Shown: positions 1 through 64,000 of the stretch, one piece after another
Layout: each line of letters begins with the position of its first letter
Numbering within the stretch: the first letter of the stretch is position 1
DNA from: Oscillospiraceae bacterium
Lineage (GTDB): Bacteria > Bacillota > Clostridia > Oscillospirales > Oscillospiraceae
Direction: 5' to 3'
Assembly (NCBI GenBank): GCA_048201935.1
Contig: DBFBGR010000024.1
Span: forward strand, 41,322 to 105,321
Length of the DNA stretch: 64,000 bases
Program-made: the position numbers and the translations under genes
Notes under the pieces: model-generated
What the model saw: the letters and a program-made list of their open reading frames with translations, nothing else
Databases searched by the model: none
Told to the model about the DNA's origin: nothing

Positions 1-1
1 C

Positions 2-298
2 TTGGCGGATAAGGAAAACGACTACGTCCGTGTGACCCTCACCGGCGAGTCCGAGCCTCTGGACCTGCCCGCTCTGCGCACACGGCTGGAGCCCCTTTGC
101 CGGGTGCTGGAGCTCCGGGACGAGACCGTGCCGCCCCTGGACCTGTGGGCCAGGGCCGGGGAGGACACCCTGACGGGCCACTTCGTCCGGGAACTGCGCG
201 CTCGGTTGGACAACGCCGACGAAGCCGACAAGCCCCGGCTGCTGGCCGCCCTGCGCTGGGGCCTGGCCGCATTGGAGGGAAGGGAGGGTCCCCAATGA
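2..298 (+). CDS. 3' end of a YhaO/SbcD-like DNA-repair exonuclease (metallophosphoesterase) gene; 5' end outside the window
   Basis: Open frame enters from the window edge. Its TGA (296-298) overlaps the ATG (295) of the following SbcC/YhaN-like ATPase (ATGA coupling). Product assigned from this conserved gene pairing only; no catalytic motif lies inside the window. Confidence 0.4.
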   Translation: MADKENDYVRVTLTGESEPLDLPALRTRLEPLCRVLELRDETVPPLDLWARAGEDTLTGHFVRELRARLDNADEADKPRLLAALRWGLAALEGREGPQ

Positions 299-2103
299 AC
301 ATCCTCTCTATGACCGCCACCTTCGGCTGCCTGGACCAGGCCACGCTGACCCTCCATGAGGGGCTCAACCTGCTGGAGCTGCCCAACGAGAGCGGCAAAT
401 CCACCTGGTGCGCCTTTCTCCGGGCCATGCTCTACGGCCTGGAGAGCCGCAAGGGCGGCGCGCTGTCCGAGCGCAACCGCTACACCCCCTGGTCCGGGGC
501 CGCCATGAGCGGCAGTATGGACCTTGTTTGGCAGGGAAAAGCCATCACCCTGCGCCGCTTCGGCAAGGGGTCCAATCCCTTCGGCGGCTTCCAGGCGGTA
601 TACACCGGCACCGAGGAGGCCGTCCCCGGCCTCACCGCCGACAACGCCGGGGAAATGCTGCTGGGCGTGACCAAGGAGGTCTTCCAGCGCACCTGCTTCA
701 TCCCCCAAGGCGGGCTCCAGGTGGACCAGTCCGGCGACTTAGAGCGCCGTGTGGCCGCCCTGGCGGCCTCGGGGGAGGAGGACGTATCCTACTCCGACGC
801 GGAAAAACGCCTGCGAGACTGGCGCAACCAGCGCCAGTCCAACCGGGCCAACGGTACGCTGCCCAAGCTCCGCACCCAGCTTTCGGAGGTCCAGGCCCAG
901 CGCCAGCGGCTGCTGGACGCCCGGGCCAAGGGGACCCAGGCCCAGAGCCAGCTGGAGAGCCTGGAGACCGAGCTACAAGAGGTCGGGCAGGACCTGGCCC
1001 GACACGAGCGCGCCGCCCAGGCCCAGCGCGCCGCCGACCAGCGAGAGCGCTACGAGCGCGCCGCCCAGCGGCTGGCCCAGGCAGAGGACGCTCTGGCCCA
1101 AGCACAAGCGGAGGAGTCACAGGCCCGGAGCGCCGTGCCCCCGGAGCCCGGCAACGGCTGGGCGGGACGGCTGGCCCTGAGCTTGACGCTACTGGCCGGG
1201 TGCGCGCTGATGGTGTGCGCCGTGGTCTTCTCCCTGTGGCCCCTGGCCCTGGGGGGACTGTCCCTGCTGAACATCGGGGCCCTGGGCACCCATCTGCTGA
1301 ACAAGGCCCGCAAGGCCGCCCAGGCCGCCTTTGACCAGGCCCGGGCCGCTCTGACCGCGGCCCAGGAAAAGACCCAGGCCGCTCAGGCTGAACACATCGC
1401 CGCCCAGGCCGCCTGGGAGGCCATCTCCGCTCAGGGTGAGCCCCCGGCCCCCGTGGCGGTGGACGACCAGCCCCGCCGCGCGCTGGCCGACGACCAGCTT
1501 TGCCAGCGGCGGCTCACCGAGGCCGTGGCCCTGTGCCGGGCCCAAATGGCCCGGTCCCAGGGCGAGGAGGAGGCCCTGGGCGGGCTGGCTCCCATGGACG
1601 AGACCGAGCGGGCTCTCACCGAGCGTATTGCCCAAGAGGAGGAGGAGCTGGCCGCGCTGGAGCTGGCTCTGGAAGCCTTGGACGCGGCCAACGCCAGCTT
1701 ACGTTCCCGGTTCTCCCCGGCGCTGAACGCCCAGGCCGGGGCCATTTTGAGCCGCCTCACCGGCGGGAAATATACCGCTTTGACCTTTACCCGGGCCTTC
1801 GAGGCCCTGGCCCAGACCCCCGCCGGGGCCCGCTCGGCCCAGCTTTTGAGCCAGGGCACCGCCGACCAGACCTATCTGGCCCTGCGGCTGGCCCTGTGCC
1901 GCCTGGCCCTGAGCGGAGACGACACGCCGCCGGTGGTGCTGGACGACGCGCTGGTGTGCTTTGACGATACCCGGCTGGCCCTGGCCCTGGAGGTGCTGGG
2001 CGAGCTGGCCCGGGAGCGGCAGGTCCTGCTCTTTACCTGCCAAAGCCGCGAGCGGCTTGCAATTTCCCAGCGGAACCCTTATAATGATGGCGACATATCT
2101 TGA
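295..2103 (+). CDS. SbcC/YhaN-like AAA/ABC-type ATPase with coiled coil and a central membrane hairpin
   Basis: ATG 295 is preceded by GGAGGGAAGGGAGG. Walker A-like LELPNESGKSTW near the N-terminus, long Q/A/E/R-rich coiled coil, two hydrophobic helices (LALSLTLLAGCALMVCAVVFSLWPLALGGLSLL), C-terminal Walker B-like VVLDDALVCFDD. The ORF-track start at 97 adds a P/G/R-rich extension and was not used. Confidence 0.7.
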   Translation: MNILSMTATFGCLDQATLTLHEGLNLLELPNESGKSTWCAFLRAMLYGLESRKGGALSERNRYTPWSGAAMSGSMDLVWQGKAITLRRFGKGSNPFGGFQAVYTGTEEAVPGLTADNAGEMLLGVTKEVFQRTCFIPQGGLQVDQSGDLERRVAALAASGEEDVSYSDAEKRLRDWRNQRQSNRANGTLPKLRTQLSEVQAQRQRLLDARAKGTQAQSQLESLETELQEVGQDLARHERAAQAQRAADQRERYERAAQRLAQAEDALAQAQAEESQARSAVPPEPGNGWAGRLALSLTLLAGCALMVCAVVFSLWPLALGGLSLLNIGALGTHLLNKARKAAQAAFDQARAALTAAQEKTQAAQAEHIAAQAAWEAISAQGEPPAPVAVDDQPRRALADDQLCQRRLTEAVALCRAQMARSQGEEEALGGLAPMDETERALTERIAQEEEELAALELALEALDAANASLRSRFSPALNAQAGAILSRLTGGKYTALTFTRAFEALAQTPAGARSAQLLSQGTADQTYLALRLALCRLALSGDDTPPVVLDDALVCFDDTRLALALEVLGELARERQVLLFTCQSRERLAISQRNPYNDGDIS

Positions 2104-2121
2104 GTTTGGAGGGATACCCAA

Positions 2122-2733
2122 ATGATCCCCGAGCGTGAAGAAACATCCAAAAAGAAGGAAGCGGACCAGCCCCAGCCCATGTACCGGCCCCAGGGCCTGG
2201 CCCAGAGCTTTACCGCCGGTCTCTACGGCTGGCTCCAGCCCATTTTGTTTGCCCTGGCGGTGCTTTTCGTGGTGTCCACCTTCCTGGGCCGCCTCATCGG
2301 CGTGGACGGCTGCTCCATGGTGCCCACCCTCCACGACGGCGATATGCTGCTGCTGCGTAGCATTGGCTACGACCCTGCCCCCGGAGACGTGGTGGTGCTG
2401 GCCGAGGAGTCCTTCCGGGACGGCTCGCCCATCGTCAAGCGGGTCATTGCCACCGCCGGACAGCGTGTGGACATCGACTACGACGCCCACACCGTGTCCG
2501 TGGACGGCAAGGTCCTCGACGAGCCCTACCTGGACCCGGGCGACCCCATGGTGGCCAAGCACGAGGCGGTGAACAACCACCTCACCGTCCCCGACGGGCA
2601 CATCTTCGTCATGGGGGACAACCGCAACAACTCCACCGACTCGCGCTACGCCGAGGTGGGCATGGTGGACGAGCGGTGCGTCATCGGCCAGGCGGTGTGG
2701 AGCCTGAAGCCCTTTGGGAGGATCGGCGGATGA
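2122..2733 (+). CDS. lepB: signal peptidase I
   Basis: GGAGGG RBS 8 nt upstream of the ATG. N-terminal TM helix. Catalytic boxes GCSMVPTL (Ser), VKRVIATAGQRV (Lys) and GDNRNNSTDSRY. Confidence 0.9.
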   Translation: MIPEREETSKKKEADQPQPMYRPQGLAQSFTAGLYGWLQPILFALAVLFVVSTFLGRLIGVDGCSMVPTLHDGDMLLLRSIGYDPAPGDVVVLAEESFRDGSPIVKRVIATAGQRVDIDYDAHTVSVDGKVLDEPYLDPGDPMVAKHEAVNNHLTVPDGHIFVMGDNRNNSTDSRYAEVGMVDERCVIGQAVWSLKPFGRIGG

Positions 2734-2978
2734 GACTGGATAAATGGCTGAAGGTCTCCCGGCTCATCAAGCGCCGCACCGTGGCCAACGAGGCCTGCGA
2801 CAACGACCGCGTCTGGGTCAACGGCAAGCCCCAGCGGGCCTCCTATGACGTAAAGCTGGGGGACGTGATCGACCTGCATTTCGGCCAGCGTGTCACCCGG
2901 GTAGAGGTGCTGGCCATCGACGAGCACGCGCAGAAGGACGAGGCCGCGGCCCTCTACCGGGAGCTGGGCGGCGGATAA
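2730..2978 (+). CDS. small S4-domain RNA-binding protein (Hsp15/YaaA-like)
   Basis: ATG overlaps the lepB stop (ATGA). MRLDKWLKVSRLIKRRTVANEACDNDRVWVNGKPQRASYDVKLGDVI is a typical S4 alpha-L motif. Confidence 0.75.
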   Translation: MRLDKWLKVSRLIKRRTVANEACDNDRVWVNGKPQRASYDVKLGDVIDLHFGQRVTRVEVLAIDEHAQKDEAAALYRELGGG

Positions 2979-3009
2979 GTCCGCCGTTTCATTCCTTAGG
3001 AGGGATAGC

Positions 3010-3615
3010 TTGACCCAACGCAAGACCGCCCTGGGGACCTACGCCATCATGGCCTTGGGGTCCTTCATCCTGGCCTTTGGGCTCTATAATATCCACGTTC
3101 AATCCGGCGTGACCGAGGGCGGCATCTTAGGCGCCACCCTTCTTTTTCGCCACTTTTTCAGCCTGTCGCCCAGTATCAGCGAGATCGTGCTGGACCTCAT
3201 CTGCTACTTAGCGGCCTTTCGGGTACTGGGCAAGGGCTTTGCCAAAAACGCCATCATCTCCACGCTGCTCTACGCCGGCTTTTACGCCATTTTGGAGCAG
3301 TTTCCCCCCGTGGTCCATGATCTTTCCGCCTACCCCTGGCTGGCGGCGGTGCTGGGGGCGCTGTTCGTGGGCGTAGGCGTGGGGTTGGTGGTGGGCGCCG
3401 GCGGCGCCTGCTGCGGCGACGACGCGCTGGCCCTGACCATCTCCAAGCTCACCGGCTGGGACGTGGGGCGGAGCTACTTTATCACCGACCTCACTGTCCT
3501 CACCCTGTCGCTGAGCTATATCCCGCCTGCAAGGCTGGTGTGGTCGCTGCTCAGCGTCACCCTCTCCTCGGCCATCATCAGCCTGATGCAGCGGCCTAGG
3601 GAGGCGTTAACGTGA
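3010..3615 (+). CDS. YitT/YczE-family integral membrane protein
   Basis: TTG start 5 nt after AGGAGGG. About 5-6 hydrophobic helices; the N-terminus (ALGSFILAFGLYNIHVQSGVTEGGILG) resembles the YitT/YczE family. An ATG at 3049 is an alternative start. Confidence 0.55.
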   Translation: MTQRKTALGTYAIMALGSFILAFGLYNIHVQSGVTEGGILGATLLFRHFFSLSPSISEIVLDLICYLAAFRVLGKGFAKNAIISTLLYAGFYAILEQFPPVVHDLSAYPWLAAVLGALFVGVGVGLVVGAGGACCGDDALALTISKLTGWDVGRSYFITDLTVLTLSLSYIPPARLVWSLLSVTLSSAIISLMQRPREALT

Positions 3616-4268
3616 AAAAGTCCCTGCTGGACCTGCTGTTTCCGCCCCGGTGTCCCTTCTGCCGCAAGGTGCTGGAGACCGAGACCATCTGCCCCGACTG
3701 CCAAAAGGGCCTTCCCTGGCTGGTGGGCCGCCGGGCCCAGCGGTTTCCCGAGCACGTGGAGCTGTGCGTCTCGCCCCTTGGCTACGAGGGTCTGGTCCGT
3801 GGCTGTATCCACCGCTACAAATTTGGCCGCCGCCGTGGCTACGTCCGGGTGCTGGGCCCTTTATGCGCCCAGGCAGTCCAGGACCACATGGCCCAGCAAC
3901 GCTTTGACCTCGTCTCCTGGCCGCCGCTGTCGGCCAAGGGCCTGAAGAAGCGGGGCTTTGACCAGGCCCGGCTGCTGGCCCAGGCCGTGGCCCAGAGCCG
4001 GGACATGACGGAAACGCCCCTTTTTCGCAAAGCTGAGACCGCCCAGCAATCCGCCCTCCGGGCTCCGTCGGCCCGGAGGGCCAACGTGCTGGCGGCCTTT
4101 ACCCTTTTAGACCCCGCGCTGGTGGCGGACAAGTCCATTTTGCTGGTGGACGACGTAGTCACCTCGGGCTCCACGTTGTCCGAATGCGCCCGGGTGCTGC
4201 TCACCGCCGGGGCCCGGGAGGTGTGGGCGGTGACGTTGGCCTCGGCCAAGGGGCACGAGTGCGCATAA
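3612..4268 (+). CDS. comFC: ComF-family protein (phosphoribosyltransferase-like, competence ComFC)
   Basis: GTG overlaps the upstream stop (GTGA). N-terminal zinc-finger Cys pairs (CPFC...CPDC) and C-terminal PRT motif ILLVDDVVTSGSTL. Confidence 0.85.
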   Translation: MKKSLLDLLFPPRCPFCRKVLETETICPDCQKGLPWLVGRRAQRFPEHVELCVSPLGYEGLVRGCIHRYKFGRRRGYVRVLGPLCAQAVQDHMAQQRFDLVSWPPLSAKGLKKRGFDQARLLAQAVAQSRDMTETPLFRKAETAQQSALRAPSARRANVLAAFTLLDPALVADKSILLVDDVVTSGSTLSECARVLLTAGAREVWAVTLASAKGHECA

Positions 4269-4362
4269 AAAGCTTGCAAAACACGCCGCTGTCGGATATA
4301 ATAGCGGAAGTGGCATTTTCATCCGACGACACAATACGTGGAACATACAAGAGGTGCAAAGA

Positions 4363-5385
4363 ATGTTTAGTAAAGATATCGGCATCGACCTGGGTACCGC
4401 CTCCGTTCTGGTCTTCGTCCAGGGCAAGGGCGTGGTGCTCCGGGAGCCCAGCGTGGTCGCCATCGACCGCAACTCCGGCCGCCTTCTGAAGGTGGGCGAG
4501 GACGCCCAGCAGATGCTGGGCCGCACCCCGGGCAACATCGTGGCCATCCGGCCTTTGCGCGAGGGCGTTATCTCCGACTACGACATGACCGAGCGCATGC
4601 TCCGGGAGTTCATCCACAAGGTCTCCACCTTCCGCATCTTCAAGCCCCGGGTGGTCATCTGCGTCCCCTCGGGCATCACCGAGGTGGAGGAGCGCGCCGT
4701 CATCGACGCGGGCATCCAGGCCGGCGCCCGGAGAGTGTACCTCATCGAGGAGCCTCTGGCCGCCGCCATCGGCGCGGGCATCGACATCACCAAGCCCGAC
4801 GGCCACATGGTGGTCGACATCGGCGGCGGCACCACCGACATCGCCGTCATCTCCCTCAGCGGCATCGTGGAGTCCGCCTCCATCAAGATCGCCGGCGACC
4901 AGTTTGACGAGGCGGTGGTAAAATACATCCGCCGCAAGCACAACGTCCTCATCGGTGAGCGCACCGCCGAGGAGCTGAAGAAGGAGATCGGCTGCGTCTT
5001 CCCCCGGCCCGAGGAGCAGAGCGTGGAGGTCAAGGGCCGCTGCCTGGTCACCGGCCTGCCCAGGGTGTTCACCGTCACCTCTTCCGAGATGATCGAGGCC
5101 TTCGAGGAGGTCTCCACCCGCATCCTGGAGGCCATCCACGGCGTTTTGGAGCGCACGCCCCCCGAGCTGGTGGCCGACATCTCCACCAACGGCATCGTTA
5201 TGACCGGCGGCGGCAGCCTGGTCTGGGGCTTTGATAAGCTCATCGAGAGCCACACCGGCATCGCCACCCACGTGGCCGACGACGCCATCTCCTGCGTGGC
5301 CTACGGCACCGGCAAGAGCCTGGAGTGGGTCAATGACATGCAGGACGGCACCATGAACATCTCGAGACAGAAGCAGATGAACTAA
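4363..5385 (+). CDS. mreB: rod-shape-determining actin homologue MreB
   Basis: AAGAGG RBS 8 nt upstream of the ATG. MFSKDIGIDLGTASVLVFVQGKGVVLREPSVVAI, DIGGGTTD and MTGGGSL actin-fold motifs. Confidence 0.95.
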   Translation: MFSKDIGIDLGTASVLVFVQGKGVVLREPSVVAIDRNSGRLLKVGEDAQQMLGRTPGNIVAIRPLREGVISDYDMTERMLREFIHKVSTFRIFKPRVVICVPSGITEVEERAVIDAGIQAGARRVYLIEEPLAAAIGAGIDITKPDGHMVVDIGGGTTDIAVISLSGIVESASIKIAGDQFDEAVVKYIRRKHNVLIGERTAEELKKEIGCVFPRPEEQSVEVKGRCLVTGLPRVFTVTSSEMIEAFEEVSTRILEAIHGVLERTPPELVADISTNGIVMTGGGSLVWGFDKLIESHTGIATHVADDAISCVAYGTGKSLEWVNDMQDGTMNISRQKQMN

Positions 5386-5387
5386 GG

Positions 5388-5527
5388 AAGCGCGAGGGTA
5401 GGCGCGCCGGGGACGATGGAGCGGCGACAGGCCAAAAGCAGGCGAACGCCGTAGGCGTGAGCGGCATTTTGGCCGCGCAGCCGCGAAGCGACCCCGACAA
5501 GCGCGCCCAACCCGAGCGTGACAGCCC
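5388..5527 (+). repeat. copy 1 of a ~140-nt GC-rich structured intergenic element (3 copies in window)
   Basis: Starts 2 nt after the mreB TAA. Differs at only 2 positions from 55473-55613 and is clearly homologous to the reverse complement of 48495-48629. Folds as a nested rod: GGCGCGC 5401-5407/GCGCGCC 5501-5507, GGGG/CCCC, GCGGC 5421-5425/GCCGC 5480-5484, GGCCAAAA 5430-5437/TTTTGGCC 5467-5474, ACGCC-GTA-GGCGT 5446-5458. Confidence 0.85.
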
Positions 5528-5538
5528 ATAAACACAGC

Positions 5539-5573
5539 AAAAACGGCGGCCCCAAGTGGGGCCGCCGTTTTTC
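5539..5573. terminator. bidirectional intrinsic terminator between mreB (+) and metK (-)
   Basis: AAAAACGGCGGCCCC-AAGT-GGGGCCGCCGTTTTT: an 11-bp GC stem flanked by an A-run and a T-run. Confidence 0.85.
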
Positions 5574-5588
5574 TCGGTTTTTTCGGCG

Positions 5589-6770
5589 TTATCGAGCCGC
5601 CTTCAAAGTCTTCGCCATGTCGGTGCGCTCCCAGGGGAGGTCGAGATCCGTGCGGCCAAAGTGGCCGTAGGCGGCGGTCTGGCGGTAGATGGGCTTGCGA
5701 AGGTCCAGCGTCTCGATGATCTTGGCCGGGCGGAGGTCGAAGTGGGCCTTGACGATCTCTGCCAGCCGCTCATCGCTGACCGCGCCAGTGCCGTAGCTCT
5801 CCACCAGCACGCTGACGGGGTTGGCCACGCCGATGGCGTAGGCCACCTCGATCTGGCAGCGGCGGCACAGACCCGCGGCCACCAGGTTCTTGGCGATGTA
5901 CCGGGCCATGTAGGCGCCACTGCGGTCCACCTTGGTGGGGTCCTTGCCGCTGAAGCAGCCGCCGCCGTGGCCGGCCACGCCGCCGTAGGTGTCCACGATG
6001 ATCTTCCGGCCCGTCAGGCCGGTGTCGCCCACGGGGCCGCCCACCACGAAGCGTCCGGTGGGGTTGATGAAGAGCTTGGTGTCCTGGTCCAGATAGCCTT
6101 CGGGGATGGCGGGGCGGATGATGGTCTCGGTGACGGCCTGGCGCAGCTCCTTGAGACCGATGTCCGGGTCGTGCTGGGTGGAGACCACGATGGCGGGGCA
6201 GCGGAGGACCTTACCCTCGCTGTCATACTCCACGGTGACCTGGCTCTTGCCGTCGGGCCGCAGCCAGCTAAGCTCCCCGCTCTTGCGGGCCTGGGCCAGC
6301 CGCCGGGTCAGGGCGTGGGCCAGGGCGATGGGGGCGGGCATCAGCTCCGGGGTCTCGTCGCAGGCGTAGCCGAACATCATCCCCTGGTCCCCGGCGCCCA
6401 CCACGTCGGCGGGGTCGCTACCGCCGTTTTGGTGCTCATAGGACTGGTTCACGCCCATAGCGATGTCCGGGGACTGGGCGTCGATGGCGGTCATGACGGC
6501 GCAGGAGCGGTAGTCAAAGCCGTATTCGGGGTCGGTGTAGCCGATGTCCTGGATGGTCTTGCGGGCGATGGCGGCGATGTCGCAGTAGTGCTGGGTGCTG
6601 ATCTCGCCCATGACGGTGACCATGCCGGTGGTGGCGAAGGTCTCGCAGGCCACGTGGGCCTGGGGGTCGTGGGCCAGGATGTCGTCCAGCACGGCGTCGG
6701 AGATCTGGTCGCAGAGCTTGTCGGGATGGCCCTCGGTGACGGATTCTGAGGTGAAAATGCGATTGCTCAT
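5589..6770 (-). CDS. metK: S-adenosylmethionine synthase
   Basis: [41 protein letters not shown] and [19 protein letters not shown] signature motifs. The start at 6770 is preferred over the ORF-track 6800. Confidence 0.95.
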
Positions 6771-6798
6771 GGTTTTCTTCCTTTCTTTTTTGAGGCAC

Positions 6799-6920
6799 AA
6801 AAAAGCGCTCCGGCAGGAGCGCCCGCGTCCCTCCTTATCGTTGTCAGCGGAACCACCTTGCTTGACGCAGGTTGGTGTGGGGTCATGGAGCTGACTCTCT
6901 CGCCCACTCTTGATAACGGG
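6799..6920 (-). promoter_or_regulatory. SAM riboswitch (SAM-I-like core, apparently without a P4 hairpin) plus terminator, metK leader
   Basis: Minus-strand RNA: GUUAUCAAGAGUGGGCGAGAGAGUCAGCUCCAUGACCCCACACCAACCUGCGUCAAGCAAGGUGGUUCCGCUGACAACGAUAAGG. P1 is UUAUC/GAUAA; AAGAG, CCAACC...AAGGUGG (P3) and UUCC match SAM-I landmarks. Followed by GCGCUCC-UGCC-GGAGCGC-UUUUUU (plus 6800-6823) just upstream of the metK RBS. Confidence 0.75.
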
Positions 6921-7061
6921 GTATATTCAGTTGTTAAAAGTTATTCTACAATACCCGGCGAAAAAAGTCAAGCCCTGAAAAATTCATCCTTTCGCTATGG
7001 ACTTCCTTTCAAAAATGGGCTACAATAGGTACAATATTTCCCCACGAGAGGAGCGGCGCGG

Positions 7062-7937
7062 ATGCGAAGCGTAGATTCCTGGCTGGACCGGTTTGCCTTC
7101 AACCACCCCAAATTCGGCATTCCCCATCTGATGAACCTGATCATCATTGGGAATGTGCTCGTCTTTATCCTGGATATGTGCTCCAACGGCGCGGCCACCC
7201 TTCTGCTGGGCCTCTCTTTCCACGCCATTGGGGCGGGCGAGGTGTGGCGGCTGGTCACCTTTATCTTTGTCCCCGACTCCTTCCGGCCCCTGTGGTTCGT
7301 GGTGAGCATCTTCTTTTATTACTTTCTGGGCAACACCATGGAGCGGGAGTGGGGCACGGCCAAGTTCTCCCTGTTCTACCTCTGCGGGACACTGCTCACC
7401 ATGATCGCCGGGGCCGTGGTCCAACTGGGCTTTGGCATCCCCTATGTAATCACCCTGGGCTCGGTACATCAGACGCTGTTTCTGGCCTTTGCCACGCTGT
7501 TTCCCGAAGCCCCCATGCGGTTCTATTTTATCATCCCCATCAAGGCCAAGTGGCTGGCGCTACTTTACTTCATTATGGAGATCTGGTCGGTGCTGGGAGT
7601 GAACCGGCTCTTCCTCCCCCTGATCCTCCCCTTGGTCTTGCCCACCCTCATCGCCGCGTGGATCAACTACCTGCTGTTCTTCTGGACGCCGGTGAAAAAC
7701 CTGGTGAACCGGGCCTTTGGCCGGGCCAAGCACCAAAGCTCCAAGCAGACGGTGAACTTCAAGGCCGCCCAGAAGAAAGCCAAGGAGACGAAGGGCTACC
7801 TCCACAAGTGCGCCGTCTGCGGCAAAACTGACGCCGACGACCCCAATATGGAATTCCGCTACTGCTCCAAGTGCGACGGCTATTACTGCTACTGCATGGA
7901 CCACATCAACAACCACGTCCACGTCAAGGAGAGCTGA
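7062..7937 (+). CDS. rhomboid-like polytopic membrane protein with C-terminal Cys/His zinc-ribbon tail
   Basis: About 6 TM helices; the GEVWRLVTFIFVP motif resembles the rhomboid WR..T..F.H box. Cytoplasmic tail HKCAVCGK...YCSKCDGYYCYCMDHINNHVH is Cys/His-rich. Confidence 0.5.
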   Translation: MRSVDSWLDRFAFNHPKFGIPHLMNLIIIGNVLVFILDMCSNGAATLLLGLSFHAIGAGEVWRLVTFIFVPDSFRPLWFVVSIFFYYFLGNTMEREWGTAKFSLFYLCGTLLTMIAGAVVQLGFGIPYVITLGSVHQTLFLAFATLFPEAPMRFYFIIPIKAKWLALLYFIMEIWSVLGVNRLFLPLILPLVLPTLIAAWINYLLFFWTPVKNLVNRAFGRAKHQSSKQTVNFKAAQKKAKETKGYLHKCAVCGKTDADDPNMEFRYCSKCDGYYCYCMDHINNHVHVKES

Positions 7938-7938
7938 C

Positions 7939-8604
7939 ATGAAGCTGGGCATCCTCTACGCCATGGAAAAAGAGGCCAAGGGCTTTGTTGCTAAGGGCCA
8001 AGCGAAGGGCCAGGTCCAGACTCTGCCCCAAGTGACGGGAATGGCCCTTTACGCGCTGCCAAAGGGCCATATCCTCTGCGTAGGCGGAGTGGGCAAGGTC
8101 AACGCCGCCATGGCGGCCCAAATGCTCATCGACCGTTTCTCTGTGGAGGCCATTTTGAATCCCGGCTGCGCCGGAGCGCTGACCGACCTTCCTGTAGGGA
8201 CGGTGGTGGCGGCCCGCCACTGCGTTCAGCACGACGTGGACACCTCGGTGTGCGGCGACCCGGTGGGCCTTGTGTCCACGGTGAACGTGGTGGAGCTTCC
8301 CTGCCGTCTGCCCAAGGCCCCCGGCCTTCTTCCCGGGGTGGTGGCCACCGGGGACTGGTTTGGCCGGGACCTTCATCGGGCACGGGCCATTCAAGAACAC
8401 TTTGGGGCGATGGTTTGCGACATGGAGGCCGGGGCCGCCGCCCAGGTGTGTCTGCGCCAGGGTCTTCCCTGCCTTGCCCTGAAGGCCGTCTCCGACCACC
8501 TCTTCTCCCCCGACCAGGGCCGGGAGTACCAAGAGAACTTTGCCGCCGCCATGGAGGCCCTGGACCGGGCCGTGGCGGCGGTCATCCGAGAAATGGAGGA
8601 CTAG
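7939..8604 (+). CDS. mtnN: 5'-methylthioadenosine/S-adenosylhomocysteine nucleosidase
   Basis: MKLGILYAMEKEA, GGVGKVNAAMAAQMLI, VATGDWF and VCDMEAGAAAQV match the Pfs/MtnN family. Confidence 0.85.
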   Translation: MKLGILYAMEKEAKGFVAKGQAKGQVQTLPQVTGMALYALPKGHILCVGGVGKVNAAMAAQMLIDRFSVEAILNPGCAGALTDLPVGTVVAARHCVQHDVDTSVCGDPVGLVSTVNVVELPCRLPKAPGLLPGVVATGDWFGRDLHRARAIQEHFGAMVCDMEAGAAAQVCLRQGLPCLALKAVSDHLFSPDQGREYQENFAAAMEALDRAVAAVIREMED

Positions 8605-8606
8605 AA

Positions 8607-9071
8607 ATGGAACGCATCGCCAGCTTTTCGGTGGATCACACCAAACTCCGCCCGGGGATGTACATCTCCCGCACTGATGGGGACATCGTCACCTACGACC
8701 TTCGCTTCAAGCGGCCCAACACCGGCGACCTCCTGTCCAACGCCCAGCTCCACTCCGCCGAGCACCTCTTCGCCACCCTTTTGCGCAACAGCGAGCATAA
8801 GGACGCGGTGGTCTACTTCGGACCCATGGGCTGCCAGACCGGGTTCTACCTCCTCATCGACGGCTCCAAGCTGGACCACCAGGGCGCCATCTGGCTGATG
8901 AAAGAGGTCTGCGACCACGGCTCCATCTACCAAGGCGAGATGCCCGGAAAGAGCGAATTTGAGTGCGGAAACTACCGCAATTTGGACGTGGACCTGGCAA
9001 GAGAGCTGTGCGTCTACTACGGCCAGATCTTGAAAAACTGGACGGTGGAGAAGCTTCAATACGAGGGCTGA
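8607..9071 (+). CDS. luxS: S-ribosylhomocysteine lyase (AI-2 synthase)
   Basis: SFSVDHTKL, the HSAEH metal-binding motif and GPMGCQTGFYL. ATG at 8607 lies 3 nt after the mtnN stop; the ORF-track start at 8250 overlaps mtnN and is rejected. Confidence 0.95.
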   Translation: MERIASFSVDHTKLRPGMYISRTDGDIVTYDLRFKRPNTGDLLSNAQLHSAEHLFATLLRNSEHKDAVVYFGPMGCQTGFYLLIDGSKLDHQGAIWLMKEVCDHGSIYQGEMPGKSEFECGNYRNLDVDLARELCVYYGQILKNWTVEKLQYEG

Positions 9072-9088
9072 CCCCCATAACAAAACGT

Positions 9089-9124
9089 AAAAAAACACCG
9101 CCTGATAACAGGCGGTGTTTTTTG
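9089..9124. terminator. bidirectional intrinsic terminator (luxS + / SLH-phosphatase-like gene -)
   Basis: AAAAAAACACCGCC-TGATAACA-GGCGGTGTTTTTT. Confidence 0.8.
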
Positions 9125-9134
9125 TTGCGTGTAT

Positions 9135-10847
9135 TCAGTCCTTTGGCGGCGTGGAGAGGTGGTCCTTGAGGGTCTCCACCTGCTGGGTGGTCAGGCCCAC
9201 CTTGTCCACCAGATAGCGCTGGGCAGCCTGCTCCAGCATGGTGGCCCCGGTGGCGGTCTTGGACCGGGCCAGGTCCCGGACCGCGTCCATATCGGAAACC
9301 TCCAGCAGCCGCAGAAGGTCGGCCTCGATCCCGCCCTGAGCCAGGGTAGCCCATTCCTCGCTGCCCTTTTCAATGTGATAGAGGTTCTCGAAGGACAGCA
9401 TATAGTCGTCCACGATGTCGTCCACGTCGGCCCCCATCAGGGCCTCCAGCAGGAAGATGAGGTGCCCGGCCCGGTCCGCGCCGTAGGTGGAGTGGATGAG
9501 ATAGGGCCCGGGCCGTTCGGTCATAAAGTCCAGGCCGTTTCGCAGGTCGTCCAGCCCCACCTGCACATACATATCCGAGCCCATATTCAGGTAGACCACG
9601 CCGTCGTCCTGGTGGACCTTTTCGTAGTTGGTCCCAGCGAAGGTCTCATATTTGGGGGCCTTGGCCCGGCAGTCGGCCATGTCGACGATGGTTTTGATAC
9701 CCGCCTGGCCCAGCAGACGGTCGGCCACGGCGTTACGTCCGGCGACGGTCTCGATGGGGCTGGCGGAGCGGTAGAGGACCCCGGGGGCCAGCTTGCCCAT
9801 GCTGACGCAGCGGAAGTTGGCGAAGGTCTCGTCGTCGGCGTAGTCGGAGCGGTCCAGGCTGAGCTTGTCCCCCAGGCCCAGGGGCTGGATATGCCCGCTT
9901 TGCGCATCCAGAACGATGGCGACCTTGGTGGGGGTCAGCTCATAGACCGCGCTGTCCCCCCGGCTGCCCACGCCGTAGGCGGTGGCGAAGTCCCCACGGC
10001 TCAGACAGAGACGAGCCAGGCCGTCATCTCCCACCAGGATGAGGGGCTGGCCCTGGGGTACGTCGTCGTAGTGGGTGACCCAGGGGGCTTGCAGGGTCTT
10101 GTCACCCACGGTGACCTCCAGCACGTCGCCAAGCTTCATGCCCATGGCCACCATACCCGACTCGCTGATCTCGACGATCACGTCGCCGTACTTGTTGATG
10201 TCCCTGGCACGGGCCACCATCCCCACGCCGGTGGTGGCGGCGGGCACGTAGTTGCACAAGATCTGGGCCAGCTCCGCCCGGGTGGCGGAGTCGCTGGGGG
10301 CCAGCAGCACCCCTCCCTTGCCCGAGACCACCCTGGCCCCCACCGCCCACTGGAAGGCGGGGACGGCCCAGGCAGGGACGTTTTCCGCATCCTCGTAGGT
10401 CAAAATGTTGGTCTCCTCGCCCACGGACACGTCCACCCCGGTCATCTGGGCGTAGCGGTAGAGGATGGTGACGATCTCCGAGCGGCTGGCCACCCGGTCG
10501 CCGTCAAAAAAGCCATTGCCATCACCGGTGGTGAGGCCCTGGGCGTAGGCCCAGCGGGCGGCGTCGGTCCACCAGTGGCCGGAGACGCCGGTGATACTCT
10601 CGTTCATCTGGAGCAGGTGCTCCGTGGGCGCGGGGGTCTCGGGCTTGTCCTCCATGTTGTAGAGAGTCTGGAAGACCATGGCCCGGGTGACCAGGCCCTC
10701 GGGCTCAAAGCCCTGGCCGGTGCCCGTCATCAGGCCCCAGTCGGTGACGATAAGGACCGCATCGTCGTACCACGCCCCCAAGGCGGAGGTCCCCAGGGTC
10801 CACAGCAGGGCCGCCGCCAGCAGCAGGGCCGTTCCTTTTCGCTTCAT
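9135..10847 (-). CDS. secreted SLH-anchored protein: 3 SLH repeats + SAM-hydrolase-C-like barrel + Y_phosphatase3-like domain with Cys-to-Ser P-loop
   Basis: Signal peptide MKRKGTALLLAAALLWTLGTSALGA. Three SLH-like repeats (WYDDAVLIVTDWGLMTG..., HWWTDAARWAYAQGLTTG..., VPAWAVPAFQWAVGARVVSG...). Middle segment GDVIVEISESG...LGDVLEVTVGDK...PLILVGDDGLARLCLSRGDFA resembles the SAM hydroxide adenosyltransferase C-terminal domain. The C-terminal P-loop reads IHSTYGADRAGH where the family has HCxxGxxR. GGAGAGGA RBS. Confidence 0.7.
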   Translation of the reverse strand: MKRKGTALLLAAALLWTLGTSALGAWYDDAVLIVTDWGLMTGTGQGFEPEGLVTRAMVFQTLYNMEDKPETPAPTEHLLQMNESITGVSGHWWTDAARWAYAQGLTTGDGNGFFDGDRVASRSEIVTILYRYAQMTGVDVSVGEETNILTYEDAENVPAWAVPAFQWAVGARVVSGKGGVLLAPSDSATRAELAQILCNYVPAATTGVGMVARARDINKYGDVIVEISESGMVAMGMKLGDVLEVTVGDKTLQAPWVTHYDDVPQGQPLILVGDDGLARLCLSRGDFATAYGVGSRGDSAVYELTPTKVAIVLDAQSGHIQPLGLGDKLSLDRSDYADDETFANFRCVSMGKLAPGVLYRSASPIETVAGRNAVADRLLGQAGIKTIVDMADCRAKAPKYETFAGTNYEKVHQDDGVVYLNMGSDMYVQVGLDDLRNGLDFMTERPGPYLIHSTYGADRAGHLIFLLEALMGADVDDIVDDYMLSFENLYHIEKGSEEWATLAQGGIEADLLRLLEVSDMDAVRDLARSKTATGATMLEQAAQRYLVDKVGLTTQQVETLKDHLSTPPKD

Positions 10848-10917
10848 CGCCGCTCATCCTCTCCAGGTTTTTCTCTATTGTACCGCTTTTTCCCCCGCCG
10901 CGCAACGCCCATTTTCG

Positions 10918-10952
10918 ACAAAAAAGGACCGGCGCACTGCGCCGGTCCTTTT
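10918..10952 (-). terminator. intrinsic terminator ending the surface-protein operon
   Basis: Minus strand reads GGACCGGCG-CAGTG-CGCCGGTCC followed by TTTTTT, 13 nt after the stop of the 388-aa gene. Confidence 0.8.
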
Positions 10953-10964
10953 CTTGCGGTTGTT

Positions 10965-12131
10965 TTAGACGTTGGACTGGGTGTTGTCGGTCACATCTGA
11001 GCCGGTGCCGCCCAGGGGGCCGGAATCGCTGGCGTCGTCATGGTAGCGCCAGCGCTCGTCGATCCAGCACCTGGACCAATCCTCGGGCAGGTCCTTCTTG
11101 TCCTCGTCGTAGGTGTGGTCGTTGGCAGCCTCGATGATCTCGTAGTAGGCCCAGTGGTCCTTGGGCACGTCGGGCCAGGTCATGTACTCGGTGGAGCCGT
11201 TCTCGGTGACGTTGCTGGCCACGCCCGAGTGGACGTACTCGGTCAGGCCCTCCAGGCCCTTTTCGTCCACGCCCCGGCGGAGATAGCCGTTGAAGATCTT
11301 CACGGCCTCGTCCCGGCGGATGGAGTTGTGGGGCAGGAACTTGCCCGCGTTCTCCCCGGTGGCGTAGCCCACGATCCAGCCCGCGGTTTGGGCGGTGCGG
11401 ATGTCCTCCATGGCCCATTCTCCCGCGTCGGCGATGTCCAAAAAGTCGTCCACCAGCCGCTGGGCGTCCTTGGGCAGGCGGCCCGTGGTCCGGGCCAGGC
11501 GGACCACCGCCGCCACATACTCCTGCCGGGTGATGGGCTGGTCGGGCTTAAACAGGCCGTCGCCATAGCCCACAAACACGCCGTTTTTGGCGCAGTAGGA
11601 GATGGCGCTCTCCGCCCAGTGGCCGGCCACGTCGGTGAGACCGGCGTCGTTGATGTAGATCTTGCCCTCCTCAAAGACCTCCGCGCCGGGCACGCCCTCA
11701 AAGCCCGCACGGGCGATGATGGTGGCCACGCTGCCCCGGGTGATGAGGTCGTCGGGGCCGAACTTGCCGTTGGGGTAGCCGATGACGTAGTGCTTATGGA
11801 AGGGCTCGTAGACGGCGTAGTAGGTGGTGTCCTTCTTCACCCGGATGTCCTCGGGCTTCACCAGCTCCGCTTCCTGCCCGGCGGGCAGCTTGTCCGGGTC
11901 GGAGGCCGACCAGCCGACGAAGGCCCAGCCGGTGAGGCCGTTGACGGTGGGGATGTTCTTGGCGTCGGGCTTGGTGTCGGAGGGGATGGAATCGGTGACG
12001 CTGTCGGAGCTGACGCCCTTGCTCCCCAGGCGGTACTCAATGTTGCACGGGCAACCCGCCGCGAAGGCGGAAAGGGCCAGTCCGGCCACCAGGGCCAGGG
12101 TCAGCAGCACGCTGAAAACTCGCTTGTTCAT
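10965..12131 (-). CDS. stand-alone anchor-module protein: signal peptide + Listeria-Bacteroides (Flg_new) repeat + 3 SLH + conserved C-terminal tail; paralogue of the giant protein C-terminus
   Basis: Signal peptide MNKRVFSVLLTLALVAGLALSAFAA. GWAFVGWS...TYYAVYEP (Flg_new-like). SLH repeats (HYVIGYPNGKFGPDD..., HWAESAISYCAKNGVFVGYGDG..., EWAMEDIRTAQTAGWIVGY...). The tail YVHSGVASNVTENGSTEYMTWPDVPKDHWAYYEIIEAANDH is nearly identical to the giant protein. AAGGAGG RBS; only 15 nt from the upstream stop. Confidence 0.85.
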   Translation of the reverse strand: MNKRVFSVLLTLALVAGLALSAFAAGCPCNIEYRLGSKGVSSDSVTDSIPSDTKPDAKNIPTVNGLTGWAFVGWSASDPDKLPAGQEAELVKPEDIRVKKDTTYYAVYEPFHKHYVIGYPNGKFGPDDLITRGSVATIIARAGFEGVPGAEVFEEGKIYINDAGLTDVAGHWAESAISYCAKNGVFVGYGDGLFKPDQPITRQEYVAAVVRLARTTGRLPKDAQRLVDDFLDIADAGEWAMEDIRTAQTAGWIVGYATGENAGKFLPHNSIRRDEAVKIFNGYLRRGVDEKGLEGLTEYVHSGVASNVTENGSTEYMTWPDVPKDHWAYYEIIEAANDHTYDEDKKDLPEDWSRCWIDERWRYHDDASDSGPLGGTGSDVTDNTQSNV

Positions 12132-12146
12132 TACCTTGGCACCTCC

Positions 12147-15100
12147 TTATCGGTTCCACACACGGAACCCGGCCGACAGCAGCCCCACAGTGGGGCCGCC
12201 GTCGTTCAGGTCGTCGTGATAACGCCACTTCTCATCGATCCAGCACTTGTCCCAGGTCTCGGGCACGGTGTAGCCCGTGGGCAAGGTCTCATCCACCACG
12301 TACTCGTGGTCGTTGGCGGCCTCGATGATCTCGTAGTAGGCCCACTGATCCTTGGTGACATCGGGCCAGGTCATGTACTCGGTGGTACCGTTCTCGGTGA
12401 CGTTGCTGGCCACGCCGGAGTGGACGTACTCGGTGAGCTTGCTGAGGCCCTCGGCGTTCACGCCGCGGTTCAGGTAGGCGTTGAAGATCTTCACGGTCTC
12501 GTCACGGCGGATGGGATTGAGCGGCTTGAAGGTGCCGTCGGTATAACCGTTGACCCAGCCGTTGGCGTAGGCGGTGTAGATGCCGTCCACGGCCCATGCG
12601 CCCGCGTCGCCCATGTCGGTGAAGGGCAGCTCCTTGGCGGACTTGACGCCGCTGAGGCGGGCCATGACCAGGGCCAGCTCCTGACGGGTGATGGACTGGT
12701 CGGGCTTGAAGGTGCCGTCGTCATAGCCCTTGAACACGCCGTACTTGGAGCAGTAGGCGATGGCGCTGGCGGCCCAGTGGTCGTTCACGTCGCTGTAACC
12801 GCCGGGATTGCCGTAGTCGGCGCCCTCCACGAAGTTCGGGAGCACCGCGCGGGCGATGATGGTGGCCACGCTGGCGCGGTTGATGTTATCGCCGGGGCCA
12901 AAGTTGCCGTTGGGATAGCCGATGACGTAGTGCTCATGGAAGGGCCGGCCCAGGTCGTAGACGGGCTGGTAGACGGCGAAGAAGGTGGTGTCGCCGTCGA
13001 TGGGCACGCTCTTGGGATCCACCAACGGACGCTTGGCGTCGGCCTGAGCGTCCCCGGTGGGACCGGTCAGGCTCCAGCCCAGGAACTTGTAGCCCGCGAG
13101 AGCGGTGACGTTGGGCACGGTCTTGACCTTGCCCCGGTCGGCCACCATCTCCATGACGGGGTCGGTGGTAGTGCCGTAGAGGCCCAGCAGGTAGGTGACC
13201 TGGTTGGGACAGGCGGGATCCACGCCGCCACCGCCGCCACCGCCGGGATTGGTGATGTTGACGGTGATGGTGTAGGAGGCCTTGACCACCTCGGTCTCCA
13301 GTCCGGCCTTATCCACGGCCCGGACGCCTTGGGCGGTAAGGACCAGCACGAAGACGCCGCTGCCCGCTTCGGAGGTATCCAGACCGCTCAGGTCCAGCTC
13401 CCAGGTGTTCTTGTTCACGGGCTTGCCGTCGTCGTCCACCTCCAGCAGCGTGTCATGGGGCTCATCCAGCCGCTTGAGGGTCCAGTTGTTGGTGTACACC
13501 GTCGCGCCGGTCTCCGGGTCGGTGGTGGACTTGCGTTGGGCCAGTCTGCCCGAGACGGCCAGTTCAGGCTCCTGATCCACCACGGCGACCTGGTCCACGT
13601 TGCCCACGTAAGCGCCCAGGTTGATCTTGTATACGCCGGGCTTGCTGCCCTTGGTCACCGAGACGGTGCGGGCGTCGTCCACCTTGGGGCCGGTGGTGTC
13701 GGTGGGCGCGTCCACCTTCACGTCATCGAACTTCAACTGGGCGATCTTGCCCTCCTGCTCCTTCTCGATGACGATGGGCTTGTTGGGCTCGGTGTCGTCC
13801 TCCTCGGGATGGAGCTCCACCTTCACGCCGGTGTTGGTCTCCAGGATGTACTCCACCTGCTCCTCGTCGATGCGCTGGTTGTCCTCCACGCCGGTGTCCT
13901 TGCCGTTGTCCTTGGGATCGAAGTAGAAGTAGTCCTCGGTCTCGTTGTCCTCGGTGGCAAAGCGGACAAAGACGTAGTTAGGATCGGGGATGAGCTTGAG
14001 CTTCACCCGGTAGGCGGTGTTGGGCTTGAAGGTGTCGCCGGTCTCGGGGTCGGCGCTGAGCTCACGCTTCTCGTTGCCGTTCTCGTCCAGCTCGACCCAG
14101 GTGATCTTGTAGCCCAGACGGGTCAGGCCGTTGATATCCAGGCCGTTCTCCGGGCCGTGCTCGGTGTCGCCGCCCTTGTTGATCAGATCCACGTCGTCCT
14201 TGGCGGAGACGTTGGTCAGGTTGGAGCCGTCGATGCTGTCATCGCCGCGGTAGAGGACCTGGCCCTTGACCACGATCTTGGAGACGTTGTCACTGACCTT
14301 CTGGTCCACCTCGGCGGCGCCCAGGCCGGTAACGTTGGCCAGGACGATGGGACGAGGCACGATCTTGATGATCAGGGTGTAGTCGGCGGATACGCTGTCA
14401 GCGGCCATCAGGCTGGCCTCGGCGGGCTGGGTGGTGCTACCCGTGGCGTTGACCTTCAGGGTGTACTCACCGGCGTACTTCAGGCCCCGCAGGTCGGCCC
14501 GGAATGCCTGGGCCCGGTTGTCGTGGCTGGTGGCGCTGTCGGAGCTCTGACGCGTCAGGTGGTCCAGGGTGGTAAAGGCGCTGGAGCTGGCGGAGCTGGG
14601 GAACTGGGTGCCGCCGTCGGCGCTGAGGATGCCGATGCGGTCGTTGCCGGTCTTGCCGTCCACCCGCTTGCCGGTGTTGCTGGTCACCTTCAAGGCCACA
14701 TCATAGAGATCCTTACCGCCGGGGTTCTGGAGGTACACGTCGAAGAACTCGGGGATCTGGTCCAGGTAGTAGACCACCACGCGCTCGTTCTTGTAGTCGT
14801 TGGACCACTCGTGAGCGGCCAGCTCGGCCTCGGCGCCCTTGGCGTGGTCGGCGTCGTTGAAGTCCAGACCCACGTCGGGCTTCTTCACCTCAATGTCCAG
14901 CTCCGCGTCGGCGTAGGAATAGTCGTAGGGGTTCTCATACTCCTTGGTGTCGCTGTTCAGGATGCCGGTGTAGGTGAAGGTGAAGGTGTAGCTGTTGGTG
15001 TAGGCGCTCTCGTCGGCGTTGGGGGTGCCGCTGAGGCCGTTGAACTTGGCGGGCGCCACGCTCCACACGCCGTTATTATAGGTATCACCGGCACTGTTGT

Positions 15101-18100
15101 GGGTCGTGGGCTCATCCTCGTGAGGCGTCACCACCACGTCAGTGGCGTTCTTCGTGTTGAGCACCTGCTTGAAGAGGAAGGGCGGCAGGGTGACGGGATC
15201 GCCGTCCTCGATGACGGTGTTGTCGCCGGTGGTCTTGTTGGCCAGGTAGGCCGCCACATAATCCGCGGCCGCCACAGGCACGTCAATGGTCAGCGGGGAG
15301 GTCATCACGTCCACGGTGTAGGGCACGAACTTCACCACGCCGGTGTTCTTGTCGGTGAGCTTGATGTAGACCTTCAGCTCGTCCTCCACATCCACCAGCT
15401 TACCGTCCACAGTCTTCTTCTCCACGTGGACGCCGGTGGCGTTGGCGGTGACCTTCAGACCGATCGTGTCGCCCACCGCCAGGTCGTCGGTGGTCTGGCC
15501 GTCGGCAAAGCCCAGCCAGGCGCTGGCGGCGGTGATGTTGGCCAGCATCTTGGCGTCGGCGGTCTCATCCAGCACCTTGGCCGTCTTCAGCTCGTCGGCG
15601 GTGGCGATGGCGATGGCGAACTTCTGGTTGGCAGAGTTGGCGTCGCCGGTGATGGTCATTTCGCCGGGGGTGGCCTCAAAGGCGTTGTTGCCGTAGTAGA
15701 CCTTGGCCGCGGCCGTGTCCGCGCCGAAGTCGGCGGGCTCGAAGACCGCCTCCACCCGGGCGTTGGGTCCGCCGGGCTGGAAGGTCGTCTCGGCGGCGGT
15801 GGCGTCGCCAATGACGCTCTTGGTGTCGGTGACGTTGCCCTCGTCATCCATAGCCAACTGCCACTTCACAAAGCGGTAGCCGTCGGCGGGCTTGGCGTAG
15901 ATATCAGCCGCTCCGCCGATGGGGGCGTTGCCCTGCTTCTCGGGGCCGTAGTCGTCGGCATCGCCGGTGGTGCTCACGGAGCCCCAGTAGTCGTGGACAT
16001 CGTCCTCGGCGTTGTCGTCATGGTCGGCGGTCCAGGCGGTGAAGGGATAGCCGTCGGCCTGGATGGTGAGGGTGACGGAGGGATCGTAGAGGCTGCTGCC
16101 GCCCTCCGCGGCGGTCTTGTCCACCAGCTTGCCGTCCACCAGCTTCTTCGCGCCCTTGGTCAGGTCGTAGAAGGTGATGACATAGGCGCCCACGCCGACG
16201 TTGCCGCTCTCCAGCCAATCCCGGCTCAGGGTGTACGCACCGTCCAGGTCCTCCACAGCGGAGCCGTCCTTGACGAAGGTCAGAGGCTTGGTGGTCTCGC
16301 TGGCGCCGTTGATAGCCAGAATGGTCTCGGCGCTGCCGGTCTTGGGCCGGATGGTGACCACGATGTCGTTCACGGCGTCGTCCACATTGTCGCCGCCGTC
16401 GTTATTGACGTAGTCGAACACGGGGGCGGTGCTGTGGTCCAGATCGTAGAGCTTGTAGGTCTGGTCCTTACTCAAGGTGGGCAGCAGGTCATAGTAGGCC
16501 ACCACGGTAGGATCGTTGCCGCCCACATGGTAGAAGGGCTTGAGCATCTCGTTGGGCTTGGTGTTATTCGGGTTTGTGCTGTCCAGGAAGGTGCCGCCGG
16601 CGGCGGTCTCGGTGCCGGGCAGGTCCTCGGTCACCAGATCGGCCCACTTGATGAACAGGTGGGTCTTGGCGGTATTGAGCTGGCCGGTGGTCAGCTTCAC
16701 ATCGCCGTTGGCCACGTCCACGAAGATGGTGCCGTCGGGGGCGGTGGCGGTGAGCTTCTGGTCCTGGGAGTTAGTGAACTCCGCACTGGTGGCGGTGCCG
16801 GACACGTCGTTCTGGGTGCCGGTGCGCCAGGCCTGGATGGTCACCGTAGCGCCCACATAGGTGGCGGCGATGTCGGTGCCCACATACCAGATGTCGTCGC
16901 CCTGGATGGTGCAGTAGAGGATGCAGCCCTTGTCATCGGCCACGGGCCTATACTTCAACAGGTCGGAGCCGGTGGGCGCGCCCATGCCGCCGCTTTCCTG
17001 CACCAGGGTGATGTCGTCGTTGGTGGGAGCGTTGTCCACCAGGTACTTGACCTGGGCGGCCTTATCCGTGCCCACGCTGGCGGGGAAGGTGAAGGTGCTG
17101 GGCACCTTGAACCAGCGCACCGTCACGTCGTAGTCGGCGTCGGTACCGGTACCGTAGGTGGTCAGGTTGGTGTGGGTGCCGTAGCTGGGATTGGCCTTGG
17201 GACCGCCGTCATGGTCCTGCACGCCCACCGTGGCGGTGGCCACGCCGCCCACGCTCACGCTCTTATTCAGGGCGGTGATGGACACGTCGGGCCGGGTGTC
17301 GATGTACTTGATGGACATGGACTTGGTGCTGCTGGAGGGCTCGGTGGTGTCATCGCCGGCGTTGTGCAGGGTCAGCTCGAAGGTGGCCTTGTCGCCCCGG
17401 ACCGCGGAGATGGGCGTGCCAGCCTGGCTGCCGTCAGCGGCATAGGCGGTGCTGTAGCCGTCGGTCTGGGCCAGCTTGTAGAGCTCCTCCTTGGTGTAGG
17501 TGAAGCCACGGTACTGGTCGCCGTACTTGTTCCACTCCGTCGAGCCAAGCACTGCCGGGATCAGCGACCACTCGGCATAGGGCACGATCCGGTCGGGGTC
17601 CCAGTCGATGGCGCTGCCGCCGATGGTGCCTTCCACCATAGCGAACTGGCGGCTGGCGTCATCAGCATAGCCCGCGGCGTTGATCTCCATGGACCAGTCC
17701 TTGTGCTTGTTGGTCAGGCCGGAGGTGGCGTACTCCACCAGGCCCAGCTTGTCGCCCACGCCGCCGGCTCTGGGGTTCAGGTCCCACTCGATGTCCAGCG
17801 GCAGACCGACCCAGCCCTCGTCCACGATGCAGATCTGCAAGGGCAGCTTGTCAAAGAGGCTGTACTCGTCCACCGAGGCGTCCGCGCCCATCACGTCGGC
17901 CACGTTGCCCGGGTCGTAGACCCAGAGAACGCCGTCGTAGATGCCGTAGGCCTCCTTATAGCCGGGCTGGCCCTTGGTTCCCTCAGCCGCCTTATAGCCC
18001 ACGTTCCGGTCGCCGGTGGGATTGCCGGCGGCGGAGTAGGCGTGGTCCTTGGCCCAGGCCGCGGAGAGCTCCGCGGTGCCGTCGGCGGTGCCGGGATAGA

Positions 18101-21100
18101 CCGTCACGTCCATGTACTCGTTGCCGCCCAGCTTCTGGTCGGCGGCGTCGGTGCTGCCGTCGGCGCGGTGGACGGTGTTGCCGGTGTTGCTCACGGTGAA
18201 GAAGGGAGTCTTGTTGTCGTCCAGCTTACCGGCCTTCCAGAGCTCGGCAAAGTAGGCCGCGCCAGCGTCGGAGGCCATATCCACCCAGCTACCGTCGTCC
18301 TTTTGCAGCCACTTGGGGGTGATCATCAGCACCGCGTTGTCATAGATGGACAACGTGCCGTCGTTCTTGGCCTTGCCGCCGGAGGAGGCGTCCAGGATGG
18401 GGATGTTGGTGTTGCCCTTGGCGATCTGGTTGCCGCGGACATCGCCCTCCAGCGCCAGGGCCGGGATGCCGCCGAAGGCGGGCTCCAGGGTGGAGTTGGC
18501 GGTGGGCTTGAAGGTGTTCTCAAAGCGGGTGTGGCTGGTGCCCACGGGGCCCTTGTCCACCTTGGCGCTCATCGCGCCGCTGCCCCGGGTGCCGTTGGCG
18601 TCGGGATCGTCGTTGTTCACCTGCTGCCAGATGCTGAAGGAGAAGGCGTTGTCGGCCTGGATGCCCAGGATCACCGTGCCGGTATCCACATTGGTCTCGG
18701 CGCCGGCCTGGATCACCTTGTCGTCGGCGGCCTGAACGAAGGCCACGTTCTTGTTCTGCTCCGCGCCGGCGTCGTTGATCACGGCAGGCGCGACCACGCT
18801 GCTGCTGTTGCTGGGATCATCCAGCGTGCCCAGTCTGGCCTCCACACGGAAGGGAGTGGTGAAGCTGTCGCTGGCGATGGCGCTGGCCAGCGCGCCGGCG
18901 GCGGCGGTGTCGGTCAGGTCGGTATCCTTGGGCAGGGCCACGGCGTAGACCATGTACTTGGTGCCGTTCTTCTTCAAGCCGTTGATGGCCCAGCCGGTGT
19001 CCTTGTCGGCGTCGGTGTGGTTGGCCACACGGCCCACGACCTCGACCGTGCCGCTGACTCCCGCCTTGTAGAGGTCCAGCAGGGCCTTGGCGTCGGCGGG
19101 CGCGTCAGGCGCGGTGTCGGGAGTGCCGGGGTTGCTGTCAAAGTCGCCGGGGGTCTGGTCCACCACGATGTAGTAGACATCCACCGCCTTGTCCGACTCC
19201 ACATGCAGCCGGTCCACCTTGCCCTTCCGGGCCTCGTTGAGGCCGTTGCTGCCGGCGGGCACCAGGCTGCTGGCCACCACCTCCAGCGCGGGCGCGGTGG
19301 CGGGGAAGGTATAGGTCAGGGTCAGGGTGCCGTCGGCGTTCTTCTTCACGCTGACCGGCGTGTCGCTGTTCTTGCCGCCCAGGATGGTGTAGCCGGTGGC
19401 GGGAGTATCGTCGTCGCCGGGGGTAATGCCAGTATCGGCAATGTACTTATTGACAAACTCATGGTTACCGTCGGGGGTGAAGGTCACCGAGGCCGTGTAC
19501 TCCCGGCCGGGGGCGAACTTGTCGCCGGAGTTCAGGGTGTTGGTGCCGTCGCTCCACACCACGGTGACATCGGGATCAGTCACCGCCGGGAAGGGCAGCA
19601 GGTTGGTATCGGCGGCGGTCAGCTCGTCATGGGTCTCGTCGATGACCGCGCCGTAGACCGGGGCGTCGATGCCCGTGACCTTCAGCAGGGTGATGGGCGC
19701 CTTGACCACGGTGTACTTGGGCGTGTAGTCGCCGCCGTTGTCGGCGGGAGTACCGGTGGCGTTCTTCACCACGGTGACGCTGCGGGCGTTGCCCGCGCTG
19801 TCATTGGTCCGGCCCACCTGGAAGCGCAGGCCGTGGTCGCCCACCTCGGCGGCGTAGGCCGGACTGGCGGGCGCGAAGGTGGGCGCGGGGATGGACAGGT
19901 CGAACTCCGCGTAGCCGCCCAGGGGCAGGGTCAGCTCCTTGGTGGTGGCGTTCACATGGGTGGCGGTCACGTCGTCATAGCCGCCGCCATCCTTGGGCGC
20001 GTAGACCTTCACCGCGTCCAGATCGAAGGTGTGCTCGCTGGCGATGTTAGAGGCGGTGGTCTTGTTGCCCGTCAGGGAGGCGTTGGCCGCGCCGGTGAGG
20101 GTCACGCCGTCGATGGGGGCGTTGCCCAGGTTCACCAGCCGGACCTTGTAGTCCTTCTGGGCGTAAGCGCCGTAGACCAGCCCGGCCTTGGCGAAGCCCG
20201 TGCTGAGGGCGAAGGCGCCGGTATCGGGAGTGGTCTGCTCGCTGCCGGTAAAGTTATCCTGCCACTGGACGTAATAGGTGGAGGCCAGCAGGTCGATGTA
20301 GTTCTCGGGCTTGCTGTCGGTGGCGTTGGTGGCCACGCTGCCGTCGGCGGCCAGGCCGTCGTCGTCACCGTCCACGGTGAAGGTCAGGGGCAGGTCGGCG
20401 GCGGTGTCGCCGTCAAAGCGGGCCTTGCCCAGGGTGGTGCCCGTCTCGGCCACGGCGGAGATGGTGTACTCCCCGGCGGGGACCTGGGCGAAGACCACGG
20501 TGCCGCCGTTGGCAATATCATTGCCCGCGGCGTCCTTGGTGACGGTCTTGGTGCTAAAGCTGGTCACCGTCTCGGTGGTGTCCAGCGCCACATTCTTGAG
20601 CTTGCCAGAGCCGGTGATGACGAACTTCACATCGTAGAGGTTCTGGGTCAGCTTGCCGGAGAAGGTCTTGTTCTGGATACCGCTTTCCACCTTCATGCCG
20701 TCGGAGAGCACGTGCTTCACGCCGCTCACGTCGGTGGCGTCGGCGTAGGCAAAGGCCGTCGTGTTGGTGTTCTTAGCCCAGTCAGTGGCGTTCAAGGTGT
20801 AGTGCTGCTTGGTCTTCCAGTCGTCGTTGCCGGCTTGGTTCTTGGTGTCGGCGTTCACGTCCACCTGGACGTACATCCCCTCCAGGACCGGAGTGCCGCT
20901 GGCGGTCAGGGCGGTGTTGTAGGCCGCGTCGGACTTGGCGTCGGAGACCTTCACGCCCAGGGCGCTGGGCAGAGGCCCGGCCAGAGCGGAGGCAAAGTCG
21001 GCATAGGTGCTGTTCACCGCCACATCCGGCGTGTAGTTCACCGTCCAGTAGGGCACGGTGACCTCGTCCACGATGGCGCTGTCCTTCTTACCCAGGCGCA

Positions 21101-24100
21101 GGCCGGTGTCCACATAGGTGGTGGTATTGCCCTTGGTGATGGGGGCGTAGACCGCGTAGGTCTTGGTAACGTCGATGGTGAGCTGGTAGCTGTCCTTGGT
21201 GGTATCGATGCCCTGCCAGGTCTCGGCGATGTCCACCGTGGTGTCCGCCGTGCCGTCGCCCTTCAAGGGATGGACCTTGAAGGTGTAGCTGGCATTGTCG
21301 GCGGCGGCCATGGCCGCGCCGTCCACGTTGACCTTGATCTGGACCAGCTTCTGGGTGGCGATGGCGTCGGAGACGGCCAGCTCGCTGGCGTTCACCTGAT
21401 CACTGGGCGCGTAGGCCACCAGATAGAGGTTCTTGCCCAGGTCGTTGTTGGTCAGCGTGTGCTGCTTGCCGGTGGTGAGGGCGCTCACGCCGGTACCGTT
21501 GGAGCTCACCGCGCCGGAGGCCACGCTGAGGCTGGCGGTAAAGTCTGCCTTGCTCATGGAGGTGGGAGCGCTGAACCAAGCGTACTTCACGTCGGTGCCG
21601 TCCACCAGCTTGGTGTTGGCGGCCACGGCGGCGGTGGTGGTCTTGCCGTCGTCGTCCACCAGGACCTTATCAAAGCCCTGGTTGGTCCCGCTCATGTCCT
21701 CAAGCTGCACGGCGTCGCCGGTCTTGGGCGGCGTGGTGATGACGCTGCCGCCGCTGACGGCCTCGGCGCTCACGCCCACGATGGGCAGAGGCTTGACCTC
21801 AAAGTCCAGCACGTAGTAGACCACGGGGCCCGCCGCGTCGCCGTTTTTGGAGACATAGCGCAGGATGTAGACCGCGTCGTCGGTGTTGACCGCGTCCTTG
21901 TTGATGGTGATGGTGGCGGCGGAGACGGCGGCCTTCTCGTTGCCGTCAATGGAGCCGTTGCCGTCCTTATCGCCCTCGGTCCCGGCGGCCAGCGGCGTAT
22001 CGTCGGCCAGCAGGCCGGTAAAGCTCACGATGGCCGTACCGGTGGCGGGATCTTGGGCGGCGTTGCCCGAGATGGTCATGGCCGTGCCCAACTGGGCGGT
22101 GTTAGACCAGTCGGTGATGGCGGCAAGGCCGGTCTTGCTGGTCTTATAGAGCTCCATGCTCACCGTCAGGTCGGTGTTGCCCGGGTTGTAGAGGTCCACA
22201 TGCAGGCCCTTGTGGTTGGCCAGCTCCTTGTAGAACACGCTCTCGGTGTGCTTGGCCTGCTTGTAGTTGCTGCTGGCCGACGTGGTGGAGGTGGCGGTGT
22301 GGTCGGTGGGCGCATCCTGGTCGGCCACCTTGAGCTGGATATCGGACTGGGCCAGGATCACGGTGAACTCGTTGCCCGCCGTGGTCACGGAGGCGCCGGT
22401 CAGGGTCTTGCCGCCCACCGGCGTGGTGGAGTTCCACTGCATCTGCTGGATGGTGGTGCTGGGGCCATCCACCGCCGTGATGGTATAGGTGCCCGCCACC
22501 ACCTTAAAGATGATGGTGTCGCCCTCGTCGCCGGTCTCGGTGTTGGAGTTGGTGTTGGCGATGCCGTTTTCATATCCGCCGCCGGTCTTGGCGGGGTTGA
22601 TGCCGCCGCTGGTCTCGGTGGTGTAGACGTTGCCGTTGGCGTCCTCCATGGTCACCGAGGCCACCGTGCCCGGCGTGCCGGAGATGTTGCCCTTGACCGT
22701 GTAGGTGTTCTGGTCCAGGCGGCCGCCGATGAAGGTCTTGGTGGTGATGGTCCAGGCCCGGCCGGTGAGGGCGGTGGCGGAGGTCTCAGTGACGGCGTTA
22801 CCGCTGACCGTCACATCGGACAGGTCGTTATCGGTGGCGCTGGCCTGGTCGTTCTTCTGCAGGTCGCGCCAGGTCAGGGTGTAGTCCTGGTCCCAGGCCT
22901 TGCCGTCGCCGGCGGTGCCGCCGTCGCTAAACTTGGCGGTGACGCTCTGGTCCTTCAGGATATTGCTGCCCGAGGCCACGCTCACCACGGAGCTGTCGGC
23001 CTTGGTGTAGGTAAATTCAGGCGAGGGATGGCTGGAGAAGGTCTCCTTCACCGCCTCCACATAGGGCTTATCCACCGTCTCCACAGCGGTGACGGTGAAG
23101 TACTCCGCGGTGGTGGCGGGAGCGGTGACGGTAACATCGGCCACCTTCACCATCTCGTCGGCCAGCGGCGCCTTGCCCACGCTGGCGTTGGCGGCATAGG
23201 TCTTGCTGGGATCGAGATAGCTGTCGCTGACGTAGGCCCAGTCGGGATCGGCGTCGGTGCCCAGGTTGGTCCAGGTGCTCTCCACCTTATTGCCGCCCTC
23301 GGTGAAGGTCACCGTGTAGGCCGGGTCGGCGGCGGCGTTGTAACGCGTGGCGTTCTCCTTCACCCGGACCACGCCCTGGAAGCCGGTGCGGATGGGGGCG
23401 GAGATGGCGGCCTTGACCACCTTGTTGTTGCTGGTGGCGTAGATCATCAGGTAGATGTACTTGCCCTGGTTGGCCTGGATGACCGCGTCGGTCAGATCCT
23501 GGTCCTGGGTGCCGATCTCGGTGGCGGTCTTGCTGTTCTTGAAGTTCACCGTCACCGTGCCCGAAGCGTCCGCCCAGTCAAGGTCGGCGTTGGCGATGGT
23601 ATTGTCCGCGCTGGCATACCAGGCGTAGTGGTAGTCGGTGCCCTCGGTGAGGTAACTGGGATCGGCGCTGGTCTTGCCGAAGAGGTCGATGGTGCTGGTC
23701 TCGTACTCATTCAGCGCCAGGTCCTTGTCCTCCACCAGGAAGCTACCCATGGTGGAGCCGTCGGCATACTTCATGGACACGTCCACGAACTCCACCGGCT
23801 CCACCTTGATGGTCAGGGTGTAGGTGACCTTGGCGGTGTCGCTGCCGCCGTCGGTGTGGGCAAAGCTGAACTCCACCGGCGCGGTGTAGGTGCCCACGGT
23901 CAGGCCCTGGGCGATGGAGATGGTCTCGGTGGTGCTGAGGAGCAAGCCGTCCATATCCGGCTTGCCGGACAGATTGGCGTTGGTGATGCTCACCTTGCCG
24001 CCGTTGGCGCCGCTGGCGCCGTCGATGCCGCTGTCGTCCAGCGTCACGTCATAGATGGTCTGCGGGGTGCCCGAAACCAGATTACTGTTGTTGGCAACGG

Positions 24101-27100
24101 TCACCACGATGTCCTTCTGGGCGTAGCCATAGGGCAGCGTTACGGTCTGCTTCAGCTCACCATCGCTGGCGGCGGTACTGTATAGCGCCTCGCCGTAGCC
24201 CGTGGCGCTCAGGTCGGTGGACACCCTCAGCTTCTGGCCCGTGGACAGAAGCACCACGTCGAAGGTCTTGTTGTCGGTGGTCACCGTGGTATCGTCCGTG
24301 GTGATGGTGGCGGTGGTGCTTCCCGTCGCGGGCACATTGTAGCCGCTGAGGGTGGTGCCGGCGGTCGCCTTGGCGGTAGCGGTATAGGAGCCCTTGGGCA
24401 CCTGGAAGGTCTTGTTGGTACCAGCGTTGATCTTGCTCTCCGCGCCGCCGATGGCCTGGATACCGCCGGTGGCGGCGGTGGTGAAGGTGTTGGTGCCGTC
24501 ACTCAGGGTGACCACATCCACCGAGCCCGAGCCAATGACATGGACCTCGATGGGATAGAGGTTCAGCTTCAGCTCAGTATCCACCGTCTGGTTGGCGGAC
24601 ATGCTCACGCTCTGGGTCACAGCGGAGGTGGAGGGCCCGTCGTCGGTGGCGGTGAGGGCGGTGGTCCAGTTCAGGTCATAGTCCTTGTCCCAGGCCACAT
24701 AGCTCAGCGTCACCGCGCTGTTCTTCAGCACCCACTGGCCCGTCGTCACCCCAATGGTGCCGGAGGCGGTGTCGGGCACGGTGGCGGTGGGCTTGGCGGC
24801 GGGGATATCCGAAGCGTCGTCCTTATAGAAGGCCGCGCCGCTGAGGCCAGTGTAGACGTTGTCCACCGTAGTGTCGTTGATGGTCAGTTGCTGATAGACC
24901 ACCTTGGGCCGCTCAGAGGCATAGGTCCCGCCGGCGTTAAAGTCGCTGTCGGCGATGGTGAGGACCTTCTTGAATTCCTTGCTGGCGGCGGTCTGGGTGC
25001 CCTTGATGTTGGCGTAGATGTCGTACTCCTTGCCCGCCACGCTGTCCATGGCGAAGGCGTCGGTGCCGTCCCAGGTCAGGGCGGTGGCGGTGCTCAGGTC
25101 AAAGGCCGCGCCCTTTTCCACGTAATAGAGCTCGTAGCCGCTGGGCGCGGAGGAGCCGGTCTTCTTGGTGGTGTCCTCAAAGAGCTCGATCTTCACCTGC
25201 CGCAGGCCGGGGATGGTATCGCTCATGGCCGCCATGGAGGCGTTGTTGCCGCCCTTGGCCACCACAAAGAGCTTCTTGCCCGCGTAGTTATAAACGCCCG
25301 TCAGGTCCAGCTTGGTGTTGTTCTCAGACAGGCCGGTGGAGATGGGGCTCGCCGCCGCGCCGCCCACCGTCACCGCGCCGGTGGTGGTGTTCAGAACGGG
25401 GTTGGCGGTATAGTCCACAGCGTACCACTCGAAGGTCACGTCGCTGCCGGCGGCGGCGGCGTCGGAGATGTCCAGCTTCGAGGCGTCCAGCCCGGTCTGG
25501 AAGGTCAGGTTATTATAGGTGTGGATGTTCCCCGTGGAGCTCACGCCCACGCTGGCCACCGGGATGGGATCCACCACCAGGTCCAGCTCATAGGTCACGC
25601 TGGGGCCGTAGACCAGGTCGGGCCCGGAGGTGCCTGTCTCGGTGGAGGTGAAGGCGAAGGTGTACTTCACGTCGTCGGCGTTGGCCAAGGTGGTGGGGAT
25701 GGTCACGGTGAACTCCTTGGTGTTGGCCGGGTTGGTCCCCACGTTGGCGGCTAGGGAGAACTTACCGCCGTCGGTGAGACCGGCGATGGTGACGTTCTTG
25801 GCGCTGGTGTAGGTGCCGCCCGTAGCGCCGCTGGAGATGGTGGAGAGGTCGACGGCGGTACCGCCCTCGCTCAGGGCCAGGGTCACGTCCAGATTGGTGT
25901 TGGCGGTGTTGGTGACGGTGACCTTATAGACCAACTGGTCGTTGGTGCTGTTATAGTTGTCGAAGATCTTGGTCCAAGTGGTTTTGGCGCTCTTGGACTT
26001 TACGCCCGCCTCAGCGGTCACCACGCTGGTGTGGGTAGCGGTGGCCTTGGCGATGGTGGCGTCCTCGCTGGGATTGGCAACGCCGCCCTTGTTGGTGTTG
26101 TCATCCTCCACCTTCAGCTCCCACTTGGAGGCGTTCACATGGATGAGGAACTGCTTTTCCGCCGCGGCGCTCACCGCCACATCCAGCGGCCCGATCTGAG
26201 CGGGGACGTTGGTGGCGCTGGGGAAGGTGGTGTACGCGCCAGAGTAGCCGATGACGGTGCTCCGGGGGTCGGTCTTGCCCTTAGCGGAGAGGACATACTT
26301 CTCGCCCACCTTGGCCCCGGCGATGGACTTGGGCACCTTGAAGGTGACCACGCCCGCGTCACCGCCGGAGAGGGTCACGGCGACGGAGGGCTCGAACACA
26401 TACTTCTCCGTGGTCCCGTCCATCACGGCCAACTGGGCCGAGGCGATCTGGCCGCCGCCGGTGGCCCGGACCTGGCCCTTCACCTCATAGGTGTTCTGCT
26501 TCAACTGGCCGGTGATCTTGGTGGCATGGGTAATGCCAACGGCCATGGTATAGCCGTTGGTATTGGCGTCAGTGCTGGTCTTGTCGGCGTCCTTCTTCGC
26601 CAAGGTCGGCGTGGCGGAGCCGGTCACGGCGGCCTCGTCGGAATACCAGTCCACATTGTAGTCCTGGCTCCACTTCTCGGAGACGGCCTTGACCTTGGTG
26701 GTCTTCAAGATGGCGTTGCCGTTGGGCACGGTGATGGCGTTGCCCACGGTGGTGGCGGAGAGGCCGGGCATATTGTCATAGTCCCAGGCCTCGCCCACCT
26801 CGGCGTTGTTCTTGTCCTTGGCGTGGACCAGGTAGGGATGGACGGCGTTGGTGTCGGTGCCCTTGTTGGCCTCGGTCCAGCCCTCCTTGCCCATGTCCAC
26901 CAGGGTCAGGGTGTAGTAGTCCACCGTCTTGGTGGGCGCGGTGGGCGTGATGGTCCCCTGGTCGCGCCACTTGCCCTCGGTGAAGGTTCCCTCCACCTCG
27001 TTGACGTAGACCTTGTAGGTGGTCCCGCCCACCAGGCCGTAGCCGCTGGTCTTATAGGTATGGGTGGCGGTGTCGTACCGGGCCTGGACCGCCCCGGTGG

Positions 27101-30100
27101 TGGCGGAGATATCAGTGGCGTTGGGGTCGGTGCCGTCGGGGATGAGCCACACCTTGTAACGTCCCTCGGCGGCGGCCTGGGTGGTCTCGGTCACCGCCAC
27201 CTCGTCCTCACGCACGGTGATAGTCCCATCAAAGTCCACGGCAATGGCGTTGGTGATGACCGCCTTGCTGCCGGTGCCGCTGGCGGTGACGATGGCGAAG
27301 ACGTACTGGCCCTCGGCGGCGGCGGGGATGGCGCTGAGGGTGGCGCTGGTCTCGCCGGAGATGGCGTTCACATTGCTGTTGCCACTACTGGCGGCGGTCA
27401 ACGCGGCGGCGGCGTCATTGTAGTTGGGATGGCCCGCCTGGCTGTTGTTGTGGTCGGAGCTGTCCGCCAAGCTCTGGGTGGGCGCCTTGTCCGCGCGGTA
27501 CCACTGCCAGGTCAGATCGCCGGGCAGAATATTCTCGTGGAAGTGCTGCACGTACTCCAGCGCCGCGCCCGGTGCGGCGTGGACGGCGGAGGCGTTGCCC
27601 TTCACCTGCACGTCGGTCTGGGTCAGCTTGTTCTGGTAGACCTCAATGACCAGGTCGGCCTTCCGGTCGGTCTGTGTGCCATTGGCGGGCGTTTTGGAGG
27701 CGAAGGTCAACTCATAGGTGTCCTTGGCTAGCGTCTTCAGGAAGGTATCCTTCAGGGTGATGGTGGACACACCGCCAGTGGTGGAAACGGTATAATCCGT
27801 CCCCAGTGTCAGATCCGTGCTCGCGCCGGACGCGCCCTTCTTCTTGTAGCTCAGCTTTTCATAGGTAGCGTCGTTGGCCGTCCAGCTGTAGACCGGCTCC
27901 GCATTGGTGATGCTGGTGTTCGGAACGGTCGCGCCCGTCGCCACACCTAAGTAATAGGTGCGGCTGCTGGGGGAAACAGTGGGCCAGATCCAATAGTTGG
28001 GCGTCAGCTCCGTATCCGCCTTAGGCGTAAACTTGGCCGTCCTATCATTGGCCGTCTCGCCCGTACCCGTGCCGAAGGTGGGCGACCCGGTGGCCGTCCA
28101 CTTCTGGAAGATATAATCGGTGGGGTCGGCGGTCAAGGCAGACAAAGTGATGGCCTCGCCGTCGTCCACCATGATAAAGCCGTTGGCCGCCAGGGTCTTG
28201 GCCGCCGTGGTGGTGGGCGTCATGGTCACGCCGATGCCCGTGGGCGCCGTACCGCCGCTCAACGTCACCGCCGCGGGCTTCAACGTCACCTTATGCTGCT
28301 GGACGTACTGGGGGTCCAGGAAGATGGGGGCGTTGGTGGTGGTGGAGGGCGCGGTGGCGTCCACGGTGTAGGCCCCGCCGGTGGCCACCGTCGCGTCGGT
28401 GGCGGAGGCGGTGGCGCTCACCACGTGCTGCTGCCACTTGTCAAAGCGGTAGTGGTAGCTACCGCTGGCGTTGGCATTGGTACCGTCGGTGAGGGTGATC
28501 TGCCCGTTGGCGGGGATGACGATGGCGTGGAGCGCGCCGGCGGTGGTGTCGTTGGCGGGCACCACCGTAGCGGCGCTCACACCGGTCACGGTGGCGGGCT
28601 TGGTGACGAACTTGGGCGTACCCTTGACGTTGCTGCCATCTTTATACTCGGCGGCGGAGAACTGGACGGTGTAGAGGTCCTTCACGTCATACTCCGCCTG
28701 GGCCGCGCCACCCGCCACCTGGGTGTTGTTCACATTGGTGGTCCCGGTGGCGTAGCCGTCCACATAGACAGTGTAGGTGCCGTCCCAGGCCACCTGGGCG
28801 GTCCACACGCCGCTACCCGCGGAAGTCTCGGTCAGCGTCACATTCCCCGCCTTCTTCGCCTCGGTCCCGGCGGTGGGCACCAGGATCACCGAGGTGATGT
28901 TAGCGCCGCTGGGCGCGGTCACGCCGTCGGGATAGGTCTTGATCTGGACCTTGAACTTGGCGGGATTGACCACGTTCACCGTCACCGGCACGGTGACGGT
29001 CACGTCGCCGTCGGTGACCTTCAGGTCGGCCACATAGACGCCCACGCCCAGACCCGTGCCAAAGCTCACCGGCACGGTGGTCTTCTTCCCGGTGTCCAGG
29101 CCGCCTACGGCGTTGAGGTTGGTGGTGACGATGGTCCCGGCAGTGATGGTGCTGGAGCCGTCGGTCTGACCGCTGCCCAGCGTCTTAGCCACGATGCTGG
29201 CGGTCAACTGCTTGGTGTTGGCGGTGGCCAGGTTCGCGAGGTCCACACTGCCGGTCAGGGCGGTGGTGTAGCCCGCGTCGATGGTGAACACCACGCCGTT
29301 GCTCCAGGCCACGCCGGTGGCGGCGGCGGCAGTGATGGTATCGCCGCTGGCCTTCAGGTTCTTAAAGCTGGCTTGGAGGGTGGTATCCTGGCTGGGAGCA
29401 TAGTAGGCCGTGGCCCCGGGCACAGCCCCGGAGTCCATGGCGGTACCGGCGGCGTCCTTCTTCCAAGCGCCGTCGCCGGAGATCTTCGTCCACTCCACAA
29501 AGGCGTAATCATTCATCGCCGTGGCGGTGGTGGGCGTAGCCTTCACCGTGGCGACGCTGTCCTTGTCGATGGCGGTGCTCAGCTTATTGCTGGCGATGGT
29601 GCCGCCGTTGGTCACCTCCACCGTACCGCCGGCCACGTTGCCCGTGGCGGGGGTGGGAGTCTGCACCTGCAGGGTCAGTACGGTGATATAGTTGGCGTAG
29701 ATGGTCACGTCCTTGGTGATGGCCCCGGTGTCCTTGGTCTTAAAGGTCAGGGTGGTATTCTGGCTGTCGGCGTTGGCCACGGCGGACACGGCGGTGGTGC
29801 TCACCGTGCCGTCCATCGCCGTCTCATAGGTGGTCCAAAGGGTGTTCCCCGCCCCGTCCTTGGTGGCGTTGCGCAGCCGCAGCCCCGCTCCGGCGTTGCT
29901 GGCATTCATAGTGATGACCACATTGCTGGCGGTCTCGGGCACATAGAGATCGTAGACCAGATTGCCCGTTGCCGGAATCGCCGTGGTAATGGGCGCGTTG
30001 GCGCCCCGGATAGTGGCCTTGGTCTTAGCGTCGCTGGGCTTATAGTCGGTGGTGCCGTCGTTCAGCGCGCCGTCGATCTTGGTGTCGATGATGACCTTGA

Positions 30101-33100
30101 ACATCTTCACCGTGACGGAGGCGCTGCCCGCGCTCACGGTGTAGCCCGTGTCATAGCCATCCACCAAGACCTTATAGGTGTGGCCGTTCATCAGCGCGCT
30201 GTCGGTCCACGCGTTGGTGCTGGTAGAGGTCCGTGTAATGGTAGAGGTAGAGCCGGTCCAGTTCTGGTGCTTGGCGGTGTCCGCCCCGGTGGTGGCCGCG
30301 TCCACCAGCTCGATGCGCACCCGGTCCGCGCCCTCGGTGTAGGCAGTGGTGCCGTCATGGCGCACCAGGTTGATGGTGCCGGTGAAGTTATCCGCTTCCC
30401 AGAACACTTTCACCGTAACGTCCTTCTTGGGGGTCACCATGATGTGGTCGCGGTCGGCGGTGTCCACATAGTAGCTGTTGGAGTCGGCGGGGATGGCGTC
30501 GCCCTTGGCGCCGCTGCTATTCTTGTTGAAGTCCACGTCGGCGGCCACGGTGGGAGAGACCACCTTCCAGCCCACCACCCGCATGGTGGCCTTGGGGGAG
30601 GTCACCACCGGCACATAGTCGCCGGTGTCCACAAAGAGGGCGTAGTTGCCGCTGGCGTCGGGCCCGGTCACATCGTCCACGCTGGTGCCGGTGGGCTTGT
30701 TGATGTCGCCGCCGCTCTTGTTGTCGTTTTGCAGCGTGACCTTATACTGCTCTTGATAGTTGGCCGTCAGGGTGATCTGGTTGGAGGTGGTGATGCCCAG
30801 ATCGTTCTTCAGCGCGCCCTCGGCAGGCAGGGTGAAGGTGGTGCTATAGCCGGTCTTGGTCTTGTTGGCCACCGTCACCATGTCGGTGTCGGTACCGGCG
30901 TTGCTATACTGGCTCACCGTCCAGCTATTGAAGCGGTACCACTTCTTGTCGCTGCCCTGGCCGCTGTGGTTATTGCGGCTGGCGGAAATGCTCAGATTGG
31001 ACTGCGCGCCGCTCTTGGCCAGGAAAATCTTGCTGGTGGTGGGGGTGGAGCCCACGCTGGCGGCGTGGTCCACGTTCACATTCGCCGAGGCGTTGGTCAA
31101 CCCGCCGCCCAGGGCCAGCACCACGGTGTAGTAGTTCACCTCAGCGGTGGCGGGGCTCGACACGGTGTTAGCGGTGGTCACCGTGACGGTCTTGCCCGTA
31201 TTTTCGCCGCCCACGTAGACGTTATAGGTGCCCACATGGACCTTGTTGCCGTAAATGCCGGTGTTGGCGCCGGTCTCGGTCAGGTCATATTGCTTCGCGC
31301 CGTCCTTCCACAGCTCCACGGTCTGTCCACCACGCACGGCGTTGTCCAGCTTCACCGTGACCTGCGCGGGGTACTCGCCCTGCTTGTAGAAGGCGGTGAC
31401 CACCACCTTGTCGGTCCCGGTGGGCTTGACGGTGATCACGTCGCCGGTGGTCACATAGTGGCCGCTGGCGTCCGCCGTCAGCGTAGCCGCGCTGGCGTTG
31501 GAGCCGTCATGGACGGTGCAGGTCCCCGTCACCGTCCAGTAGTTCAACTGGATGCCGTCCCCGGGCACGGTGGTGACGGACATATAGTCGCCGTCGTCGA
31601 TCTTGTTGCCCGTCAGGTCGCTGGTGCTGGCGGAGGTAGAGGCCAGCACAGAGCCCGTGCTCCCCGCCGCCACCTGGATGGTGGTGGCGGAGCCCTTGGT
31701 GCTGTCCATCTTGGCGTCCACTTCCCGCTGGAGGACAAAGTAGGCCGTAGCGTCAATGTCGTGGGAGATGGTATCAAAGGTCACAAAGGTGGCGCTGGCC
31801 ACGGCGTTGGGCGTGGTCACCGCCGCGCTGTCGGCGTTGCTCGCCGCCTGGTCGGTGATGGCCCAGGTGTTGGCGCCGTCCTTGGTGTTATCGCGCAGGC
31901 GGTAGCCCACCGTCGAGGTGGGTGCGGCCTGGATGCTCACCTGGGCGTTGCCCGAGCTGGTGGTGGCGCCCACGGGGACATAGACCTCGGTGGCGCTGCC
32001 GCTGATGGACGCGCCAAGGGCCACCTTCACCGTACCGGTGGAGGCGGTGGGATCCTTCTTCACGGCGATCTGGTACATCGCCACGTCATGGGTATCCGTA
32101 CCGTTCCAGGCGTTGCCCGGCTTGAGCACGTCGGTAGAGGACTCAAAGCCGTTGATGGTCAGCTTGCCGGTGGTGGCGGGGTCCAGGTTGGAGATGGTGT
32201 ATGCCCCCGTCCCGGAGGTCTTAGTCACCGTCGCCGCGCCGCCGGAGCCAAAGCCGCCGGTGGCGGTGATGGTGCTGGCGTCAATGGGGGTGGTGCCGTG
32301 CTTCAAGACGATGTGGACCTCATAGCTGAAGTTCGGCGTCAAGGTCACGCCGGTGGTGGGCCAGTTGGTGGTGACCAGGCTGGTGTAGGAGGTGGTCCCC
32401 ACCGTGCCGTGTCCGGTCACGTCCTCGGTCCAGGCGGCGGTGCCGGTCTTCTGGGTATAGCCGCTGGCGGGAGTCAGCCCCAGCACAAAGGAGCTGTCCG
32501 CCTTGCCCACGGCGGTGGTGCCGGCAGTGGTGCTCTGGCCGGCCACCTTCACCGTAGCCCCGGACCAGCCCGTGCCCGAGGCGGTCACATGGACGCTGTA
32601 AAGGGCCAGGGAGGTATTGGTGTTGGCCGAGCCGCTGACCTCGGTGACCTCATAGTCGCCGCTGACAGTGGTGACCACCCACTTGTAGTCGGCCCCAGAG
32701 GACTCGATACCGCTGGCGGTGTAGATGATAGCGGTGGTATCCGTGGTGGTGTCCGTGCTGATCTTGCTGCTGGCCACGGTGTTACCGCTCTTATCCACCA
32801 GCTTCACGCCGGTGATGGGCTGGCCCGAGGCCACATTGGGCTGGGCGCCGTCCAACCGAAGCGTAAAGGTGGCGTCAAAGCGGACCTTGGTATAGCCCGC
32901 CGTGGCGGTGCCCACCTTGTTGGTGGTGGTCACCTGCTGGGCCGCATACGTCCCGACGGTCCCGGTGACGTTCGTCAGCGCCCACTTGTCGAAGTTAAAG
33001 AGCCCCGCGCTGGCGTCGGCCACGATGTAGGGCTTGCTGCCCGAGAGATAGTAGTTCTCCACCGAAGCCGCCGTGGTCGTCACCGAGCTGGCCGCGCCCA

Positions 33101-36100
33101 GGCCCACCTTGGCCCCGGCGGTGCCGTCGGTGGTGACGGTCAGCTTGTAATAGGTGATGTCCTTATTGTTGTCCGCGGCGGTGGCGCTGGCGGTGAAGTT
33201 CACGCCGGTATACATCTGCCCCAGGCTGTTGTCGGTATTGGTGGCCCAGATATAATAGGTATCGCCCACCGTCAGCGCGTCGCTGGCCGTGGTGAACTTG
33301 AACTTATCCGTGCCGTCCTGGGTCAGGGTAATGGCCCCGGCGGTGGCGTCGCTGGCCGAGGTGCTCAGCACCACACTGCCGGTGAAGCCCACATAGTTGG
33401 CCGCCGTGCCGTCGTCCTTCTTCACCGTGATCACCGACTGGGTCTTCTGCTTGTCGAAGGTGACCTTGTAGGCGGTGGGCTTGTCGATGGCGTTCAGAGA
33501 ATAGGTGGCCCTGTTGCCGGCGACGCCCGGCGTACCCGACACGCTGGTGGCGGGCGAGGTGGCCTGGTCGGTCCAAGTAGCCTTATTCACGTCATAGGTC
33601 GTGGCAGGCTCCGCCACCAGCACGATACCGGTGGTACCCTTCAGGTATCCACCGTTCACACTGTTGGCGGTCGCACCGGTGACCTGCGCCGAGCTGGCCT
33701 TCACGCTGGCGTCGGTGCCGTCGACGGTCACACTGTAGTAATCCACCGTCTTCTCCACCGTCTCGCTGATGGCCAGGGTGAAGCCGGTCTTGTCCACGCA
33801 CACGCCGTCCACCCAGATATAGTACTTCTCACCGTCACCTGTAGCGGTGGCGTCGCCGGAATAGACGCTGGTCTTGGTGGGCGTGGTGTCACTGAGGCTG
33901 ACCGCGCCCGTAGTCCCGTCCGAATCACTCTTGGTCAGCACCACCGTGTGGGTCTTGGTGGTATCCGCCAAGGTGTCCAGGTTGATGGTCACCTTCACCG
34001 TCCCGGTGGTGATGGCGTTGACATAGTGGGCGGTCAGGGTCTGTCCGTTCCCGTCCGTGCCCGCCTTGGCCGTGTAGGTGCCATTCGTAAGGCCGGTGCC
34101 GCCGCCCAACGTGCCGCCGATACCGTCCTTCTTCGTCCAATTCACGAAGTTGAGATTGTCACTGCTATTCAGATCCTGCGCCTTCAGCGTGATGGTAGCG
34201 CCGTCAAGCACCAACGTGGCACTGGGGCCCTTCTCCGAGCTCCAGCCGCCGCCTGTAAACCGGCCCCGCTTTGCTGTGTTCGTAATGGCCGCGCTGGTAC
34301 TGTCGTTGTAGGCCGCAAGGGTGACCACCTGGGTGTCCACCCGCGCCGTCGTAGATGTGTAACTCACCGTCGCGCCTGTCTCCAGCGCGCCGTTGGCCGT
34401 ATAGCCAGCCGTGTCGTCCCCTGTGACCTCACCGAAAAGGACCTTATACTCCTTCTCCGGGTCCAGACCAGTAAAAGTATAGACGCCGCTGGCGACCGTG
34501 CCCTTGACCAGCGTGCCCGCGTCGTCCTTCAGCCAGACCACGTTTGCCGTGCTGTTCAGCACGCCGTCAGCATAAAGGCTCACCTCGGCGGTATAGGGCG
34601 ATTTGTAGGTCGCCTGCAGATCGCCGTTGGTCTTACCCACCTGGATGCTCTGGGTGGTTCCCGAGGAGGGAGTAATGTCGGTGGTAGCGTTGGGATAGGT
34701 CATCTTGCTGAAAACGTCGGTGCCATAGCTCTTGACGTTCACCGTCAGATTGGTAAACTGCGGCAGCGTATACACGTCGTCTTCAGTCTGAGATCTGTTG
34801 AGAGTGCTTACAGTATGGGTCCCGCCGTCGCTGATGGTCTCCGACATATAGAGATAAGACCTGTTGTTGTTGGCGGTGGCCCGGCCTAGGGGCACCTTAT
34901 TGGTCACCGTCCCCAGATAGACCGTCTGCTCCAGAACCTGGGCGTCACCCTCGTTGGTGTTGAAGGTGATCTTGGCGGTGTGGTCAGTGTCGGCATAGCA
35001 CACCACGCCATTGATAAGGATCTCCCACTCCGCACCCTTATCCAGCTTGACGTTCCACTGGTTGGTAAGCACCGAGTAGTTGGAGACCGTATACGAGTTG
35101 GTGGGCCTGCCCACCTGCCGGATCACCACGCTACCGCCGGCCCCGTCCGTCCCGGAGCCGATCTTGTTGGTTCCCTTGTCCGCGTTGTTCACGATGGTGG
35201 TCAGCTTGACCTCCAGCATGCTGTCCTCATAGGTGGCCGTCAGGTCACGGTCCTTGGTCATCTGTACGACGACCTGCTTCGGATTCCTCTCGTTAAAGAG
35301 GTCCCCGTCCTCCCGGCCAGTCCAATCCTTGATCTTATACGTAGTTTGCGTGGTATGGATCTCCGGCGCGATCAACGTCACCGCGGTATCCGGCATAAAG
35401 TAATTGAAGGTCGACGCGTCGGCGCCGATCTGCTTGGTGAATTGGTTGTCCCTGACGCCCGCGGGATCGCTCTTGTAGGTCAAATGATACAGCGTCACGT
35501 TGGCGGTAAATTTCCCGTTCTCGTCCTTCGTCACCATAATGCCGGTGTCCACACCGTCCACCACGATCGTCTCGCCCACGTTCACCGTGCCCGTATAGAC
35601 ATGCGTAGCGCCTGTGCTTGTCAGGGTCGGCGGGGTGGTGCCGTTGGAGGTGACCGTGTGCACCGTCGGCTCCGCACTCTTGGTGATCGCCTCGCCATCC
35701 GTATCCACCAGCGTGATGGTGACATCCGCAGTAGTGGCCACCGCCCAAATGTGGCCGTCCTTGTGCTCCGCCGCGGTGGTGTCCGAGGTACCCTGAATGG
35801 TACCCGTGGCGTTCAGTCGGTAGGTGTGCGCGCCGCCTCGGGTGGACTGGCCTACGGCCAGCATATTTGTGCCGGTGCTGTCAGAGCAGATGGGCACCTC
35901 ATAGCTCTCCCCCGGCGCCAGCGCCACCGGGATGGTAAAGCTCGTCCCAATGCTGCTGTCCAGACCGTAGTTTTTCGCATAACCCGTGCCCGCCGCGTCG
36001 GTATCCACCGCGGCGGGATGGGAAGTGGCCGGATTATAGCTAGTAACAAGGACCGATACCACCGCCGACCTGGCCATGGTCACCGTGATCTTCTCGATGG

Positions 36101-37040
36101 TCTTGCCGCTGATGTTCTTCACCTTCGCGGTGGTGATCTGTCCTGTATGCTTCTTCGCCACCGTCATCGGCGTATTGGTGATGGTGATCTCCAGCCCCGG
36201 GCCCTCCGCCACCTTCATCTCAAAGCTCAGATCTCCGATGACATAAGAGTTATCACCGAAGTAGTAGATGACCTTATAGGGGAGCGCCGAGGTGATCTTC
36301 GTTCCGCTTGCGTCATAGGCAGTCTCTGTACCGGCTACTAACTTTTCAATCAACTCATCCCGGGCCTTGGTAAAGCTATCATAACCGGTATTGTCTTGCT
36401 GTGGTCTTGCGGTCCCATCATAAATAATGCTACCACTGTCATTGAGAGCAAGTGCTTTACCGTCTGCGTATGTTACACTTCTGGCACGTGTTTGTGCCGC
36501 ATAGAGCGGATAAATATCTGCATAGGTCGTGTAGAACTCTCTACCCGTTAACACATTAGCACTCGGTATTAGATTTTCTGACGTGATAAGTCTGCTGTCT
36601 AATGTCGTTGTATCTTCATCTTTCTCTAAGCGAAAATTGGGGAAAATAGCAATAGTTACCGGTTGGGTACCTGCTCCGTTCGCGGTAATGGTCGCAATGT
36701 ATCCATCCCCGGCGTCATCTCCGGTCTTCATATTCTCCGACTTAAAAACATTGCCAGAACCGCCTACAGCATTACCATGGTCGCCGATGGCGGAGCCTTC
36801 TCCCTGCTCCCCGTCACCAGGGGTCGGGGTCTCCGGCCTCTCGTCGGAGGATGTGCCGCTAGACCCCGGCCGGGCATGGGTATCCACCACCCGGTCGGTC
36901 TTGTCCAGCACCGGGACCTCCACGCGAGCGCTCCCGGGGTCGTCCATGATCATGGCCGCCATGGCGTTCATAGGTAGCACAGATAGGAGCATGACGACGG
37001 CCAGGAATAAGCTCAGGCCCTTCTTCATGAGTTTCTTCAT
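12147..37040 (-). CDS. giant (8297 aa) Thr-rich, SLH-anchored repetitive cell-surface protein (putative fibrillar adhesin)
   Basis: Single uninterrupted 24.9-kb frame. ATG 37040 lies 8 nt after AAGGAGG. Signal peptide MKKLMKKGLSLFLAVVMLLSVLPMNAMAA. Dozens of beta-rich T/V/A/G modules, including many Flg_new-like units (YRFDKWQ, YIFQKWT, YRFVKWQ, LNFVNWT, FVEWT, RVVGWK). G7 linker, then Flg_new + 3 SLH repeats + conserved tail at the C-terminus. Confidence 0.9.
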   Translation of the reverse strand: MKKLMKKGLSLFLAVVMLLSVLPMNAMAAMIMDDPGSARVEVPVLDKTDRVVDTHARPGSSGTSSDERPETPTPGDGEQGEGSAIGDHGNAVGGSGNVFKSENMKTGDDAGDGYIATITANGAGTQPVTIAIFPNFRLEKDEDTTTLDSRLITSENLIPSANVLTGREFYTTYADIYPLYAAQTRARSVTYADGKALALNDSGSIIYDGTARPQQDNTGYDSFTKARDELIEKLVAGTETAYDASGTKITSALPYKVIYYFGDNSYVIGDLSFEMKVAEGPGLEITITNTPMTVAKKHTGQITTAKVKNISGKTIEKITVTMARSAVVSVLVTSYNPATSHPAAVDTDAAGTGYAKNYGLDSSIGTSFTIPVALAPGESYEVPICSDSTGTNMLAVGQSTRGGAHTYRLNATGTIQGTSDTTAAEHKDGHIWAVATTADVTITLVDTDGEAITKSAEPTVHTVTSNGTTPPTLTSTGATHVYTGTVNVGETIVVDGVDTGIMVTKDENGKFTANVTLYHLTYKSDPAGVRDNQFTKQIGADASTFNYFMPDTAVTLIAPEIHTTQTTYKIKDWTGREDGDLFNERNPKQVVVQMTKDRDLTATYEDSMLEVKLTTIVNNADKGTNKIGSGTDGAGGSVVIRQVGRPTNSYTVSNYSVLTNQWNVKLDKGAEWEILINGVVCYADTDHTAKITFNTNEGDAQVLEQTVYLGTVTNKVPLGRATANNNRSYLYMSETISDGGTHTVSTLNRSQTEDDVYTLPQFTNLTVNVKSYGTDVFSKMTYPNATTDITPSSGTTQSIQVGKTNGDLQATYKSPYTAEVSLYADGVLNSTANVVWLKDDAGTLVKGTVASGVYTFTGLDPEKEYKVLFGEVTGDDTAGYTANGALETGATVSYTSTTARVDTQVVTLAAYNDSTSAAITNTAKRGRFTGGGWSSEKGPSATLVLDGATITLKAQDLNSSDNLNFVNWTKKDGIGGTLGGGTGLTNGTYTAKAGTDGNGQTLTAHYVNAITTGTVKVTINLDTLADTTKTHTVVLTKSDSDGTTGAVSLSDTTPTKTSVYSGDATATGDGEKYYIWVDGVCVDKTGFTLAISETVEKTVDYYSVTVDGTDASVKASSAQVTGATANSVNGGYLKGTTGIVLVAEPATTYDVNKATWTDQATSPATSVSGTPGVAGNRATYSLNAIDKPTAYKVTFDKQKTQSVITVKKDDGTAANYVGFTGSVVLSTSASDATAGAITLTQDGTDKFKFTTASDALTVGDTYYIWATNTDNSLGQMYTGVNFTASATAADNNKDITYYKLTVTTDGTAGAKVGLGAASSVTTTAASVENYYLSGSKPYIVADASAGLFNFDKWALTNVTGTVGTYAAQQVTTTNKVGTATAGYTKVRFDATFTLRLDGAQPNVASGQPITGVKLVDKSGNTVASSKISTDTTTDTTAIIYTASGIESSGADYKWVVTTVSGDYEVTEVSGSANTNTSLALYSVHVTASGTGWSGATVKVAGQSTTAGTTAVGKADSSFVLGLTPASGYTQKTGTAAWTEDVTGHGTVGTTSYTSLVTTNWPTTGVTLTPNFSYEVHIVLKHGTTPIDASTITATGGFGSGGAATVTKTSGTGAYTISNLDPATTGKLTINGFESSTDVLKPGNAWNGTDTHDVAMYQIAVKKDPTASTGTVKVALGASISGSATEVYVPVGATTSSGNAQVSIQAAPTSTVGYRLRDNTKDGANTWAITDQAASNADSAAVTTPNAVASATFVTFDTISHDIDATAYFVLQREVDAKMDSTKGSATTIQVAAGSTGSVLASTSASTSDLTGNKIDDGDYMSVTTVPGDGIQLNYWTVTGTCTVHDGSNASAATLTADASGHYVTTGDVITVKPTGTDKVVVTAFYKQGEYPAQVTVKLDNAVRGGQTVELWKDGAKQYDLTETGANTGIYGNKVHVGTYNVYVGGENTGKTVTVTTANTVSSPATAEVNYYTVVLALGGGLTNASANVNVDHAASVGSTPTTSKIFLAKSGAQSNLSISASRNNHSGQGSDKKWYRFNSWTVSQYSNAGTDTDMVTVANKTKTGYSTTFTLPAEGALKNDLGITTSNQITLTANYQEQYKVTLQNDNKSGGDINKPTGTSVDDVTGPDASGNYALFVDTGDYVPVVTSPKATMRVVGWKVVSPTVAADVDFNKNSSGAKGDAIPADSNSYYVDTADRDHIMVTPKKDVTVKVFWEADNFTGTINLVRHDGTTAYTEGADRVRIELVDAATTGADTAKHQNWTGSTSTITRTSTSTNAWTDSALMNGHTYKVLVDGYDTGYTVSAGSASVTVKMFKVIIDTKIDGALNDGTTDYKPSDAKTKATIRGANAPITTAIPATGNLVYDLYVPETASNVVITMNASNAGAGLRLRNATKDGAGNTLWTTYETAMDGTVSTTAVSAVANADSQNTTLTFKTKDTGAITKDVTIYANYITVLTLQVQTPTPATGNVAGGTVEVTNGGTIASNKLSTAIDKDSVATVKATPTTATAMNDYAFVEWTKISGDGAWKKDAAGTAMDSGAVPGATAYYAPSQDTTLQASFKNLKASGDTITAAAATGVAWSNGVVFTIDAGYTTALTGSVDLANLATANTKQLTASIVAKTLGSGQTDGSSTITAGTIVTTNLNAVGGLDTGKKTTVPVSFGTGLGVGVYVADLKVTDGDVTVTVPVTVNVVNPAKFKVQIKTYPDGVTAPSGANITSVILVPTAGTEAKKAGNVTLTETSAGSGVWTAQVAWDGTYTVYVDGYATGTTNVNNTQVAGGAAQAEYDVKDLYTVQFSAAEYKDGSNVKGTPKFVTKPATVTGVSAATVVPANDTTAGALHAIVIPANGQITLTDGTNANASGSYHYRFDKWQQHVVSATASATDATVATGGAYTVDATAPSTTTNAPIFLDPQYVQQHKVTLKPAAVTLSGGTAPTGIGVTMTPTTTAAKTLAANGFIMVDDGEAITLSALTADPTDYIFQKWTATGSPTFGTGTGETANDRTAKFTPKADTELTPNYWIWPTVSPSSRTYYLGVATGATVPNTSITNAEPVYSWTANDATYEKLSYKKKGASGASTDLTLGTDYTVSTTGGVSTITLKDTFLKTLAKDTYELTFASKTPANGTQTDRKADLVIEVYQNKLTQTDVQVKGNASAVHAAPGAALEYVQHFHENILPGDLTWQWYRADKAPTQSLADSSDHNNSQAGHPNYNDAAAALTAASSGNSNVNAISGETSATLSAIPAAAEGQYVFAIVTASGTGSKAVITNAIAVDFDGTITVREDEVAVTETTQAAAEGRYKVWLIPDGTDPNATDISATTGAVQARYDTATHTYKTSGYGLVGGTTYKVYVNEVEGTFTEGKWRDQGTITPTAPTKTVDYYTLTLVDMGKEGWTEANKGTDTNAVHPYLVHAKDKNNAEVGEAWDYDNMPGLSATTVGNAITVPNGNAILKTTKVKAVSEKWSQDYNVDWYSDEAAVTGSATPTLAKKDADKTSTDANTNGYTMAVGITHATKITGQLKQNTYEVKGQVRATGGGQIASAQLAVMDGTTEKYVFEPSVAVTLSGGDAGVVTFKVPKSIAGAKVGEKYVLSAKGKTDPRSTVIGYSGAYTTFPSATNVPAQIGPLDVAVSAAAEKQFLIHVNASKWELKVEDDNTNKGGVANPSEDATIAKATATHTSVVTAEAGVKSKSAKTTWTKIFDNYNSTNDQLVYKVTVTNTANTNLDVTLALSEGGTAVDLSTISSGATGGTYTSAKNVTIAGLTDGGKFSLAANVGTNPANTKEFTVTIPTTLANADDVKYTFAFTSTETGTSGPDLVYGPSVTYELDLVVDPIPVASVGVSSTGNIHTYNNLTFQTGLDASKLDISDAAAAGSDVTFEWYAVDYTANPVLNTTTGAVTVGGAAASPISTGLSENNTKLDLTGVYNYAGKKLFVVAKGGNNASMAAMSDTIPGLRQVKIELFEDTTKKTGSSAPSGYELYYVEKGAAFDLSTATALTWDGTDAFAMDSVAGKEYDIYANIKGTQTAASKEFKKVLTIADSDFNAGGTYASERPKVVYQQLTINDTTVDNVYTGLSGAAFYKDDASDIPAAKPTATVPDTASGTIGVTTGQWVLKNSAVTLSYVAWDKDYDLNWTTALTATDDGPSTSAVTQSVSMSANQTVDTELKLNLYPIEVHVIGSGSVDVVTLSDGTNTFTTAATGGIQAIGGAESKINAGTNKTFQVPKGSYTATAKATAGTTLSGYNVPATGSTTATITTDDTTVTTDNKTFDVVLLSTGQKLRVSTDLSATGYGEALYSTAASDGELKQTVTLPYGYAQKDIVVTVANNSNLVSGTPQTIYDVTLDDSGIDGASGANGGKVSITNANLSGKPDMDGLLLSTTETISIAQGLTVGTYTAPVEFSFAHTDGGSDTAKVTYTLTIKVEPVEFVDVSMKYADGSTMGSFLVEDKDLALNEYETSTIDLFGKTSADPSYLTEGTDYHYAWYASADNTIANADLDWADASGTVTVNFKNSKTATEIGTQDQDLTDAVIQANQGKYIYLMIYATSNNKVVKAAISAPIRTGFQGVVRVKENATRYNAAADPAYTVTFTEGGNKVESTWTNLGTDADPDWAYVSDSYLDPSKTYAANASVGKAPLADEMVKVADVTVTAPATTAEYFTVTAVETVDKPYVEAVKETFSSHPSPEFTYTKADSSVVSVASGSNILKDQSVTAKFSDGGTAGDGKAWDQDYTLTWRDLQKNDQASATDNDLSDVTVSGNAVTETSATALTGRAWTITTKTFIGGRLDQNTYTVKGNISGTPGTVASVTMEDANGNVYTTETSGGINPAKTGGGYENGIANTNSNTETGDEGDTIIFKVVAGTYTITAVDGPSTTIQQMQWNSTTPVGGKTLTGASVTTAGNEFTVILAQSDIQLKVADQDAPTDHTATSTTSASSNYKQAKHTESVFYKELANHKGLHVDLYNPGNTDLTVSMELYKTSKTGLAAITDWSNTAQLGTAMTISGNAAQDPATGTAIVSFTGLLADDTPLAAGTEGDKDGNGSIDGNEKAAVSAATITINKDAVNTDDAVYILRYVSKNGDAAGPVVYYVLDFEVKPLPIVGVSAEAVSGGSVITTPPKTGDAVQLEDMSGTNQGFDKVLVDDDGKTTTAAVAANTKLVDGTDVKYAWFSAPTSMSKADFTASLSVASGAVSSNGTGVSALTTGKQHTLTNNDLGKNLYLVAYAPSDQVNASELAVSDAIATQKLVQIKVNVDGAAMAAADNASYTFKVHPLKGDGTADTTVDIAETWQGIDTTKDSYQLTIDVTKTYAVYAPITKGNTTTYVDTGLRLGKKDSAIVDEVTVPYWTVNYTPDVAVNSTYADFASALAGPLPSALGVKVSDAKSDAAYNTALTASGTPVLEGMYVQVDVNADTKNQAGNDDWKTKQHYTLNATDWAKNTNTTAFAYADATDVSGVKHVLSDGMKVESGIQNKTFSGKLTQNLYDVKFVITGSGKLKNVALDTTETVTSFSTKTVTKDAAGNDIANGGTVVFAQVPAGEYTISAVAETGTTLGKARFDGDTAADLPLTFTVDGDDDGLAADGSVATNATDSKPENYIDLLASTYYVQWQDNFTGSEQTTPDTGAFALSTGFAKAGLVYGAYAQKDYKVRLVNLGNAPIDGVTLTGAANASLTGNKTTASNIASEHTFDLDAVKVYAPKDGGGYDDVTATHVNATTKELTLPLGGYAEFDLSIPAPTFAPASPAYAAEVGDHGLRFQVGRTNDSAGNARSVTVVKNATGTPADNGGDYTPKYTVVKAPITLLKVTGIDAPVYGAVIDETHDELTAADTNLLPFPAVTDPDVTVVWSDGTNTLNSGDKFAPGREYTASVTFTPDGNHEFVNKYIADTGITPGDDDTPATGYTILGGKNSDTPVSVKKNADGTLTLTYTFPATAPALEVVASSLVPAGSNGLNEARKGKVDRLHVESDKAVDVYYIVVDQTPGDFDSNPGTPDTAPDAPADAKALLDLYKAGVSGTVEVVGRVANHTDADKDTGWAINGLKKNGTKYMVYAVALPKDTDLTDTAAAGALASAIASDSFTTPFRVEARLGTLDDPSNSSSVVAPAVINDAGAEQNKNVAFVQAADDKVIQAGAETNVDTGTVILGIQADNAFSFSIWQQVNNDDPDANGTRGSGAMSAKVDKGPVGTSHTRFENTFKPTANSTLEPAFGGIPALALEGDVRGNQIAKGNTNIPILDASSGGKAKNDGTLSIYDNAVLMITPKWLQKDDGSWVDMASDAGAAYFAELWKAGKLDDNKTPFFTVSNTGNTVHRADGSTDAADQKLGGNEYMDVTVYPGTADGTAELSAAWAKDHAYSAAGNPTGDRNVGYKAAEGTKGQPGYKEAYGIYDGVLWVYDPGNVADVMGADASVDEYSLFDKLPLQICIVDEGWVGLPLDIEWDLNPRAGGVGDKLGLVEYATSGLTNKHKDWSMEINAAGYADDASRQFAMVEGTIGGSAIDWDPDRIVPYAEWSLIPAVLGSTEWNKYGDQYRGFTYTKEELYKLAQTDGYSTAYAADGSQAGTPISAVRGDKATFELTLHNAGDDTTEPSSSTKSMSIKYIDTRPDVSITALNKSVSVGGVATATVGVQDHDGGPKANPSYGTHTNLTTYGTGTDADYDVTVRWFKVPSTFTFPASVGTDKAAQVKYLVDNAPTNDDITLVQESGGMGAPTGSDLLKYRPVADDKGCILYCTIQGDDIWYVGTDIAATYVGATVTIQAWRTGTQNDVSGTATSAEFTNSQDQKLTATAPDGTIFVDVANGDVKLTTGQLNTAKTHLFIKWADLVTEDLPGTETAAGGTFLDSTNPNNTKPNEMLKPFYHVGGNDPTVVAYYDLLPTLSKDQTYKLYDLDHSTAPVFDYVNNDGGDNVDDAVNDIVVTIRPKTGSAETILAINGASETTKPLTFVKDGSAVEDLDGAYTLSRDWLESGNVGVGAYVITFYDLTKGAKKLVDGKLVDKTAAEGGSSLYDPSVTLTIQADGYPFTAWTADHDDNAEDDVHDYWGSVSTTGDADDYGPEKQGNAPIGGAADIYAKPADGYRFVKWQLAMDDEGNVTDTKSVIGDATAAETTFQPGGPNARVEAVFEPADFGADTAAAKVYYGNNAFEATPGEMTITGDANSANQKFAIAIATADELKTAKVLDETADAKMLANITAASAWLGFADGQTTDDLAVGDTIGLKVTANATGVHVEKKTVDGKLVDVEDELKVYIKLTDKNTGVVKFVPYTVDVMTSPLTIDVPVAAADYVAAYLANKTTGDNTVIEDGDPVTLPPFLFKQVLNTKNATDVVVTPHEDEPTTHNSAGDTYNNGVWSVAPAKFNGLSGTPNADESAYTNSYTFTFTYTGILNSDTKEYENPYDYSYADAELDIEVKKPDVGLDFNDADHAKGAEAELAAHEWSNDYKNERVVVYYLDQIPEFFDVYLQNPGGKDLYDVALKVTSNTGKRVDGKTGNDRIGILSADGGTQFPSSASSSAFTTLDHLTRQSSDSATSHDNRAQAFRADLRGLKYAGEYTLKVNATGSTTQPAEASLMAADSVSADYTLIIKIVPRPIVLANVTGLGAAEVDQKVSDNVSKIVVKGQVLYRGDDSIDGSNLTNVSAKDDVDLINKGGDTEHGPENGLDINGLTRLGYKITWVELDENGNEKRELSADPETGDTFKPNTAYRVKLKLIPDPNYVFVRFATEDNETEDYFYFDPKDNGKDTGVEDNQRIDEEQVEYILETNTGVKVELHPEEDDTEPNKPIVIEKEQEGKIAQLKFDDVKVDAPTDTTGPKVDDARTVSVTKGSKPGVYKINLGAYVGNVDQVAVVDQEPELAVSGRLAQRKSTTDPETGATVYTNNWTLKRLDEPHDTLLEVDDDGKPVNKNTWELDLSGLDTSEAGSGVFVLVLTAQGVRAVDKAGLETEVVKASYTITVNITNPGGGGGGGVDPACPNQVTYLLGLYGTTTDPVMEMVADRGKVKTVPNVTALAGYKFLGWSLTGPTGDAQADAKRPLVDPKSVPIDGDTTFFAVYQPVYDLGRPFHEHYVIGYPNGNFGPGDNINRASVATIIARAVLPNFVEGADYGNPGGYSDVNDHWAASAIAYCSKYGVFKGYDDGTFKPDQSITRQELALVMARLSGVKSAKELPFTDMGDAGAWAVDGIYTAYANGWVNGYTDGTFKPLNPIRRDETVKIFNAYLNRGVNAEGLSKLTEYVHSGVASNVTENGTTEYMTWPDVTKDQWAYYEIIEAANDHEYVVDETLPTGYTVPETWDKCWIDEKWRYHDDLNDGGPTVGLLSAGFRVWNR

Positions 37041-37123
37041 CGTGGTGGTCCTCCTTAGGTTTGTTGGCATACGCCGGGTTTGATGGGTCCCGGCGCCGCC
37101 GGGGGTCAGGTCATTGTTTCATG

Positions 37124-40100
37124 TCAGGACGTGGTGTACTTCCACGCCCACTTGGCCTCGCACTCCGCCTTACATGTGGCGTCGTCGGGCAGCTCAGAGA
37201 GACTGTCACGGTGGATCAGCGCGTACTGGAACTGGTACCAGCTAGGCTCCTTGATGAGGGCCAGAGAGCTGGAGTCGATGTAGTCCCCGCCGTTGGCGCA
37301 CATGGAGATGGCGTCCATGGTGGTGATGATCATATCCATGGCGTCTGGGTTCCCCGCGAACAACTCCGCCGCGGTGATCACCGTGCCCGCGTCGTCACCG
37401 CGCAGCAACAGGGTGTCCTTCACCACGCTGTCATCCACCACAAAGGTGAACTCGCTGGCGTCCCACAGCTCATAGTAGGCTCCCGCCGACTGCATAAAGC
37501 TGCTCCAGGTCCCGGCGTCCACCGGGATCTCCGTCTTGTCGCCCGGATCGGGCTGCTCTCCGCCGCCTCCGCCACTGGTGTCATACTTCCAGTCCCACTT
37601 GGCCTCGCACTCCGCCTTACACGTGGCGTCGTCAGGCAGAATGGTCAGGCTGTCGCGGTGGATCAGCGCGTACTGGAACTGATACCAGGTAGGCGCCTTG
37701 ACAAGCGCCAGGGAGCTCATGTCGATGTAGTCCCCGCCGTTGGCGCACATGGAGATGGCGTCCATGGTGGAAATGACCAGGTCCATGGCGTCCGGGTTGC
37801 CTGCAAACAGCGCGCTGGCGGTGATCACCGTGCCCGCGTCGTCAGAGCGCAACAGCAGGGTGTCCTTGACGATGCTGTCGCTCAACGGGAAGGTAAACGC
37901 GCTGGCGTCCCACAGCTCATAGTAGGCGCCTGCCGAGCGCATAAAGTCGTTCCAGGTCCCCGCGTCCACCGGGATCTCCGTCTTGGTGGTCTCCTCGGGG
38001 GGCTCAGGGGGATCGGGGTCCTCTCCGCCGCCTCCGCCGCCGGTGCCGTACTTCCATTCCCACTTGGCCTCGCACTCCGCCTTGGCCGTAGCCTCGTCAG
38101 GTACCTCTGCCAGATTGTCCCGGTGGATCAGACAGTACTGGAACTGGTACCAGCTTGGCTCCTTGATGAGGGCCAGGGTACTGGAGTCGATGTAGTCCCC
38201 GCCGTTGGCGCACATGGAAATGGCGTCCATGGTGGTGATGATCATATCCATGGCGTCCGCGTTCCCCGCAAACAGCTCCGCCGCGGTGATCACCGTGCCC
38301 GCGTCGTCACCGCGCAGCAGCAGGTTGTCCTTCACCACCGTATCATTAAAGGGCGAGAAGGTAAAGGCCGCAGCGTCCCAGTTCTCATAGTAAGACCCCG
38401 CCGATTGCATAAATTTGCTCCAGGTGGTGGGGTCCACCTTGATCTCCGGCTTGGAGGGCGTGGGCGGCTCCTCGCCGCCGCTGGAGGTGCCGTATTTCCA
38501 GTCATACTTCTCCGCGCACTCCGCCTTGGCCTCCGCGTCGGTGGGCACCTTGGCCAGGCCATCCCGATGGATCAGGCAGTACTGGAACTGATACCAACTC
38601 AGAGGCTTCTTCAAGTCCAGGGTACTGGAGTCGATGTAGTCCCCGCCGTTGGCGCACATGGAAATGGCGTCCATGGTGGAGATGATCATATCCATGGCGT
38701 CCGGGTTCCCCGCGAAGAAGTCACTGGAACGGATCTCCGCCCCCGCCTCGTTGGCCCGCAGCAGAAGCACGTCCCGGATCACCTTGTCGTTGATGGGCGA
38801 GAAGGTGAAGGCGCTGGCGTCCCAATCCCGGTAGTAGGCCCCCGCCGATGTCATAAAGTCGTTCCACTTGGCCTCGTCCAGGGGCAGCTCTTCCTTTTCC
38901 GGAGGAGGCGGCGTGGGCGGGGTCTCCCCGGAGTCGTATTTCCACTCATACTTGTTCTGACACTCCGCCTTGGCCTCCGCGTCGGTGGGCACCTTACCAA
39001 GACTGTCCCGGTGGATCAGACAGTACTGGAACTGATACCAGCTCAGCTCCTTGATAAGGTCCAGTGTGCCCGGGTCGATGTATTCGCTGCCGTTGCTGCT
39101 CATGGCAATGGCGTCCATGGTGGAGATGATCATATCCATGGCGTCTGGGTCACCCGCAAAGAAGTCACTGGCGCGGATCTCCGTCCCCGCGTCGTCCAAA
39201 CGCAGCAACAGCTCGTCCCGGATGACCTTGTCATCCAAAGGCGAGAAGGTAAAGGAGCCGGCGTCCCAATCCCGGTAATAGGCCCCCGCTGACTGCATAA
39301 AGTCGCTCCACTGAGCCGGGTCGATGGGCTTTTCCTTCCGCCCGCCCGGCTCAGGCTTGCTGTCCAGCGTGAACCACCAATAGCTGTCCACCGGGTTTTC
39401 CGGGTCGGTGGTGTCGATGACCTCCGCCTTCACGTCGTCATCCGATTTATATGCGCCGCCCAGCAGCATATACTGCAGTTGGTAATTGGTCATGCTGGTG
39501 GCCTGGTCGTAGGTGATACCCGACTTCAGCACCGTCTCCAGCACCGCCAGGAAGGAGTCCACATCGGCAAACTCCGCGCCCTCGCTGTCGCTGCGCAGCG
39601 CAAGGCCAGTCCCCCGCTTGTTGATGAAGTCCACGCTCTGGGGCATCTCATCCAGCGCACGGTCCGTGGTGGTCCCCGCGCCGTCGCCCACGTAATAGAG
39701 CCAGGCGGCCTTCAAAAGGCTCTCCTGGTCGGTGATGGCAGGGCCTCCCTCCCCCTGCCACCAGTAGCTATCCGGGATGCTGGCGGCGGGAAGGTAGGTG
39801 TTGGCGTTCAAAATGGCGTACTGCAGCTCCTTGGCCAGGTCCGCCTCACTCTTGGTCCCTACAGTAGCGCTGGTGTAGGGGAAATTCGCGATGGCGTCCA
39901 GCACGAGCTGCTTCGCCTGGGCCGGGGTAGTGGCGGACGGGTAGGGGATGCCCCGCTCATCCTTCCAGATGCCCAGGTCGGTCAGATCCTGGACCGTCAA
40001 CTTGTCCAGCGCCGTGGACAGCAGCCCCTCCTTCACCCACAGCCCGGCGGTGAAGAGGTCGGTGATGCTCTCGATGTCCATGGGCTGGCTGGGGCTGCCC

Positions 40101-43100
40101 CCGTCCTTCCACCAGTAGTCGATACTGGGGTCGGCCAAAATGGCGTTCTTGTCCGGCTGGGTGACGCCGCCCCCCAGGTCCTTATAGTTCAGCAGCAGCC
40201 ACTGGAACTCCTCCCACTCCATGGTGAGGGTCTGGCCATCGTCGCCAAAGAACTTGGGGTCGCTGCCGCTAGTATACAGGGCCACCAGTGCGTCCAGCGC
40301 CACGCTCTTAAAGTCGTCCACGCTGTCAAACTTGCCCATGGGGTCGGTCTTGCGGAAATAGAACTCATTGTTGATGAGGCCGATCCCGTCCTCCAGGAGC
40401 TCGTTCAGACTGGTGTCCGAGCCGGTAAAGCCATACTCGCTCACCGCCGCCAGCAGGTCCTCCAGCTTCACCGCCGGCTCCCCGCCGTCGTTCCAGTAGA
40501 GGTCCTTGCCCTTCAGCGGGCCCTCCGCTGTGCCGCTGGTCTCCGCCTCGATGTCGGCCGGGCTCTTGTATGTCCCGGTCATCACCGCGTACTGCAGCTC
40601 CTCCCAGGATATCAGCTTGAGCTTGTCCACGCTGTCATATCCGCCGCCGCCGGCGCTCTTGGGCTTGGCCAGTACCTCCAGAGCCTTCTTCCAGGCCGTG
40701 GCGAACTCGTCGGCGTCGGCAAACTTCACCGCCTCGTCGTTGCTGTCCAGCTCCTTGCGCAGCCAGCCCATGTCCGCGTAGTCCCCGGTCTCCATCCCCT
40801 CCACGTGCCCGCCGATCATCCAATCCAGCTGGGTGGGGGTGACGTTGGCCGCGGTAAAGTTCTCAAAGGCGTGGGGCACCTTGGCGTCCGGCGTCCCATC
40901 CCCGTTCATGTCCACGCCCACATACTCCAGATAGGAGTACTTCAGCACCTCTTCCCAGGTCGCGGGGGTAGGCGGCGTGCCATAGGGCTTGCCGGGACTG
41001 GGCTCCCACCAGATATTCAGCGTGGCCGGAGCGCTGGCGCCCATGCGGTTGTAGATGATCTCCTCCTGGACCTGGCTCCAGGTCACCGTGGTCCAGTCCG
41101 GGTCCGCCCCCAGGGTGGGGGCCAGGGAGGCCACCGCATCGTCCAGGTCGTCCAAAATAGCCTGCTTCAGCGCCGCGTCGGTGGTGGCGCTGTCGTAATC
41201 ATAGGGCACGCCGTCGGCCTGCATCCGGTAGCCAAAGCCGTTGAGGAAGGAGGCCGTCACCCCCGTGGTGGTGGTCCCGTTGCCGTAAAGGGCGTCGTAG
41301 GCCTTTTTGTAGTCGTTGCTGGTGGTAGGCTTGGTCTGGATCATATAGAGCGCCGTCAGCACGTCGCTGGCGGTGTTGATCTCCATCTTGATGTCCCCCA
41401 CGCAGTTGTCCATCCGGCACCAGGTAAAGCCCGCGCAGGCGCTGTCGCTCATCAAATTGGTCCCGTCAAAGATGCCGTTGGGATTCCCCGCGGCGCACAT
41501 GACAATATGCCGCTGGAGCTGATGCCAGGTCAGCTCCACGTTGCCCTTCTTGTTGTAGATCCCCGCCGGAGCGGTGGCCGGGTCCGGGTAGGCCGCTACG
41601 ATGGCGTCCACCAGATTCTGCGTATAGGTGACACACCGGGTGCGGTTGAGCGCGGTAATTGCGCTATTCTCATCCAGTTTGAGGTTCAAATCGTTAATGG
41701 TCGCCAAGGTCATCGCGGTGGAGAGCTGGCTCGTGGTATCTCCTCGGGCAGCGGCGGTGGCCACCTCCATGAGCTGGTGAAGGGTCCCCTGGGTGACAAA
41801 TCCGTCCGTCCCCTGCCGCTCCTCGTAGGGCACGCTGTCCCCCGAGCCGTCCACCTTTTCGTAGTCAAAGTTGTTCTTCAGATTCAGCTCCCCGCCGTTA
41901 GACCGGTGCTCACCTGTGACAATATTATAGCCCTCATAGTGGTCCACGAGAACATAATCCACTCTCCAAATTACGCCGCCGGCGGTCAGGTCGATGTCCA
42001 TGAGGTCCTTGTTGTAGGCGATGTTCTTCACGTAAAACGCCTTGGTGTCCGTGGAGGGGTCCAGATCCTTGTCCTCGGTGTCAAAGGCGTTCACGTCGTA
42101 GGTCAGGCCCGCCTGCACCGCCGGGTCCCGGGTCCGCCGCACCCCCTGCCAGTCCCCGTAGAGGTCGGTGGCCCGCTGGTACTGGTACTGAAAGGAAAAG
42201 GTGGAATCCTGGGTGGAGGCGTTGTAACCGTACCGGGTCACATAGAGGCTATTGTCCACCGTAGTATACATTTCGTCCGGCAGCAGGTCAGCCCCCGGCT
42301 CATACACCGCCTTGACAATGAGCACATCCTGGCCCGGTTTGAGCAGGCTGTCAAAGTCGCTAAAATCAGCAAAGCGCAGATACCGGCTGGCATCCGCACT
42401 GGAGGTTTTATAGTCATAATGGCTGGGGCTGGTCAGAGCCGCCGACAGTCCCCCAGGCTGGAACTCGATAGTCCCCCCAGGCAGGGCCTGCACCGGCGAG
42501 CCCTTGTCGGTATAGTTCGGCTCGTGCGTACCCAGTTCGCCTGCGCCAAAGGTGGTCCAGGTGTTCTCCGTCTTCACCGAGTCCTTCAGGACCTCCCAGT
42601 TCTCCCCCGCCACCTCGATCTTGGTGTTGGCCGGGTCCTCCACAATGGCCCAGCCGTAGATATACGGATACTTCCCCGCCTCCGGGTCGTCGTTGGGCTT
42701 GGCCACGGTGTAGTACTTCTCCACCGTGTCCTTGTCCATGTTGGTGGGGTCGGCGGGGTCGGGGGTGCGCAGGGTGTTGACGATGTTCATCCGCTTGTAG
42801 AACACATAGTCCAGCTTGTTGGTCAAGGGATAGTCGTCCCCGTTGGCCACCTTCAAAGCGTCGCCGCCGTTCAACTGATAGGGATACTTGGAGCCGCGGT
42901 AATTGAACTCCCGGTCCAGGGTGTTCACCACGTTTTCGTAGTTCGCCAGTGCGGTGGGGTCGGTGGGCAACTCGCCGCCGTTCAAATACTGGCTGGCCCG
43001 CAGGTCGGGGTGGATGAAGTTGCGCTCCACGTAGGAGTTGACATCCTTGCGCACGTCGCCGCCCTTGACCACCTGGGCGCCGATGAGTTCGTCGGTGTAG

Positions 43101-44551
43101 TCGTAGTAGAGGATAATGAACTTGCCGCCATCTCCGCGGGGCGCACGGAAGGTGGGGGCGTTCACCATCTTCAGCTTCAATCCACGGCCCTCGGCGGGGC
43201 CATCCAGGTAGAGCAAATTGCTGTAATAGCTGTACCCCGCGCCGGTCTGGGGGTTCTCCTGGTCGCCGTGGCCCAGGACCTTCACGCCCTGGGTGGAGGG
43301 AATGCGGATGTGCTCCACATCCTGGATACCCGTAGGCGTGGACACGCTCACCGTGCCGTCGGGGTCGGAGGCGTCAGAACCCGCCACGGCGTTGGCGCCG
43401 AGGTAGTAATAATATTCCGTTTGGGTCCAGTCCACCGGGGCCCCGGCGGTATCCTTGCTGGAGAGTTTGGTCCATACCGTCTGGCCCGCCTCGGTGGCGG
43501 CGGCCAGGCCGTCGGAGTATGCAAAATTGCCGCCCTGGGCGGTGTCGGCCAGCCAAGTCAGCGGCGTCTTGCCGTCGTTGAGGAGATAGGCGTTGGCCCG
43601 GTCCAGGCCCAGCCAGAAGCCCTCAGGCTTGGCGGCGTCGTTCTCGCCGGTGATCTGATGGTTGATATTGGCGTTATTGTAGGCGGCGTTGACCATGACG
43701 GTGTTCTTGGGGAAACGCTTGAGGTCATAGCTAAACCGGACCACCACCACAGGGGTGGAGGTCTTGAACACCACAGGCTTATTGTCCGGCGCGTGAGCCG
43801 ACAAGGTCACCAGCGCCGTTTTGGTGTTGGTGGCGGTATCCTCGTAGTACTGGTCCACCTGGGCCGCCGCGGTAAAGGCGCTGCGGTCCCCCTCGGCGTC
43901 CAGGGCGATGGCGTTGGGCCGGGGCTTCTGCAGCGTGGCCTGGGTCACGTCGGGGAAGGGGTCGGGGTCGGCGGGGCCCCACACCTCGGGATCCACGTTA
44001 TCTGCCAAAACAATGCCCCTGGGATAGGCGGCATCCTGGTCGGCGTAGCTGGCGCCGTCCCACTCGCTGTATGTAACAGACTCCACGTCCCAGTGGACCG
44101 CAGTGAGGACATCGGTATTGACCCCCACCACCGCCGAGGCGGCGGAGAAGGGATAGTAGGTCACGGTATAGTCGGTCTCGGCCACCCCGGCAGTCCCGGT
44201 CTCGATATCGGCCAGAGCCTGGGCATACTCCGCCTCAGAGAGCTCCTTTTCCGAGCCGGTGGCATAACCGGCTGCAGGGTCGGGGCCATAGATGCGCCGG
44301 GGCGAGCGGACGCACAGGGCCAGCTCGTAGAAGCCCGTAGGCGCGCCGTTGTCGTCCACCACCACATTGCCTTGGATGGTGACCTCAGGCTTGTTCTGGA
44401 GCGTTGCCTGGGGGATCACGCCGTGATCGGCCGCGGCCAGGGCAGGCGTGGCAAACAGCAGGGCGGCCAACAACAGCGCCAGCAGGCCTCCGGTCCTCGG
44501 AAGCCTCTGCCGCAACGCGTTCCATATGCAGTTGAGTTTCTGTGTCCGCAT
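37124..44551 (-). CDS. 2475-aa secreted protein; C-terminal half built from a ~150-aa Trp/Cys-containing repeat of unknown family
   Basis: ATG 44551 lies after AGGTGAGGG. Signal peptide ...GGLLALLLAALLFATPALAAA. No SLH, LPXTG or TM anchor seen. Five near-identical C-terminal repeats plus at least 6 degenerate ones sharing W-x2-(L/F)Q(Y/W) and YWW motifs. Confidence 0.85.
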   Translation of the reverse strand: MRTQKLNCIWNALRQRLPRTGGLLALLLAALLFATPALAAADHGVIPQATLQNKPEVTIQGNVVVDDNGAPTGFYELALCVRSPRRIYGPDPAAGYATGSEKELSEAEYAQALADIETGTAGVAETDYTVTYYPFSAASAVVGVNTDVLTAVHWDVESVTYSEWDGASYADQDAAYPRGIVLADNVDPEVWGPADPDPFPDVTQATLQKPRPNAIALDAEGDRSAFTAAAQVDQYYEDTATNTKTALVTLSAHAPDNKPVVFKTSTPVVVVRFSYDLKRFPKNTVMVNAAYNNANINHQITGENDAAKPEGFWLGLDRANAYLLNDGKTPLTWLADTAQGGNFAYSDGLAAATEAGQTVWTKLSSKDTAGAPVDWTQTEYYYYLGANAVAGSDASDPDGTVSVSTPTGIQDVEHIRIPSTQGVKVLGHGDQENPQTGAGYSYYSNLLYLDGPAEGRGLKLKMVNAPTFRAPRGDGGKFIILYYDYTDELIGAQVVKGGDVRKDVNSYVERNFIHPDLRASQYLNGGELPTDPTALANYENVVNTLDREFNYRGSKYPYQLNGGDALKVANGDDYPLTNKLDYVFYKRMNIVNTLRTPDPADPTNMDKDTVEKYYTVAKPNDDPEAGKYPYIYGWAIVEDPANTKIEVAGENWEVLKDSVKTENTWTTFGAGELGTHEPNYTDKGSPVQALPGGTIEFQPGGLSAALTSPSHYDYKTSSADASRYLRFADFSDFDSLLKPGQDVLIVKAVYEPGADLLPDEMYTTVDNSLYVTRYGYNASTQDSTFSFQYQYQRATDLYGDWQGVRRTRDPAVQAGLTYDVNAFDTEDKDLDPSTDTKAFYVKNIAYNKDLMDIDLTAGGVIWRVDYVLVDHYEGYNIVTGEHRSNGGELNLKNNFDYEKVDGSGDSVPYEERQGTDGFVTQGTLHQLMEVATAAARGDTTSQLSTAMTLATINDLNLKLDENSAITALNRTRCVTYTQNLVDAIVAAYPDPATAPAGIYNKKGNVELTWHQLQRHIVMCAAGNPNGIFDGTNLMSDSACAGFTWCRMDNCVGDIKMEINTASDVLTALYMIQTKPTTSNDYKKAYDALYGNGTTTTGVTASFLNGFGYRMQADGVPYDYDSATTDAALKQAILDDLDDAVASLAPTLGADPDWTTVTWSQVQEEIIYNRMGASAPATLNIWWEPSPGKPYGTPPTPATWEEVLKYSYLEYVGVDMNGDGTPDAKVPHAFENFTAANVTPTQLDWMIGGHVEGMETGDYADMGWLRKELDSNDEAVKFADADEFATAWKKALEVLAKPKSAGGGGYDSVDKLKLISWEELQYAVMTGTYKSPADIEAETSGTAEGPLKGKDLYWNDGGEPAVKLEDLLAAVSEYGFTGSDTSLNELLEDGIGLINNEFYFRKTDPMGKFDSVDDFKSVALDALVALYTSGSDPKFFGDDGQTLTMEWEEFQWLLLNYKDLGGGVTQPDKNAILADPSIDYWWKDGGSPSQPMDIESITDLFTAGLWVKEGLLSTALDKLTVQDLTDLGIWKDERGIPYPSATTPAQAKQLVLDAIANFPYTSATVGTKSEADLAKELQYAILNANTYLPAASIPDSYWWQGEGGPAITDQESLLKAAWLYYVGDGAGTTTDRALDEMPQSVDFINKRGTGLALRSDSEGAEFADVDSFLAVLETVLKSGITYDQATSMTNYQLQYMLLGGAYKSDDDVKAEVIDTTDPENPVDSYWWFTLDSKPEPGGRKEKPIDPAQWSDFMQSAGAYYRDWDAGSFTFSPLDDKVIRDELLLRLDDAGTEIRASDFFAGDPDAMDMIISTMDAIAMSSNGSEYIDPGTLDLIKELSWYQFQYCLIHRDSLGKVPTDAEAKAECQNKYEWKYDSGETPPTPPPPEKEELPLDEAKWNDFMTSAGAYYRDWDASAFTFSPINDKVIRDVLLLRANEAGAEIRSSDFFAGNPDAMDMIISTMDAISMCANGGDYIDSSTLDLKKPLSWYQFQYCLIHRDGLAKVPTDAEAKAECAEKYDWKYGTSSGGEEPPTPSKPEIKVDPTTWSKFMQSAGSYYENWDAAAFTFSPFNDTVVKDNLLLRGDDAGTVITAAELFAGNADAMDMIITTMDAISMCANGGDYIDSSTLALIKEPSWYQFQYCLIHRDNLAEVPDEATAKAECEAKWEWKYGTGGGGGGEDPDPPEPPEETTKTEIPVDAGTWNDFMRSAGAYYELWDASAFTFPLSDSIVKDTLLLRSDDAGTVITASALFAGNPDAMDLVISTMDAISMCANGGDYIDMSSLALVKAPTWYQFQYALIHRDSLTILPDDATCKAECEAKWDWKYDTSGGGGGEQPDPGDKTEIPVDAGTWSSFMQSAGAYYELWDASEFTFVVDDSVVKDTLLLRGDDAGTVITAAELFAGNPDAMDMIITTMDAISMCANGGDYIDSSSLALIKEPSWYQFQYALIHRDSLSELPDDATCKAECEAKWAWKYTTS
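37127..39328 (-). repeat. five in-frame tandem coding repeats, period ~444-465 bp (~134-aa core + Gly/Pro/Glu linker)
   Basis: The landmark CCGCCGTTGGCGCACATGGA(G/A)ATGGCGTCCATGGTGG recurs near 37290, 37737, 38202 and 38646, with a diverged copy near 39095. Protein unit: W.(D/S/K)FM.SAGAYY..WDA..FTF......V.D.LLLR...AG..I....(L/F)FAG.(P/A)DAMD.(I/V)I.TMDAI(S/A)M(C/S).NG..YID...L.L.K..(S/T)WYQFQY.LIHRD.L...P..A..KAEC..K(Y/W).WKY. Confidence 0.9.
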
Positions 44552-44608
44552 TGCCCTCACCTGCGTTTCTCGTCAGCCTTTTCTAGCCGCTCTGCCTATC
44601 GTCTCGTC

Positions 44609-46831
44609 CTACGGTCTGGCCGTTACCCACAGCGCGTCGCAAAGGGGGCTGTGGGTGTCTCCGCTGAGGAAAAATACCTTCCAACCACTGTCCAGCGTGA
44701 TCTGCTTGCCTGAGAAAGTCAGCGTATTCCCGGACAGTCTGCCCCAGGCGATATCGGTCATCATCCCGTCTACGTACTTGGCGGCAATGACCTCCGCTCC
44801 GTCCAGCAGATCCGCGGGGGTAACGGTGATCGGTATGGTGGTCGTCCCACCGGACACCTGCGGCGTACCAAGGGTCACCTTGGTCGTAATGTCCGCAGGG
44901 GTGATGGTAAAGGTCCAGGAGGAGTCGGTGAGGCCGGTCGCGGCCTGATACTTGGTCCCCTCCGCCACATCCGCGTAGACCTGATAGGTGCCCACCGCCA
45001 CCGGATCCACCGGGGAATAGTGAAGCGTAATCGCCCCCACGCCGCCGGCAACACTTTTTTTCGGCGTCACATTGGCCGCCTTGATCTGGCCGTCATAGGA
45101 CAGGTCGGCCGGGGGCGCGAAGTCAAAATCCACTGCAGAAATGGCGGGCTTCGACACATGAAGGTTCAGCGTCAACTTCCCGCTGGTGATCGCCGGCGAC
45201 GGGTCCAAGCCAAACAAGACGGCGGATTGTCCCATCTGATTGACGATAAACACCAGTGAATAGTCGCCTGCGACCATCGGTCTGCCCGTGAGGATGTGAC
45301 GATTGCCCTTCTCCTCTCCGGCGTCGTTGACCAGCTTTAGCCCCCTGAGTAGCTCTCCCTCTATCACAAAGCGGAAGGTGGCGTCAGGGTTTCCATCAAC
45401 GGGGCGGACAAACTCGTTCAAGTCGATGCTTTCCGCGTCCACGCCGTAGACCATATCAATGTCTGTGCTCTTTCCCGACTCTTCAAACCCTACCACAAAA
45501 ACAGGACGAAGGACCGTGTCCTCCATCGGCGTCACCGTGGTCACCGTCTTTGTTCCGTTTTTGCCGTCGGTCCAGCCCGCAAAGCCATACCCATCCTTGG
45601 TGGGCACCATCTGCGTGTCCACTACGACCGTCTCCCCCGCGATGCAGTGGTGGGCGGCGGGGGCCGTTCCGGTGACCCCCGCGGGGATGGTGTAGGTCAC
45701 CGTGACCGGCGCGTTCACGATCAGGCGGTTGTCGGCGTTGACGCCGATGTCATAGTCAGCGTTGTCGCTGGTAAAGCACCCGCGGTAGTCATCAGCAGAC
45801 AGTTTTACGTGGGGAGCGGCAAACACCCCCGGTGTCTCTACGCTGACGCCCACCTGGGTGTCGGACGTTAGCGCGGCAAATGGTATGCTGACATAGCAAC
45901 CTCCCGCTAAATAGAGGTTGTTGGTCCGGGAGGCCGCGGTATTGTCCCGGATGACAGGGGTCCCAGAGAGCTTGTAGGCGGTGGCTATATCCCCCACGCA
46001 CGCATATATGCCGCCGCCCTGCTCCGTAGCGGTGTTGTCCGCGATCGTGCCGCCGGTCATGGTAAACTTGCTCCCGCTAGGCAAATAGACGCCGCCGCCC
46101 CGCTCCGTAGCGGTGTTGTCCATAATCGTGCCGCCGGTCATAGCAAACTCGCCGCCAGAATCCAAATAAACGCCGCCGCCAAGCTTAGCTTGGTTGTGGT
46201 CGATACTACCGCCATACATGCGGAAGATACCATCATCCAAAATGTACACACCGCCGCCAGAGGCCGCCTCTCCCTTGCGGACGGCTTGATTACCGGTGAT
46301 GCTGCCACCATAGAGCTCCAGCGTTCCGCCGCTCGCCCGCACGCCGCCGCCACCAGCAGACTTGCCGCCGGTGACCTTACCGCCGCCGGCGCAGTCGCAC
46401 AGACGCAGCGTAGCCCCAGCTCTCACGGTGATGACGCTACCCGAGCCGCCCGCGTCCAAGGTGTGGCCGTTCAGACAGAGGTCCACAGACTCACCCGCAG
46501 GAACGTTCAGATTGCCTGTAAGATCGCCACTCAAATAGTACTTCCCCGCGCTTAGGTCGGCCGTGGCTGAGACAGGGCTCCAGTCGGTGTGGTCTCCCAC
46601 CGCGTCGTGGAGCGCGTCATTCGTGGCGCTTAGCGCGGCGGGAAGCTCGTCCTCCGGCGTCACGTCCACAACGTCAGGCGTGCCCGCGCGCGGACGCTCC
46701 GCCGCCACCGCCTCCTCGCCCATAGGGGTCTCGGCCACGGTGGGGGCATCCATGATCGTGGCCGCGCCGGCCCGGACGGGCAGCATTAGAGCGCAGACGA
46801 GCAGCCCCATCCATATATGAAGTTTTTTCAT
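44609..46831 (-). CDS. 740-aa secreted parallel beta-helix (Pmp-like GGG-V/FxxN repeat) protein with Flg_new and Ig-like C-terminal modules
   Basis: ATG 46831 lies 9 nt after GAAGGGA. Signal peptide MKKLHIWMGLLVCALMLPVRAGAA. CLNGHTLDAGGSG...LRLCDC, then repeated GGGVY...F.M.GG.I..N.A units. GYGFAGWTDG (Flg_new). No recognisable wall anchor. Confidence 0.8.
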   Translation of the reverse strand: MKKLHIWMGLLVCALMLPVRAGAATIMDAPTVAETPMGEEAVAAERPRAGTPDVVDVTPEDELPAALSATNDALHDAVGDHTDWSPVSATADLSAGKYYLSGDLTGNLNVPAGESVDLCLNGHTLDAGGSGSVITVRAGATLRLCDCAGGGKVTGGKSAGGGGVRASGGTLELYGGSITGNQAVRKGEAASGGGVYILDDGIFRMYGGSIDHNQAKLGGGVYLDSGGEFAMTGGTIMDNTATERGGGVYLPSGSKFTMTGGTIADNTATEQGGGIYACVGDIATAYKLSGTPVIRDNTAASRTNNLYLAGGCYVSIPFAALTSDTQVGVSVETPGVFAAPHVKLSADDYRGCFTSDNADYDIGVNADNRLIVNAPVTVTYTIPAGVTGTAPAAHHCIAGETVVVDTQMVPTKDGYGFAGWTDGKNGTKTVTTVTPMEDTVLRPVFVVGFEESGKSTDIDMVYGVDAESIDLNEFVRPVDGNPDATFRFVIEGELLRGLKLVNDAGEEKGNRHILTGRPMVAGDYSLVFIVNQMGQSAVLFGLDPSPAITSGKLTLNLHVSKPAISAVDFDFAPPADLSYDGQIKAANVTPKKSVAGGVGAITLHYSPVDPVAVGTYQVYADVAEGTKYQAATGLTDSSWTFTITPADITTKVTLGTPQVSGGTTTIPITVTPADLLDGAEVIAAKYVDGMMTDIAWGRLSGNTLTFSGKQITLDSGWKVFFLSGDTHSPLCDALWVTARP

Positions 46832-46955
46832 CGCGCTCACATCCCTTCGGCCCTAGAGTGGCAAGCGGTCAGACAAATTTCGCCGCGCCCGTTTTCTTCC
46901 AGATATTACCAGCTTTTAGCTGTGTTCATGGCATAAAGACACAGTTTCATGATTG

Positions 46956-46984
46956 ATTATAAACCAAGCCGAGGCAAAATGCAA
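46956..46984 (-). promoter_or_regulatory. sigma-A-type promoter of the surface-protein operon
   Basis: Minus strand reads TTGCAT (46984-46979), 17 nt, TATAAT (46961-46956), with an upstream A-tract CGAAAAAAATG. It predicts a leader of roughly 115 nt before ATG 46831. Confidence 0.6.
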
Positions 46985-47008
46985 CATTTTTTTCGAAATA
47001 TGTAAACC

Positions 47009-47055
47009 AAAATATAGCAAAAAGCAGACTCGCCCGCTTTTTCCCGCGGACGAGT
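47009..47055 (-). terminator. intrinsic terminator after prfB
   Basis: GCAGACTCG (47014-47022) pairs with CGAGTCTGC (47041-47049), with an inner CCGC/GCGG helix. T-run on the minus strand, A/T runs on both sides. Confidence 0.75.
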
Positions 47056-47085
47056 CTGCTTTTTCTTGATAACAGGGAGATTTCC

Positions 47086-48207
47086 TTACTTTTCCACCCA
47101 GTTTCCTGTGGCTTCGCAGGTCAGATAGGCGTTGATGAAGCCGTCCAGGTCGCCGTCCATGACGGAATTGATGTTGGCGGTCTCAAAGCCGGTTCGGGTG
47201 TCCTTCACCAACTGGTAGGGCATGAAGACATAACTGCGAATCTGGCTGCCCCATTCGATCTTCATCTGCACGCCCTTGAGGTCGGAGATCTTCTCGGCGT
47301 GGGCCTGCATCTGGAGCTCAACGAGCTTGGAGCGGAGCATGCGCATACAGGTGTCCCGGTTCTGGAACTGGCTGCGCTCTTGCTGGGAGGAGACCACGAT
47401 GCCCGTGGGCTTATGGATAAGCCGGACGGCGGAGGAGGTCTTGTTGATGTGCTGGCCGCCGGCGCCGGAGGAGCGGAAGACCTGCATCTCAATGTCCTCG
47501 GGGCGGATGTCCACCTCCACGTCGTCGGGGATCTCGGGCATGACCTCCAGCGCGGCAAAAGAAGTCTGCCGCCGGGCGTTGGCGTCGAAGGGGCTGATGC
47601 GTACCAGGCGGTGGACGCCATTTTCTCCCTTCAAATAGCCGTAGGCGTTTTCCCCGGAGATGACGATGGTGGCCGACTTCATCCCCGCCTCGTCGCCGTC
47701 CAGATAGTCCACCACCTCGCAGGAATAGCCGTGGCGCTCGGCCCAACGGGTATACATCCGAAAAAGCATCTGCGCCCAGTCCTGGGCCTCGGTGCCGCCG
47801 GCCCCGGCGTGAAAGGTCAGGATGGCGTTGGAGTTATCGTACTCCCCGGTGAGCAACGTGGCCAGCCGGGCCTTCTCCATGTCCTCCTCCAACTGGGCAA
47901 AGCCCTCGGTGAGCTCGGGGATGAGACTTTCGTCCTCCTCCTCGTTGCCCATCTCGCACAGGGTCATCAGATCGGACCACTGGCCCTCCCGGCGGGTCTG
48001 GCTGTCCATCTTGTCCTGCAGGGCCTTGATGCGCTGCTGGGTCTTTTGGGCCTTGTCCAGGTCGTCCCAAAAGCCCTCGGCGGCGGACTGGGCCTGCAAC
48101 AGGTCCAGCTCCCGCTCGGCGGCGTCCAGGTCCAAGGCGGCCTTGAGCTTTTCCAGCTCGGGCTTAATATTGTTCAGCTTTACCTTGTATTCGTCAAATT
48201 CCAGCAT
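47086..48207 (-). CDS. prfB: peptide chain release factor 2
   Basis: SPF tripeptide (RISPFDANARRQTSF), GGQ motif (SGAGGQHINKTSSAVRL), HAGAGGTEAQDWA. The frame is contiguous through the region where many bacteria carry the +1 frameshift site. Confidence 0.95.
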   Translation of the reverse strand: MLEFDEYKVKLNNIKPELEKLKAALDLDAAERELDLLQAQSAAEGFWDDLDKAQKTQQRIKALQDKMDSQTRREGQWSDLMTLCEMGNEEEDESLIPELTEGFAQLEEDMEKARLATLLTGEYDNSNAILTFHAGAGGTEAQDWAQMLFRMYTRWAERHGYSCEVVDYLDGDEAGMKSATIVISGENAYGYLKGENGVHRLVRISPFDANARRQTSFAALEVMPEIPDDVEVDIRPEDIEMQVFRSSGAGGQHINKTSSAVRLIHKPTGIVVSSQQERSQFQNRDTCMRMLRSKLVELQMQAHAEKISDLKGVQMKIEWGSQIRSYVFMPYQLVKDTRTGFETANINSVMDGDLDGFINAYLTCEATGNWVEK

Positions 48208-48267
48208 GGTTTCACACAACTCTCAAAATAGGATCACAGGATATTATATCCAAAATCAGCTCTCGCG

Positions 48268-48477
48268 TCAATCCTTGGGCTTGAGAGGCCGTTTCGTACC
48301 GTCGGGCTCCTGGATGACGGTGTGCTCCAACTGGGCGGTGAGATTGGCCCGCACCGCCTCCACATAGCGCCGGCGCAGGTCCTGCTGCTCGGCGCGCTCG
48401 TCGTCGGTGAGGCCCTCCGGGCTCTTGGCCTTCCGGGCCAGGGCGTTGATGCGCTGGATGTCGGCTTGTGTGATCAT
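48268..48477 (-). CDS. DUF896/UPF0291 (YnzC-like) small protein
   Basis: MITQADIQRINALARKAKSPEGLTDDERAEQQDLRRRYVEAVRANL is typical of the family. GGAGGT RBS upstream of ATG 48477. Confidence 0.75.
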   Translation of the reverse strand: MITQADIQRINALARKAKSPEGLTDDERAEQQDLRRRYVEAVRANLTAQLEHTVIQEPDGTKRPLKPKD

Positions 48478-48494
48478 ATATACCTCCGTTGTTG

Positions 48495-48629
48495 GCACGC
48501 TCGGATTTGGCGGCCTTCTCGGCCCCGCTTCGCCCCTGCGCGGCCCAAATGCCGCTCATGCCGTTGGCATTCACCTGTTTTGGGCCTGTCGGGGCTCCAT
48601 CGGGTCCGGGCCGCCTATCCTCGCGCTTA
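48495..48629 (-). repeat. copy 2 (divergent, minus orientation) of the ~140-nt structured element
   Basis: The reverse complement aligns along its full length with copies 1 and 3. It begins on the ylmH-like TAA stop (48627-48629) and ends just before the RBS of the DUF896 gene. Helix positions carry paired substitutions (GGCGGCC/GGCCGCC, GCCCC/GGGGC, GGCCCAAA/TTTGGGCC, ATGCC-AAC-GGCAT). Confidence 0.8.
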
Positions 48630-49418
48630 GTATCTCTCCAATTCTACCATGATTCTACCTTTACGGCTCTCCCCCGTCACCTGGGCCAGGACGCACTTGC
48701 CGTGGCCCTTGGCGGTCAGGCTGTCCCCTTCCTTCAATAGCCGGTCGGGCTTTTGGCAGGGCAGGTGGTTGACCTGGACGTGGCCCCCGGCGATGAGGCT
48801 TGCCGCCTTGGCCCGGGACAGGCGAAAGCCCGCGGCGGCCACCGCGTCCAGCCGCAGAGATTGAAAGGTCTCGTGGCGCAATGTCCGGTCCCCGGCCACC
48901 GGCTCCAGCGCCGACAGCTCCAGTTCCCGGACCCGGACGGCGTAGCGTCCCACCTCGGTCCACTGGGTCAGCAGCGCGGGCAAAGCGGAGCGAAGGCACA
49001 CCACCTGGGCCCGCTCCGACGTGACCAGGATATCCCCCAGACCCTCCCGGGCAAGGCCAAGGCCCATGAGGGCCCCCAAATAGTCCCGGTGGGACAGCTT
49101 GGCCTCTGGGGGCGGTACAGCCTCCACGGCGGCCAAGGGCTCATCCTCGTCCCCGGGGACAAACTCCTCCTGCCAGTCGGGCAAAAAGAGACAGACCTTT
49201 CGCTCGGCCTGGTCGTAGCCGCCCCAAAGCTGGTATCGGGCGCACCCCACGGCGGTCAACGCCTGGCGGGCCAGCTCCTGCTCGCCGTCGCTCAAAAACT
49301 GGCTGTGGGCGGGGACGTTGCGGCTCCGGGCCAGCTCCGCCTTGTCCAGCACCCGGGCCAGGGTCACCCGGCTCTGGGCGTCCACCGCCAGGTGGTCTAA
49401 AATATCCTGTTTGCTCAT
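48627..49418 (-). CDS. ylmH: YlmH-like RNA-binding protein with C-terminal S4 domain
   Basis: N-terminus LARVLDKAELARSRNVPAHSQFLS, plus a C-terminal S4-like segment RLDAVAAAGFRLSRAKAASLIAGGHVQVNH. The ATG overlaps the ABC-transporter stop (ATGA). Confidence 0.7.
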   Translation of the reverse strand: MSKQDILDHLAVDAQSRVTLARVLDKAELARSRNVPAHSQFLSDGEQELARQALTAVGCARYQLWGGYDQAERKVCLFLPDWQEEFVPGDEDEPLAAVEAVPPPEAKLSHRDYLGALMGLGLAREGLGDILVTSERAQVVCLRSALPALLTQWTEVGRYAVRVRELELSALEPVAGDRTLRHETFQSLRLDAVAAAGFRLSRAKAASLIAGGHVQVNHLPCQKPDRLLKEGDSLTAKGHGKCVLAQVTGESRKGRIMVELERY

Positions 49419-51157
49419 GCCTGGGCCGTCTGTGCCCGGTAGAGCCGGGCGTATTCGCCGTTTTGGGCCAGCAGCTCGTCGTGGCTGCCCTCCTCCAAAA
49501 TACGGTTGTCGTCCACCACGATGATGCGGCTGGCGGCGCGGATGGTGGACAGCCGGTGGGCAATGATGAGGGTGGTCCGGCCCTGGGAGAGCTGGTCGAA
49601 GGCGGACTGGATGGCCCGCTCGGTGACGCTGTCCAGGGCGGAGGTGGCCTCGTCCAAGATCAAGATAGGCGGGTCCTTGAGGAAAATGCGGGCGATGGAG
49701 ATACGCTGCTTCTGCCCGCCCGAGAGCATCACGCCCCGCTCGCCCACGTAGGTATCAAAGCCCTGGGGCATGGCCAGGATGTCGTCCAGTATCTCCGCTT
49801 TGCGGGCGGCCTCGGCCACCTCGTCCAGAGTGGCCCCGGGCTTGCCGTAAGCAATGTTGTCAAAGACCGTCCCGGCAAAGAGGAACACGTCCTGCTGCAC
49901 GATGCCGATGGCCCGGCGCAGATCCTGCTGACGGAGGTCCCGCACGTCCACCCCGTCCACGGCGATGGCGCCGCCGGTCACGTCGTAGAACCGGGCGATG
50001 AGCTGGCATAGGGTGGACTTGCCGCCGCCGGAGGGCCCCACCACCGCCACGGTCTGGCCGTGGGGGATGGTCAAGCTCACGCGGCTGAGCACGTCCCGGT
50101 CATCGTCGTCATACCGGAAGGACACGTCCCGGATGTCGATATCGCCCACCACGTCGGCCATGGGCAAAGCGTCAGGCTTGTCCTGGACCTGGGGCTCCAC
50201 CGCCATGAGCTCCACAAAGCGGGAAAAGCCCGCCATACCGTTCAAGAACTGCTCCACAAAGGCGGAGAGCTTGCGGATGGGCGTGACGAAGGTGGTGACA
50301 TAGAGCGAGAAGGTCACCAGGTCCACATAGTCCAGCTTGCCTCCCATAATGAGCGCACCGCCGGCGGTGATGACCAGCACCGGCAGGATGGACATGGTGA
50401 ACTCCAACCCGCCGTGGTAGAGGCCCATGTGGCGGTAATAGTCCCGCTTGGCCTCCCGAAACTGGTCGTTGGAGCGGCCAAACTTCTCGATCTCGGCGCG
50501 TTCGTTGGCAAAGGCCTTGGCGGTGCGCATCCCAGACAGCGACGATTCCAGCTCGGCGTTGATGCCCGCCATGGTGGCCTTCACCTGTCTCGAGGCCCGG
50601 ACCATGCGAGAGCGCATAAAGACCGTATACACCGCGAACAACGGCACCGCGGCAAAGACCACCAGCGCCAGCTCCCAGCGGATGGACAGCATCACGCAAA
50701 AGGCCCCTATCAGCGTCACTGCCGAGATAAAGAGGTCCTCAGGGCCGTGGTGGGCCAGCTCGGAAATTTCAAAGAGGTCGCTGGTCACCCGGCTCATGAG
50801 CTGGCCGGTGCGGTTTTGGTCGTAGAAGGAGAAGCTCAGCTCCTGAAGATGGGCAAAGAGGTCCTCCCGGATGTCCGCTTCGATGCGCACGCCCATCATA
50901 TGGCCCCAGTAGGTCACCACGAAGTACATCACGCCCTTGAGCACGTAGGCCCCGGCGATGATGGCCATGACGGCGAAGAAGGTCTGAAAGAGCCCCTGGG
51001 GCAGCAGGGACTGCATGGACAGCCGGGAGACGTAGGGGAACAGCAGGTCCACCGCGCAGATGCCCGCCGCGCACAGCATATCCATGGCAAACAGCTTCCA
51101 ATGGGGCTTATAATAGGACACGAAAATGCCTAAATTACTCCGCTTTTCCCCCTGCAC
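49415..51157 (-). CDS. ABC exporter, fused permease/ATPase (MsbA/LmrA-type)
   Basis: Six-TM ABC exporter domain, then Walker A GPSGGGKST, signature LSGGQKQRISIAR and Walker B ILILDEATSALD. GTG 51157 lies 6 nt after AGGGAGGG; ATG 51181 is an alternative start. Confidence 0.85.
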   Translation of the reverse strand: MQGEKRSNLGIFVSYYKPHWKLFAMDMLCAAGICAVDLLFPYVSRLSMQSLLPQGLFQTFFAVMAIIAGAYVLKGVMYFVVTYWGHMMGVRIEADIREDLFAHLQELSFSFYDQNRTGQLMSRVTSDLFEISELAHHGPEDLFISAVTLIGAFCVMLSIRWELALVVFAAVPLFAVYTVFMRSRMVRASRQVKATMAGINAELESSLSGMRTAKAFANERAEIEKFGRSNDQFREAKRDYYRHMGLYHGGLEFTMSILPVLVITAGGALIMGGKLDYVDLVTFSLYVTTFVTPIRKLSAFVEQFLNGMAGFSRFVELMAVEPQVQDKPDALPMADVVGDIDIRDVSFRYDDDDRDVLSRVSLTIPHGQTVAVVGPSGGGKSTLCQLIARFYDVTGGAIAVDGVDVRDLRQQDLRRAIGIVQQDVFLFAGTVFDNIAYGKPGATLDEVAEAARKAEILDDILAMPQGFDTYVGERGVMLSGGQKQRISIARIFLKDPPILILDEATSALDSVTERAIQSAFDQLSQGRTTLIIAHRLSTIRAASRIIVVDDNRILEEGSHDELLAQNGEYARLYRAQTAQA

Positions 51158-51235
51158 GACGTTCCCTCCCTTTGTATCCATCCAATTTGTATCCATTAGT
51201 ATAGGAGAAACCAGTAAAAAAGTCAAACGGCGGCC

Positions 51236-51264
51236 TTGCCAAATTTTCCCCGCTGGCCTATAAT
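51236..51264 (+). promoter_or_regulatory. sigma-A-type promoter of metY
   Basis: TTGCCA (51236-51241), 17 nt, TATAAT (51259-51264), 34 nt upstream of the ATG. Confidence 0.55.
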
Positions 51265-51297
51265 AGATTTCAAATCATTGCCCAAGGAGGGTCCACC

Positions 51298-52572
51298 ATG
51301 AAGCTCGATACCAAATGCGTCCACGCCGGGTATACCCCCGGCAACGGCCAGCCCCGGAACATCCCCATCGTCCAGTCCACCACCTTCCGCTACGAAAGTG
51401 GCGAGGCCATGGGCGCCCTCTTCGACCTGGAGGCCGAGGGCTACTTCTACACCCGGCTCCAAAACCCCACCAATGACCATGTGGCCGCCAAGATCTGCGC
51501 CCTGGAGGGCGGCACGGCGGCCATGCTGACCAGTTCGGGCCAGGCGGCCAACTTCTACGCCGTGTTCAACATCGCCTCCTGCGGCGACCATGTGGTGGCC
51601 TCCTCCTCCATCTACGGCGGCACCTTCAACCTCTTCGCCGTCACCATGAAGCGCATGGGCGTGGACTTCACCTTCGTGGACCCCGACTGCTCCGAGGCCG
51701 AGCTGGAAGCCGCCTTCCGGCCCAACACCAAGGCCGTCTTCGGCGAGTCCATCGCCAACCCCGCCCTCACCGTGCTGGACTTTGAGAAGTTCGCCCAGGC
51801 CGCCCACGCCCACGGCGTGCCCCTCATCGTGGACAACACCTTCCCCACCCCCGTCAACTGCCGCCCCTTTGAGCACGGGGCGGACATCATCACCCACTCC
51901 ACCACCAAGTATATGGACGGCCACGCCAACGCCGTGGGCGGGGCCATCGTGGACTCTGGCAAGTTCGACTGGACGAAGTACCCCGACAAGTTCCCCGGTC
52001 TGTGTACCCCCGACGACAGCTACCACGGCGTGACTTATACGGAGCGCTTCGGCCTGGCCGGGGCCTTTATCACCAAGGCCACCGCCCAGCTCATGCGGGA
52101 CTTCGGCTCCATCCCCTCCCCCCAGAACGCCTACTACCTCAACATCGGCCTGGAGACCCTGCCCCTTCGCATGGCCAAGCACTGCGCCAACGCCCTGGCG
52201 GTGGCCCAGTACCTAGAAAAGCACCCCAAGGTGGCCTGGGTCCGCCACCCGGGCCTTCCCGGCGACCCCTACCACGCTCTGGCCCAAAAGTATATGCCCG
52301 CCGGCACCTGCGGCGTGGTCTCCTTCGGCGTGAAGGGCGGCCGGGAAGCGGCCCAGAAGTTCATGGCCGGACTGGAGCTGGCCTCCATCGCCACCCACGT
52401 GGCCGACGCCAAGACCTGCGTGCTCCACCCCGCCTCCACCACCCACCGCCAAATGACCGACGCCCAACTGGCCCACGCCGGAGTAGCCCCGGACCTGGTG
52501 CGGCTCAGCGTGGGCATCGAGGATGTAGGCGACCTCATCGCCGACGTGGAAAAGGCCCTGGCCGGGGTATAA
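51298..52572 (+). CDS. metY: O-acetylhomoserine sulfhydrylase / aminocarboxypropyltransferase (PLP-dependent)
   Basis: MKLDTKCVHAGY, full-length Cys/Met-metabolism PLP fold. HSTTKYMDGH contains the PLP lysine. AAGGAGGG RBS. Confidence 0.9.
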   Translation: MKLDTKCVHAGYTPGNGQPRNIPIVQSTTFRYESGEAMGALFDLEAEGYFYTRLQNPTNDHVAAKICALEGGTAAMLTSSGQAANFYAVFNIASCGDHVVASSSIYGGTFNLFAVTMKRMGVDFTFVDPDCSEAELEAAFRPNTKAVFGESIANPALTVLDFEKFAQAAHAHGVPLIVDNTFPTPVNCRPFEHGADIITHSTTKYMDGHANAVGGAIVDSGKFDWTKYPDKFPGLCTPDDSYHGVTYTERFGLAGAFITKATAQLMRDFGSIPSPQNAYYLNIGLETLPLRMAKHCANALAVAQYLEKHPKVAWVRHPGLPGDPYHALAQKYMPAGTCGVVSFGVKGGREAAQKFMAGLELASIATHVADAKTCVLHPASTTHRQMTDAQLAHAGVAPDLVRLSVGIEDVGDLIADVEKALAGV

Positions 52573-52612
52573 CGCGCCGCCGCCAGAGCCTGGAAGACTT
52601 GGCCCTTCGCAT

Positions 52613-52648
52613 AAAAAGAGCTCCGTCCTCATAGGACGGAGCTCTTTT
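52613..52648. terminator. bidirectional intrinsic terminator (metY + / zinc-ribbon gene -)
   Basis: AAAAAGAGCTCCGTCCT-CAT-AGGACGGAGCTCTTTT: a 12-bp stem. Confidence 0.85.
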
Positions 52649-53037
52649 CAACTATTCTCTTCAAAACTGGTGCCGCAGGAGCGGCAGGTGACCCGGATGC
52701 GGCCCGCCCCCTTGGGGACCCGGAGCTGCTGGCCGCAGTTGGGGCACTTGAAATACTTATGGGTCTTGTCGCTGCGTTTGGTCTTGGCCGTCCGCCAGCG
52801 GCTGCGCAGGGGCGCGGTGGCGTTCAAGAACCGCTGGTTCTCCGCCCGGCGCTTGGCGATATTGCGCGAGAGCATCCGGTACAGGGTCACCACCGCCAAA
52901 AGCGTGCACACCAGCCCCAGCACATGCCAGCCGGTGAGTATCTCCGCCAGCCAGACCACCAGATACAGCACCAGGGTAAACGTACCCAGGGCGTCCGCGC
53001 CGTAGCGTCCGTACATGAACCTCTGGAGAAACCCCAT
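52648..53037 (-). CDS. small membrane protein with C-terminal zinc ribbon (hypothetical)
   Basis: Two TM helices followed by CPNCGQQLRVPKGAGRIRVTCRSCG (CxxC...CxxC). Confidence 0.6.
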   Translation of the reverse strand: MGFLQRFMYGRYGADALGTFTLVLYLVVWLAEILTGWHVLGLVCTLLAVVTLYRMLSRNIAKRRAENQRFLNATAPLRSRWRTAKTKRSDKTHKYFKCPNCGQQLRVPKGAGRIRVTCRSCGTSFEENS

Positions 53038-53122
53038 ACTCCAAGCTCCCTTTCCGCAAAGTCGGTAAAAATTATAATAACACCGTCCACAGGGTAAAGC
53101 GTAAACAAAATGTAAATTCCTC

Positions 53123-53151
53123 TTGCGCCCGGGGTGGAAAGACCGTATAAT
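53123..53151 (+). promoter_or_regulatory. putative sigma-A promoter of comEB
   Basis: TTGCGC (53123-53128), 17 nt, TATAAT (53146-53151). Confidence 0.45.
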
Positions 53152-53187
53152 GGACCCATCAAGCTCCTTGTAAGGAGGGCCAGCGTC

Positions 53188-53667
53188 ATGCAGAGATTAG
53201 ACAAAGTGAACTACTACCTGGACATCGCCCAGACCGTGGCCGAACGCTCCACGTGCCTGCGCAAGTGCTACGGCGCCATCCTGGTCAAAAGCGACGAGAT
53301 CATCTCCACCGGCTACAACGGCGCCCCCCGGGGCCGGAAGAACTGTGCCGACCTGGGGGTGTGTACCCGCGAGCAGTTGAACATCCCCTCCGGCGAGCGC
53401 TATGAGCTCTGCCGCAGCGTCCACGCCGAGGCCAACTGCATCATCTCCGCCGCCCGCAGCGAGAGCCTGGGCGCCACGCTGTACTTAGCCTGCCGGGACC
53501 CCCAGACCGGGGAGGTGGTCTCGGGCACCACCTCGTGCATGATGTGCCGCAAGCTTATCATCAACGCCGGCATCAGCCAGGTCATCATCCGGGACACCCC
53601 CACCGACTACCGGGTGGTCCACGTGGAGGACTGGATCAGAGAAGACGATTCCTTGCCTCAGCAGTAG
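53188..53667 (+). CDS. comEB: dCMP (deoxycytidylate) deaminase
   Basis: AAGGAGGG RBS. Zinc motifs HAEANCI and TSCMMCRKLIINAGI (PCxxC-type). YNGAPRG. Confidence 0.9.
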   Translation: MQRLDKVNYYLDIAQTVAERSTCLRKCYGAILVKSDEIISTGYNGAPRGRKNCADLGVCTREQLNIPSGERYELCRSVHAEANCIISAARSESLGATLYLACRDPQTGEVVSGTTSCMMCRKLIINAGISQVIIRDTPTDYRVVHVEDWIREDDSLPQQ

Positions 53668-53742
53668 GGGCCGCTGGTCTTGCCTGTCGGCTCGGTCGCG
53701 CGATGGGACGCGTGCCACTGGCACGCATCGCCCCAGCGGCCC
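53668..53742 (+). other. long GC-rich rod-like hairpin immediately after the comEB stop
   Basis: GGGCCGCTGG (53668-53677) pairs with CCAGCGGCCC (53733-53742). Inner GCGAT/ATCGC helix and apical GCGTGCC-ACT-GGCACGC (53710-53726). Confidence 0.6.
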
Positions 53743-53759
53743 GCGAACACAGACCCACG

Positions 53760-53789
53760 CCCCGCCGGCGGCCCGGCGGGGCGCTTTTC
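53760..53789 (+). terminator. intrinsic terminator after comEB (short U-tract)
   Basis: CCCCGCCGG-CGGC-CCGGCGGGG followed by CGCTTTTC. Confidence 0.55.
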
Positions 53790-53811
53790 ATGCCCCTTTC
53801 CCGATTTGGCC

Positions 53812-53840
53812 TTGACAGTCTGGGCGTTCTGATTTACAAT
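53812..53840 (+). promoter_or_regulatory. sigma-A-type promoter of rny
   Basis: TTGACA (53812-53817), 17 nt, TACAAT (53835-53840). Confidence 0.6.
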
Positions 53841-53914
53841 AATATAGGTTTACTATCTGGCAAAATGGCCGGAATACCGAAAAAACAAGGAAAGAAGAGG
53901 TGTAACAAGACAAG

Positions 53915-55468
53915 ATGGATATTATCATCGCCGTCATCATCGGCGTTGTGGCCCTTGTGCTGGGCGTGGCCATCGGCGTGCCGCTGGGTATCGCCCGACG
54001 CAAGTCCGCCGCCGAGCGGGAGATCGGCTCCGCCGAGGACGAGGCCAAGCGCATCATCAACGACGCCATCAAATCCGCCGAGAGCAAGAAGCGCGAAGCC
54101 CTGGTGGAGGCCAAGGAGGAGATCCTCAAGGCCCGCAACGAGCACGAGGCCGAGGTCAAGGAGCGTCGCTCCGAGCTCTCCAAGCAGGAGAACCGCCTCC
54201 AGCAGAAGGAGGAGAACCTGGACAAAAAGCTGGACAATGTAGAGAAAAAAGAAGAGGCCATCGCCGCCAAGGCCGAGGCCCTGGAGGAGCAGAAGGCGGA
54301 GCTGGAGGCCCTGAAGGCCAAGGAGCTTTTGGAGCTGGAGCGCATCTCGGGCTACACCGCCGAGGAGGCCAAGAAGTTCCTGCTGGACCAACTGGAGCAG
54401 GAGGTCACCCACGAGGCCGCCTTAAAGGTCAAGGAGATCGAGACCCGGGCCAAGGAGGAGGCGGACAACACCGCCAAGGAGATCATCTCCCTTGCCATCC
54501 AGCGCTGCGCCGCCGACCATGTGGCCGAGGCCACCGTGTCCGTGGTGCCCCTGCCCAACGACGACCTCAAAGGCCGCATCATCGGCCGGGAGGGCCGCAA
54601 CATCCGCACCCTGGAGACCATGACCGGTGTGGACCTCATCATCGACGACACCCCCGAGGCCATCACCGTTAGCTGCTTTGACCCCGTCCGCCGGGAGATC
54701 GCCCGCATCGCCCTGGAAAAGCTCATCCAGGATGGGCGCATCCACCCCGCCCGCATCGAGGAGATGGTGGAGAAGGCCAAGCGGGAGGTGGACGCCACCA
54801 TCAAGGCCGAGGGTGAGCGGGCCGTCTTTGAGACCAACGTCCACGGCCTTCACCCCGAGCTCATCAAGCTGCTGGGCCGGATGCGCTACCGCACCAGCTA
54901 CGGCCAGAACGTCCTGAGCCACTCCATTGAGGTCTGCCATGTGGCAGGGCTCTTGGCCGCCGAGATCGGCGCCGACGTGACCATGGCCAAGCGGGCCGGC
55001 CTCCTCCACGACCTGGGCAAGTCCATCGACCACGAGGTGGAGGGCTCCCACGTCCAGATCGGCGTGGAGCTGGCCCGGAAGTACCACGAGTCCGACGGCG
55101 TGGTCCACGCCATCGAGGCCCACCACAACGACGTGGAGCCCCAGACCATCGTGGCCTGCCTGGTCCAGGCCGCCGACGCCATCTCCGCCGCCCGCCCCGG
55201 CGCCCGGCGCGAGAACGTGGAGAACTACATCAAGCGTCTGGAGAAGTTGGAGGAGGTCTGCTCCTCCTTCCCCGGGGTGGACAAGTCCTTCGCCATCCAG
55301 GCGGGCCGGGAGGTCCGCATCATGGTGGCCCCGGAGAAGATCAGCGAGGACCAGATGACCCTGCTGGCCCGGGACATCGCCAAGAAGATCGAGGAGGAGC
55401 TGGAATACCCCGGTCAGATCAAGGTCAACGTCCTGCGGGAGACCCGGGTCATCGAGTACGCAAAGTAA
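53915..55468 (+). CDS. rny: ribonuclease Y
   Basis: N-terminal TM helix, E/K-rich coiled coil, KH domain ([15 protein letters not shown]) and HD domain ([13 protein letters not shown]...LHDLGK). Confidence 0.95.
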
Positions 55469-55472
55469 GATC

Positions 55473-55613
55473 GAAGCGCGAGGGTAGGCGCGCCGGGGGC
55501 GATGGAGCGGCGACAGGCCAAAAACAGGCGAACGCCGTAGGCGTGAGCGGCATTTTGGCCGCGCAGCCGCGAAGCGACCCCGACAAGCGCGCCCAACCCG
55601 AGCGTGACAGCCC
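55473..55613 (+). repeat. copy 3 of the ~140-nt structured element
   Basis: Starts 5 nt after the rny TAA. Differs from copy 1 at only 2 positions by eye. A terminator follows about 15 nt later. Confidence 0.85.
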
Positions 55614-55624
55614 CCACAATATTA

Positions 55625-55664
55625 CAAAAAAGAGACCATCTGCGTGGCAGATGGTCTCTTTTTG
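55625..55664. terminator. bidirectional intrinsic terminator (rny + / helicase -)
   Basis: AAAAAAGAGACCATCTGC-GTG-GCAGATGGTCTCTTTTT: a 13-bp stem. Confidence 0.85.
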
Positions 55665-55673
55665 TGCTCGGTG

Positions 55674-56849
55674 TTACTTCTCCTCGACCTCCAGCAGCAC
55701 ACCGCCCTCGTACTTCAAGGGAATGACGGTGTTGCGGGTGCCCTTTTGGATGTCGTCCATCCTGAGGGCCTCGGTGACGCTGGCCACCAGGGTGTAGGCC
55801 ACGCCGTGGCGGCGGGCCCGGCCGGTGCGGCCGATGCGGTGGACGTAGTACTCGTTCTCGTCGGGCACGTCGTAGTTGAAGACCACGTCCACATCGTCGA
55901 TGTCCAGCCCCCGGGCGGCCACGTCGGTGGCCACCAGCACCCGGAGCTTGCCGTCGCGGAACTGGCCCAACACCTTTTCCCGCACTCTTTGCTGGATATC
56001 GCCGTGGATGGCGTCGGCCTGGATGCCCCGGAGCCGCAGCATGGAGGCCAGGCGGTCGGTCATGCTCTTGGTGTTGCAGAAGGCGATGGCCCGCTCGTAG
56101 CCCCCGGCGTTCAAAAGCTGCTCGGTGAGCTCGGCCTTGGCCCCCCGGTCCACCTCGATGCGGTACTGCTGGATGTCGGGCTTGTTCTCCGCCACGGCCT
56201 GGACGGTGATCTCCACCGGGTCTCTCTGGTAGACCCAGGAGATGTCCAGCACCTCCCGGGAAATGGTGGCCGAGAACATCCCCAGATTTTTGCGCTGGGG
56301 CATAGCGTCCAGAATTTTGGTCACGTCCCGGATGAAGCCCATGTCCAACATCCGGTCGGCCTCGTCCAGCACCACGGTCTGGACCTTGTCCAGCCGCACA
56401 GTGCGCCGCTTCATGTGGTCCATGAGCCGGCCCGGGGTGGCGACGACGATCTGGGGATTCTTCTTCAGGGTCTGGATCTGCTTGTCGATGGGCGCGCCGC
56501 CGTAGAGGCAGACGGTCCGCACCCCTTCCTTAAAGGCGCACAGGTCCCGGAGCTCCTCTTGAATTTGGATGGCCAGCTCCCGGGTGGGGGCCAGCACCAG
56601 GCCGGTCACGTCCGTGCCCTCGGGGTCGGTGTGCTCCACCATGGGGATGCCGAAGGCGAAGGTCTTGCCCGTGCCCGTGGGGGCCTTGGCAATCACGTCC
56701 CTCCACTCCATAAAGGGCGGGATGGCCCCCACCTGGATGGGGGTGGCCGCCACGTAGCCCTTCTTGTCGATGGCGCGCATCAGCTCCTCCGACAGGCCCA
56801 TGTCCTTGTAGTCTCTTTGGTCGTTGACCTTCTCGCCGTTGATTTCCAT
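55674..56849 (-). CDS. DEAD-box ATP-dependent RNA helicase (CshA-like, short form)
   Basis: Q-motif/PTPIQ-like ATPIQ, motif I APTGTGKT, DEAD, SAT, and HRIGRTGRA. Confidence 0.9.
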   Translation of the reverse strand: MEINGEKVNDQRDYKDMGLSEELMRAIDKKGYVAATPIQVGAIPPFMEWRDVIAKAPTGTGKTFAFGIPMVEHTDPEGTDVTGLVLAPTRELAIQIQEELRDLCAFKEGVRTVCLYGGAPIDKQIQTLKKNPQIVVATPGRLMDHMKRRTVRLDKVQTVVLDEADRMLDMGFIRDVTKILDAMPQRKNLGMFSATISREVLDISWVYQRDPVEITVQAVAENKPDIQQYRIEVDRGAKAELTEQLLNAGGYERAIAFCNTKSMTDRLASMLRLRGIQADAIHGDIQQRVREKVLGQFRDGKLRVLVATDVAARGLDIDDVDVVFNYDVPDENEYYVHRIGRTGRARRHGVAYTLVASVTEALRMDDIQKGTRNTVIPLKYEGGVLLEVEEK

Positions 56850-56885
56850 TGGTATCTTCCTTTTCTTTTGACGTGATTTGGGGGT

Positions 56886-56914
56886 ATTATATCAGATGCT
56901 ACTTATATATGCAA
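56886..56914 (-). promoter_or_regulatory. sigma-A-type promoter of the DEAD-box helicase gene
   Basis: Minus strand reads TTGCAT (56914-56909), 17 nt, TATAAT (56891-56886), preceded by CGAAAAAATG. This upstream context also occurs at the surface-operon promoter. Confidence 0.55.
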
Positions 56915-56924
56915 CATTTTTTCG

Positions 56925-56953
56925 TTGACAGGGCATACTTTCTATGGTATAAT
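56925..56953 (+). promoter_or_regulatory. sigma-A-type promoter of rpsO-pnp
   Basis: TTGACA (56925-56930), 17 nt with a TGG extended -10, TATAAT (56948-56953). It predicts a ~105-nt leader containing the hairpin GCCTGC-GAGTTC-GGCAGGC. Confidence 0.6.
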
Positions 56954-57063
56954 ACCCCAGCCTGCGAGTTCGGCAGGCCATATCACGTACCCTTTGCTTA
57001 GGCGGCGGCCTCACCGACCCCGACCTCAGCTCTGGGCAAATTTTTGAAAGGTGGAACCACACA

Positions 57064-57330
57064 ATGATCCGCAAAGACCAGAAGACCGAAGTCATCGACG
57101 CCAACCGCACCCACCCCACCGACACGGGCTCTCCCGAGGTCCAGATCGCCATCCTCACCGCCCGCATCGGCCAGCTCACCGAGCACCTGCAGGTCCACAT
57201 CCACGACAACCACAGCCGCCGGGGCCTGTATAAGATGATCGGCCAGCGCCGCAAGCTGCTGGACTACCTGATGAAGAAGGACATCGAGCGCTACCGCGCC
57301 ATCATCGCGAAACTCGGCATTCGTAAGTAA
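57064..57330 (+). CDS. rpsO: 30S ribosomal protein S15
   Basis: [22 protein letters not shown]...[23 protein letters not shown]. Confidence 0.95.
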
Positions 57331-57343
57331 AAACCGTCAACCG

Positions 57344-57377
57344 CAAAGGGTGGTGTGGCTTGCCACGCCACCCTTTG
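57344..57377 (+). promoter_or_regulatory. rpsO-pnp intercistronic stem-loop (attenuator/processing site candidate)
   Basis: CAAAGGGTGGTGTGGC-TT-GCCACGCCACCCTTTG: a ~16-bp stem with no U-tract after it, so read-through into pnp is expected. Confidence 0.5.
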
Positions 57378-57489
57378 ACAAAAATCAAGCCCCGGCGCGG
57401 CTGATTTAGCGTTTGAACGAAGGTCTCACAAAGGCCCTGGTTCAAGTGCTAAAACGGCGGCTGGGGCACAACACAAAGGAGGAAACCCC

Positions 57490-59634
57490 ATGTCAACCGT
57501 TATTACCAAGAAGCAGTTCAACACCAAGACCTGGTCCATGGACCTGCTGGGCCGCAAGCTCACCATCGAAATGGGCCGCATGGCCGAGCTGGCCAACGCC
57601 AGCGCCATGGTCACCTACGGCGACACCAGCGTCATGGTGGCCGTCACCGCCGCCCCCCGTCCCCGGGACGGGGTGGACTTCTTCCCCCTGAGCGTGGACT
57701 TCGAGGAGAAGCTCTACGCCGTGGGCCGCATCCCCGGCTCCTTCCTGCGCCGCGAGGGTCAGCCCTCCCTGCCCGCCGTGCTGGCCAGCCGGGTCATCGA
57801 CCGGTCCATCCGGCCCCTGTTCCCCTACGACTTCCGCAACGACGTGGTGGTCACCTGCACCGTCATGAGCCTGGACCGGGACTGCTCTCCCGAGATGGCC
57901 GCCATGTTCGGCGTGAGCGCCTGCCTGGCGGTGTCCGACATCCCCTGGGCCGGGCCCATCGGCTGCGTGGAGGCGGGCTATGTGGACGGCCAGATCGTCC
58001 TCAATCCCACCCAGGACCAGCGCCACAACTCCAAGCTGGACCTGACCGTGGCCGCCAGCCAGGAGAAGGTCATCATGATCGAGGCCGGTGCCAAGGAGCT
58101 GCCCGACGACATCATGTACGACGCCATTTGCCAAGCCCACGAGGAGGCCAAGCGCCAGATCGCCCTCATCAACCAGATGGTGGCCGAGGTGGGCAAGGAG
58201 AAGATGACCTACGACCACGCCGCCTTCGACCAGGAGCTTTTTGACGACATCGTCGCCAACTTCATGGACGAGGCCAAGGCCGCCATGGACACCGACGACA
58301 AGAACGTCCGGGAGACCCGCTGGAACGCCATGATCGAGAAGTGGCACGAGAAGTATCTGGACAGCCACCCCGACATGGACCAGTACCTGGAGGAGATCAC
58401 CTATAAGTTCCAGAAGAAGATCGTCAAGGCCTGGCTGCTGGAGGGCCACCGTGTAGACGGCCGGGCCAAGAACGAGATCCGGCCCCTGGCCGCCGAGGTG
58501 GGCGTGCTGCCCCGGGTCCACGGCTCTGGTATGTTCACCCGCGGCCAGACCCAGGTCCTCTCCATCTGCACGCTGAACACCCTCTCCGCCGCCCAGAAGA
58601 TGGACACCATCTGGGAGGAGGAAGAGGTGCGGTATATGCACCACTACAACTTCCCCGCCTACTCCACCGGCGAGGCCCGGGCCAGCCGCTCCACCAACCG
58701 CCGGGAGAAAGGCCACGGCGCGCTGGCCCAGCGGGCCCTGGAGCCCGTCCTCCCCGAGGTGGACGAGTTCCCCTACGCCATCCGCGTGGTCTCTGAGGTC
58801 CTGAGCTCCAACGGCTCCACCTCCCAGGGCTCCATCTGCGGCTCCACCCTGGCCCTCATGGACGCGGGCGTGCCCATTAAGGCCCCGGTGGCCGGCATCT
58901 CCTGCGGCCTCATCCAGGACGACAACGGCGGCTTCACCACCTTCATCGACATCCAGGGCGTGGAGGACTTCCACGGCGAGATGGACTTCAAGGTGGCGGG
59001 CACCAAGGCCGGCATCACCGCCATCCAGATGGACATCAAGAACGACGGCCTCTCCCACGCCATCATCAAGGAGGCCCTGGCCATCACCAAGGACGCGCGC
59101 TTTGCCATCCTGGACGAGATCATGCTCCCCTGCATCGCCGAGCCTCGTCCCGAGGTCAGCCGCTACGCCCCCAAGATGCTCACCATGAAGATCGACCCCG
59201 AGAACATCCGGGACGTGATCGGCAAGGGCGGCAGCGTTATCCAGAAGATCACCGCCGAGTCCGGCGCTCAGATCGACATCGAGGAGGACGGCACCATCCA
59301 CATCGCCTCCCCCGACGCCGAGAGCTGCGAGAAGGCCAAGAAGATGATCGACACCATCGTCTTCGTCCCCGAGGTGGGCCAGCTCTACTACGGCAAGGTG
59401 GTCTCCATCATGCCCTTCGGCGCTTTTGTGGAGCTCGCCCCCGGCAAGGACGGCCTGGTCCACATCTCCAAGCTTGCCAACCACCGGGTGGAGAAGGTGG
59501 AGGACGTGGTCAACATCGGCGACATGATCTGGGTCAAGTTCATGGAGATCGACGAGAAGGGCCGCTGGAACCTTTCCTACAAGGACGCGCTCCGGGAGCT
59601 GGAGCAGAGAGGGGCCAAGGCCCCTGAGGCCTAA
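57490..59634 (+). CDS. pnp: polyribonucleotide nucleotidyltransferase (PNPase)
   Basis: Two RNase PH domains, a KH domain (IGKGGSVIQKI) and a C-terminal S1 domain (GKVVSIMPFGAFVEL). AAGGAGG RBS. Confidence 0.95.
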   Translation: MSTVITKKQFNTKTWSMDLLGRKLTIEMGRMAELANASAMVTYGDTSVMVAVTAAPRPRDGVDFFPLSVDFEEKLYAVGRIPGSFLRREGQPSLPAVLASRVIDRSIRPLFPYDFRNDVVVTCTVMSLDRDCSPEMAAMFGVSACLAVSDIPWAGPIGCVEAGYVDGQIVLNPTQDQRHNSKLDLTVAASQEKVIMIEAGAKELPDDIMYDAICQAHEEAKRQIALINQMVAEVGKEKMTYDHAAFDQELFDDIVANFMDEAKAAMDTDDKNVRETRWNAMIEKWHEKYLDSHPDMDQYLEEITYKFQKKIVKAWLLEGHRVDGRAKNEIRPLAAEVGVLPRVHGSGMFTRGQTQVLSICTLNTLSAAQKMDTIWEEEEVRYMHHYNFPAYSTGEARASRSTNRREKGHGALAQRALEPVLPEVDEFPYAIRVVSEVLSSNGSTSQGSICGSTLALMDAGVPIKAPVAGISCGLIQDDNGGFTTFIDIQGVEDFHGEMDFKVAGTKAGITAIQMDIKNDGLSHAIIKEALAITKDARFAILDEIMLPCIAEPRPEVSRYAPKMLTMKIDPENIRDVIGKGGSVIQKITAESGAQIDIEEDGTIHIASPDAESCEKAKKMIDTIVFVPEVGQLYYGKVVSIMPFGAFVELAPGKDGLVHISKLANHRVEKVEDVVNIGDMIWVKFMEIDEKGRWNLSYKDALRELEQRGAKAPEA

Positions 59635-59657
59635 ATTTTCTTTTGCAAAGGATCCAG

Positions 59658-59692
59658 AACCGGCCACACCTTACGGGTGTGGCCGGTTTTTT
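59658..59692 (+). terminator. intrinsic terminator after pnp
   Basis: CCGGCCACACC-TTACG-GGTGTGGCCGG followed by TTTTTT. Confidence 0.85.
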
Positions 59693-59695
59693 ACC

Positions 59696-59724
59696 TTGAC
59701 AATATTCTACTTGTAGAATATAAT
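59696..59724 (+). promoter_or_regulatory. consensus sigma-A promoter with embedded 20-bp palindromic operator (PadR autoregulation candidate)
   Basis: TTGACA (59696-59701), 17 nt, TATAAT (59719-59724). The spacer and -10 contain the perfect palindrome ATATTCTAC-TT-GTAGAATAT (59702-59721). Confidence 0.65.
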
Positions 59725-59747
59725 ATGGGCAAAAAGGAGGGGTGTTC

Positions 59748-60290
59748 ATGCTCAAGCACGGGATACTGGGGCTTTTGAACTACCACGAGATGACGGGCTA
59801 TGAGATCATGGTGGCCTTTCGGGACTCCCTGCGGTTCTTCTGGAACGCCCAGACCAGCCAGATCTACCGGGAACTCCAGACCCTGGAGGCCAAGGGCTGG
59901 GCGGGCAAGACCCCGGTGGCCCAGCAGGGCAAGCCGGACAAGAACGTCTACGCCATCACCTCCGAGGGCCGGGAGGAGCTTTTGAAGTGGCTGTCCCAGC
60001 CGGAGGTACAGGGAGAGAGCCGCAACCGCATTTTGATGAAGGTCTTTTTCTTCGGCGAGCGGAGCCGGGAAGAGAACATCCGCTATTTCGAGGGGCTGCG
60101 GGACTATTACGCCATGCTGCTCCAAAGCTTGGACGCTGTGCCGGAGAGCATCCGGGCCTACGGGTCGTTCCTGGGAGACGGGGACAAGACCCTTTATTGG
60201 GAAATGGCGGTGGAGTATGGCCGGCGCGCCATGGGAATGCACATCGACTGGGCCCAGAGCTGTATCGACACGCTGAAGGAGGAGAGGTAG
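59748..60290 (+). CDS. PadR-family transcriptional regulator
   Basis: LKHGILGLLNYHEMTGYEIMVAFRDSLRFFWNAQTSQIYRELQTLEAKGW (winged helix of the PadR type). AAAGGAGGGG RBS. Confidence 0.85.
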   Translation: MLKHGILGLLNYHEMTGYEIMVAFRDSLRFFWNAQTSQIYRELQTLEAKGWAGKTPVAQQGKPDKNVYAITSEGREELLKWLSQPEVQGESRNRILMKVFFFGERSREENIRYFEGLRDYYAMLLQSLDAVPESIRAYGSFLGDGDKTLYWEMAVEYGRRAMGMHIDWAQSCIDTLKEER

Positions 60291-61934
60291 ATGAAGGTTT
60301 TGGTCATCAACGGCAGTCCCAAGGCAGAGAAAAGCAACACCTGGCTGCTGACAAAGGCCTTTTTGGCGGGGATGGAGGACAGCGGCCAAAGCCTGGAAAC
60401 CCGGGAGCTGGCGGTGAACAAACTGGACATCCAGCCCTGCCGGGGGTGCTTTTCCTGCTGGAGCAAGACCCCGGGAGCGTGCTGCGTCCGGGACGACATG
60501 GCCCAGGTGCTGGAGGAGCTGCTGTGGGCGGACGTGACGGTGTGGAGCTTTCCCCTCTACTATTTCTCCGTGCCCGGGCCGCTGAAAAACCTCGTTGACC
60601 GCCAGCTACCCCTGGTCCTGCCCTTTATGTCCGCCGACGGCGGCGAGACCGGCAGCGGCAGCCACCCCACCCGCTACGACATGACAGGCAAGCGCACCGT
60701 TGTCATCTCCACCTGCGGCTTCTATACCGCCCAGGGGAATTACGACGGGGTATGCAGTCTGTTTGACCACGAGTGCGGCAAGGGGAACTACACCGCCATC
60801 TTCTGCGGCCAGGGAGAGCTGTTCCGCATTCCAGAGCTGCGGCAACGGACCCAGGAATATTTGGGCTACGTCCGCCAGGCGGGCCGGGATTACATGGCGG
60901 GCGGCGTCACTCCGGAGACCAGAGAGAAGCTGGATCAGCTCCTCTTTCCAAGGGAGACCTTTGAGCGTTGGGCGGACGACAGCTGGGGCCTGGACGCCAA
61001 GACCGGGGAGCGGGAGAGCGACACCCTGGTCTTCACCCGGCAGATGGCCGCTCTCTACAAAAAGGCGAGCTGGCCCGGCCACGACCTGGTGTTGGAGATG
61101 GACTACACCGATGTGAACGAGCGCTACCAGATCGTCCTGGGCCAGGAGGGCAGCCGGGTGCTGACGGAGGACTTTCTCAGCGCCACCACCACTGTGGAGA
61201 CCCCCATCACCGTCTGGCGGGCTATCTCGGCGGGGGAGATCAGCGGCAGCGAGGCCATGATGCGCCACCAGTACCGGGTGAAGGGGGAGCTGGAGCTGCT
61301 GATGAAGTGGGACGACTACTTTTCCGGCACCGGCGACAAGGACACTCCGGCACAAACAAAGGAGGCCGCCCCGGCGGCGGGGGCCCACATCCCAACGAAG
61401 CCCACCAATATGAACATCCTGCTCATCCCCTGGATCGTGTTCTGGGTGGCGGTGTCCATCCACGCCCTGTGGGGCGGCGTGGCCACGCTGGCGGCCTGCG
61501 CGCTGGTGCCACTGGTCTTCTACGGTCACAAAACGACATTTTACGACATTCTCTCCGAGGCGCTGGTCATCGGCTTTGCCACGGCGGCGGTGCTGGGCGC
61601 GCCGGTCCGGCTGGTGGTGCCCCTGGGTTATCTGGTCTTTGGGGTCATGTGGAGCGTGAGCTGCCTGCTGCCCGTTCCCCTCACCGCCCATTACTCCATG
61701 AACGGCTACGGTGGGGAGGATGCCCTCCAAAATCCGCTGTTTGTCCGCACCAACCGCATCCTGACCCTGGCCTGGGGACTTTTGTACCTGGTCACCCCCA
61801 TCTGGACCTACTTCATCCTGGGCACGGGCATCGGCGGCTGGACTGGGGCTATCAATTCCGTCCTGCCCCTGTTCATGGGGCTCTTCACCAACTGGTTCCA
61901 GAAGTGGTATCCCGCCAAAGTGGCCAGAGGATAA
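60291..61934 (+). CDS. fusion protein: iron-sulfur-flavoprotein-like NAD(P)H oxidoreductase + SCP2-like domain + C-terminal polytopic membrane domain
   Basis: MKVLVINGSPK flavodoxin-like start. Cys cluster CRGCFSCWSKTPGACC. Middle segment WRAISAGEISGSEAMMRHQYRVKGELELLMKW is SCP2-like. The last ~170 aa form 4-5 hydrophobic helices. The start abuts the PadR stop. Confidence 0.65.
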   Translation: MKVLVINGSPKAEKSNTWLLTKAFLAGMEDSGQSLETRELAVNKLDIQPCRGCFSCWSKTPGACCVRDDMAQVLEELLWADVTVWSFPLYYFSVPGPLKNLVDRQLPLVLPFMSADGGETGSGSHPTRYDMTGKRTVVISTCGFYTAQGNYDGVCSLFDHECGKGNYTAIFCGQGELFRIPELRQRTQEYLGYVRQAGRDYMAGGVTPETREKLDQLLFPRETFERWADDSWGLDAKTGERESDTLVFTRQMAALYKKASWPGHDLVLEMDYTDVNERYQIVLGQEGSRVLTEDFLSATTTVETPITVWRAISAGEISGSEAMMRHQYRVKGELELLMKWDDYFSGTGDKDTPAQTKEAAPAAGAHIPTKPTNMNILLIPWIVFWVAVSIHALWGGVATLAACALVPLVFYGHKTTFYDILSEALVIGFATAAVLGAPVRLVVPLGYLVFGVMWSVSCLLPVPLTAHYSMNGYGGEDALQNPLFVRTNRILTLAWGLLYLVTPIWTYFILGTGIGGWTGAINSVLPLFMGLFTNWFQKWYPAKVARG

Positions 61935-61941
61935 AGGCCGC

Positions 61942-61974
61942 AAAAAACGGACCGCCCTAGGGCGGTCCGTTTTC
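61942..61974. terminator. bidirectional intrinsic terminator (flavoprotein gene + / cinA -)
   Basis: AAAAAACGGACCGCC-CTAG-GGCGGTCCGTTTTC. Confidence 0.8.
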
Positions 61975-62000
61975 TTATACTAAGGGCCCAAGCTAAGGGC

Positions 62001-63272
62001 TCAAAACACTGGTTTCAGCTCCAAGGGCAGGCCCTGGAGGTGCCGCCGGACCAGGTCGAAGGCGTGGTGGGCAGCGGAGGTGCGCGCCCGGTCCCGGCTA
62101 AGGCCCAGGTTGGTCTCCCGGCAGAATTCTCCGCCCTCCCAGGCCAGGGCCACGTATACAAGGCCCACGCTGTTGCCCCGCTCGTCGGGGTCGGGCCCGG
62201 CCACCCCGGTGGTGGCCACCGCCAGGTCGCACCCCAGGGCCTTTCTGGCCCCCCGGGCCATGGCCAGGGCCACCTCCCGGCTCACCGCCCCGTGCTGCTC
62301 CAGCAAGGTGTGGTCCACCCCCAGCAGGCTCTCCTTGGCGGCGTTGCAGTAGGTCACCAGCCCGCCCTTGAACACGCTGGACGCCCCGGGCAGGTCGGTC
62401 ATTCGCTTGGCGATGAGCCCGCCGGTGCAGCTCTCGGCGCAGCCAAAGGTAAGGCCCTTGTCCTTCAGTAGCGAGAAGGCCACCGCCTCGATGCTGGGAA
62501 CGTCCGCGCCGTAGATCAGATCGCCCAAAATGCCCCGCAGCTCCTCTTCCGCCGGGGCGATCAGGGCCCGGGCGGAGTCCTCACTGTCCGCCTTGGCCGT
62601 CAGCCGCAGCTCCACCTCGCCAGTCTTGGCGTAGGGAGCCAGGGTGGGGTTTTCCATGGCGTTCATCTTGTCCCGGAGCCGCTGCTCCACCGCCGATTCC
62701 CCCATGCCAAAGACCCGCAGGGACCGGGACAGGATGGTCTGGCCCGACAGCTTTTTGAGGTACGGCGCTACCCGCTCAAGGAACATGGGCCGGCACTCGC
62801 TAGGCGGGCCGGGGAGCATGATGACCCGGCAACCCTGGGCCTCGAAGATACACCCCGGGGCGGTGCCCCAGTCGTTTTGGAGGATGGTACAGCCCCGGGG
62901 CAGCATGGCCTGCTGGAGGTTGTTTTCCGGCATTTTGGTGGAGTGGAGCCTCTTTTCAAAGTAGTCTTGAATGCGCGCCGCGCTCTCGTCGTCAAAGACC
63001 AGCTCCAGGCCAAAGCACTTCGCCAACGTCTGCTTGGTCAGGTCGTCACAGGTGGGGCCCAGGCCGCCGGTGGTGATGATGATGTCCGCCCGGGTCTTGG
63101 CCAGCTCCACCGCTTGGGACAGCCGCCCTGGGTTGTCCCCCACCACCGTCTGGTAAAACACGTTCACGCCCAGAGCGGACAGCTCCCGGCACAGAAATTG
63201 GGCGTCGGTGTTCACGATGTTGCCCAGCAGCAGCTCCGTCCCCACCGAGATGATCTCCGCGTTGTGGGTCAT
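62001..63272 (-). CDS. cinA: CinA-family competence/damage-inducible protein (MoCF-binding domain + NMN deamidase domain)
   Basis: AEIISVGTELLLGNIVNTDAQFL, ITTGGLGPTCDDLT, and the C-terminal PncC-like ESCTGGLIA. Confidence 0.9.
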   Translation of the reverse strand: MTHNAEIISVGTELLLGNIVNTDAQFLCRELSALGVNVFYQTVVGDNPGRLSQAVELAKTRADIIITTGGLGPTCDDLTKQTLAKCFGLELVFDDESAARIQDYFEKRLHSTKMPENNLQQAMLPRGCTILQNDWGTAPGCIFEAQGCRVIMLPGPPSECRPMFLERVAPYLKKLSGQTILSRSLRVFGMGESAVEQRLRDKMNAMENPTLAPYAKTGEVELRLTAKADSEDSARALIAPAEEELRGILGDLIYGADVPSIEAVAFSLLKDKGLTFGCAESCTGGLIAKRMTDLPGASSVFKGGLVTYCNAAKESLLGVDHTLLEQHGAVSREVALAMARGARKALGCDLAVATTGVAGPDPDERGNSVGLVYVALAWEGGEFCRETNLGLSRDRARTSAAHHAFDLVRRHLQGLPLELKPVF

Positions 63273-63354
63273 GGCACTCGCCTCCTCAAAAATATAAGCT
63301 TGCCGTTATTATAACGCACTTAGGGCAAAAAGTATAGAAAAAGTGACGGCCTTG

Positions 63355-63645
63355 TCAGCCGTCACGTGCATGGAGCCTTTTGTACTCCTGCCAGGCGTCC
63401 TTGCGCTCCCGGGCACGCCGCCGGCCCATCACCGCCGCCACGATGGCCAGCCCCAGCGCCACCGCGCCCCAGGCCACGGCGCTCAGCACCGTGGCGGTAT
63501 TCACCCCCATAAACAGCATGGGCAACCCGCCCGCCAGCAGGGCCACCGCGGCCTCCACGCACACGAGGGCGTAGAGGTTATTTCCACCCAAGCCGTGCTC
63601 CTTCCACTTTTCCTCAAACTCCCGGTACATTTCATCCTTTTTCAC
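63355..63645 (-). CDS. small two-TM membrane protein (hypothetical), divergent from the XRE regulator
   Basis: 96 aa. Charged N-terminus, two hydrophobic helices (LYALVCVEAAVALLAGGLPMLFMGV; VLSAVAWGAVALGLAIVAAVMG), basic C-tail. Confidence 0.5.
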   Translation of the reverse strand: MKKDEMYREFEEKWKEHGLGGNNLYALVCVEAAVALLAGGLPMLFMGVNTATVLSAVAWGAVALGLAIVAAVMGRRRARERKDAWQEYKRLHARDG

Positions 63646-63697
63646 CGGACCGAGCCTCCCTTCCAGACCGCTTGTCTTGAAAAGAACGCTCTGATTT

Positions 63698-63740
63698 TAG
63701 TACAAATATTTACTAAAGTCAATAGTAAATATTTGTACTG
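63698..63740. promoter_or_regulatory. 17-bp perfect inverted repeat (operator candidate) in the divergent XRE promoter region
   Basis: AGTACAAATATTTACTA (63699-63715), 7 nt, TAGTAAATATTTGTACT (63723-63739). AT-rich and located between divergently transcribed genes. Confidence 0.6.
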
Positions 63741-63785
63741 GGTTAAACTAAAGCCATCCCCATTCCCCGGAGGTGGCAAAACAGC

Positions 63786-64000
63786 ATGGACTATATGGAG
63801 CGTCTGCGGGCGCTGCGGGAGGACAACGACCTGACCCAGGCCCAGGTGGCCCAGTTCCTGGGCACGTCTCAGACCATGTACGCCCGGTATGAGCGCGGGG
63901 CCAACGAGCTGCCCATCCGTCATTTGATCGCCCTGTGCGGGTTTTATAACGTCTCCGCCGACTATCTTCTGGGCACCCGCCCGGACAAACTGCGCCCAGG
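63786..64000 (+). CDS. XRE-family helix-turn-helix transcriptional regulator (3' end outside the window)
   Basis: GGAGGTG RBS. MDYMERLRALREDNDLTQAQVAQFLGTSQTMYARYERGANELPIRHLIALCGFYNVSADYLLG is a canonical Cro/C1 HTH. The frame runs off the window, so it is absent from the ORF track. Confidence 0.8.
   Translation, partial: MDYMERLRALREDNDLTQAQVAQFLGTSQTMYARYERGANELPIRHLIALCGFYNVSADYLLGTRPDKLRP

Follow-up and report, generated by a model that had tools for sequence, protein, structure and literature searches.

The element that begins one nucleotide past the mreB stop codon in a 64,000-nt stretch of Oscillospiraceae DNA (GCA_048201935.1, contig DBFBGR010000024.1; the whole stretch is referred to here as the window) is best described as one unit of a hairpin repeat family that is new, polar, and akin to REP and REPIN sequences, found in mouse-gut Clostridia; its reading as structured RNA is partly supported. 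The family is a large, previously undescribed group of hairpin repeats in uncultured mouse-gut Clostridia, and about 69 distinct units have been recovered from at least 20 assemblies of related genomes and metagenomes. On balance the unit is judged to belong to a clade-specific, polar family that resembles REP/BIME and REPIN sequences in lifestyle. The units probably also act as RNA hairpins in 3'-UTRs or between cistrons.

REP-type repeats are well studied in Proteobacteria and, to our knowledge, have hardly been described in Clostridia. The present family is larger and more elaborately structured than REPs, is strictly polar, and is placed at gene ends with a precision close to the base pair. 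It therefore offers a clean system for asking how hairpin repeats pick their sites and whether transcription exposes the target. Probably the units also give rise to 3'-UTR structures of high stability that influence how mRNA decays in an uncultured gut lineage, and they provide a practical marker both for genome annotation, as gene callers extend open reading frames (ORFs) into them, and for strain typing. If the family is only a selfish repeat, it is a useful catalogue entry and nothing beyond that.

Three copies in the window and the wider family

The window carries three copies where the sequence-only reading had placed them, with limits now refined to 5387-5525 on the plus strand (copy 1, running from GAAGCGCGAGGGTAGGCGCGCC to GCGCCCAACCCGAGCGTGACAGC), 55473-55611 on the plus strand (copy 2), and 48491-48629 on the minus strand (copy 3, intercistronic). 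A covariance model (R1, filters off) scores them at 158, 160.5, and 155 bits, respectively, with the next best match in the window at no more than 11.5 bits. Copies 1 and 2, both of subtype A1, differ only at 5413 (A/G) and 5438 (G/A), or 2 of 141 positions, and copy 3, of subtype A2, is about 80% identical to them and shows compensatory changes. The labels in the sequence-only reading were thus swapped: it had called copies 1 and 3 near-identical and copy 2 divergent, whereas the near-identical pair is formed by the two plus-strand copies and the helices that it quoted for copy 2 belong to the minus-strand one. The 19-mer GATGGAGCNNCGACAGGCC matches exactly three times in the window and, with up to three mismatches, four times against 0.54 expected. 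Each copy folds into a nested rod of about 55 bp, with energies of -74 to -80 kcal/mol and z-scores of -4.2 to -6.0. The density, three copies in 64 kb, amounts to roughly one unit per 20 kb.

The gene context of the copies, given earlier as mreB, rny, and a ylmH-like gene, is borne out by Pfam and by the sequence. Copy 1 lies 1 nt past the TAA (5383-5385, plus strand) of mreB (4363-5385; PF06723 MreB_Mbl, E 2e-140) and is followed 13 nt on by a bidirectional intrinsic terminator (5539-5572) that serves mreB with the element on the plus strand and metK on the minus strand. Copy 2 follows the TAA (55466-55468, plus strand) of the RNase Y gene rny (53915-55468) after the 4-nt spacer gatc. At 55626-55663, 14 nt 3' of this copy and between rny on the plus strand and a DEAD-box helicase gene on the minus strand, is a terminator-like hairpin, AAAAAAGAGACCATCTGC-gtg-GCAGATGGTCTCTTTTT, which was read by eye and is absent from the list returned by a consensus terminator scan. 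Both of these downstream hairpins are thus shared with convergent genes. Copy 3 overlaps the gene before it, as the TAA (48627-48629, minus strand) of the ylmH-like gene (48627-49418, encoding an S4-domain protein) supplies its first three bases, so that its 5' end reads TAAGCGCG where other units have GAAGCGCG. The Shine-Dalgarno sequence GGAGG (48483-48487, minus strand) of the next gene, which encodes a DUF896 protein (48268-48477, ATG at 48475-48477), begins 3 nt past this copy.

Units elsewhere were found in several ways. An exact-pattern scan of species-representative genomes returned the element in only one metagenome-assembled genome (MAG), "uncultured Clostridiales bacterium ERR1305900-bin.47," one contig of which is syntenic with positions 1-7109 of the window at about 85% identity. 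A degenerate pattern of the ends yielded 47 loci from about 20 assemblies among metagenome contigs, and cmsearch together with nhmmer on the family loci gave 105 matches that represent 68 distinct full-length sites. Exact-protein matches place the species of the window in mouse-gut samples. Among these look-ups, those made with S15 and YlmH led to contigs apparently of the same species in which the arrangement is that of the window; those made with MreB and RNase Y returned no record.

Units are about 127-144 nt long and are built from constant ends around subtype-specific interiors. Every unit starts with 5'-GAAGCGCG(A/G)AG and finishes with (G/C)AGCGTGACA(R)C-3'. Most have a left arm with (G/C)(G/A)TAGGCGC, a right arm with GCGCCCAA(C/T)(C/G)CGAGCGTGACA, an internal loop UGGA(G/C) // GAA(G/A), and an AAAA/UUUU helix. 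Two of the three frames through a unit are closed, frame 1 at a conserved TAG four codons in.

The comparison with Rfam proposed by the sequence-only reading matches no family. In the whole window at the gathering threshold, Rfam 15 finds a SAM riboswitch only and nothing at the units. Between 5300 and 5620, at E values up to 10, the sole match that overlaps the unit is BTH_s1, at a chance-level 13.5 bits where the gathering score is 74; the other permissive matches fall on the terminator and flank. In twelve array-bearing loci, only tRNAs are found. Searches with blastn of GenBank phages and PLSDB plasmids gave no match. In viral contigs, a loose pattern of the ends returned 120 loci, all of them attributable to chance by nhmmer, and a stricter pattern identified one real prophage contig (IMG/VR). 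In full-text literature searches covering both the end sequences and similar clostridial repeats, no earlier description came up.

Pairing and covariation in the rod

In an alignment fitted to the model, standard pairs occupy 91% of cells and 31 of the 34 pairs show changes on both sides. None of 500 shuffles reaches the observed values for pairing and covariation, and sliding the partners lowers pairing to 25-44%. An independent MAFFT/RNAalifold alignment of 17 units contains 16 compensated pairs. The hairpin is therefore under constraint, and the double substitutions that preserve pairing, to which the sequence-only reading had drawn attention, are real both in the aligned copies and in the independent alignment.

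The rod consists of five helices with internal loops between them. Its terminal stem brings the ends together as a basal GCGC/GCGU, in which the G·U pair is invariant (59 of 59). The motif (G/A)TAG lies directly 5' of the GGCGCGC stem and is preceded by 11 more conserved nucleotides; within it, the two leading bases are paired to the opposite arm and covary, pair 16-173 being GC in 35 units and AU in 22. The consensus ends form an imperfect inverted repeat, matching at about 15 of 22 positions in a manual alignment. The sequence-only reading saw no terminal inverted repeats; taken as a whole, the unit forms a single long, imperfect inverted repeat. The two arms are nonetheless unequal, with 5' GCGC-GA-GGGU-A-GGCG set against 3' CGCC-CA-ACCC-GA-GCGU, and the self-palindrome GGCGCGCC is confined to some subtypes. 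The internal loops are rich in purines and conserved across subtypes, as GA/GA and UGGA/GAAG. A K-turn or loop-E assignment for the latter was considered and set aside, as, judged by eye, it does not fit the canonical K-turn layout.

Several of these properties distinguish the two strands. In 66 of 69 units the fold of the sense RNA is the more stable one, the mean energies being -71.1 kcal/mol for sense and -64.2 kcal/mol for antisense RNA, a difference of 6.9, and 85% of the unpaired bases on the sense strand are purines. Since the non-template DNA strand carries the same sense sequence as the RNA, sequence alone does not separate the two. A true cis-acting RNA module, one selected for a job at the RNA level and for which copying between loci is merely the route of spread, is a serious if unlikely rival. 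Its job might be that of a barrier to 3'-exonucleases or to RNase Y/J, a cistron-separating site of the RNase III type, or a protein-docking site at the GA-rich loops. This rival is taken seriously because of the polarity of the units, their purine-rich conserved loops, the invariant G·U, and their conservation across species. The better fold of the sense strand, the purine bias, and the retention across subtypes of the same internal loops and basal G·U all speak for it; the fold, the purine bias, and the invariant G·U also speak against a mobile repeat.

Other features of the rod point the opposite way. In the well aligned helices, 1383 cells are Watson-Crick, 23 are G·U (1.6%), and 26 are A·C (1.8%), and for an RNA whose structure is selected it is unusual to find G·U as rare as A·C. 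Among 67 tabulated apical loops, 34 are GNA triloops (GCA 15, GAA 13, GTA 6) rather than GNRA or UNCG loops; C(GNA)G triloops have an exceptional stability in DNA that they do not reach in RNA. Both observations were counted in favor of a mobile hairpin and against the RNA module. Together with near-identity to a master sequence, the almost pure Watson-Crick composition of the arms likewise suggests a DNA family that propagates itself.

Gene ends, arrays, and turnover

The placement of the units relative to genes is highly regular. At 34 of 55 independent sites, counting solo units and the first units of arrays, the unit adjoins a stop codon that closes an ORF of its own orientation and of coding-type GC3, as compared with 1 of 55 in the antisense control, so that the shared orientation with the upstream gene noted for the three window copies extends to the family. 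The offsets from the stop in these 34 cluster tightly: 0 (13 sites), +1 (6), +3 (4), -4/-5 (5), -1 (1), +9 (1), and +15 (4). At the +1 sites the G of the unit completes a TAG; at the +3 sites a TAA or TGA takes the place of GAA; and at the +15 sites four ORFs run into the unit and end at its own conserved TAG. A comparable boundary is found in a tRNA operon that contains two units (L161), the first of which starts 1 nt past the CCA with which tRNA-Gln ends. A small number of units follow terminators or sit upstream of a co-oriented gene.

Orientation tracks the local gene, flipping within a few kb (in the window, L002, L175, and L201), which rules out replication strand as its determinant. A translated repeat or read-through extension was also rejected, as units differ in where the stop falls relative to them, frame 1 is closed four codons in, and arrays have periods not divisible by three. 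A simple TAA/TAG/TGA target is unlikely: by our own count, 11 of 21 sites free of an ORF end show one of these triplets close to the junction, where about 36% would be expected.

On the 3' side the spacing is free: a terminator lies 9-15 nt away, or a Shine-Dalgarno sequence 1-40 nt away. Units end in GUGACARC, without a directly adjoining U tract, and the terminator that lies 9-15 nt on is a separate structure; the unit is thus not an intrinsic terminator. As each unit sits between a stop codon and a terminator or the next ribosome-binding site, it is predicted to be transcribed, in agreement with the sequence-only reading. The invariable position 5' of these signals and the strong excess of sense over antisense sites are arguments for the cis-acting RNA module, and neither of the outcomes named earlier as fatal to an RNA reading, loss of pairing or equal use of both orientations, is seen, so that it survives.

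The identity of the neighboring genes argues in the other direction. The upstream genes encode MreB, RNase Y, YlmH, RlmH, thiolase, Pta, a PfkB kinase, an ABC-F protein, PSP1, DAHP synthase, terminase, portal, and major head proteins, among which there is no common function. On the IMG/VR prophage contig, units come directly after three genes of prophage late operons, namely the portal gene, the major head gene, and an unknown one. A regulator of a specific regulon, or one like a riboswitch, is ruled out by these functionally unrelated genes. The sites in prophages and in the tRNA operon, together with the lack of a functional theme upstream, count against the RNA module as well and indicate repetitive DNA rather than a dedicated RNA regulator.

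Arrays provide a further view of how the family behaves. Most loci have a single unit; elsewhere units form direct tandem arrays of 2-7, commonly two or three, joined by purine-rich linkers of 1-6 nt with invariant junction sequences. At L181, four or five units follow rlmH and about seven follow a terminase gene, with at least four subtypes mixed. The unit-plus-spacer periods of one array are 134, 141, and 138 nt, unit lengths not being multiples of three, and distal units are often truncated. Arrays of this kind might be precursors of trans-acting small RNAs, cut at GUGACA-nn-GAAGCG into hairpin RNAs of about 135 nt, in keeping with their direct repetition, invariant junctions, and interiors that vary between conserved ends. 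That possibility is very improbable, as the interiors are almost wholly paired and leave little sequence for targeting, most loci have one unit only, and no protein gene is associated with the units.

Comparisons of orthologous sites show units to have been gained, lost, and exchanged. The rpsO-pnp spacer (57331-57489, plus strand) is empty in the window, whereas three orthologous loci (86-88% identity) carry units after the rpsO TAA (57331-57333 in the window) and before the pnp Shine-Dalgarno sequence, following "gttcaagtgcTAA," which in the window ends at 57453. At the rpsO junction, the filled sequence is TAA|unit|AATGCC and the empty one TAA|AAACC; at the pnp-leader junction, they are TAAgag|unit|ACGCGG and TAA|AACGG, respectively. 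Neither of these two comparisons reveals a target-site duplication beyond a possible single A. The 3' end and flank (47040-47088, minus strand) of the release-factor gene (47086-48219) are also empty in the window, and its ortholog in L162 is followed by two tandem units directly after the TAA. The ortholog of the copy 3 site has one extra codon, a TGA stop, and an unrelated spacer of 100 nt. At the rny site, subtype A in the window is replaced by subtype B in a relative (L177). L174/L195 and L201, whose pnp genes are 94% identical, share identical junctions at the pnp-leader site around units of only 66% identity.

Gain, loss, subtype swaps, truncated units, and mixed arrays together describe a REP-like mobile DNA family, and the family is, in the somewhat favored reading, repetitive DNA that is not autonomous and that both multiplies and is turned over inside genomes. 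The truncated units, and the sites that are empty in close relatives with no replacement visible, sit poorly with the RNA module. The mreB-site units of two species are 97.9% identical, as compared with 80.6% for third codon positions of mreB and 54% for the downstream spacer, and copy 2 is 99.3% identical to the mreB-site unit of the other species. Such near-identity is counted as master-copy behavior in favor of the mobile repeat. Lying far beyond that of synonymous sites, the conservation at the mreB site also favors the RNA module, and the 98% identity across species could mean purifying selection on RNA instead.

How such a mobile hairpin repeat would spread can be sketched from its form. 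The units may move as a folded single strand that carries the sense sequence, by way of a hairpin-specific enzyme acting in trans, or may be copied by gene conversion between their conserved ends. Neither a transposase or RAYT nor any other partner enzyme turned up in the window and about 0.5 Mb of related loci, in which tblastn with an approximate IS200 TnpA query gave nothing better than E = 1.5. A scan of the related loci for orphan 5' and 3' end motifs, aimed at an autonomous parent, yielded scattered matches, taken as chance, and no long element bounded by both ends.

Once transcribed, a unit would form a very stable RNA rod in the 3'-UTR or between cistrons, most plausibly acting as a barrier to 3'-exonucleases or as a processing site. 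A rod that abuts the stop codon may also hinder terminating ribosomes, as has been described for E. coli REPs. Some effect at the RNA level is very likely for a unit transcribed in the sense direction; this effect would be secondary, following from the location of the repeat rather than being the reason for the family. The proposal of the sequence-only reading that the element is a structured RNA family thus stands as to its covarying rod, sense polarity, and novelty relative to Rfam and gives way as the main interpretation, as the roughly 69 units act in a REP-like manner.

Two aspects of placement stand against the REP-like interpretation: the strict polarity (34:1) and the direct arrays are atypical of REP, BIME, and REPIN sequences, and an orientation that follows the gene speaks against the lagging-strand route that is usual for IS200/IS605-type elements. 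The missing target duplication, and the lack of a partner enzyme or autonomous parent in the loci covered, count against it as well. The interpretation also leaves unaccounted for the peak of 5' ends at the gene boundary, including the tRNA CCA end, and the exchange of interiors between fixed junctions. It is conceivable, although doubtful, that the units are something else again, either a new type of mobile hairpin element aimed at the exact 3' boundary of a gene product (stop codon or tRNA CCA end) or a modular RNA device needed by the host at gene ends, with GA-rich loops read by a dedicated protein. The first of these might insert into the non-template strand where the nascent RNA first becomes free. 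Either would account for why offsets peak at 0 and +1, why polarity is strict, and why units stay 98-99% conserved between species.

Comparison with known repeat systems

The attC sites of integrons are imperfect palindromes of 57-141 nt that lie right after the stop codon of an ORF, with constant ends, a variable center, and one functional folded strand. The clostridial units resemble them in palindromic form, position at the stop codon, and conserved ends, and might by analogy be recombination sites of an integron-like or cassette-exchange system that act as folded single strands. The gene-unit-gene-unit order at L220, the interiors swapped at identical junctions, and the strand asymmetry and GNA triloops, which would suit a folded DNA strand, are in line with this idea. 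It is nonetheless improbable. Units begin with GAAGCGCG and end with AGCGTGACA throughout, unlike the attC cores RYYYAAC/GTTRRRY; they are dispersed after housekeeping genes rather than gathered in one array beside intI; those neighbors are syntenic genes, not cassettes (window versus L038, L162, and L174); arrays have no ORFs between units; and no integrase gene was seen beside any array in a non-exhaustive scan of the loci inspected.

A mobile origin of the MITE type, which the sequence-only reading offered as an alternative, came closer to the truth than its main interpretation, apart from the missing target duplications at the two filled and empty sites. The units share the size class of Correia/NEMIS, ERIC, RUP, BOX, and bcr1 elements and, like them, form a robust RNA hairpin in mRNA. 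MITEs have terminal inverted repeats that match those of insertion sequences, generate target duplications, and are found in either orientation, none of which was found for the clostridial units. Transcribed palindromes of 100-160 bp are known to alter mRNA stability or processing as RNA hairpins (PMC3733652).

The mycobacterial interspersed repetitive units (MIRUs) come near to the clostridial units in arrangement. They were reportedly found by Supply in 1997 to share the orientation of their flanking genes. MIRUs are intergenic in operons, are often in direct tandem, and have ends that overlap adjacent genes (PMC3184786), much as the clostridial units form direct arrays of 2-7 and have stop codons overlapping their 5' ends. 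Unlike these units, MIRUs measure 40-100 bp and contain small ORFs coupled to their neighbors; there is also no sequence similarity, and the phylum is a different one.

REP and BIME sequences are mobilized by RAYT (TnpA-REP) proteins, and the hallmark of REP/REPIN systems is a single-copy RAYT gene, encoding a Y1 HUH transposase, flanked by the repeats. No such gene was seen in the window and about 0.5 Mb of related loci. A REP (repetitive extragenic palindrome) measures 20-40 nt; its basal stem, of 7-20 fully paired nucleotides, is closed by a 2-5-nt loop or continues past a small bulge into one further stem, and a GT[AG]G (or CGTC) tag, left unpaired, stands 0-2 nt 5' of the basal stem (PMC6006769, PMC3733652). 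In contrast, the clostridial units are five-helix rods of 127-144 nt, and their (G/A)TAG is partly paired and covaries. They are also strictly polar with transcription, form direct arrays where BIME clusters alternate in orientation, and reside in Clostridia rather than in the mainly proteobacterial hosts of REPs. REPINs are symmetric, each arm being a REP palindrome; the clostridial unit is polar, with nonequivalent ends that carry conserved GA/GA and A/CA loops.

REPINs resemble the clostridial units as long hairpins of about 100 nt with conserved arms and a variable middle, as near-identical populations around a master sequence, and in their persistence across related species. Like REPs and BIMEs, the units are high-copy, G+C-rich extragenic palindromes with several subtypes per genome that are transcribed and capable of forming RNA hairpins. 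Most REPs occupy spacers of unidirectional or convergent gene pairs and begin within 20 bp of where the upstream ORF ends, whose TAG stop codon is often provided by a GTAG terminus of the repeat (PMC3733652). Abutment to gene ends is therefore already known for such repeats, and the clostridial units, at -5 to +15 from the stop and with four ORFs using the TAG of the unit, match REPs in this placement.

Units behind tRNA and protein genes

The hairpin units, sense-oriented at gene ends, are not confined to the ends of protein-coding genes. At the related locus L161, a tRNA operon (3280-4091) runs in the order Gly-Arg-His-Gln, two hairpin units (3686-3949) and Lys. As the first of these units starts 1 nt past the CCA end of tRNA-Gln, its position raises the question of how the 3' end of that tRNA is matured.

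At other related loci (L166 at 3506 and at 1655, both on the minus strand, and L168/L191), open reading frames that include those for PSP1/YaaT and an ABC-F ATPase run into a unit and terminate at the unit's TAG or a GCGTGA variant. The proteins thereby gain 3-4 unit-encoded residues (...EARG). Gene callers will assign wrong C termini to such frames.

Insertion sites and their counterparts

In the pnp 5' leader, the short motif GGTTCAAGTGCTAA (window 57400-57456; related locus L174 7520-7548) is kept across genomes of 86-88% identity, its L174 version reading as a mini-ORF, ATG TTC AAG TGC TAA. The units of relatives are inserted immediately 3' of this motif.

At the counterpart of the window's copy-3 site in the related species (L162 3445-3530, minus strand) lies an unrelated G+C-rich spacer of ~100 nt with hairpins of its own, which could represent a different repeat family.

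Other features of the window

Where the DUF896 gene ends, a short way 5' of the release-factor gene (47086-48219), the minus strand carries a strong promoter-like match (TTGACG-17-TATAAT, 11/12; 48243-48271). A SAM-I riboswitch (RF00162; 6832-6919, minus strand), which scores 47.3 bits where the gathering score is 44.4, is located directly 5' of metK (5589-6800, minus strand).

Two giant ORFs, of 8307 aa (12147-37070) and 2478 aa (37124-44560), have the minus strand as their coding sense, as judged from codon-position GC; long shadow ORFs lie opposite them on the plus strand. A search for Pfam domains that covered residues 1-3000 of the larger ORF and all of the smaller one gave none. Five tandem repeats of ~444 nt each occupy 37137-39334.

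Units in prophages

Among prophage late genes (L220, IMGVR_UViG_2897530398_000005, 800-4440; L181, 950-2000), those for terminase, portal and major head protein each have at least one unit directly 3' of them. Phages may transfer this hairpin repeat family from host to host.

Follow-up and report, generated by a model that had tools for sequence, protein, structure and literature searches.

A candidate SLH-anchored giant-protein cluster with a conserved three-gene core in gut Oscillospiraceae

Results

Gene content and transcription signals

We analysed a 64,000-nt window of DNA from an uncultured gut Oscillospiraceae bacterium, within which a 36-kb cluster comprises four co-oriented minus-strand genes (g1–g4) with products of 740, 2475, 8297 and 388 aa. 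The corresponding minus-strand ORFs are located at 44609-46840, 37124-44560, 12147-37070 and 10965-12131; with the first ATG after a Shine-Dalgarno sequence taken as the start, the genes span 44609-46831 (g1), 37124-44551 (g2), 12147-37040 (g3) and 10965-12131 (g4). Public gene calls agree on all four lengths, and each product contains one hydrophobic segment, at its N terminus (Sec-type signal peptide), as the original prediction had it. No C-terminal transmembrane segment or LPXTG signal was found in any of the four. It is on the minus strand that all domains, signal peptides and homologues were found, and the public gene calls lie there too. Opposite g3, the plus strand carries shadow ORFs of up to 4381 aa, the translation of which is low-complexity.

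The genes are closely spaced. The predicted gaps of 83 nt between g2 and g3 and 15 nt between g3 and g4 were recovered, whereas the 48 nt given for g1–g2 fits only an upstream GTG start of g2 (2478 aa), the ATG start that yields 2475 aa leaving 57 nt. Ribosome-binding sites, described as good throughout, are indeed so for g3 and g4 (AAGGAGG) but weaker for g1 and g2 (GAAGGGA, GGTGAGGG).

Upstream, the cluster is bounded by the intrinsic terminator of prfB (47019-47064, minus strand), with a 19-pair stem followed by a T-run. The translation of prfB (ORF 47086-48219) is recognisable as a class I peptide-chain release factor, and PCRF and RF-1 domains are present in its positional homologues at related loci. 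Directly after this terminator lies a promoter-like site (46984-46956, minus strand), TTGCAT-17-TATAAT, read directly from the sequence. Its -10 element is perfect but its -35 element matches TTGACA at only three of six positions, so that the predicted promoter is present without being near-consensus; our promoter scanner, which requires at least 4/6 in the -35 element, hence did not list it. The cluster ends at an intrinsic terminator (10952-10918, minus strand) with a 10-bp perfect GC-rich stem, a 3-nt loop and a T6 tail (GGACCGGCGC-AGT-GCGCCGGTCC, then T6). This hairpin was not picked up by the pattern scanner and rests on folding against shuffles (centroid -27 kcal/mol, z = -4.65, none of 200 shuffles folding equally well), by which the predicted terminator is real. 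The terminator scan returned no minus-strand sites in the intergenic gaps of the cluster, and minus-strand promoter-like sites within the genes are all 9/12 matches. The gene spacing and the absence of terminators between the genes make a single 36-kb transcript plausible.

The next gene (9135-10847, minus strand) lies outside this unit and is separately terminated by its own strong terminator at 9123-9090. It encodes a 570-aa SLH-anchored phosphatase with three SLH stretches (67.5 bits), SAM_HAT_C and Y_phosphatase3, and its position in relatives is taken by other SLH, nucleotidase or phosphatase genes.

A giant protein and a stand-alone copy of its anchor

The gene g3 is one uninterrupted ORF, and an independent Logan assembly matched aa 4971-8297 of its product at 100%, with 8297 aa called. 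Its body is built of diverged beta-type modules, including Flg_new-like modules at aa 1761, 2088, 2444 and 2905, a family of ~60-aa modules at aa 1893, 2240 and 2715, together with ~3.5 copies of a ~650-aa super-repeat across aa 3450-5540. Outside the SLH region Pfam gave sub-threshold matches only; searches of the body against Pfam, NCBIfam, PADLOC and PDB gave no above-threshold identification, and no recognised adhesin or ligand-binding domain exceeded threshold in g2 or g3. The C-terminal anchor module (12150-13211, minus strand; aa 7944-8297) comprises three SLH motifs (PF00395, 101 bits in three stretches) between a small Flg_new-like beta domain and a conserved ~110-aa tail. In PDB sequence searches the SLH regions of g3 and g4 matched the Sap SLH domain (6bt4 and 3pyw). 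Both proteins carry the three predicted SLH repeats but do not literally end in them, the conserved tail coming after. Orthologues of g3 are 5540-7013 aa long and colinear with it, with 26-34% identity in the body as against 46-85% in the anchor module; in the L023 orthologue the values are 31-34% and 84-85%.

The product of g4 (SLH, 87 bits in Pfam) is paralogous to the C-terminal ~350 aa of g3 (55% identical), and the predicted co-encoded free anchor module is an apt description of it. We retrieved 45 homologues, most of them 327-389 aa, with identities of up to 76-77% in genomes whose g2 shows only 42% identity. Orthologues of g4 group apart from the g3 C-termini, a sign that the duplication is old. 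The sequence comparisons indicate that g4 is a duplicate of the g3 C-terminal anchor module alone, one that arose long ago and has been conserved separately.

A rare family of anchorless repeat proteins

The product of g2 consists of a signal peptide, a conserved beta-rich head of ~880 aa (aa ~40-920) and 11 helical units (aa 921-2475), which were mapped by iterated HMM search. It had no match in Pfam, NCBIfam, PADLOC or PDB sequences. Pfam searches found no SLH in g1 or g2, and these two products, as predicted, show no SLH, LPXTG or transmembrane anchor. Among 75 homologues of g2 (1639-2284 aa), none carries a name in its source and 74 lack any Pfam domain, the exception being P0048. The family forms ~100 clusters; a search of 1.84 billion proteins with the unit profile retrieved 111 cluster representatives, nearly all of them g2-like or fragments. 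It was seen only in Oscillospiraceae/Clostridia gut genomes, with 4-11 helical units per protein. Many residues of the head are invariant across the family, in which no His is conserved and no Cys except the nearly invariant C80. The AF2 model of the head (pLDDT 80) is mostly beta, forming beta-rich domains, and gave no enzyme-like structural match; the model of a single helical unit is confident (pLDDT 91) and returned no structural neighbour. Judged from these searches, g2 is a member of a rare family without prior annotation or description.

Part of the unit array is a tandem repeat at the DNA level (37136-39310, minus strand; period 444 nt, 4.8 copies, 75% matches in Tandem Repeats Finder), encoding the five most recent units (aa 1733-2475), which are 55-87% identical as protein. 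Two other assemblies break within this array, so that nothing in the gene model is less certain than the copy number, which assembly may have affected.

A variable first gene and a conserved core

The product of g1, with a signal peptide and no anchor, combines a right-handed beta-helix (Beta_helix PF13229, 26.8 bits, cut-off 25.9), a Listeria-Bacteroides repeat (TIGR02543, 21.6 bits, cut-off 20.95) and a C-terminal beta region. Profile searches bore out SLH in g3 and g4 and the beta-helix in g1, but Flg_new in g1 (25.2 bits) fell below its cut-off of 27. Among related loci a g1 homologue occurs only in the closest relative (L002/L005), where the N-terminal part is 36% and the final 120 aa are 52% identical; in loci without g1, g2 comes directly after rny or prfB. 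The synteny check accordingly upheld the co-occurrence of g2, g3 and g4 and placed g1 outside the conserved unit. As g1 is not conserved, a four-gene system, as originally proposed, would at best be specific to this lineage.

The conserved core, g2–g3–g4, recurs in related gut bacteria. At least four Oscillospiraceae genomes, that of the window among them, carry the full trio in one shared chromosomal setting (rny/prfB ... luxS-pfs-rhomboid-metK). A giant ORF follows the g2-like gene in 15 of 15 loci with enough flank, namely the window and 14 distinct fetched loci (L002/5, L003/10, L004/7, L008, L012, L013, L029, L014-L017 and L019-L021). The junctions between the two are tight or overlapping, with a 4-nt overlap in L003 and a gap of 18 nt in L029. 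In each of the four other genomes examined (L023, L024/25, L026 and L030), 15-16 nt separate the giant gene from the g4-like gene that follows it. The order g2, giant, g4 and the g3–g4 spacing are kept while the proteins diverge to 26-50% identity, and this conserved gene order argues for a functional linkage of g2, g3 and g4. Where the loci are distant, the giant ORF beside the g2-like gene shows no detectable homology to g3, so any contact between g2 and the giant would have to use a generic feature.

Discussion

Signal peptides and SLH motifs are consistent with the earlier view of the products as secreted surface proteins of which only g3 and g4 have a recognisable anchor. We consider it somewhat better than an even chance (roughly 55%) that the locus encodes an SLH-anchored giant fibre or adhesin, with g2 as a co-expressed partner and the three genes as its conserved core. 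The combination has no name in Pfam, NCBIfam, PADLOC or PDB, in agreement with the original prediction that it is not a described system.

Parts of this arrangement have precedents. A triple SLH module binds pyruvylated secondary cell-wall polymer non-covalently, and in the Csc/WxL clusters of Lactobacillales an operon encodes several secreted proteins, only some wall-anchored, that are thought to form one surface complex. The Csc/WxL concept is similar, but no WxL domain, DUF916 or LPXTG occurs here, the sole trace being a sub-threshold WxLIP_PGBD match (E 0.035). With the SLH-anchored S-layer-associated proteins of Firmicutes, such as Sap/BSL of Bacillus anthracis (SLH structures 3PYW and 6BT4), g3 and g4 share an N-terminal signal peptide and the triple SLH. 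They differ in that the SLH is C-terminal, with a small Flg_new-like domain before it and the conserved ~110-aa tail after it, and in that it is borne by an 8297-aa protein, duplicated as a stand-alone gene and joined to a passenger without a recognised domain. In its size of thousands of residues, its diverged tandem beta modules (Flg_new-like ones among them), its source in the mammalian gut and its presumed role in adhesion, g3 resembles giant repetitive Gram-positive surface adhesins and the giant Listeria-Bacteroides-repeat proteins of gut Clostridia, for which an adhesion role has been proposed (preprint 10.1101/2023.11.21.568195). Unlike such adhesins, g3 is anchored by SLH rather than by LPXTG/sortase or a transmembrane segment, and consistently comes together with a partner of the g2 family and a free paralogue of its anchor, a pairing of which we found no description in the literature.

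The cluster could instead be a surface-protein island without a physical complex, in which independent proteins are co-regulated for the same niche and g1 and g2 are free exoproteins. No interaction domain was identified in the products, g1 comes and goes between genomes, and the flank also gathers unrelated SLH enzymes (phosphatase, 5'-nucleotidase), much like a general envelope-protein neighbourhood. What makes this explanation unlikely is that the order g2, giant, g4, with its tight or overlapping junctions, survives deep divergence, that a giant ORF adjoins the g2-family gene wherever flank is available, and that another architecture for the family is essentially never seen. Quite unlikely, in our judgement, is a non-cellulosomal assembly of cohesin-dockerin type, in which a cohesin-like beta-sandwich in the head of a scaffoldin-like g2 would dock on a dockerin-like module of a partner, with g3 and g4 as SLH-bearing anchoring scaffoldins. 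The logic of a large anchorless modular protein beside SLH-bearing ones, and their order, do parallel the cellulosome anchoring clusters (Clostridium thermocellum cipA-olpB-orf2p-olpA; Acetivibrio cellulolyticus scaA-D). The best PDB folds for the g2 head model are moreover almost all type II cohesins (4wi0_A, E 4.6e-3, probability 0.97, then ~20 further cohesin chains), and in the distant loci L020 and L021 the gene immediately upstream of a g2-head-like protein encodes ~2050 aa with an above-threshold Dockerin_1 (28.8 and 38.1 bits). These fold resemblances are weak, however: none reached E <= 0.001, target-normalised TM-scores were 0.3-0.4 with an rmsd of ~11 A, the g2 family profile found no cohesin among PDB sequences, and hhalign against a verified CipA cohesin gave a probability of 0.1. 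Even at E <= 1, Pfam Cohesin and Dockerin were absent from g2, g3 and the C-terminal half of g1; full-length g1 and g4 lacked them at E <= 0.01. EF-hand-like loops in g2 and g3 are single only, without the paired repeats of a dockerin. Cellulosome clusters also differ in their carbohydrate-active enzymes, no glycoside hydrolase or CBM cargo being found here above threshold, and in that their anchored protein is a short cohesin array rather than a giant fibre.

A toxin domain placed C-terminally after repeats is the typical layout of polymorphic toxins, and it is seen in the g2 homologue P0048 (2229 aa), where a barnase-type ribonuclease domain (PF00545, 51 bits, aa 2115-2214) follows the helical units. 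The giant fibre and g2 might by analogy carry effector domains that are presented or delivered to cells nearby. Such contact-dependent antagonism is very improbable for this cluster: g2 in the window stops exactly with unit 11, with no toxin domain and no immunity-like small gene after it, PADLOC gave no matches, and P0048 is the only toxin-tipped protein among the 75 homologues, on contigs too short to show an immunity gene.

Under the fibre or adhesin reading that we favour, g1–g4 would be co-transcribed from the promoter upstream of g1, with g3 and g4 translationally coupled and g1 as a lineage-specific accessory passenger. Both g3 and g4 would bind the pyruvylated polymer non-covalently via SLH, and g3 would form a fibre reaching a few hundred nanometres out from the wall. 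The anchorless g2, which could alternatively be simply released into the medium, is probably held at the surface by protein contact, be it with g3, with the beta domain in the anchor module that g4 and g3 have in common, or with both; if g2 docks on that beta domain, g4 would supply extra wall docking sites. The fast-evolving distal part of g3 may then mediate adhesion to host, food or other cells.

Gene arrangement and export signals

Four consecutive open reading frames were found on the minus strand between 10.9 and 47.0 kb of the window, in which G+C content ranges from 60 to 71%. From upstream to downstream these are g1 (44609-46831, 740 aa), g2 (37124-44551, 2475 aa), the giant gene g3 (12147-37040, 8297 aa) and g4 (10965-12131, 388 aa), each beginning at the first ATG behind a ribosome-binding site. 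Public gene calls agree on all four lengths, and residues 4971-8297 of g3 were recovered at 100% identity in a separate Logan assembly. The intergenic gaps are 57 nt (g1-g2), 83 nt (g2-g3) and 15 nt (g3-g4); the original prediction had the latter two right and gave 48 nt for the first, which fits an upstream GTG start of g2 (2478 aa). Long shadow frames also occur on the plus strand opposite g3 and g2 (11040-24185, 4381 aa; 28293-34889, 2198 aa; 39479-44713, 1744 aa). The translations of 4381 and 1744 aa, read directly, are of low complexity and rich in Gly, Val, Ala, His and Leu, and these frames seem to have arisen incidentally from the codon bias of a high-GC genome. Every domain, homologue and signal peptide belongs to the minus strand. 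The highest G+C content, up to 71%, occurs at positions 1-2100, and the longest open reading frame in the first 2 kb (97-2103, plus strand, 668 aa) has no Pfam match.

Export signals were judged by direct reading and a hydropathy scan. Each of the four proteins has one strongly hydrophobic segment, at the N terminus, followed by an Ala-rich or Ala-X-Ala-type cleavage site, and a C-terminal LPXTG-like motif or hydrophobic segment is absent from all four. These features support the proposals that all four products are secreted and that only the last two carry a wall anchor, SLH motifs being found in g3 and g4.

The giant protein and its anchor module

The SLH family (PF00395; cut-off 20.8) scored 101.3 bits over three stretches at the C terminus of g3 and 87.2 bits in g4, and the SLH domain of Sap in the PDB was matched at E 1e-6. 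The g4 protein is a paralogue of the C-terminal ~350 aa of g3 (55% identity). In both, the three SLH motifs are preceded by a small Flg_new-like beta domain and followed by a conserved tail of ~110 aa; we refer to this region of g3 (aa 7944-8297) as the anchor module, of which g4 is a stand-alone copy. The two proteins had been described as ending in three SLH repeats, which is correct as to the repeats, but the conserved tail comes after them.

The g3 protein contains 14% Thr and 0.1% Cys, and searches of its body against Pfam, NCBIfam and PDB sequences gave no match that passed the threshold; PADLOC returned nothing useful for it either. Flg_new_2 reached 21.2 bits in g3, under the cut-off of 23.6, and the orthologous giant proteins have precomputed Flg_new or Flg_new_2 matches. 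A relaxed Pfam scan (E <= 1) of g2 and ten pieces of g3 returned Sgo0707_N2, CBM_X2, Flg_new_2 and WxLIP_PGBD, all of them sub-threshold and not relied on. Using iterated HMM searches, we resolved g3 into a mosaic of diverged modules: Flg_new-like modules of ~105 aa at aa 1761, 2088, 2444 and 2905, a small module of ~60 aa at aa 1893, 2240 and 2715, ~3.5 copies of a super-repeat of ~650 aa at aa 3450-5540, and an apparently non-repetitive stretch at aa 5600-7940. A 2381-aa piece of g3 used as a homologue query had no scored match, and orthologues of g3 were found only via the neighbours of g2 and g4.

The g2 protein represents a family without annotation

The g2 protein had no match in Pfam (even at E <= 1), NCBIfam, PADLOC or the PDB. 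Behind its signal peptide come a beta-rich head of ~880 aa and then 11 helical units, each 125-150 aa long (aa 921-2475), the last five of which are mutually 55-87% identical and are encoded by a tandem array of a 444-nt repeat (37136-39310). Because two other assemblies of the same organism (L027 and L028) break within this array, at ~aa 1978 and ~aa 1812, the number of units in the window may not be exact and is the least secure part of the gene model. The representative of the 90%-identity cluster that holds g2 is a 511-aa fragment. We retrieved 75 homologues of 1639-2284 aa, none of them named and 74 without any Pfam domain; their heads are well conserved, with dozens of invariant residues, and their arrays comprise 4-9 units. 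In a taxonomic scan of 185,579 species genomes, the family was confined to gut genomes of Oscillospiraceae/Clostridia (rabbit, mouse and human) and to the cultured Vermiculatibacterium agrestimuris DSM 112226.

Structure prediction for the head (aa 41-1000, 71 aligned sequences) gave a mostly beta model with a pLDDT of 80 and a pTM of 0.52. An enzymatic role of the head was considered and set aside, as we found no conserved His/Cys/Ser pattern and no enzyme-like fold match, both of which are weak negative evidence only. A single helical unit (64 aligned sequences) was modelled with a pLDDT of 91.4 and a pTM of 0.84 and had no fold neighbour in the PDB (best E 1.6) or BFVD (best E 0.76). Searching 1.84 billion cluster representatives with the unit profile retrieved 111 proteins, almost all of them g2-like or fragments, and a Pfam scan of ten shorter matches showed incidental domains only. 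Since the unit is nearly restricted to g2-like proteins, we rejected the idea that other secreted proteins use it as a general means of wall binding; together with the lack of a fold neighbour, this agrees with the earlier description of g2 as a protein without a recognisable anchor. P0205, a 405-aa protein that begins with a phage tail-collar fibre domain (PF12571, E 1e-37), shows weak similarity (E 2e-5) to the C-terminal half of the helical unit, and the unit had no matches in a phage genome collection.

Conservation of the gene order

Of the fetched loci, 14 distinct ones extend far enough downstream, and in each of them a giant ORF directly follows the g2-like gene. Giant ORFs flank this gene on both sides in three loci (L014-L016); for L017, whose contig stops within that gene, the view is limited to the upstream giant ORF. 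Close homologues of g4 numbered 45, most of 327-389 aa, and in the four cases looked up a gap of 15-16 nt separates the g4-like gene from the giant SLH gene before it (encoding 7013, 6319, 4816 and 5540 aa). The complete g2-g3-g4 trio is present in four genomes, namely that of the window, CANQFT010000001 (loci L004 and L023), NODE_70 (L003 and L024) and k141_1964642 (L029 and L030), and in all four it is located between rny/prfB and luxS-pfs-rhomboid-metK. The number of g2 units and the length of g3 are 11 and 8297 aa, 8-9 and 8294 aa, 8 and 6319 aa, 6 and 7013 aa, and 5 and 5540 aa in five genomes, which are too few points to judge a trend. Two relatives of the locus are in cultured strains: V. 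agrestimuris DSM 112226 has a g2-like gene with flanking giant ORFs, and the isolate Oscillospiraceae bacterium CE91St43 (complete genome AP025582.1, 2877273-2898379) encodes a 4816-aa giant SLH protein with a g4-like gene 15 nt later. A mobile-element origin of the locus was rejected in view of its housekeeping flanks and the absence of tblastn matches in phage or plasmid collections.

The g1 protein has a marginal match to the right-handed beta-helix family (PF13229, 26.8 bits, cut-off 25.9) as well as a single Listeria-Bacteroides repeat (TIGR02543, 21.6 bits, cut-off 20.95; Pfam Flg_new, PF09479, 25.2 bits, under its cut-off of 27). Nothing useful came from searching g1 against PDB sequences and PADLOC. 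Among the related loci, a homologue of g1 was found only in the closest relative (L002/L005); elsewhere rny or prfB directly precedes g2. The conserved unit is therefore g2-g3-g4, with g1 as an add-on, and the four-gene unit put forward in the original prediction has to be reduced accordingly, while the co-occurrence of g2, the giant gene and g4 in one neighbourhood holds in four genomes.

Transcription signals and flanking genes

The upstream gene prfB ends in a terminator with a 19-pair hairpin (47064-47019), and 34 nt downstream of it lies the sequence TTGCAT-17-TATAAT. The predicted promoter is thus present, with a perfect -10 element, but 'near-consensus' was too generous a term for a -35 element with 3 of 6 consensus positions, which is also why our promoter scanner did not list it. 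At the end of the cluster, the proposed hairpin and U-tract terminator after g4 was upheld (10-bp GC-rich stem, 3-nt loop, T6), with a z score of -4.65 and none of 200 shuffled sequences folding as well; a pattern scanner had overlooked it. A terminator scan detected no minus-strand terminator-like sites in the intergenic gaps of the cluster, and the minus-strand promoter-like sites within the genes are all weak (9/12 matches), so that a single transcript of g1-g4 is plausible from these signals. Rfam searches detected no riboswitch or leader RNA in the 118-nt 5' UTR. Promoter-like hexamer pairs are in excess at 28500-48400 (16 versus 4.5 +/- 1.6 expected), mostly on the plus strand and antisense to g2 and g3; most likely these pairs are not genuine promoters but reflect a codon composition rich in Thr, Tyr and Val.

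The cluster is followed by a gene (9135-10847, minus strand) for a 570-aa protein that combines three SLH motifs with SAM_HAT_C and Y_phosphatase3; this gene has its own strong terminator (9123-9090). In relatives this position is taken by an SLH 5'-nucleotidase, a Y_phosphatase3 protein or a small SLH protein, and a short HisKA histidine kinase, absent from the window, is often found directly after g4. Farther downstream, a SAM riboswitch (RF00162, 47.3 bits; 6832-6919, minus strand) lies directly upstream of metK (5589-6800, minus strand), as expected for this gene.

Divergence of anchor and body

Orthologues of g3 are colinear with it, and their bodies are 26-34% identical to that of g3, compared with 46-85% for the anchor module. 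Similarly, orthologues of g4 are 76-77% identical where the g2 of the same genome is only 42% identical. Between the window and L023, the two g4 proteins group together at 77% and the two g3 C termini at 84%, with cross-comparisons at 55-59%; judging from this separate clustering, the duplication of the anchor is older than the split between the two species. In AP025582.1, the g4 copy and the C terminus of the giant protein are 83% identical, a similarity that suggests gene conversion between the two anchor copies. A conserved anchor with a fast-evolving fibre is typical of host- or partner-binding structures, and from the constrained wall module and the fast-evolving body we infer an anchored fibre whose outer part would meet a variable partner.

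Possible functions of the locus

Taken together, we consider it somewhat probable (roughly 55%) that g2, g3 and g4 are linked in function and make up a fibre or adhesin module anchored by SLH motifs. Two other explanations draw in part on relatives of g2. Among its 75 homologues, P0048 (2229 aa; L031, 901-7590) carries a barnase-type ribonuclease domain at its C terminus (PF00545, 51 bits, aa 2115-2214), a layout that resembles a polymorphic toxin, on contigs that end too soon to show any immunity gene. P0048 is, however, the sole toxin-tipped case among these 75, and g2 of the window terminates with helical unit 11, without a toxin domain.

A cellulosome-like assembly of the cohesin-dockerin type is a minority hypothesis that we regard as unlikely. 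When the model of the g2 head was compared with the PDB by Foldseek, type II cohesins accounted for nearly all of the top ~20 matches (best E 4.6e-3 with a probability of 0.97), but none reached E <= 0.001, target TM-scores were 0.3-0.4 (0.38 for the best match) and the matching sub-domain was not isolated. Sequence comparison did not point to cohesins: Pfam Cohesin (PF00963) and Dockerin (PF00404) were absent from g2, g3 and the C-terminal half of g1 at E <= 1 and from full-length g1 and g4 at E <= 0.01, the g2-family profile found no cohesin among PDB sequences, and hhalign against the CipA cohesin (sequence verified against PDB entry 1AOH) gave a probability of 0.1. Dockerins would require paired calcium-binding repeats, whereas g2 and g3 have single EF-hand-like loops only (aa 1214 and aa 5024, respectively). 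More favourable to this explanation are two distant loci in rabbit-gut Clostridia MAGs (L020, 2829-8972; L021, 2838-8996), in which a protein of ~2050 aa with Dockerin_1 above threshold is encoded directly upstream of a g2-head-like gene (805 or 832 aa). These proteins also carry Flg_new_2 and Cadherin-like domains, and theirs are the only true dockerins among eight proteins scanned from these loci. The gene order of cellulosome anchoring clusters is likewise similar to that of the g2-g3-g4 locus.

In the fibre or adhesin module that we favour, g1-g4 would be co-transcribed and g3 and g4 translationally coupled. The SLH motifs of g3 and g4 would bind pyruvylated wall polymer, as SLH binding to pyruvylated secondary cell-wall polymer is established for the family; no pyruvyl transferase (CsaB) was found among the scanned ORFs of the 64-kb window. 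The g3 protein would extend from the wall as a long fibre whose fast-evolving distal part is adhesive, and g2 might be kept at the surface by touching g3 or the beta domain that the anchor module has in both g3 and g4, in which case g4 could provide additional docking sites. Specific docking of g2 on the anchor module is itself a tentative and rather doubtful proposal. More speculative still, and in our judgement improbable, is that g2, g3 and g4 make up an undescribed surface machine of gut Oscillospiraceae, in which both forms of the wall-bound anchor module, fibre-borne and free, would dock the partner g2, and the arm of orphan-fold helical units in g2 would present functional tips, with an RNase in one relative and true dockerins in distant ones. 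Such a modular platform for display and delivery would be analogous, not related, to the cellulosome.

SLH anchoring is a known kind of wall attachment. Giant proteins with Listeria-Bacteroides repeats are already known from gut Clostridia (10.1101/2023.11.21.568195). In the literature and libraries searched, we found no description of a giant protein constantly paired with the g2 family, of a free paralogue of the anchor or of the orphan-fold unit.

Oscillospiraceae are abundant, mostly uncultured gut bacteria whose surface biology is almost unknown, and here 36 kb of genome are devoted by one cluster to the cell surface. The locus defines a conserved three-gene module that can be tested as a unit and includes a family, g2, without annotation anywhere, whose repeat unit is a confident model without a structural neighbour; its relatives in DSM 112226 and CE91St43 open the way to experiments. 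If g2 does dock on the anchor of g3 and g4, this would be a novel way of displaying proteins non-covalently on Gram-positive walls.

Follow-up and report, generated by a model that had tools for sequence, protein, structure and literature searches.

The presence of a single 24.9-kb reading frame in the 64,000-nt stretch of Oscillospiraceae DNA analysed here (the window) raises the question of whether so long a gene is real and, if so, what its 8297-residue product does. The frame, which an earlier note described as uninterrupted, contains 8297 codons, one terminal stop codon and no internal stop (Table 1). Two further claims of that note, a strong ribosome-binding site and a signal peptide, were borne out by the Shine-Dalgarno sequence AAGGAGG 9 nt before the ATG and, by inspection, by a Sec-like N-terminus (MKKLMKKGLSLFLAVVMLLSVLPMNAMA, followed by A). 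The position of the frame on the minus strand is absent from the note. An alternative ATG at 37070 would yield an 8307-aa protein but lacks a Shine-Dalgarno sequence, and public gene calls likewise give 8297 residues.

The possibility that this frame results from misassembly, or is a pseudogene in decay, and yields no functional product is effectively refuted. In MAG-type data, very long ORFs are sometimes chimeric, high-GC DNA yields long spurious ORFs, and a 4381-aa antisense ORF overlaps the giant gene. However, a scan of the gene DNA found neither tandem repeats nor long direct repeats of high identity that could collapse or expand. Over a compared 15.4 kb, the locus matches a Logan assembly (run ERR6281341) at 100% identity, and gene calling on contig ERR6281341_6314 of that assembly also yields the 8297-aa product. 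The ORF is not an assembly artefact, because the DNA is repeat-free and an identical sequence is present in a separate public assembly. The good ribosome-binding site and signal peptide also argue against an artefact, as do collinear, intact and stop-free orthologues (35–45% identical) in several assemblies of independent origin, one of them the complete genome of an isolate. The 24.9-kb gene is real and intact, and its product is predicted to be a cell-wall-anchored surface protein of a gut-type Oscillospiraceae bacterium.

Table 1. Features of the giant gene, its product and the surrounding gene cluster (window coordinates; aa numbering of the giant protein).
Feature	Position	Strand	Properties or basis
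Giant CDS	12147..37040	minus	8297 aa + stop; ~870 kDa; pI 4.6; internal stops 0
Shine-Dalgarno sequence AAGGAGG	37050..37056	minus	9 nt 5' of ATG at 37040
Putative Sec-type signal peptide, aa 1–28	36957..37040	minus	ends MNAMA/A; by inspection
N-terminal region, aa 29–934	34239..36956	minus	largely unique, few self-matches; most distant from wall
Divergent modules, alternating TYxVYVxG and InlB-B-repeat-like (aromatic-x-F/W-x-x-W ends), aa 935–3130	27651..34238	minus	motif map, HMM families, Flg_new/Flg_new_2 matches of family members
Four super-repeats of 600–680 aa, aa about 3130–5760	19761..27650	minus	self-BLAST, four-way alignment
Non-repetitive conserved block with Trp-rich stretch, aa 6185–6625	17166..18488	minus	orthologue identity, W content
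Flg_new_2 (divergent InlB B-repeat), aa 7036–7102	15735..15935	minus	25.6–26.3 bits vs cut-off 23.6, scanned alone
Gly7 linker joining body and anchor cassette, aa 7933–7939	13224..13244	minus	sequence
InlB-B-repeat-fold module, first cassette element, aa about 7946–8030	12951..13205	minus	AF2 model, Foldseek
Three SLH repeats, aa about 8034–8194	12459..12941	minus	Pfam, PDB sequence, Foldseek
Trp/Tyr-rich conserved C-terminal tail, aa 8195–8297	12150..12458	minus	mixed alpha/beta; orthologues 92% identical
388-aa anchor-only paralogue (signal peptide, B-repeat, 3 SLH, tail)	10965..12131	minus	starts 15 nt past giant stop codon
570-aa SLH + SAM_HAT_C + Y_phosphatase3 protein, last cluster gene	9135..10847	minus	domain scan
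2478-aa predicted secreted protein, five C-terminal ~148-aa repeats	37124..44560	minus	upstream of giant; no known domains
743-aa predicted secreted beta-helix + Flg_new protein, first cluster gene	44609..46840	minus	domain scan
Strong terminator-like hairpin ending the five-gene cluster	9090..9123	minus	sequence
Strong terminator-like hairpin after prfB, upstream cluster boundary	47019..47064	minus	sequence

The C-terminal end of the giant protein consists of an anchor cassette that follows the Gly7 linker, which was located as claimed. The three SLH repeats, also anticipated, match Pfam PF00395 in three stretches at 95.4–100.6 bits (cut-off 20.8), and phmmer matched the SLH region to the PDB entries 6bt4 and 3pyw (Sap). 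A model of the cassette was obtained with AF2 from a 60-sequence alignment (the giant cassette, the 388-aa paralogue and 58 database homologues) with a pLDDT of 86.8 and a pTM of 0.75. In this model, the SLH trimer adopts a three-pronged spindle fold, for which Foldseek gave TM values of 0.72–0.73 against Sap (6bt4 and 3pyw) and 0.62–0.72 against SpaA-SLH. The ligand-binding residues of SLH domains are SLH-Trp13, the Gly of GIIxG and the Arg of TRAE, the last of which binds pyruvylated wall polymer (PMC6081394). Conserved ligand-binding residues are found in the motifs of the giant: the TRAE motif takes the forms NRAS, TRQE and RRDE in the three repeats, GVFKG and GWVNG are also present, and the TRAE-type residues R116, R180 and R240 are invariant in the 60-sequence alignment. 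No csaB gene (pyruvyltransferase CsaB) was found among the genes examined within the 64-kb window.

The C-terminal Flg_new repeat of the earlier note failed as a Pfam match (16.7 bits against a cut-off of 27) but held as a fold, with the modelled module matching the InlB B-repeat structure 2y5p (TM 0.76 and probability 1.0 in Foldseek); the beta-grasp fold of the InlB B-repeat is documented for this C-terminal copy only. The conserved tail, which that note had also recognized, is common to the next gene, which encodes the 388-aa paralogue, and to about 50 database clusters. It was modelled confidently except for a dip at ~aa 8210–8219 and the C-terminal ~25–30 residues (the last 17 below pLDDT 50), and no structural match to it was present among the Foldseek results. 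The B-repeat module, SLH triad and tail would together attach the giant to the wall, presumably through non-covalent binding to a pyruvylated wall polymer by analogy with characterized SLH proteins. The C-terminal location of an SLH triad, whose fold and motifs are those expected, agrees with the orientation proposed earlier, in which the N-terminus is the wall-distal end. The giant would be exported through Sec with its chain pointing outward from the wall and its unique N-terminal ~900 residues outermost; if extended, the chain would measure about 0.2–0.3 µm.

The protein is rich in T (13.9%), A (11.4%), G (9.3%), V (9.0%) and D (8.2%), with only ten Cys residues in the whole chain, and its body is built from small modules. 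The ~7,900 residues that precede the Gly7 linker probably form a chain of about 70–80 short, mutually divergent modules, of which at least eight are InlB-B-repeat-like and the rest seem to be Ig/FN3-like or prealbumin-like units. The aromatic-x-F/W-x-x-W endings and TYKVYV-like modules reported previously recur nine and five times (the latter as TYxVYVxG-type motifs). The Listeria-Bacteroides repeats reported for the body are likewise present: eight InlB-B-repeat-type modules of the giant are linked by HMMs, and in a 14-member set drawn from the giant and two orthologues, seven members match Flg_new or Flg_new_2. The assignment of 'modF' modules as B-repeat variants was unsupported (hhalign probability of 3.5%). 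Stalk modules are 20–38% identical to one another, and near-identical repeats and low-complexity mucin-like sequence are absent from the protein. The super-repeats, visible in self-BLAST as offsets of about 650 and 1280 aa, are 20–26% identical and contain 5–6 different modules apiece, and a 'WxWY' module family was recognized by HMMs in the same region. These four 650-aa units are probably ancient.

In the whole giant, standard libraries recognize nothing beyond the SLH triad and a single Flg_new_2 module, and about 95% of the protein is unseen by Pfam, NCBIfam and PDB sequence searches. The Flg_new_2 module at aa 7036–7102 is the only body module that exceeds a Pfam cut-off, and all five matches from an exhaustive HMMER search of aa 5951–7150 against 1.84 billion representatives fall on it. 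An NCBIfam scan of all tiles gave SLH-related matches only, PDB sequence searches (two halves, three module profiles and the Trp-rich profile) gave nothing but SLH, and profiles of the 'WxWY' and 'modF' families had no matches in Pfam or the PDB. The earlier note would have regarded a set of purely cytoplasmic tile matches as damaging to its surface reading. No tile matched a cytoplasmic family; the weak tile matches all concern families of surface proteins (Sgo0707_N2, CBM_X2, Filamin and Big domains), with Sgo0707_N2 and CBM_X2 found below threshold at about aa 3050–3120 in the Pfam tile scan. No adhesive, lectin or enzymatic domain was recognized anywhere in the giant by Pfam, NCBIfam or PDB sequence searches.

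Two regions of the chain show little repetition. The less repetitive, Trp-rich stretch mentioned previously is indeed distinctive, as aa 6313–6547 contain 3.4% W (1.25% protein-wide) and 6% T. The surrounding non-repetitive block, aa 6185–6625, is retained in two orthologues, L004 and L009, with 43–49% identity and carries the motifs LWVYDxGN, VDxGWxGxPxDxxWDLNPR, DWDPD, YxDTRPDV and DGGP. The Trp-rich block has no relative in Pfam or the PDB, a scan of JGI metagenomes with it found nothing, and a single-sequence AF2 model of aa 6150–6790, made without an alignment, reached a pLDDT of 31.7. The other region, the N-terminal part, contains one prealbumin-like TYxVYV module (aa 449–522). No family in Pfam, NCBIfam or the PDB matched aa 1–934, and a word-seeded homology search with aa 31–950 gave zero matches, a weak negative; the query protein itself was also unreturned. 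From the architecture alone, the earlier proposal of a fibrillar adhesin with an N-terminal binding tip is plausible, although the searches detected no known adhesive domain in the protein, the N-terminal 900 residues included.

Giant genes are not restricted to this genome. Genes for proteins of 4816–8656 aa occupy the same syntenic locus in at least eight related assemblies, including that of the isolate Oscillospiraceae bacterium CE91St43, a cultured relative with the 4816-aa homologue. The relatives measure 4816, 6319, 6621, 6629, 7013, 7135 and 8656 aa, and two more are cut by contig ends. Orthologues lie on AP025582.1 (at about 2.88–2.90 Mb), CANQFT010000001.1, ERZ12290372 NODE_70, Ga0136175_10000056 and the Logan contigs ERR13959799_1884 and SRR34718517_5778. 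The statement that proteins of this size are rare therefore needs qualifying, given a family of 4.8–8.7-kaa proteins at a conserved locus with one member (8656 aa) that is even larger. In GCA_947599925.1, PNPase and RNase Y are 95.6% and 95.1% identical to their counterparts, whereas the giant is 83–92% identical in the anchor and 16–58% in the body, with orthologue N-terminal parts outside the comparison. Orthologue L009 is 87–92% identical in the anchor and 45% in the body. Some body blocks, for example aa 6185–6625 and aa 5201–5400, are kept across orthologues. On sequence comparison, the giant is a member of an undescribed family of giant proteins with a conserved wall anchor and an outer part that differs greatly between close relatives. 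The family occupies one syntenic locus in an Oscillospiraceae clade, and its exposed body diverges much faster than the two housekeeping proteins compared.

The family was detected only through the small neighbouring paralogue. A search with aa 5900–7100 gave no matches and did not return the query protein itself, a GTDB genome scan with the same segment gave one weak, irrelevant match to a proteobacterial MAG, and tblastn found no counterpart on plasmids or phages. The query protein was also missing from the matches of the exhaustive HMMER search. The outcome of the protein homology searches with body segments is not read as orphan status, because these searches missed the query itself; giants seem to be absent from the libraries used. 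Giant proteins can thus pass for orphans for purely technical reasons.

The giant gene belongs to a five-gene cluster bounded by terminator-like hairpins. An anchor-only homologue adjoins the giant gene at every locus examined, and at all seven loci with a stated gap, a 360–390-aa anchor-only paralogue begins 16–71 nt downstream of the giant's stop codon. In the window, the 388-aa paralogue is 53% identical to the last 350 residues of the giant, with a DNA identity that peaks at 88% over 151 nt and a near-identical start of the tail. Concerted evolution of the two tails is unlikely, given 92% identity between orthologous tails and 53% between paralogous cassettes. The syntenic counterpart of the 570-aa gene in relatives is fused to, or lies beside, an SLH 5'-nucleotidase. 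A scan of JGI metagenomes with the 148-aa repeat of the 2478-aa neighbour found nothing.

The giant is best explained, with a probability of roughly 60%, as a Sec-exported ~870-kDa chain of modules that is anchored by SLH repeats and serves as an outermost fibre for contact or adhesion, diversified by selection from, for example, phage, host antibody or changing ligands. Alternatively, relaxed constraint on spacer modules, and not positive selection, could account for the fast divergence of the body. A body that diverges strongly beside a conserved anchor would also be expected of a coat or spacer that is hypervariable but not adhesive: a dense brush or S-layer-associated canopy, perhaps O-glycosylated and without a specific ligand-binding tip, whose task would be to protect the wall against phage, antibody or enzymes and to set surface properties. 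The Thr content and acidity of the protein and the failure to find an adhesive domain fit such a coat, and the 4.8–8.7-kaa length spread among relatives is expected if length and variability outweigh a defined site. However, the conserved internal blocks argue for specific functions within the chain, neither mucin-like sequence nor DNA repeats were found, and the window genes examined revealed no glycosyltransferases; a coat or spacer is possible but rather unlikely. A polymorphic toxin or contact-dependent inhibition system was rejected because the C-terminus of the giant is an anchor, not a toxin.

A C-terminal SLH anchor is also the layout of anchoring scaffoldins, and the giant could be a wall-anchored nutrient-capture scaffold, similar to a cellulosome or amylosome, whose modules dock secreted proteins such as the 2478-aa and 743-aa neighbours or bind polysaccharide. 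The clustering with these two secreted proteins, one a beta-helix and the other with five unexplained C-terminal repeats, and the weak CBM_X2 match are compatible with this function. Nevertheless, it is improbable: no cohesin, dockerin, CBM or glycoside-hydrolase match was found at E≤1 in giant tiles, the neighbours have no match to these families at E≤0.001, and comparison revealed no modules common to the giant and either neighbour. A review (PMC12484212) covers SLH anchoring in cellulosomes. More speculatively, the hypervariable giant and its anchor-only paralogue may form a strain-identity surface locus of gut Oscillospiraceae, with phage and/or IgA selection driving the ~7,900-aa chain to diverge >10x faster than the core proteome and with the co-transcribed 388-aa protein acting as a functional partner or as a homology anchor for recombinational body swapping. 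As a partner, the 388-aa protein might form a base or socket, either by occupying wall-polymer sites in common with the giant or by oligomerizing via the conserved tail. If this doubtful proposal holds, the Trp-rich block, 'WxWY' and 'modF' would represent new extracellular domain families.

The surface biology of Oscillospiraceae, common anaerobes of the gut, has hardly been studied. A conserved locus for a wall-anchored protein of 0.5–0.9 MDa with a hypervariable exposed part is a candidate for strain-level interactions with host, phage or antibody, is perhaps usable as a strain marker and offers a source of undescribed extracellular modules.

Bacillus anthracis Sap and Paenibacillus alvei SpaA/SlhA resemble the giant in their three tandem SLH motifs, which form a three-pronged spindle, and share with it the conserved Trp, Gly and TRAE-type Arg residues (PMC6081394). 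The giant differs in the C-terminal position of its anchor, which lies between a B-repeat module and a ~100-aa tail specific to the family, and in its passenger of ~7,900 residues of divergent modules without an S-layer lattice domain; it is just 19–25% identical in sequence to Sap and SpaA. Its size and modularity would argue against a role as an S-layer lattice protein.

Staphylococcus aureus Ebh and Streptococcus gordonii Sgo0707 are examples of Gram-positive fibrillar adhesins. Such adhesins resemble the giant in having a signal peptide, in building a long chain from small extracellular modules, and in their C-terminal wall anchor and N-terminal distal end, and the giant matches the Sgo0707 N2 domain below threshold. 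In Firmicute fibrillar adhesins, a C-terminal anchor with an N-terminal distal part is the usual layout, and SLH is among the anchor types surveyed, so that the SLH triad qualifies as a surface anchor domain under the published definition (PMC8286594). Repeated modules and super-repeats are present in the giant; one Flg_new_2 copy exceeds a Pfam threshold, and none of the listed stalk families was detected. Differences lie in the lack of a recognized adhesive domain at the anchor-distal end (Pfam, NCBIfam and PDB), in heterogeneous 20–38% modules instead of near-identical tandem repeats, in an SLH anchor instead of LPXTG and in a stalk almost uncovered by Pfam stalk families. The Listeria InlB B-repeat (PF09479 and PF18998) corresponds to at least eight modules of the giant with the aromatic-x-F/W-x-x-W ending, and one module passes the Flg_new_2 cut-off. 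However, most of these modules are too divergent for Pfam, and they are interspersed rather than tandem and make up ~10% of the protein. The giant lacks the traits of serine-rich repeat glycoprotein adhesins (SRRPs): it has no tandem or low-complexity repeats and no LPXTG at its C-terminal end, the place of a sortase signal, and the window genes examined include no accessory SecA2/Y2.

Clostridioides difficile SlpA and CwpV combine a conserved anchor with a hypervariable exposed part. The giant is similar in that its wall-binding part is conserved and its exposed part outpaces the core genome between close relatives, and dissimilar in having SLH instead of CWB2, in being 5–10 times larger and in showing no identified phase-variation switch or cassette structure. 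The giant bacterial genes described by West-Roberts et al. (bioRxiv 10.1101/2023.11.21.568195) are likewise very large and mostly domain-dark, with a proposed surface or adhesion role. Compared with their >30-kaa class, the protein described here is 8.3 kaa long, contains neither transmembrane arrays nor SecA-like domains and carries an SLH anchor.

The uninterrupted frame described in the earlier note lies on the minus strand of the window (G+C ∼64%) and has 8297 codons with a single terminal stop. The longest listed ORF extends to 37070 (12147..37070, 8307 aa); the start at 37040 is an internal ATG with AAGGAGG 9 nt upstream and is also used by public gene calls. By inspection, the N-terminus (MKKLMKKGLSLFLAVVMLLSVLPMNAMA, followed by A) resembles a Sec signal peptide. 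The product (∼870 kDa, pI 4.6) is rich in T (13.9%), A (11.4%), G (9.3%), V (9.0%) and D (8.2%) and contains 10 Cys residues. Long plus-strand ORFs antisense to the giant and its neighbour are most likely codon-composition by-products of a high-GC genome and not genes, and could mislead gene callers.

The frame could in principle reflect collapse or expansion during assembly, a concern raised when it was first noted. The gene contains no tandem repeats, and its direct repeats are limited to 30–47-nt matches (mostly 62–83% identity, one 91%) that composition alone explains; collapse or expansion is therefore very unlikely. Moreover, a 30.6-kb contig from the Logan assembly of run ERR6281341 matches the window at 100% identity across the 15.4 kb compared and also carries a call for the 8297-aa product, and proteins neighbouring the giant are also present on a 442.8-kb contig in NCBI and ENA. 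An assembly artefact is excluded.

Pfam scans of the giant as halves and ten overlapping 920-aa tiles identified three SLH repeats (95–100 bits) as the sole finding above threshold, with sub-threshold tile matches to Flg_new_2, Sgo0707_N2, CBM_X2 and Filamin. NCBIfam added nothing to the Pfam result, and phmmer against PDB sequences retrieved only the SLH domains of Sap. No tile matched a cytoplasmic family, in keeping with the surface protein proposed earlier. With SLH and little else detected by library scans, ∼95% of the giant is therefore unannotated. Scanned alone, residues 7036–7102 match Flg_new_2 above the cut-off (25.6 versus 23.6 bits).

The body is internally repetitive. Self-BLAST yields collinear matches offset by ∼650 and ∼1280 aa within residues 3200–5550 (25–38% identity), and a four-way alignment resolves four super-repeats of 600–680 aa (20–26% identical). 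Module families were defined by iterated HMMs on the giant and two orthologue fragments. The B-repeat family has eight members in the giant (at aa 935, 2477, 2832, 2936, 6104, 6969, 7025 and 7953); 4 of the 14 family sequences from the giant and two orthologues match Flg_new, and 3 match Flg_new_2. The six WxWY/YYVV modules look Ig- or FN3-like. The four modF modules span 130–150 aa, and their reading as a B-repeat variant was not demonstrable. For the non-B-repeat families, a TYxVYVxG family included, neither Pfam nor PDB gave a consistent relative. The aromatic-x-F/W-x-x-W endings and TYxVYVxG-type motifs reported previously occur 9 and 5 times, respectively.

A Trp-rich stretch (aa 6313–6547; 3.4% W, 6% T) had been suggested to be an embedded globular domain. 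The enclosing block (aa 6185–6625) retains 43–49% identity and sharply conserved motifs in two orthologues; three orthologues that are more distant lack the motif in their last 3.3 kaa. A three-sequence profile found no PDB relative, and block members match no Pfam family. The block forms a conserved, family-specific domain lacking a Pfam or PDB match.

A Gly7 run (aa 7933–7939) precedes the C-terminal anchor cassette, which comprises a B-repeat, the SLH triad and a tail common to ∼50 clusters, largely as the earlier note had it. Its Flg_new repeat is upheld by fold and not by score: scanned alone, the repeat reaches 16.7 bits versus a Flg_new cut-off of 27. An AlphaFold2 model of residues 7940–8297, built on an alignment of cassette homologues (pLDDT 86.8, pTM 0.75), separately matches the InlB B-repeat 2y5p in Foldseek (TM 0.76, probability 1.0), in addition to the SLH trimers of Bacillus anthracis Sap (TM 0.72–0.73) and P. 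alvei SpaA. The tail has no Foldseek match. Every sequence of the alignment keeps the three TRAE-type arginines, which are documented in SpaA and Sap as taking part in the binding of pyruvylated wall polymer (PMC6081394).

The small cassette protein consists of a signal peptide, an InlB-type B-repeat, three SLH repeats and a Trp/Tyr-rich tail, and is 53% identical to the last 350 residues of the giant. Its signal peptide ends ...SAFAAGCP, readable as a weak lipobox. A search with those 350 residues gave 78 clusters, ∼50 of them 340–390-aa proteins of the same layout. Those with a name belong to 'Oscillospiraceae bacterium' (CE91St43) and 'Pseudoflavonifractor sp.', and the taxonomic placement is based on them. 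Cassette proteins fall into two groups, one nearer the small gene and the other, probably fragments of giants, nearer the giant's C-terminus. Orthologous tails are more similar than paralogous ones; the duplication thus appears old and not maintained by conversion, despite DNA identity of up to 88% over 151 nt between the two copies in the window.

None of three large protein searches run with segments of the body gave a relevant hit, and the query itself was missing from both a word-seeded search of 5.8 billion proteins and an exhaustive search of 1.84 billion representatives, although a gene-position index lists the 8297-aa protein. These negatives are therefore put down to a technical cause, perhaps a length cap; the two libraries seem to lack very long proteins, so that giants pass for orphans. 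An orphan status is refuted by the relatives' loci: a giant SLH gene lies ahead of every small cassette gene examined, with 16–71 nt between giant stop and small-gene start at the seven loci with both ends called. These giants measure 4816 aa (CE91St43 complete genome, AP025582.1), 7013 aa (GCA_947599925.1), 6319 aa (ERZ12290372/ERZ12290373), 7135 aa (JGI 3300010163), 8656 aa (Logan ERR13959799), and 6621 and 6629 aa (two Logan contigs); two more on ENA contigs are cut by contig ends. Downstream genes (HisKA kinase, SLH 5'-nucleotidase/SAM_HAT_C/phosphatase, LuxS, Pfs and metK) recur in agreement with the window at four of eight loci (L005/L006, L010/L011 and L012/L013) and partially at L003 and L008; two contigs run no further than the small gene.

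In the window, two strong terminator-like hairpins bound five minus-strand genes, those for the 743-aa protein, the 2478-aa protein, the giant, the small cassette protein and the 570-aa protein. Intergenic gaps of only 15–117 nt make it plausible that the five form a single 38-kb transcription unit. Core genes flank the cluster (prfB, a YlmH-like gene, an ABC transporter, RNase Y, PNPase, CinA, signal peptidase I, metK with a SAM riboswitch, Pfs and LuxS). LuxS and Pfs adjoin each other near metK, so activated-methyl-cycle genes cluster beside the surface-protein locus. The prfB ORF has a TTG start and encodes an unusual N-terminus (MCETMLEF...); the programmed +1 frameshift that is usual for prfB may lie just upstream.

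Features of the giant-gene locus and its flanks, in window coordinates
Feature	Coordinates	Strand	Remark
prfB (release factor 2) ORF	47086–48219	-	
Terminator-like hairpin	47064–47019		
743-aa protein	44609–46840	-	beta-helix + Flg_new
2478-aa secreted protein	37124–44560	-	directly upstream of giant
C-terminal tandem repeats of 2478-aa protein	37127–39334		
Giant	12147–37040	-	8297 aa
Giant N-terminal region with IMD motif	36940–37040	-	
Small cassette protein	10965–12131	-	388 aa; starts 15 nt past giant stop
570-aa protein	9135–10847	-	SLH + SAM_HAT_C + Y_phosphatase3
Terminator-like hairpin	9123–9090		
LuxS	8607–9071		
Pfs	7939–8604		
SAM riboswitch	6832–6919	-	47.3 bits, gathering score 44.4; upstream of metK
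metK	5589–6800	-	
Antisense ORF	11040–24185	+	4381 aa
Antisense ORF	28293–34889	+	2198 aa
Antisense ORF	39479–44713	+	1744 aa

The 2478-aa protein has no Pfam domain and no recognisable wall anchor. It ends in five tandem repeats of ∼148 aa (65–84% identical; WxDFMQSAGAYY...SWYQFQY...KAECE), for which a JGI metagenome pattern scan found no relatives and which may represent a novel module for wall binding or docking. The 743-aa protein and the giant have a common short motif directly behind the predicted cleavage sites of their signal peptides (A-T-IMD-A-P and A-M-IMD-D-P); it may serve in processing or sorting, or be coincidental. In some relatives (L012/L013, 12213–15467) the 570-aa protein forms the C-terminal part of one 1084-aa protein (Metallophos, 5'-nucleotidase C, SLH, SAM_HAT_C and phosphatase domains); others have two separate genes. 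This arrangement suggests a wall-anchored enzyme that scavenges nucleotides or phosphate and is in the process of splitting or fusing.

Against GCA_947599925.1, PNPase is 95.6%, RNase Y 95.1%, the small cassette protein 76% and the last 300 residues of the giant 83–92% identical, whereas the giant body falls to 16–58% per 100-aa window and averages 34.6% over 2741 collinear columns. Against ERR13959799, the body is 45% and the anchor 87–92% identical; ERZ12290372 shows 34% identity across residues 6697–8297, and for CE91St43 only the last 640 residues (46.5%) and a few modules are alignable. Low body identity, differing lengths and high anchor identity therefore mark the exposed chain as hypervariable in sequence and length on a conserved anchor. 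This extreme contrast and the conserved pairing of a giant with an anchor-only gene are added to the earlier description.

The giant is intact, conserved in kind and looks exported; its SLH anchor at the C-terminus is genuine, and its body is modular and hypervariable. It would extend as a fibre of ∼70–80 modules at 3–4 nm each, or 0.2–0.3 μm, whose outer parts may make contacts or be a target of selection. A cellulosome-like scaffold is a rival reading for which the giant carries no cohesin, dockerin or CBM signal. The main alternative to an adhesin is a non-adhesive variable canopy.

The earlier description is confirmed and its interpretation supported in part. The nearest functional analogue is the fibrillar-adhesin class (PMC8286594), as first proposed. 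Two features that define the class, an adhesive domain of a known type and stalk repeats of known families, are not found or unclear in the giant; it is therefore described, with moderate confidence, as working like a fibrillar adhesin and is not filed as a member. At 8.3 kaa the giant is large, yet comfortably within the sizes known for bacterial giants. The family it represents is new and uncharacterised, though of a known kind.
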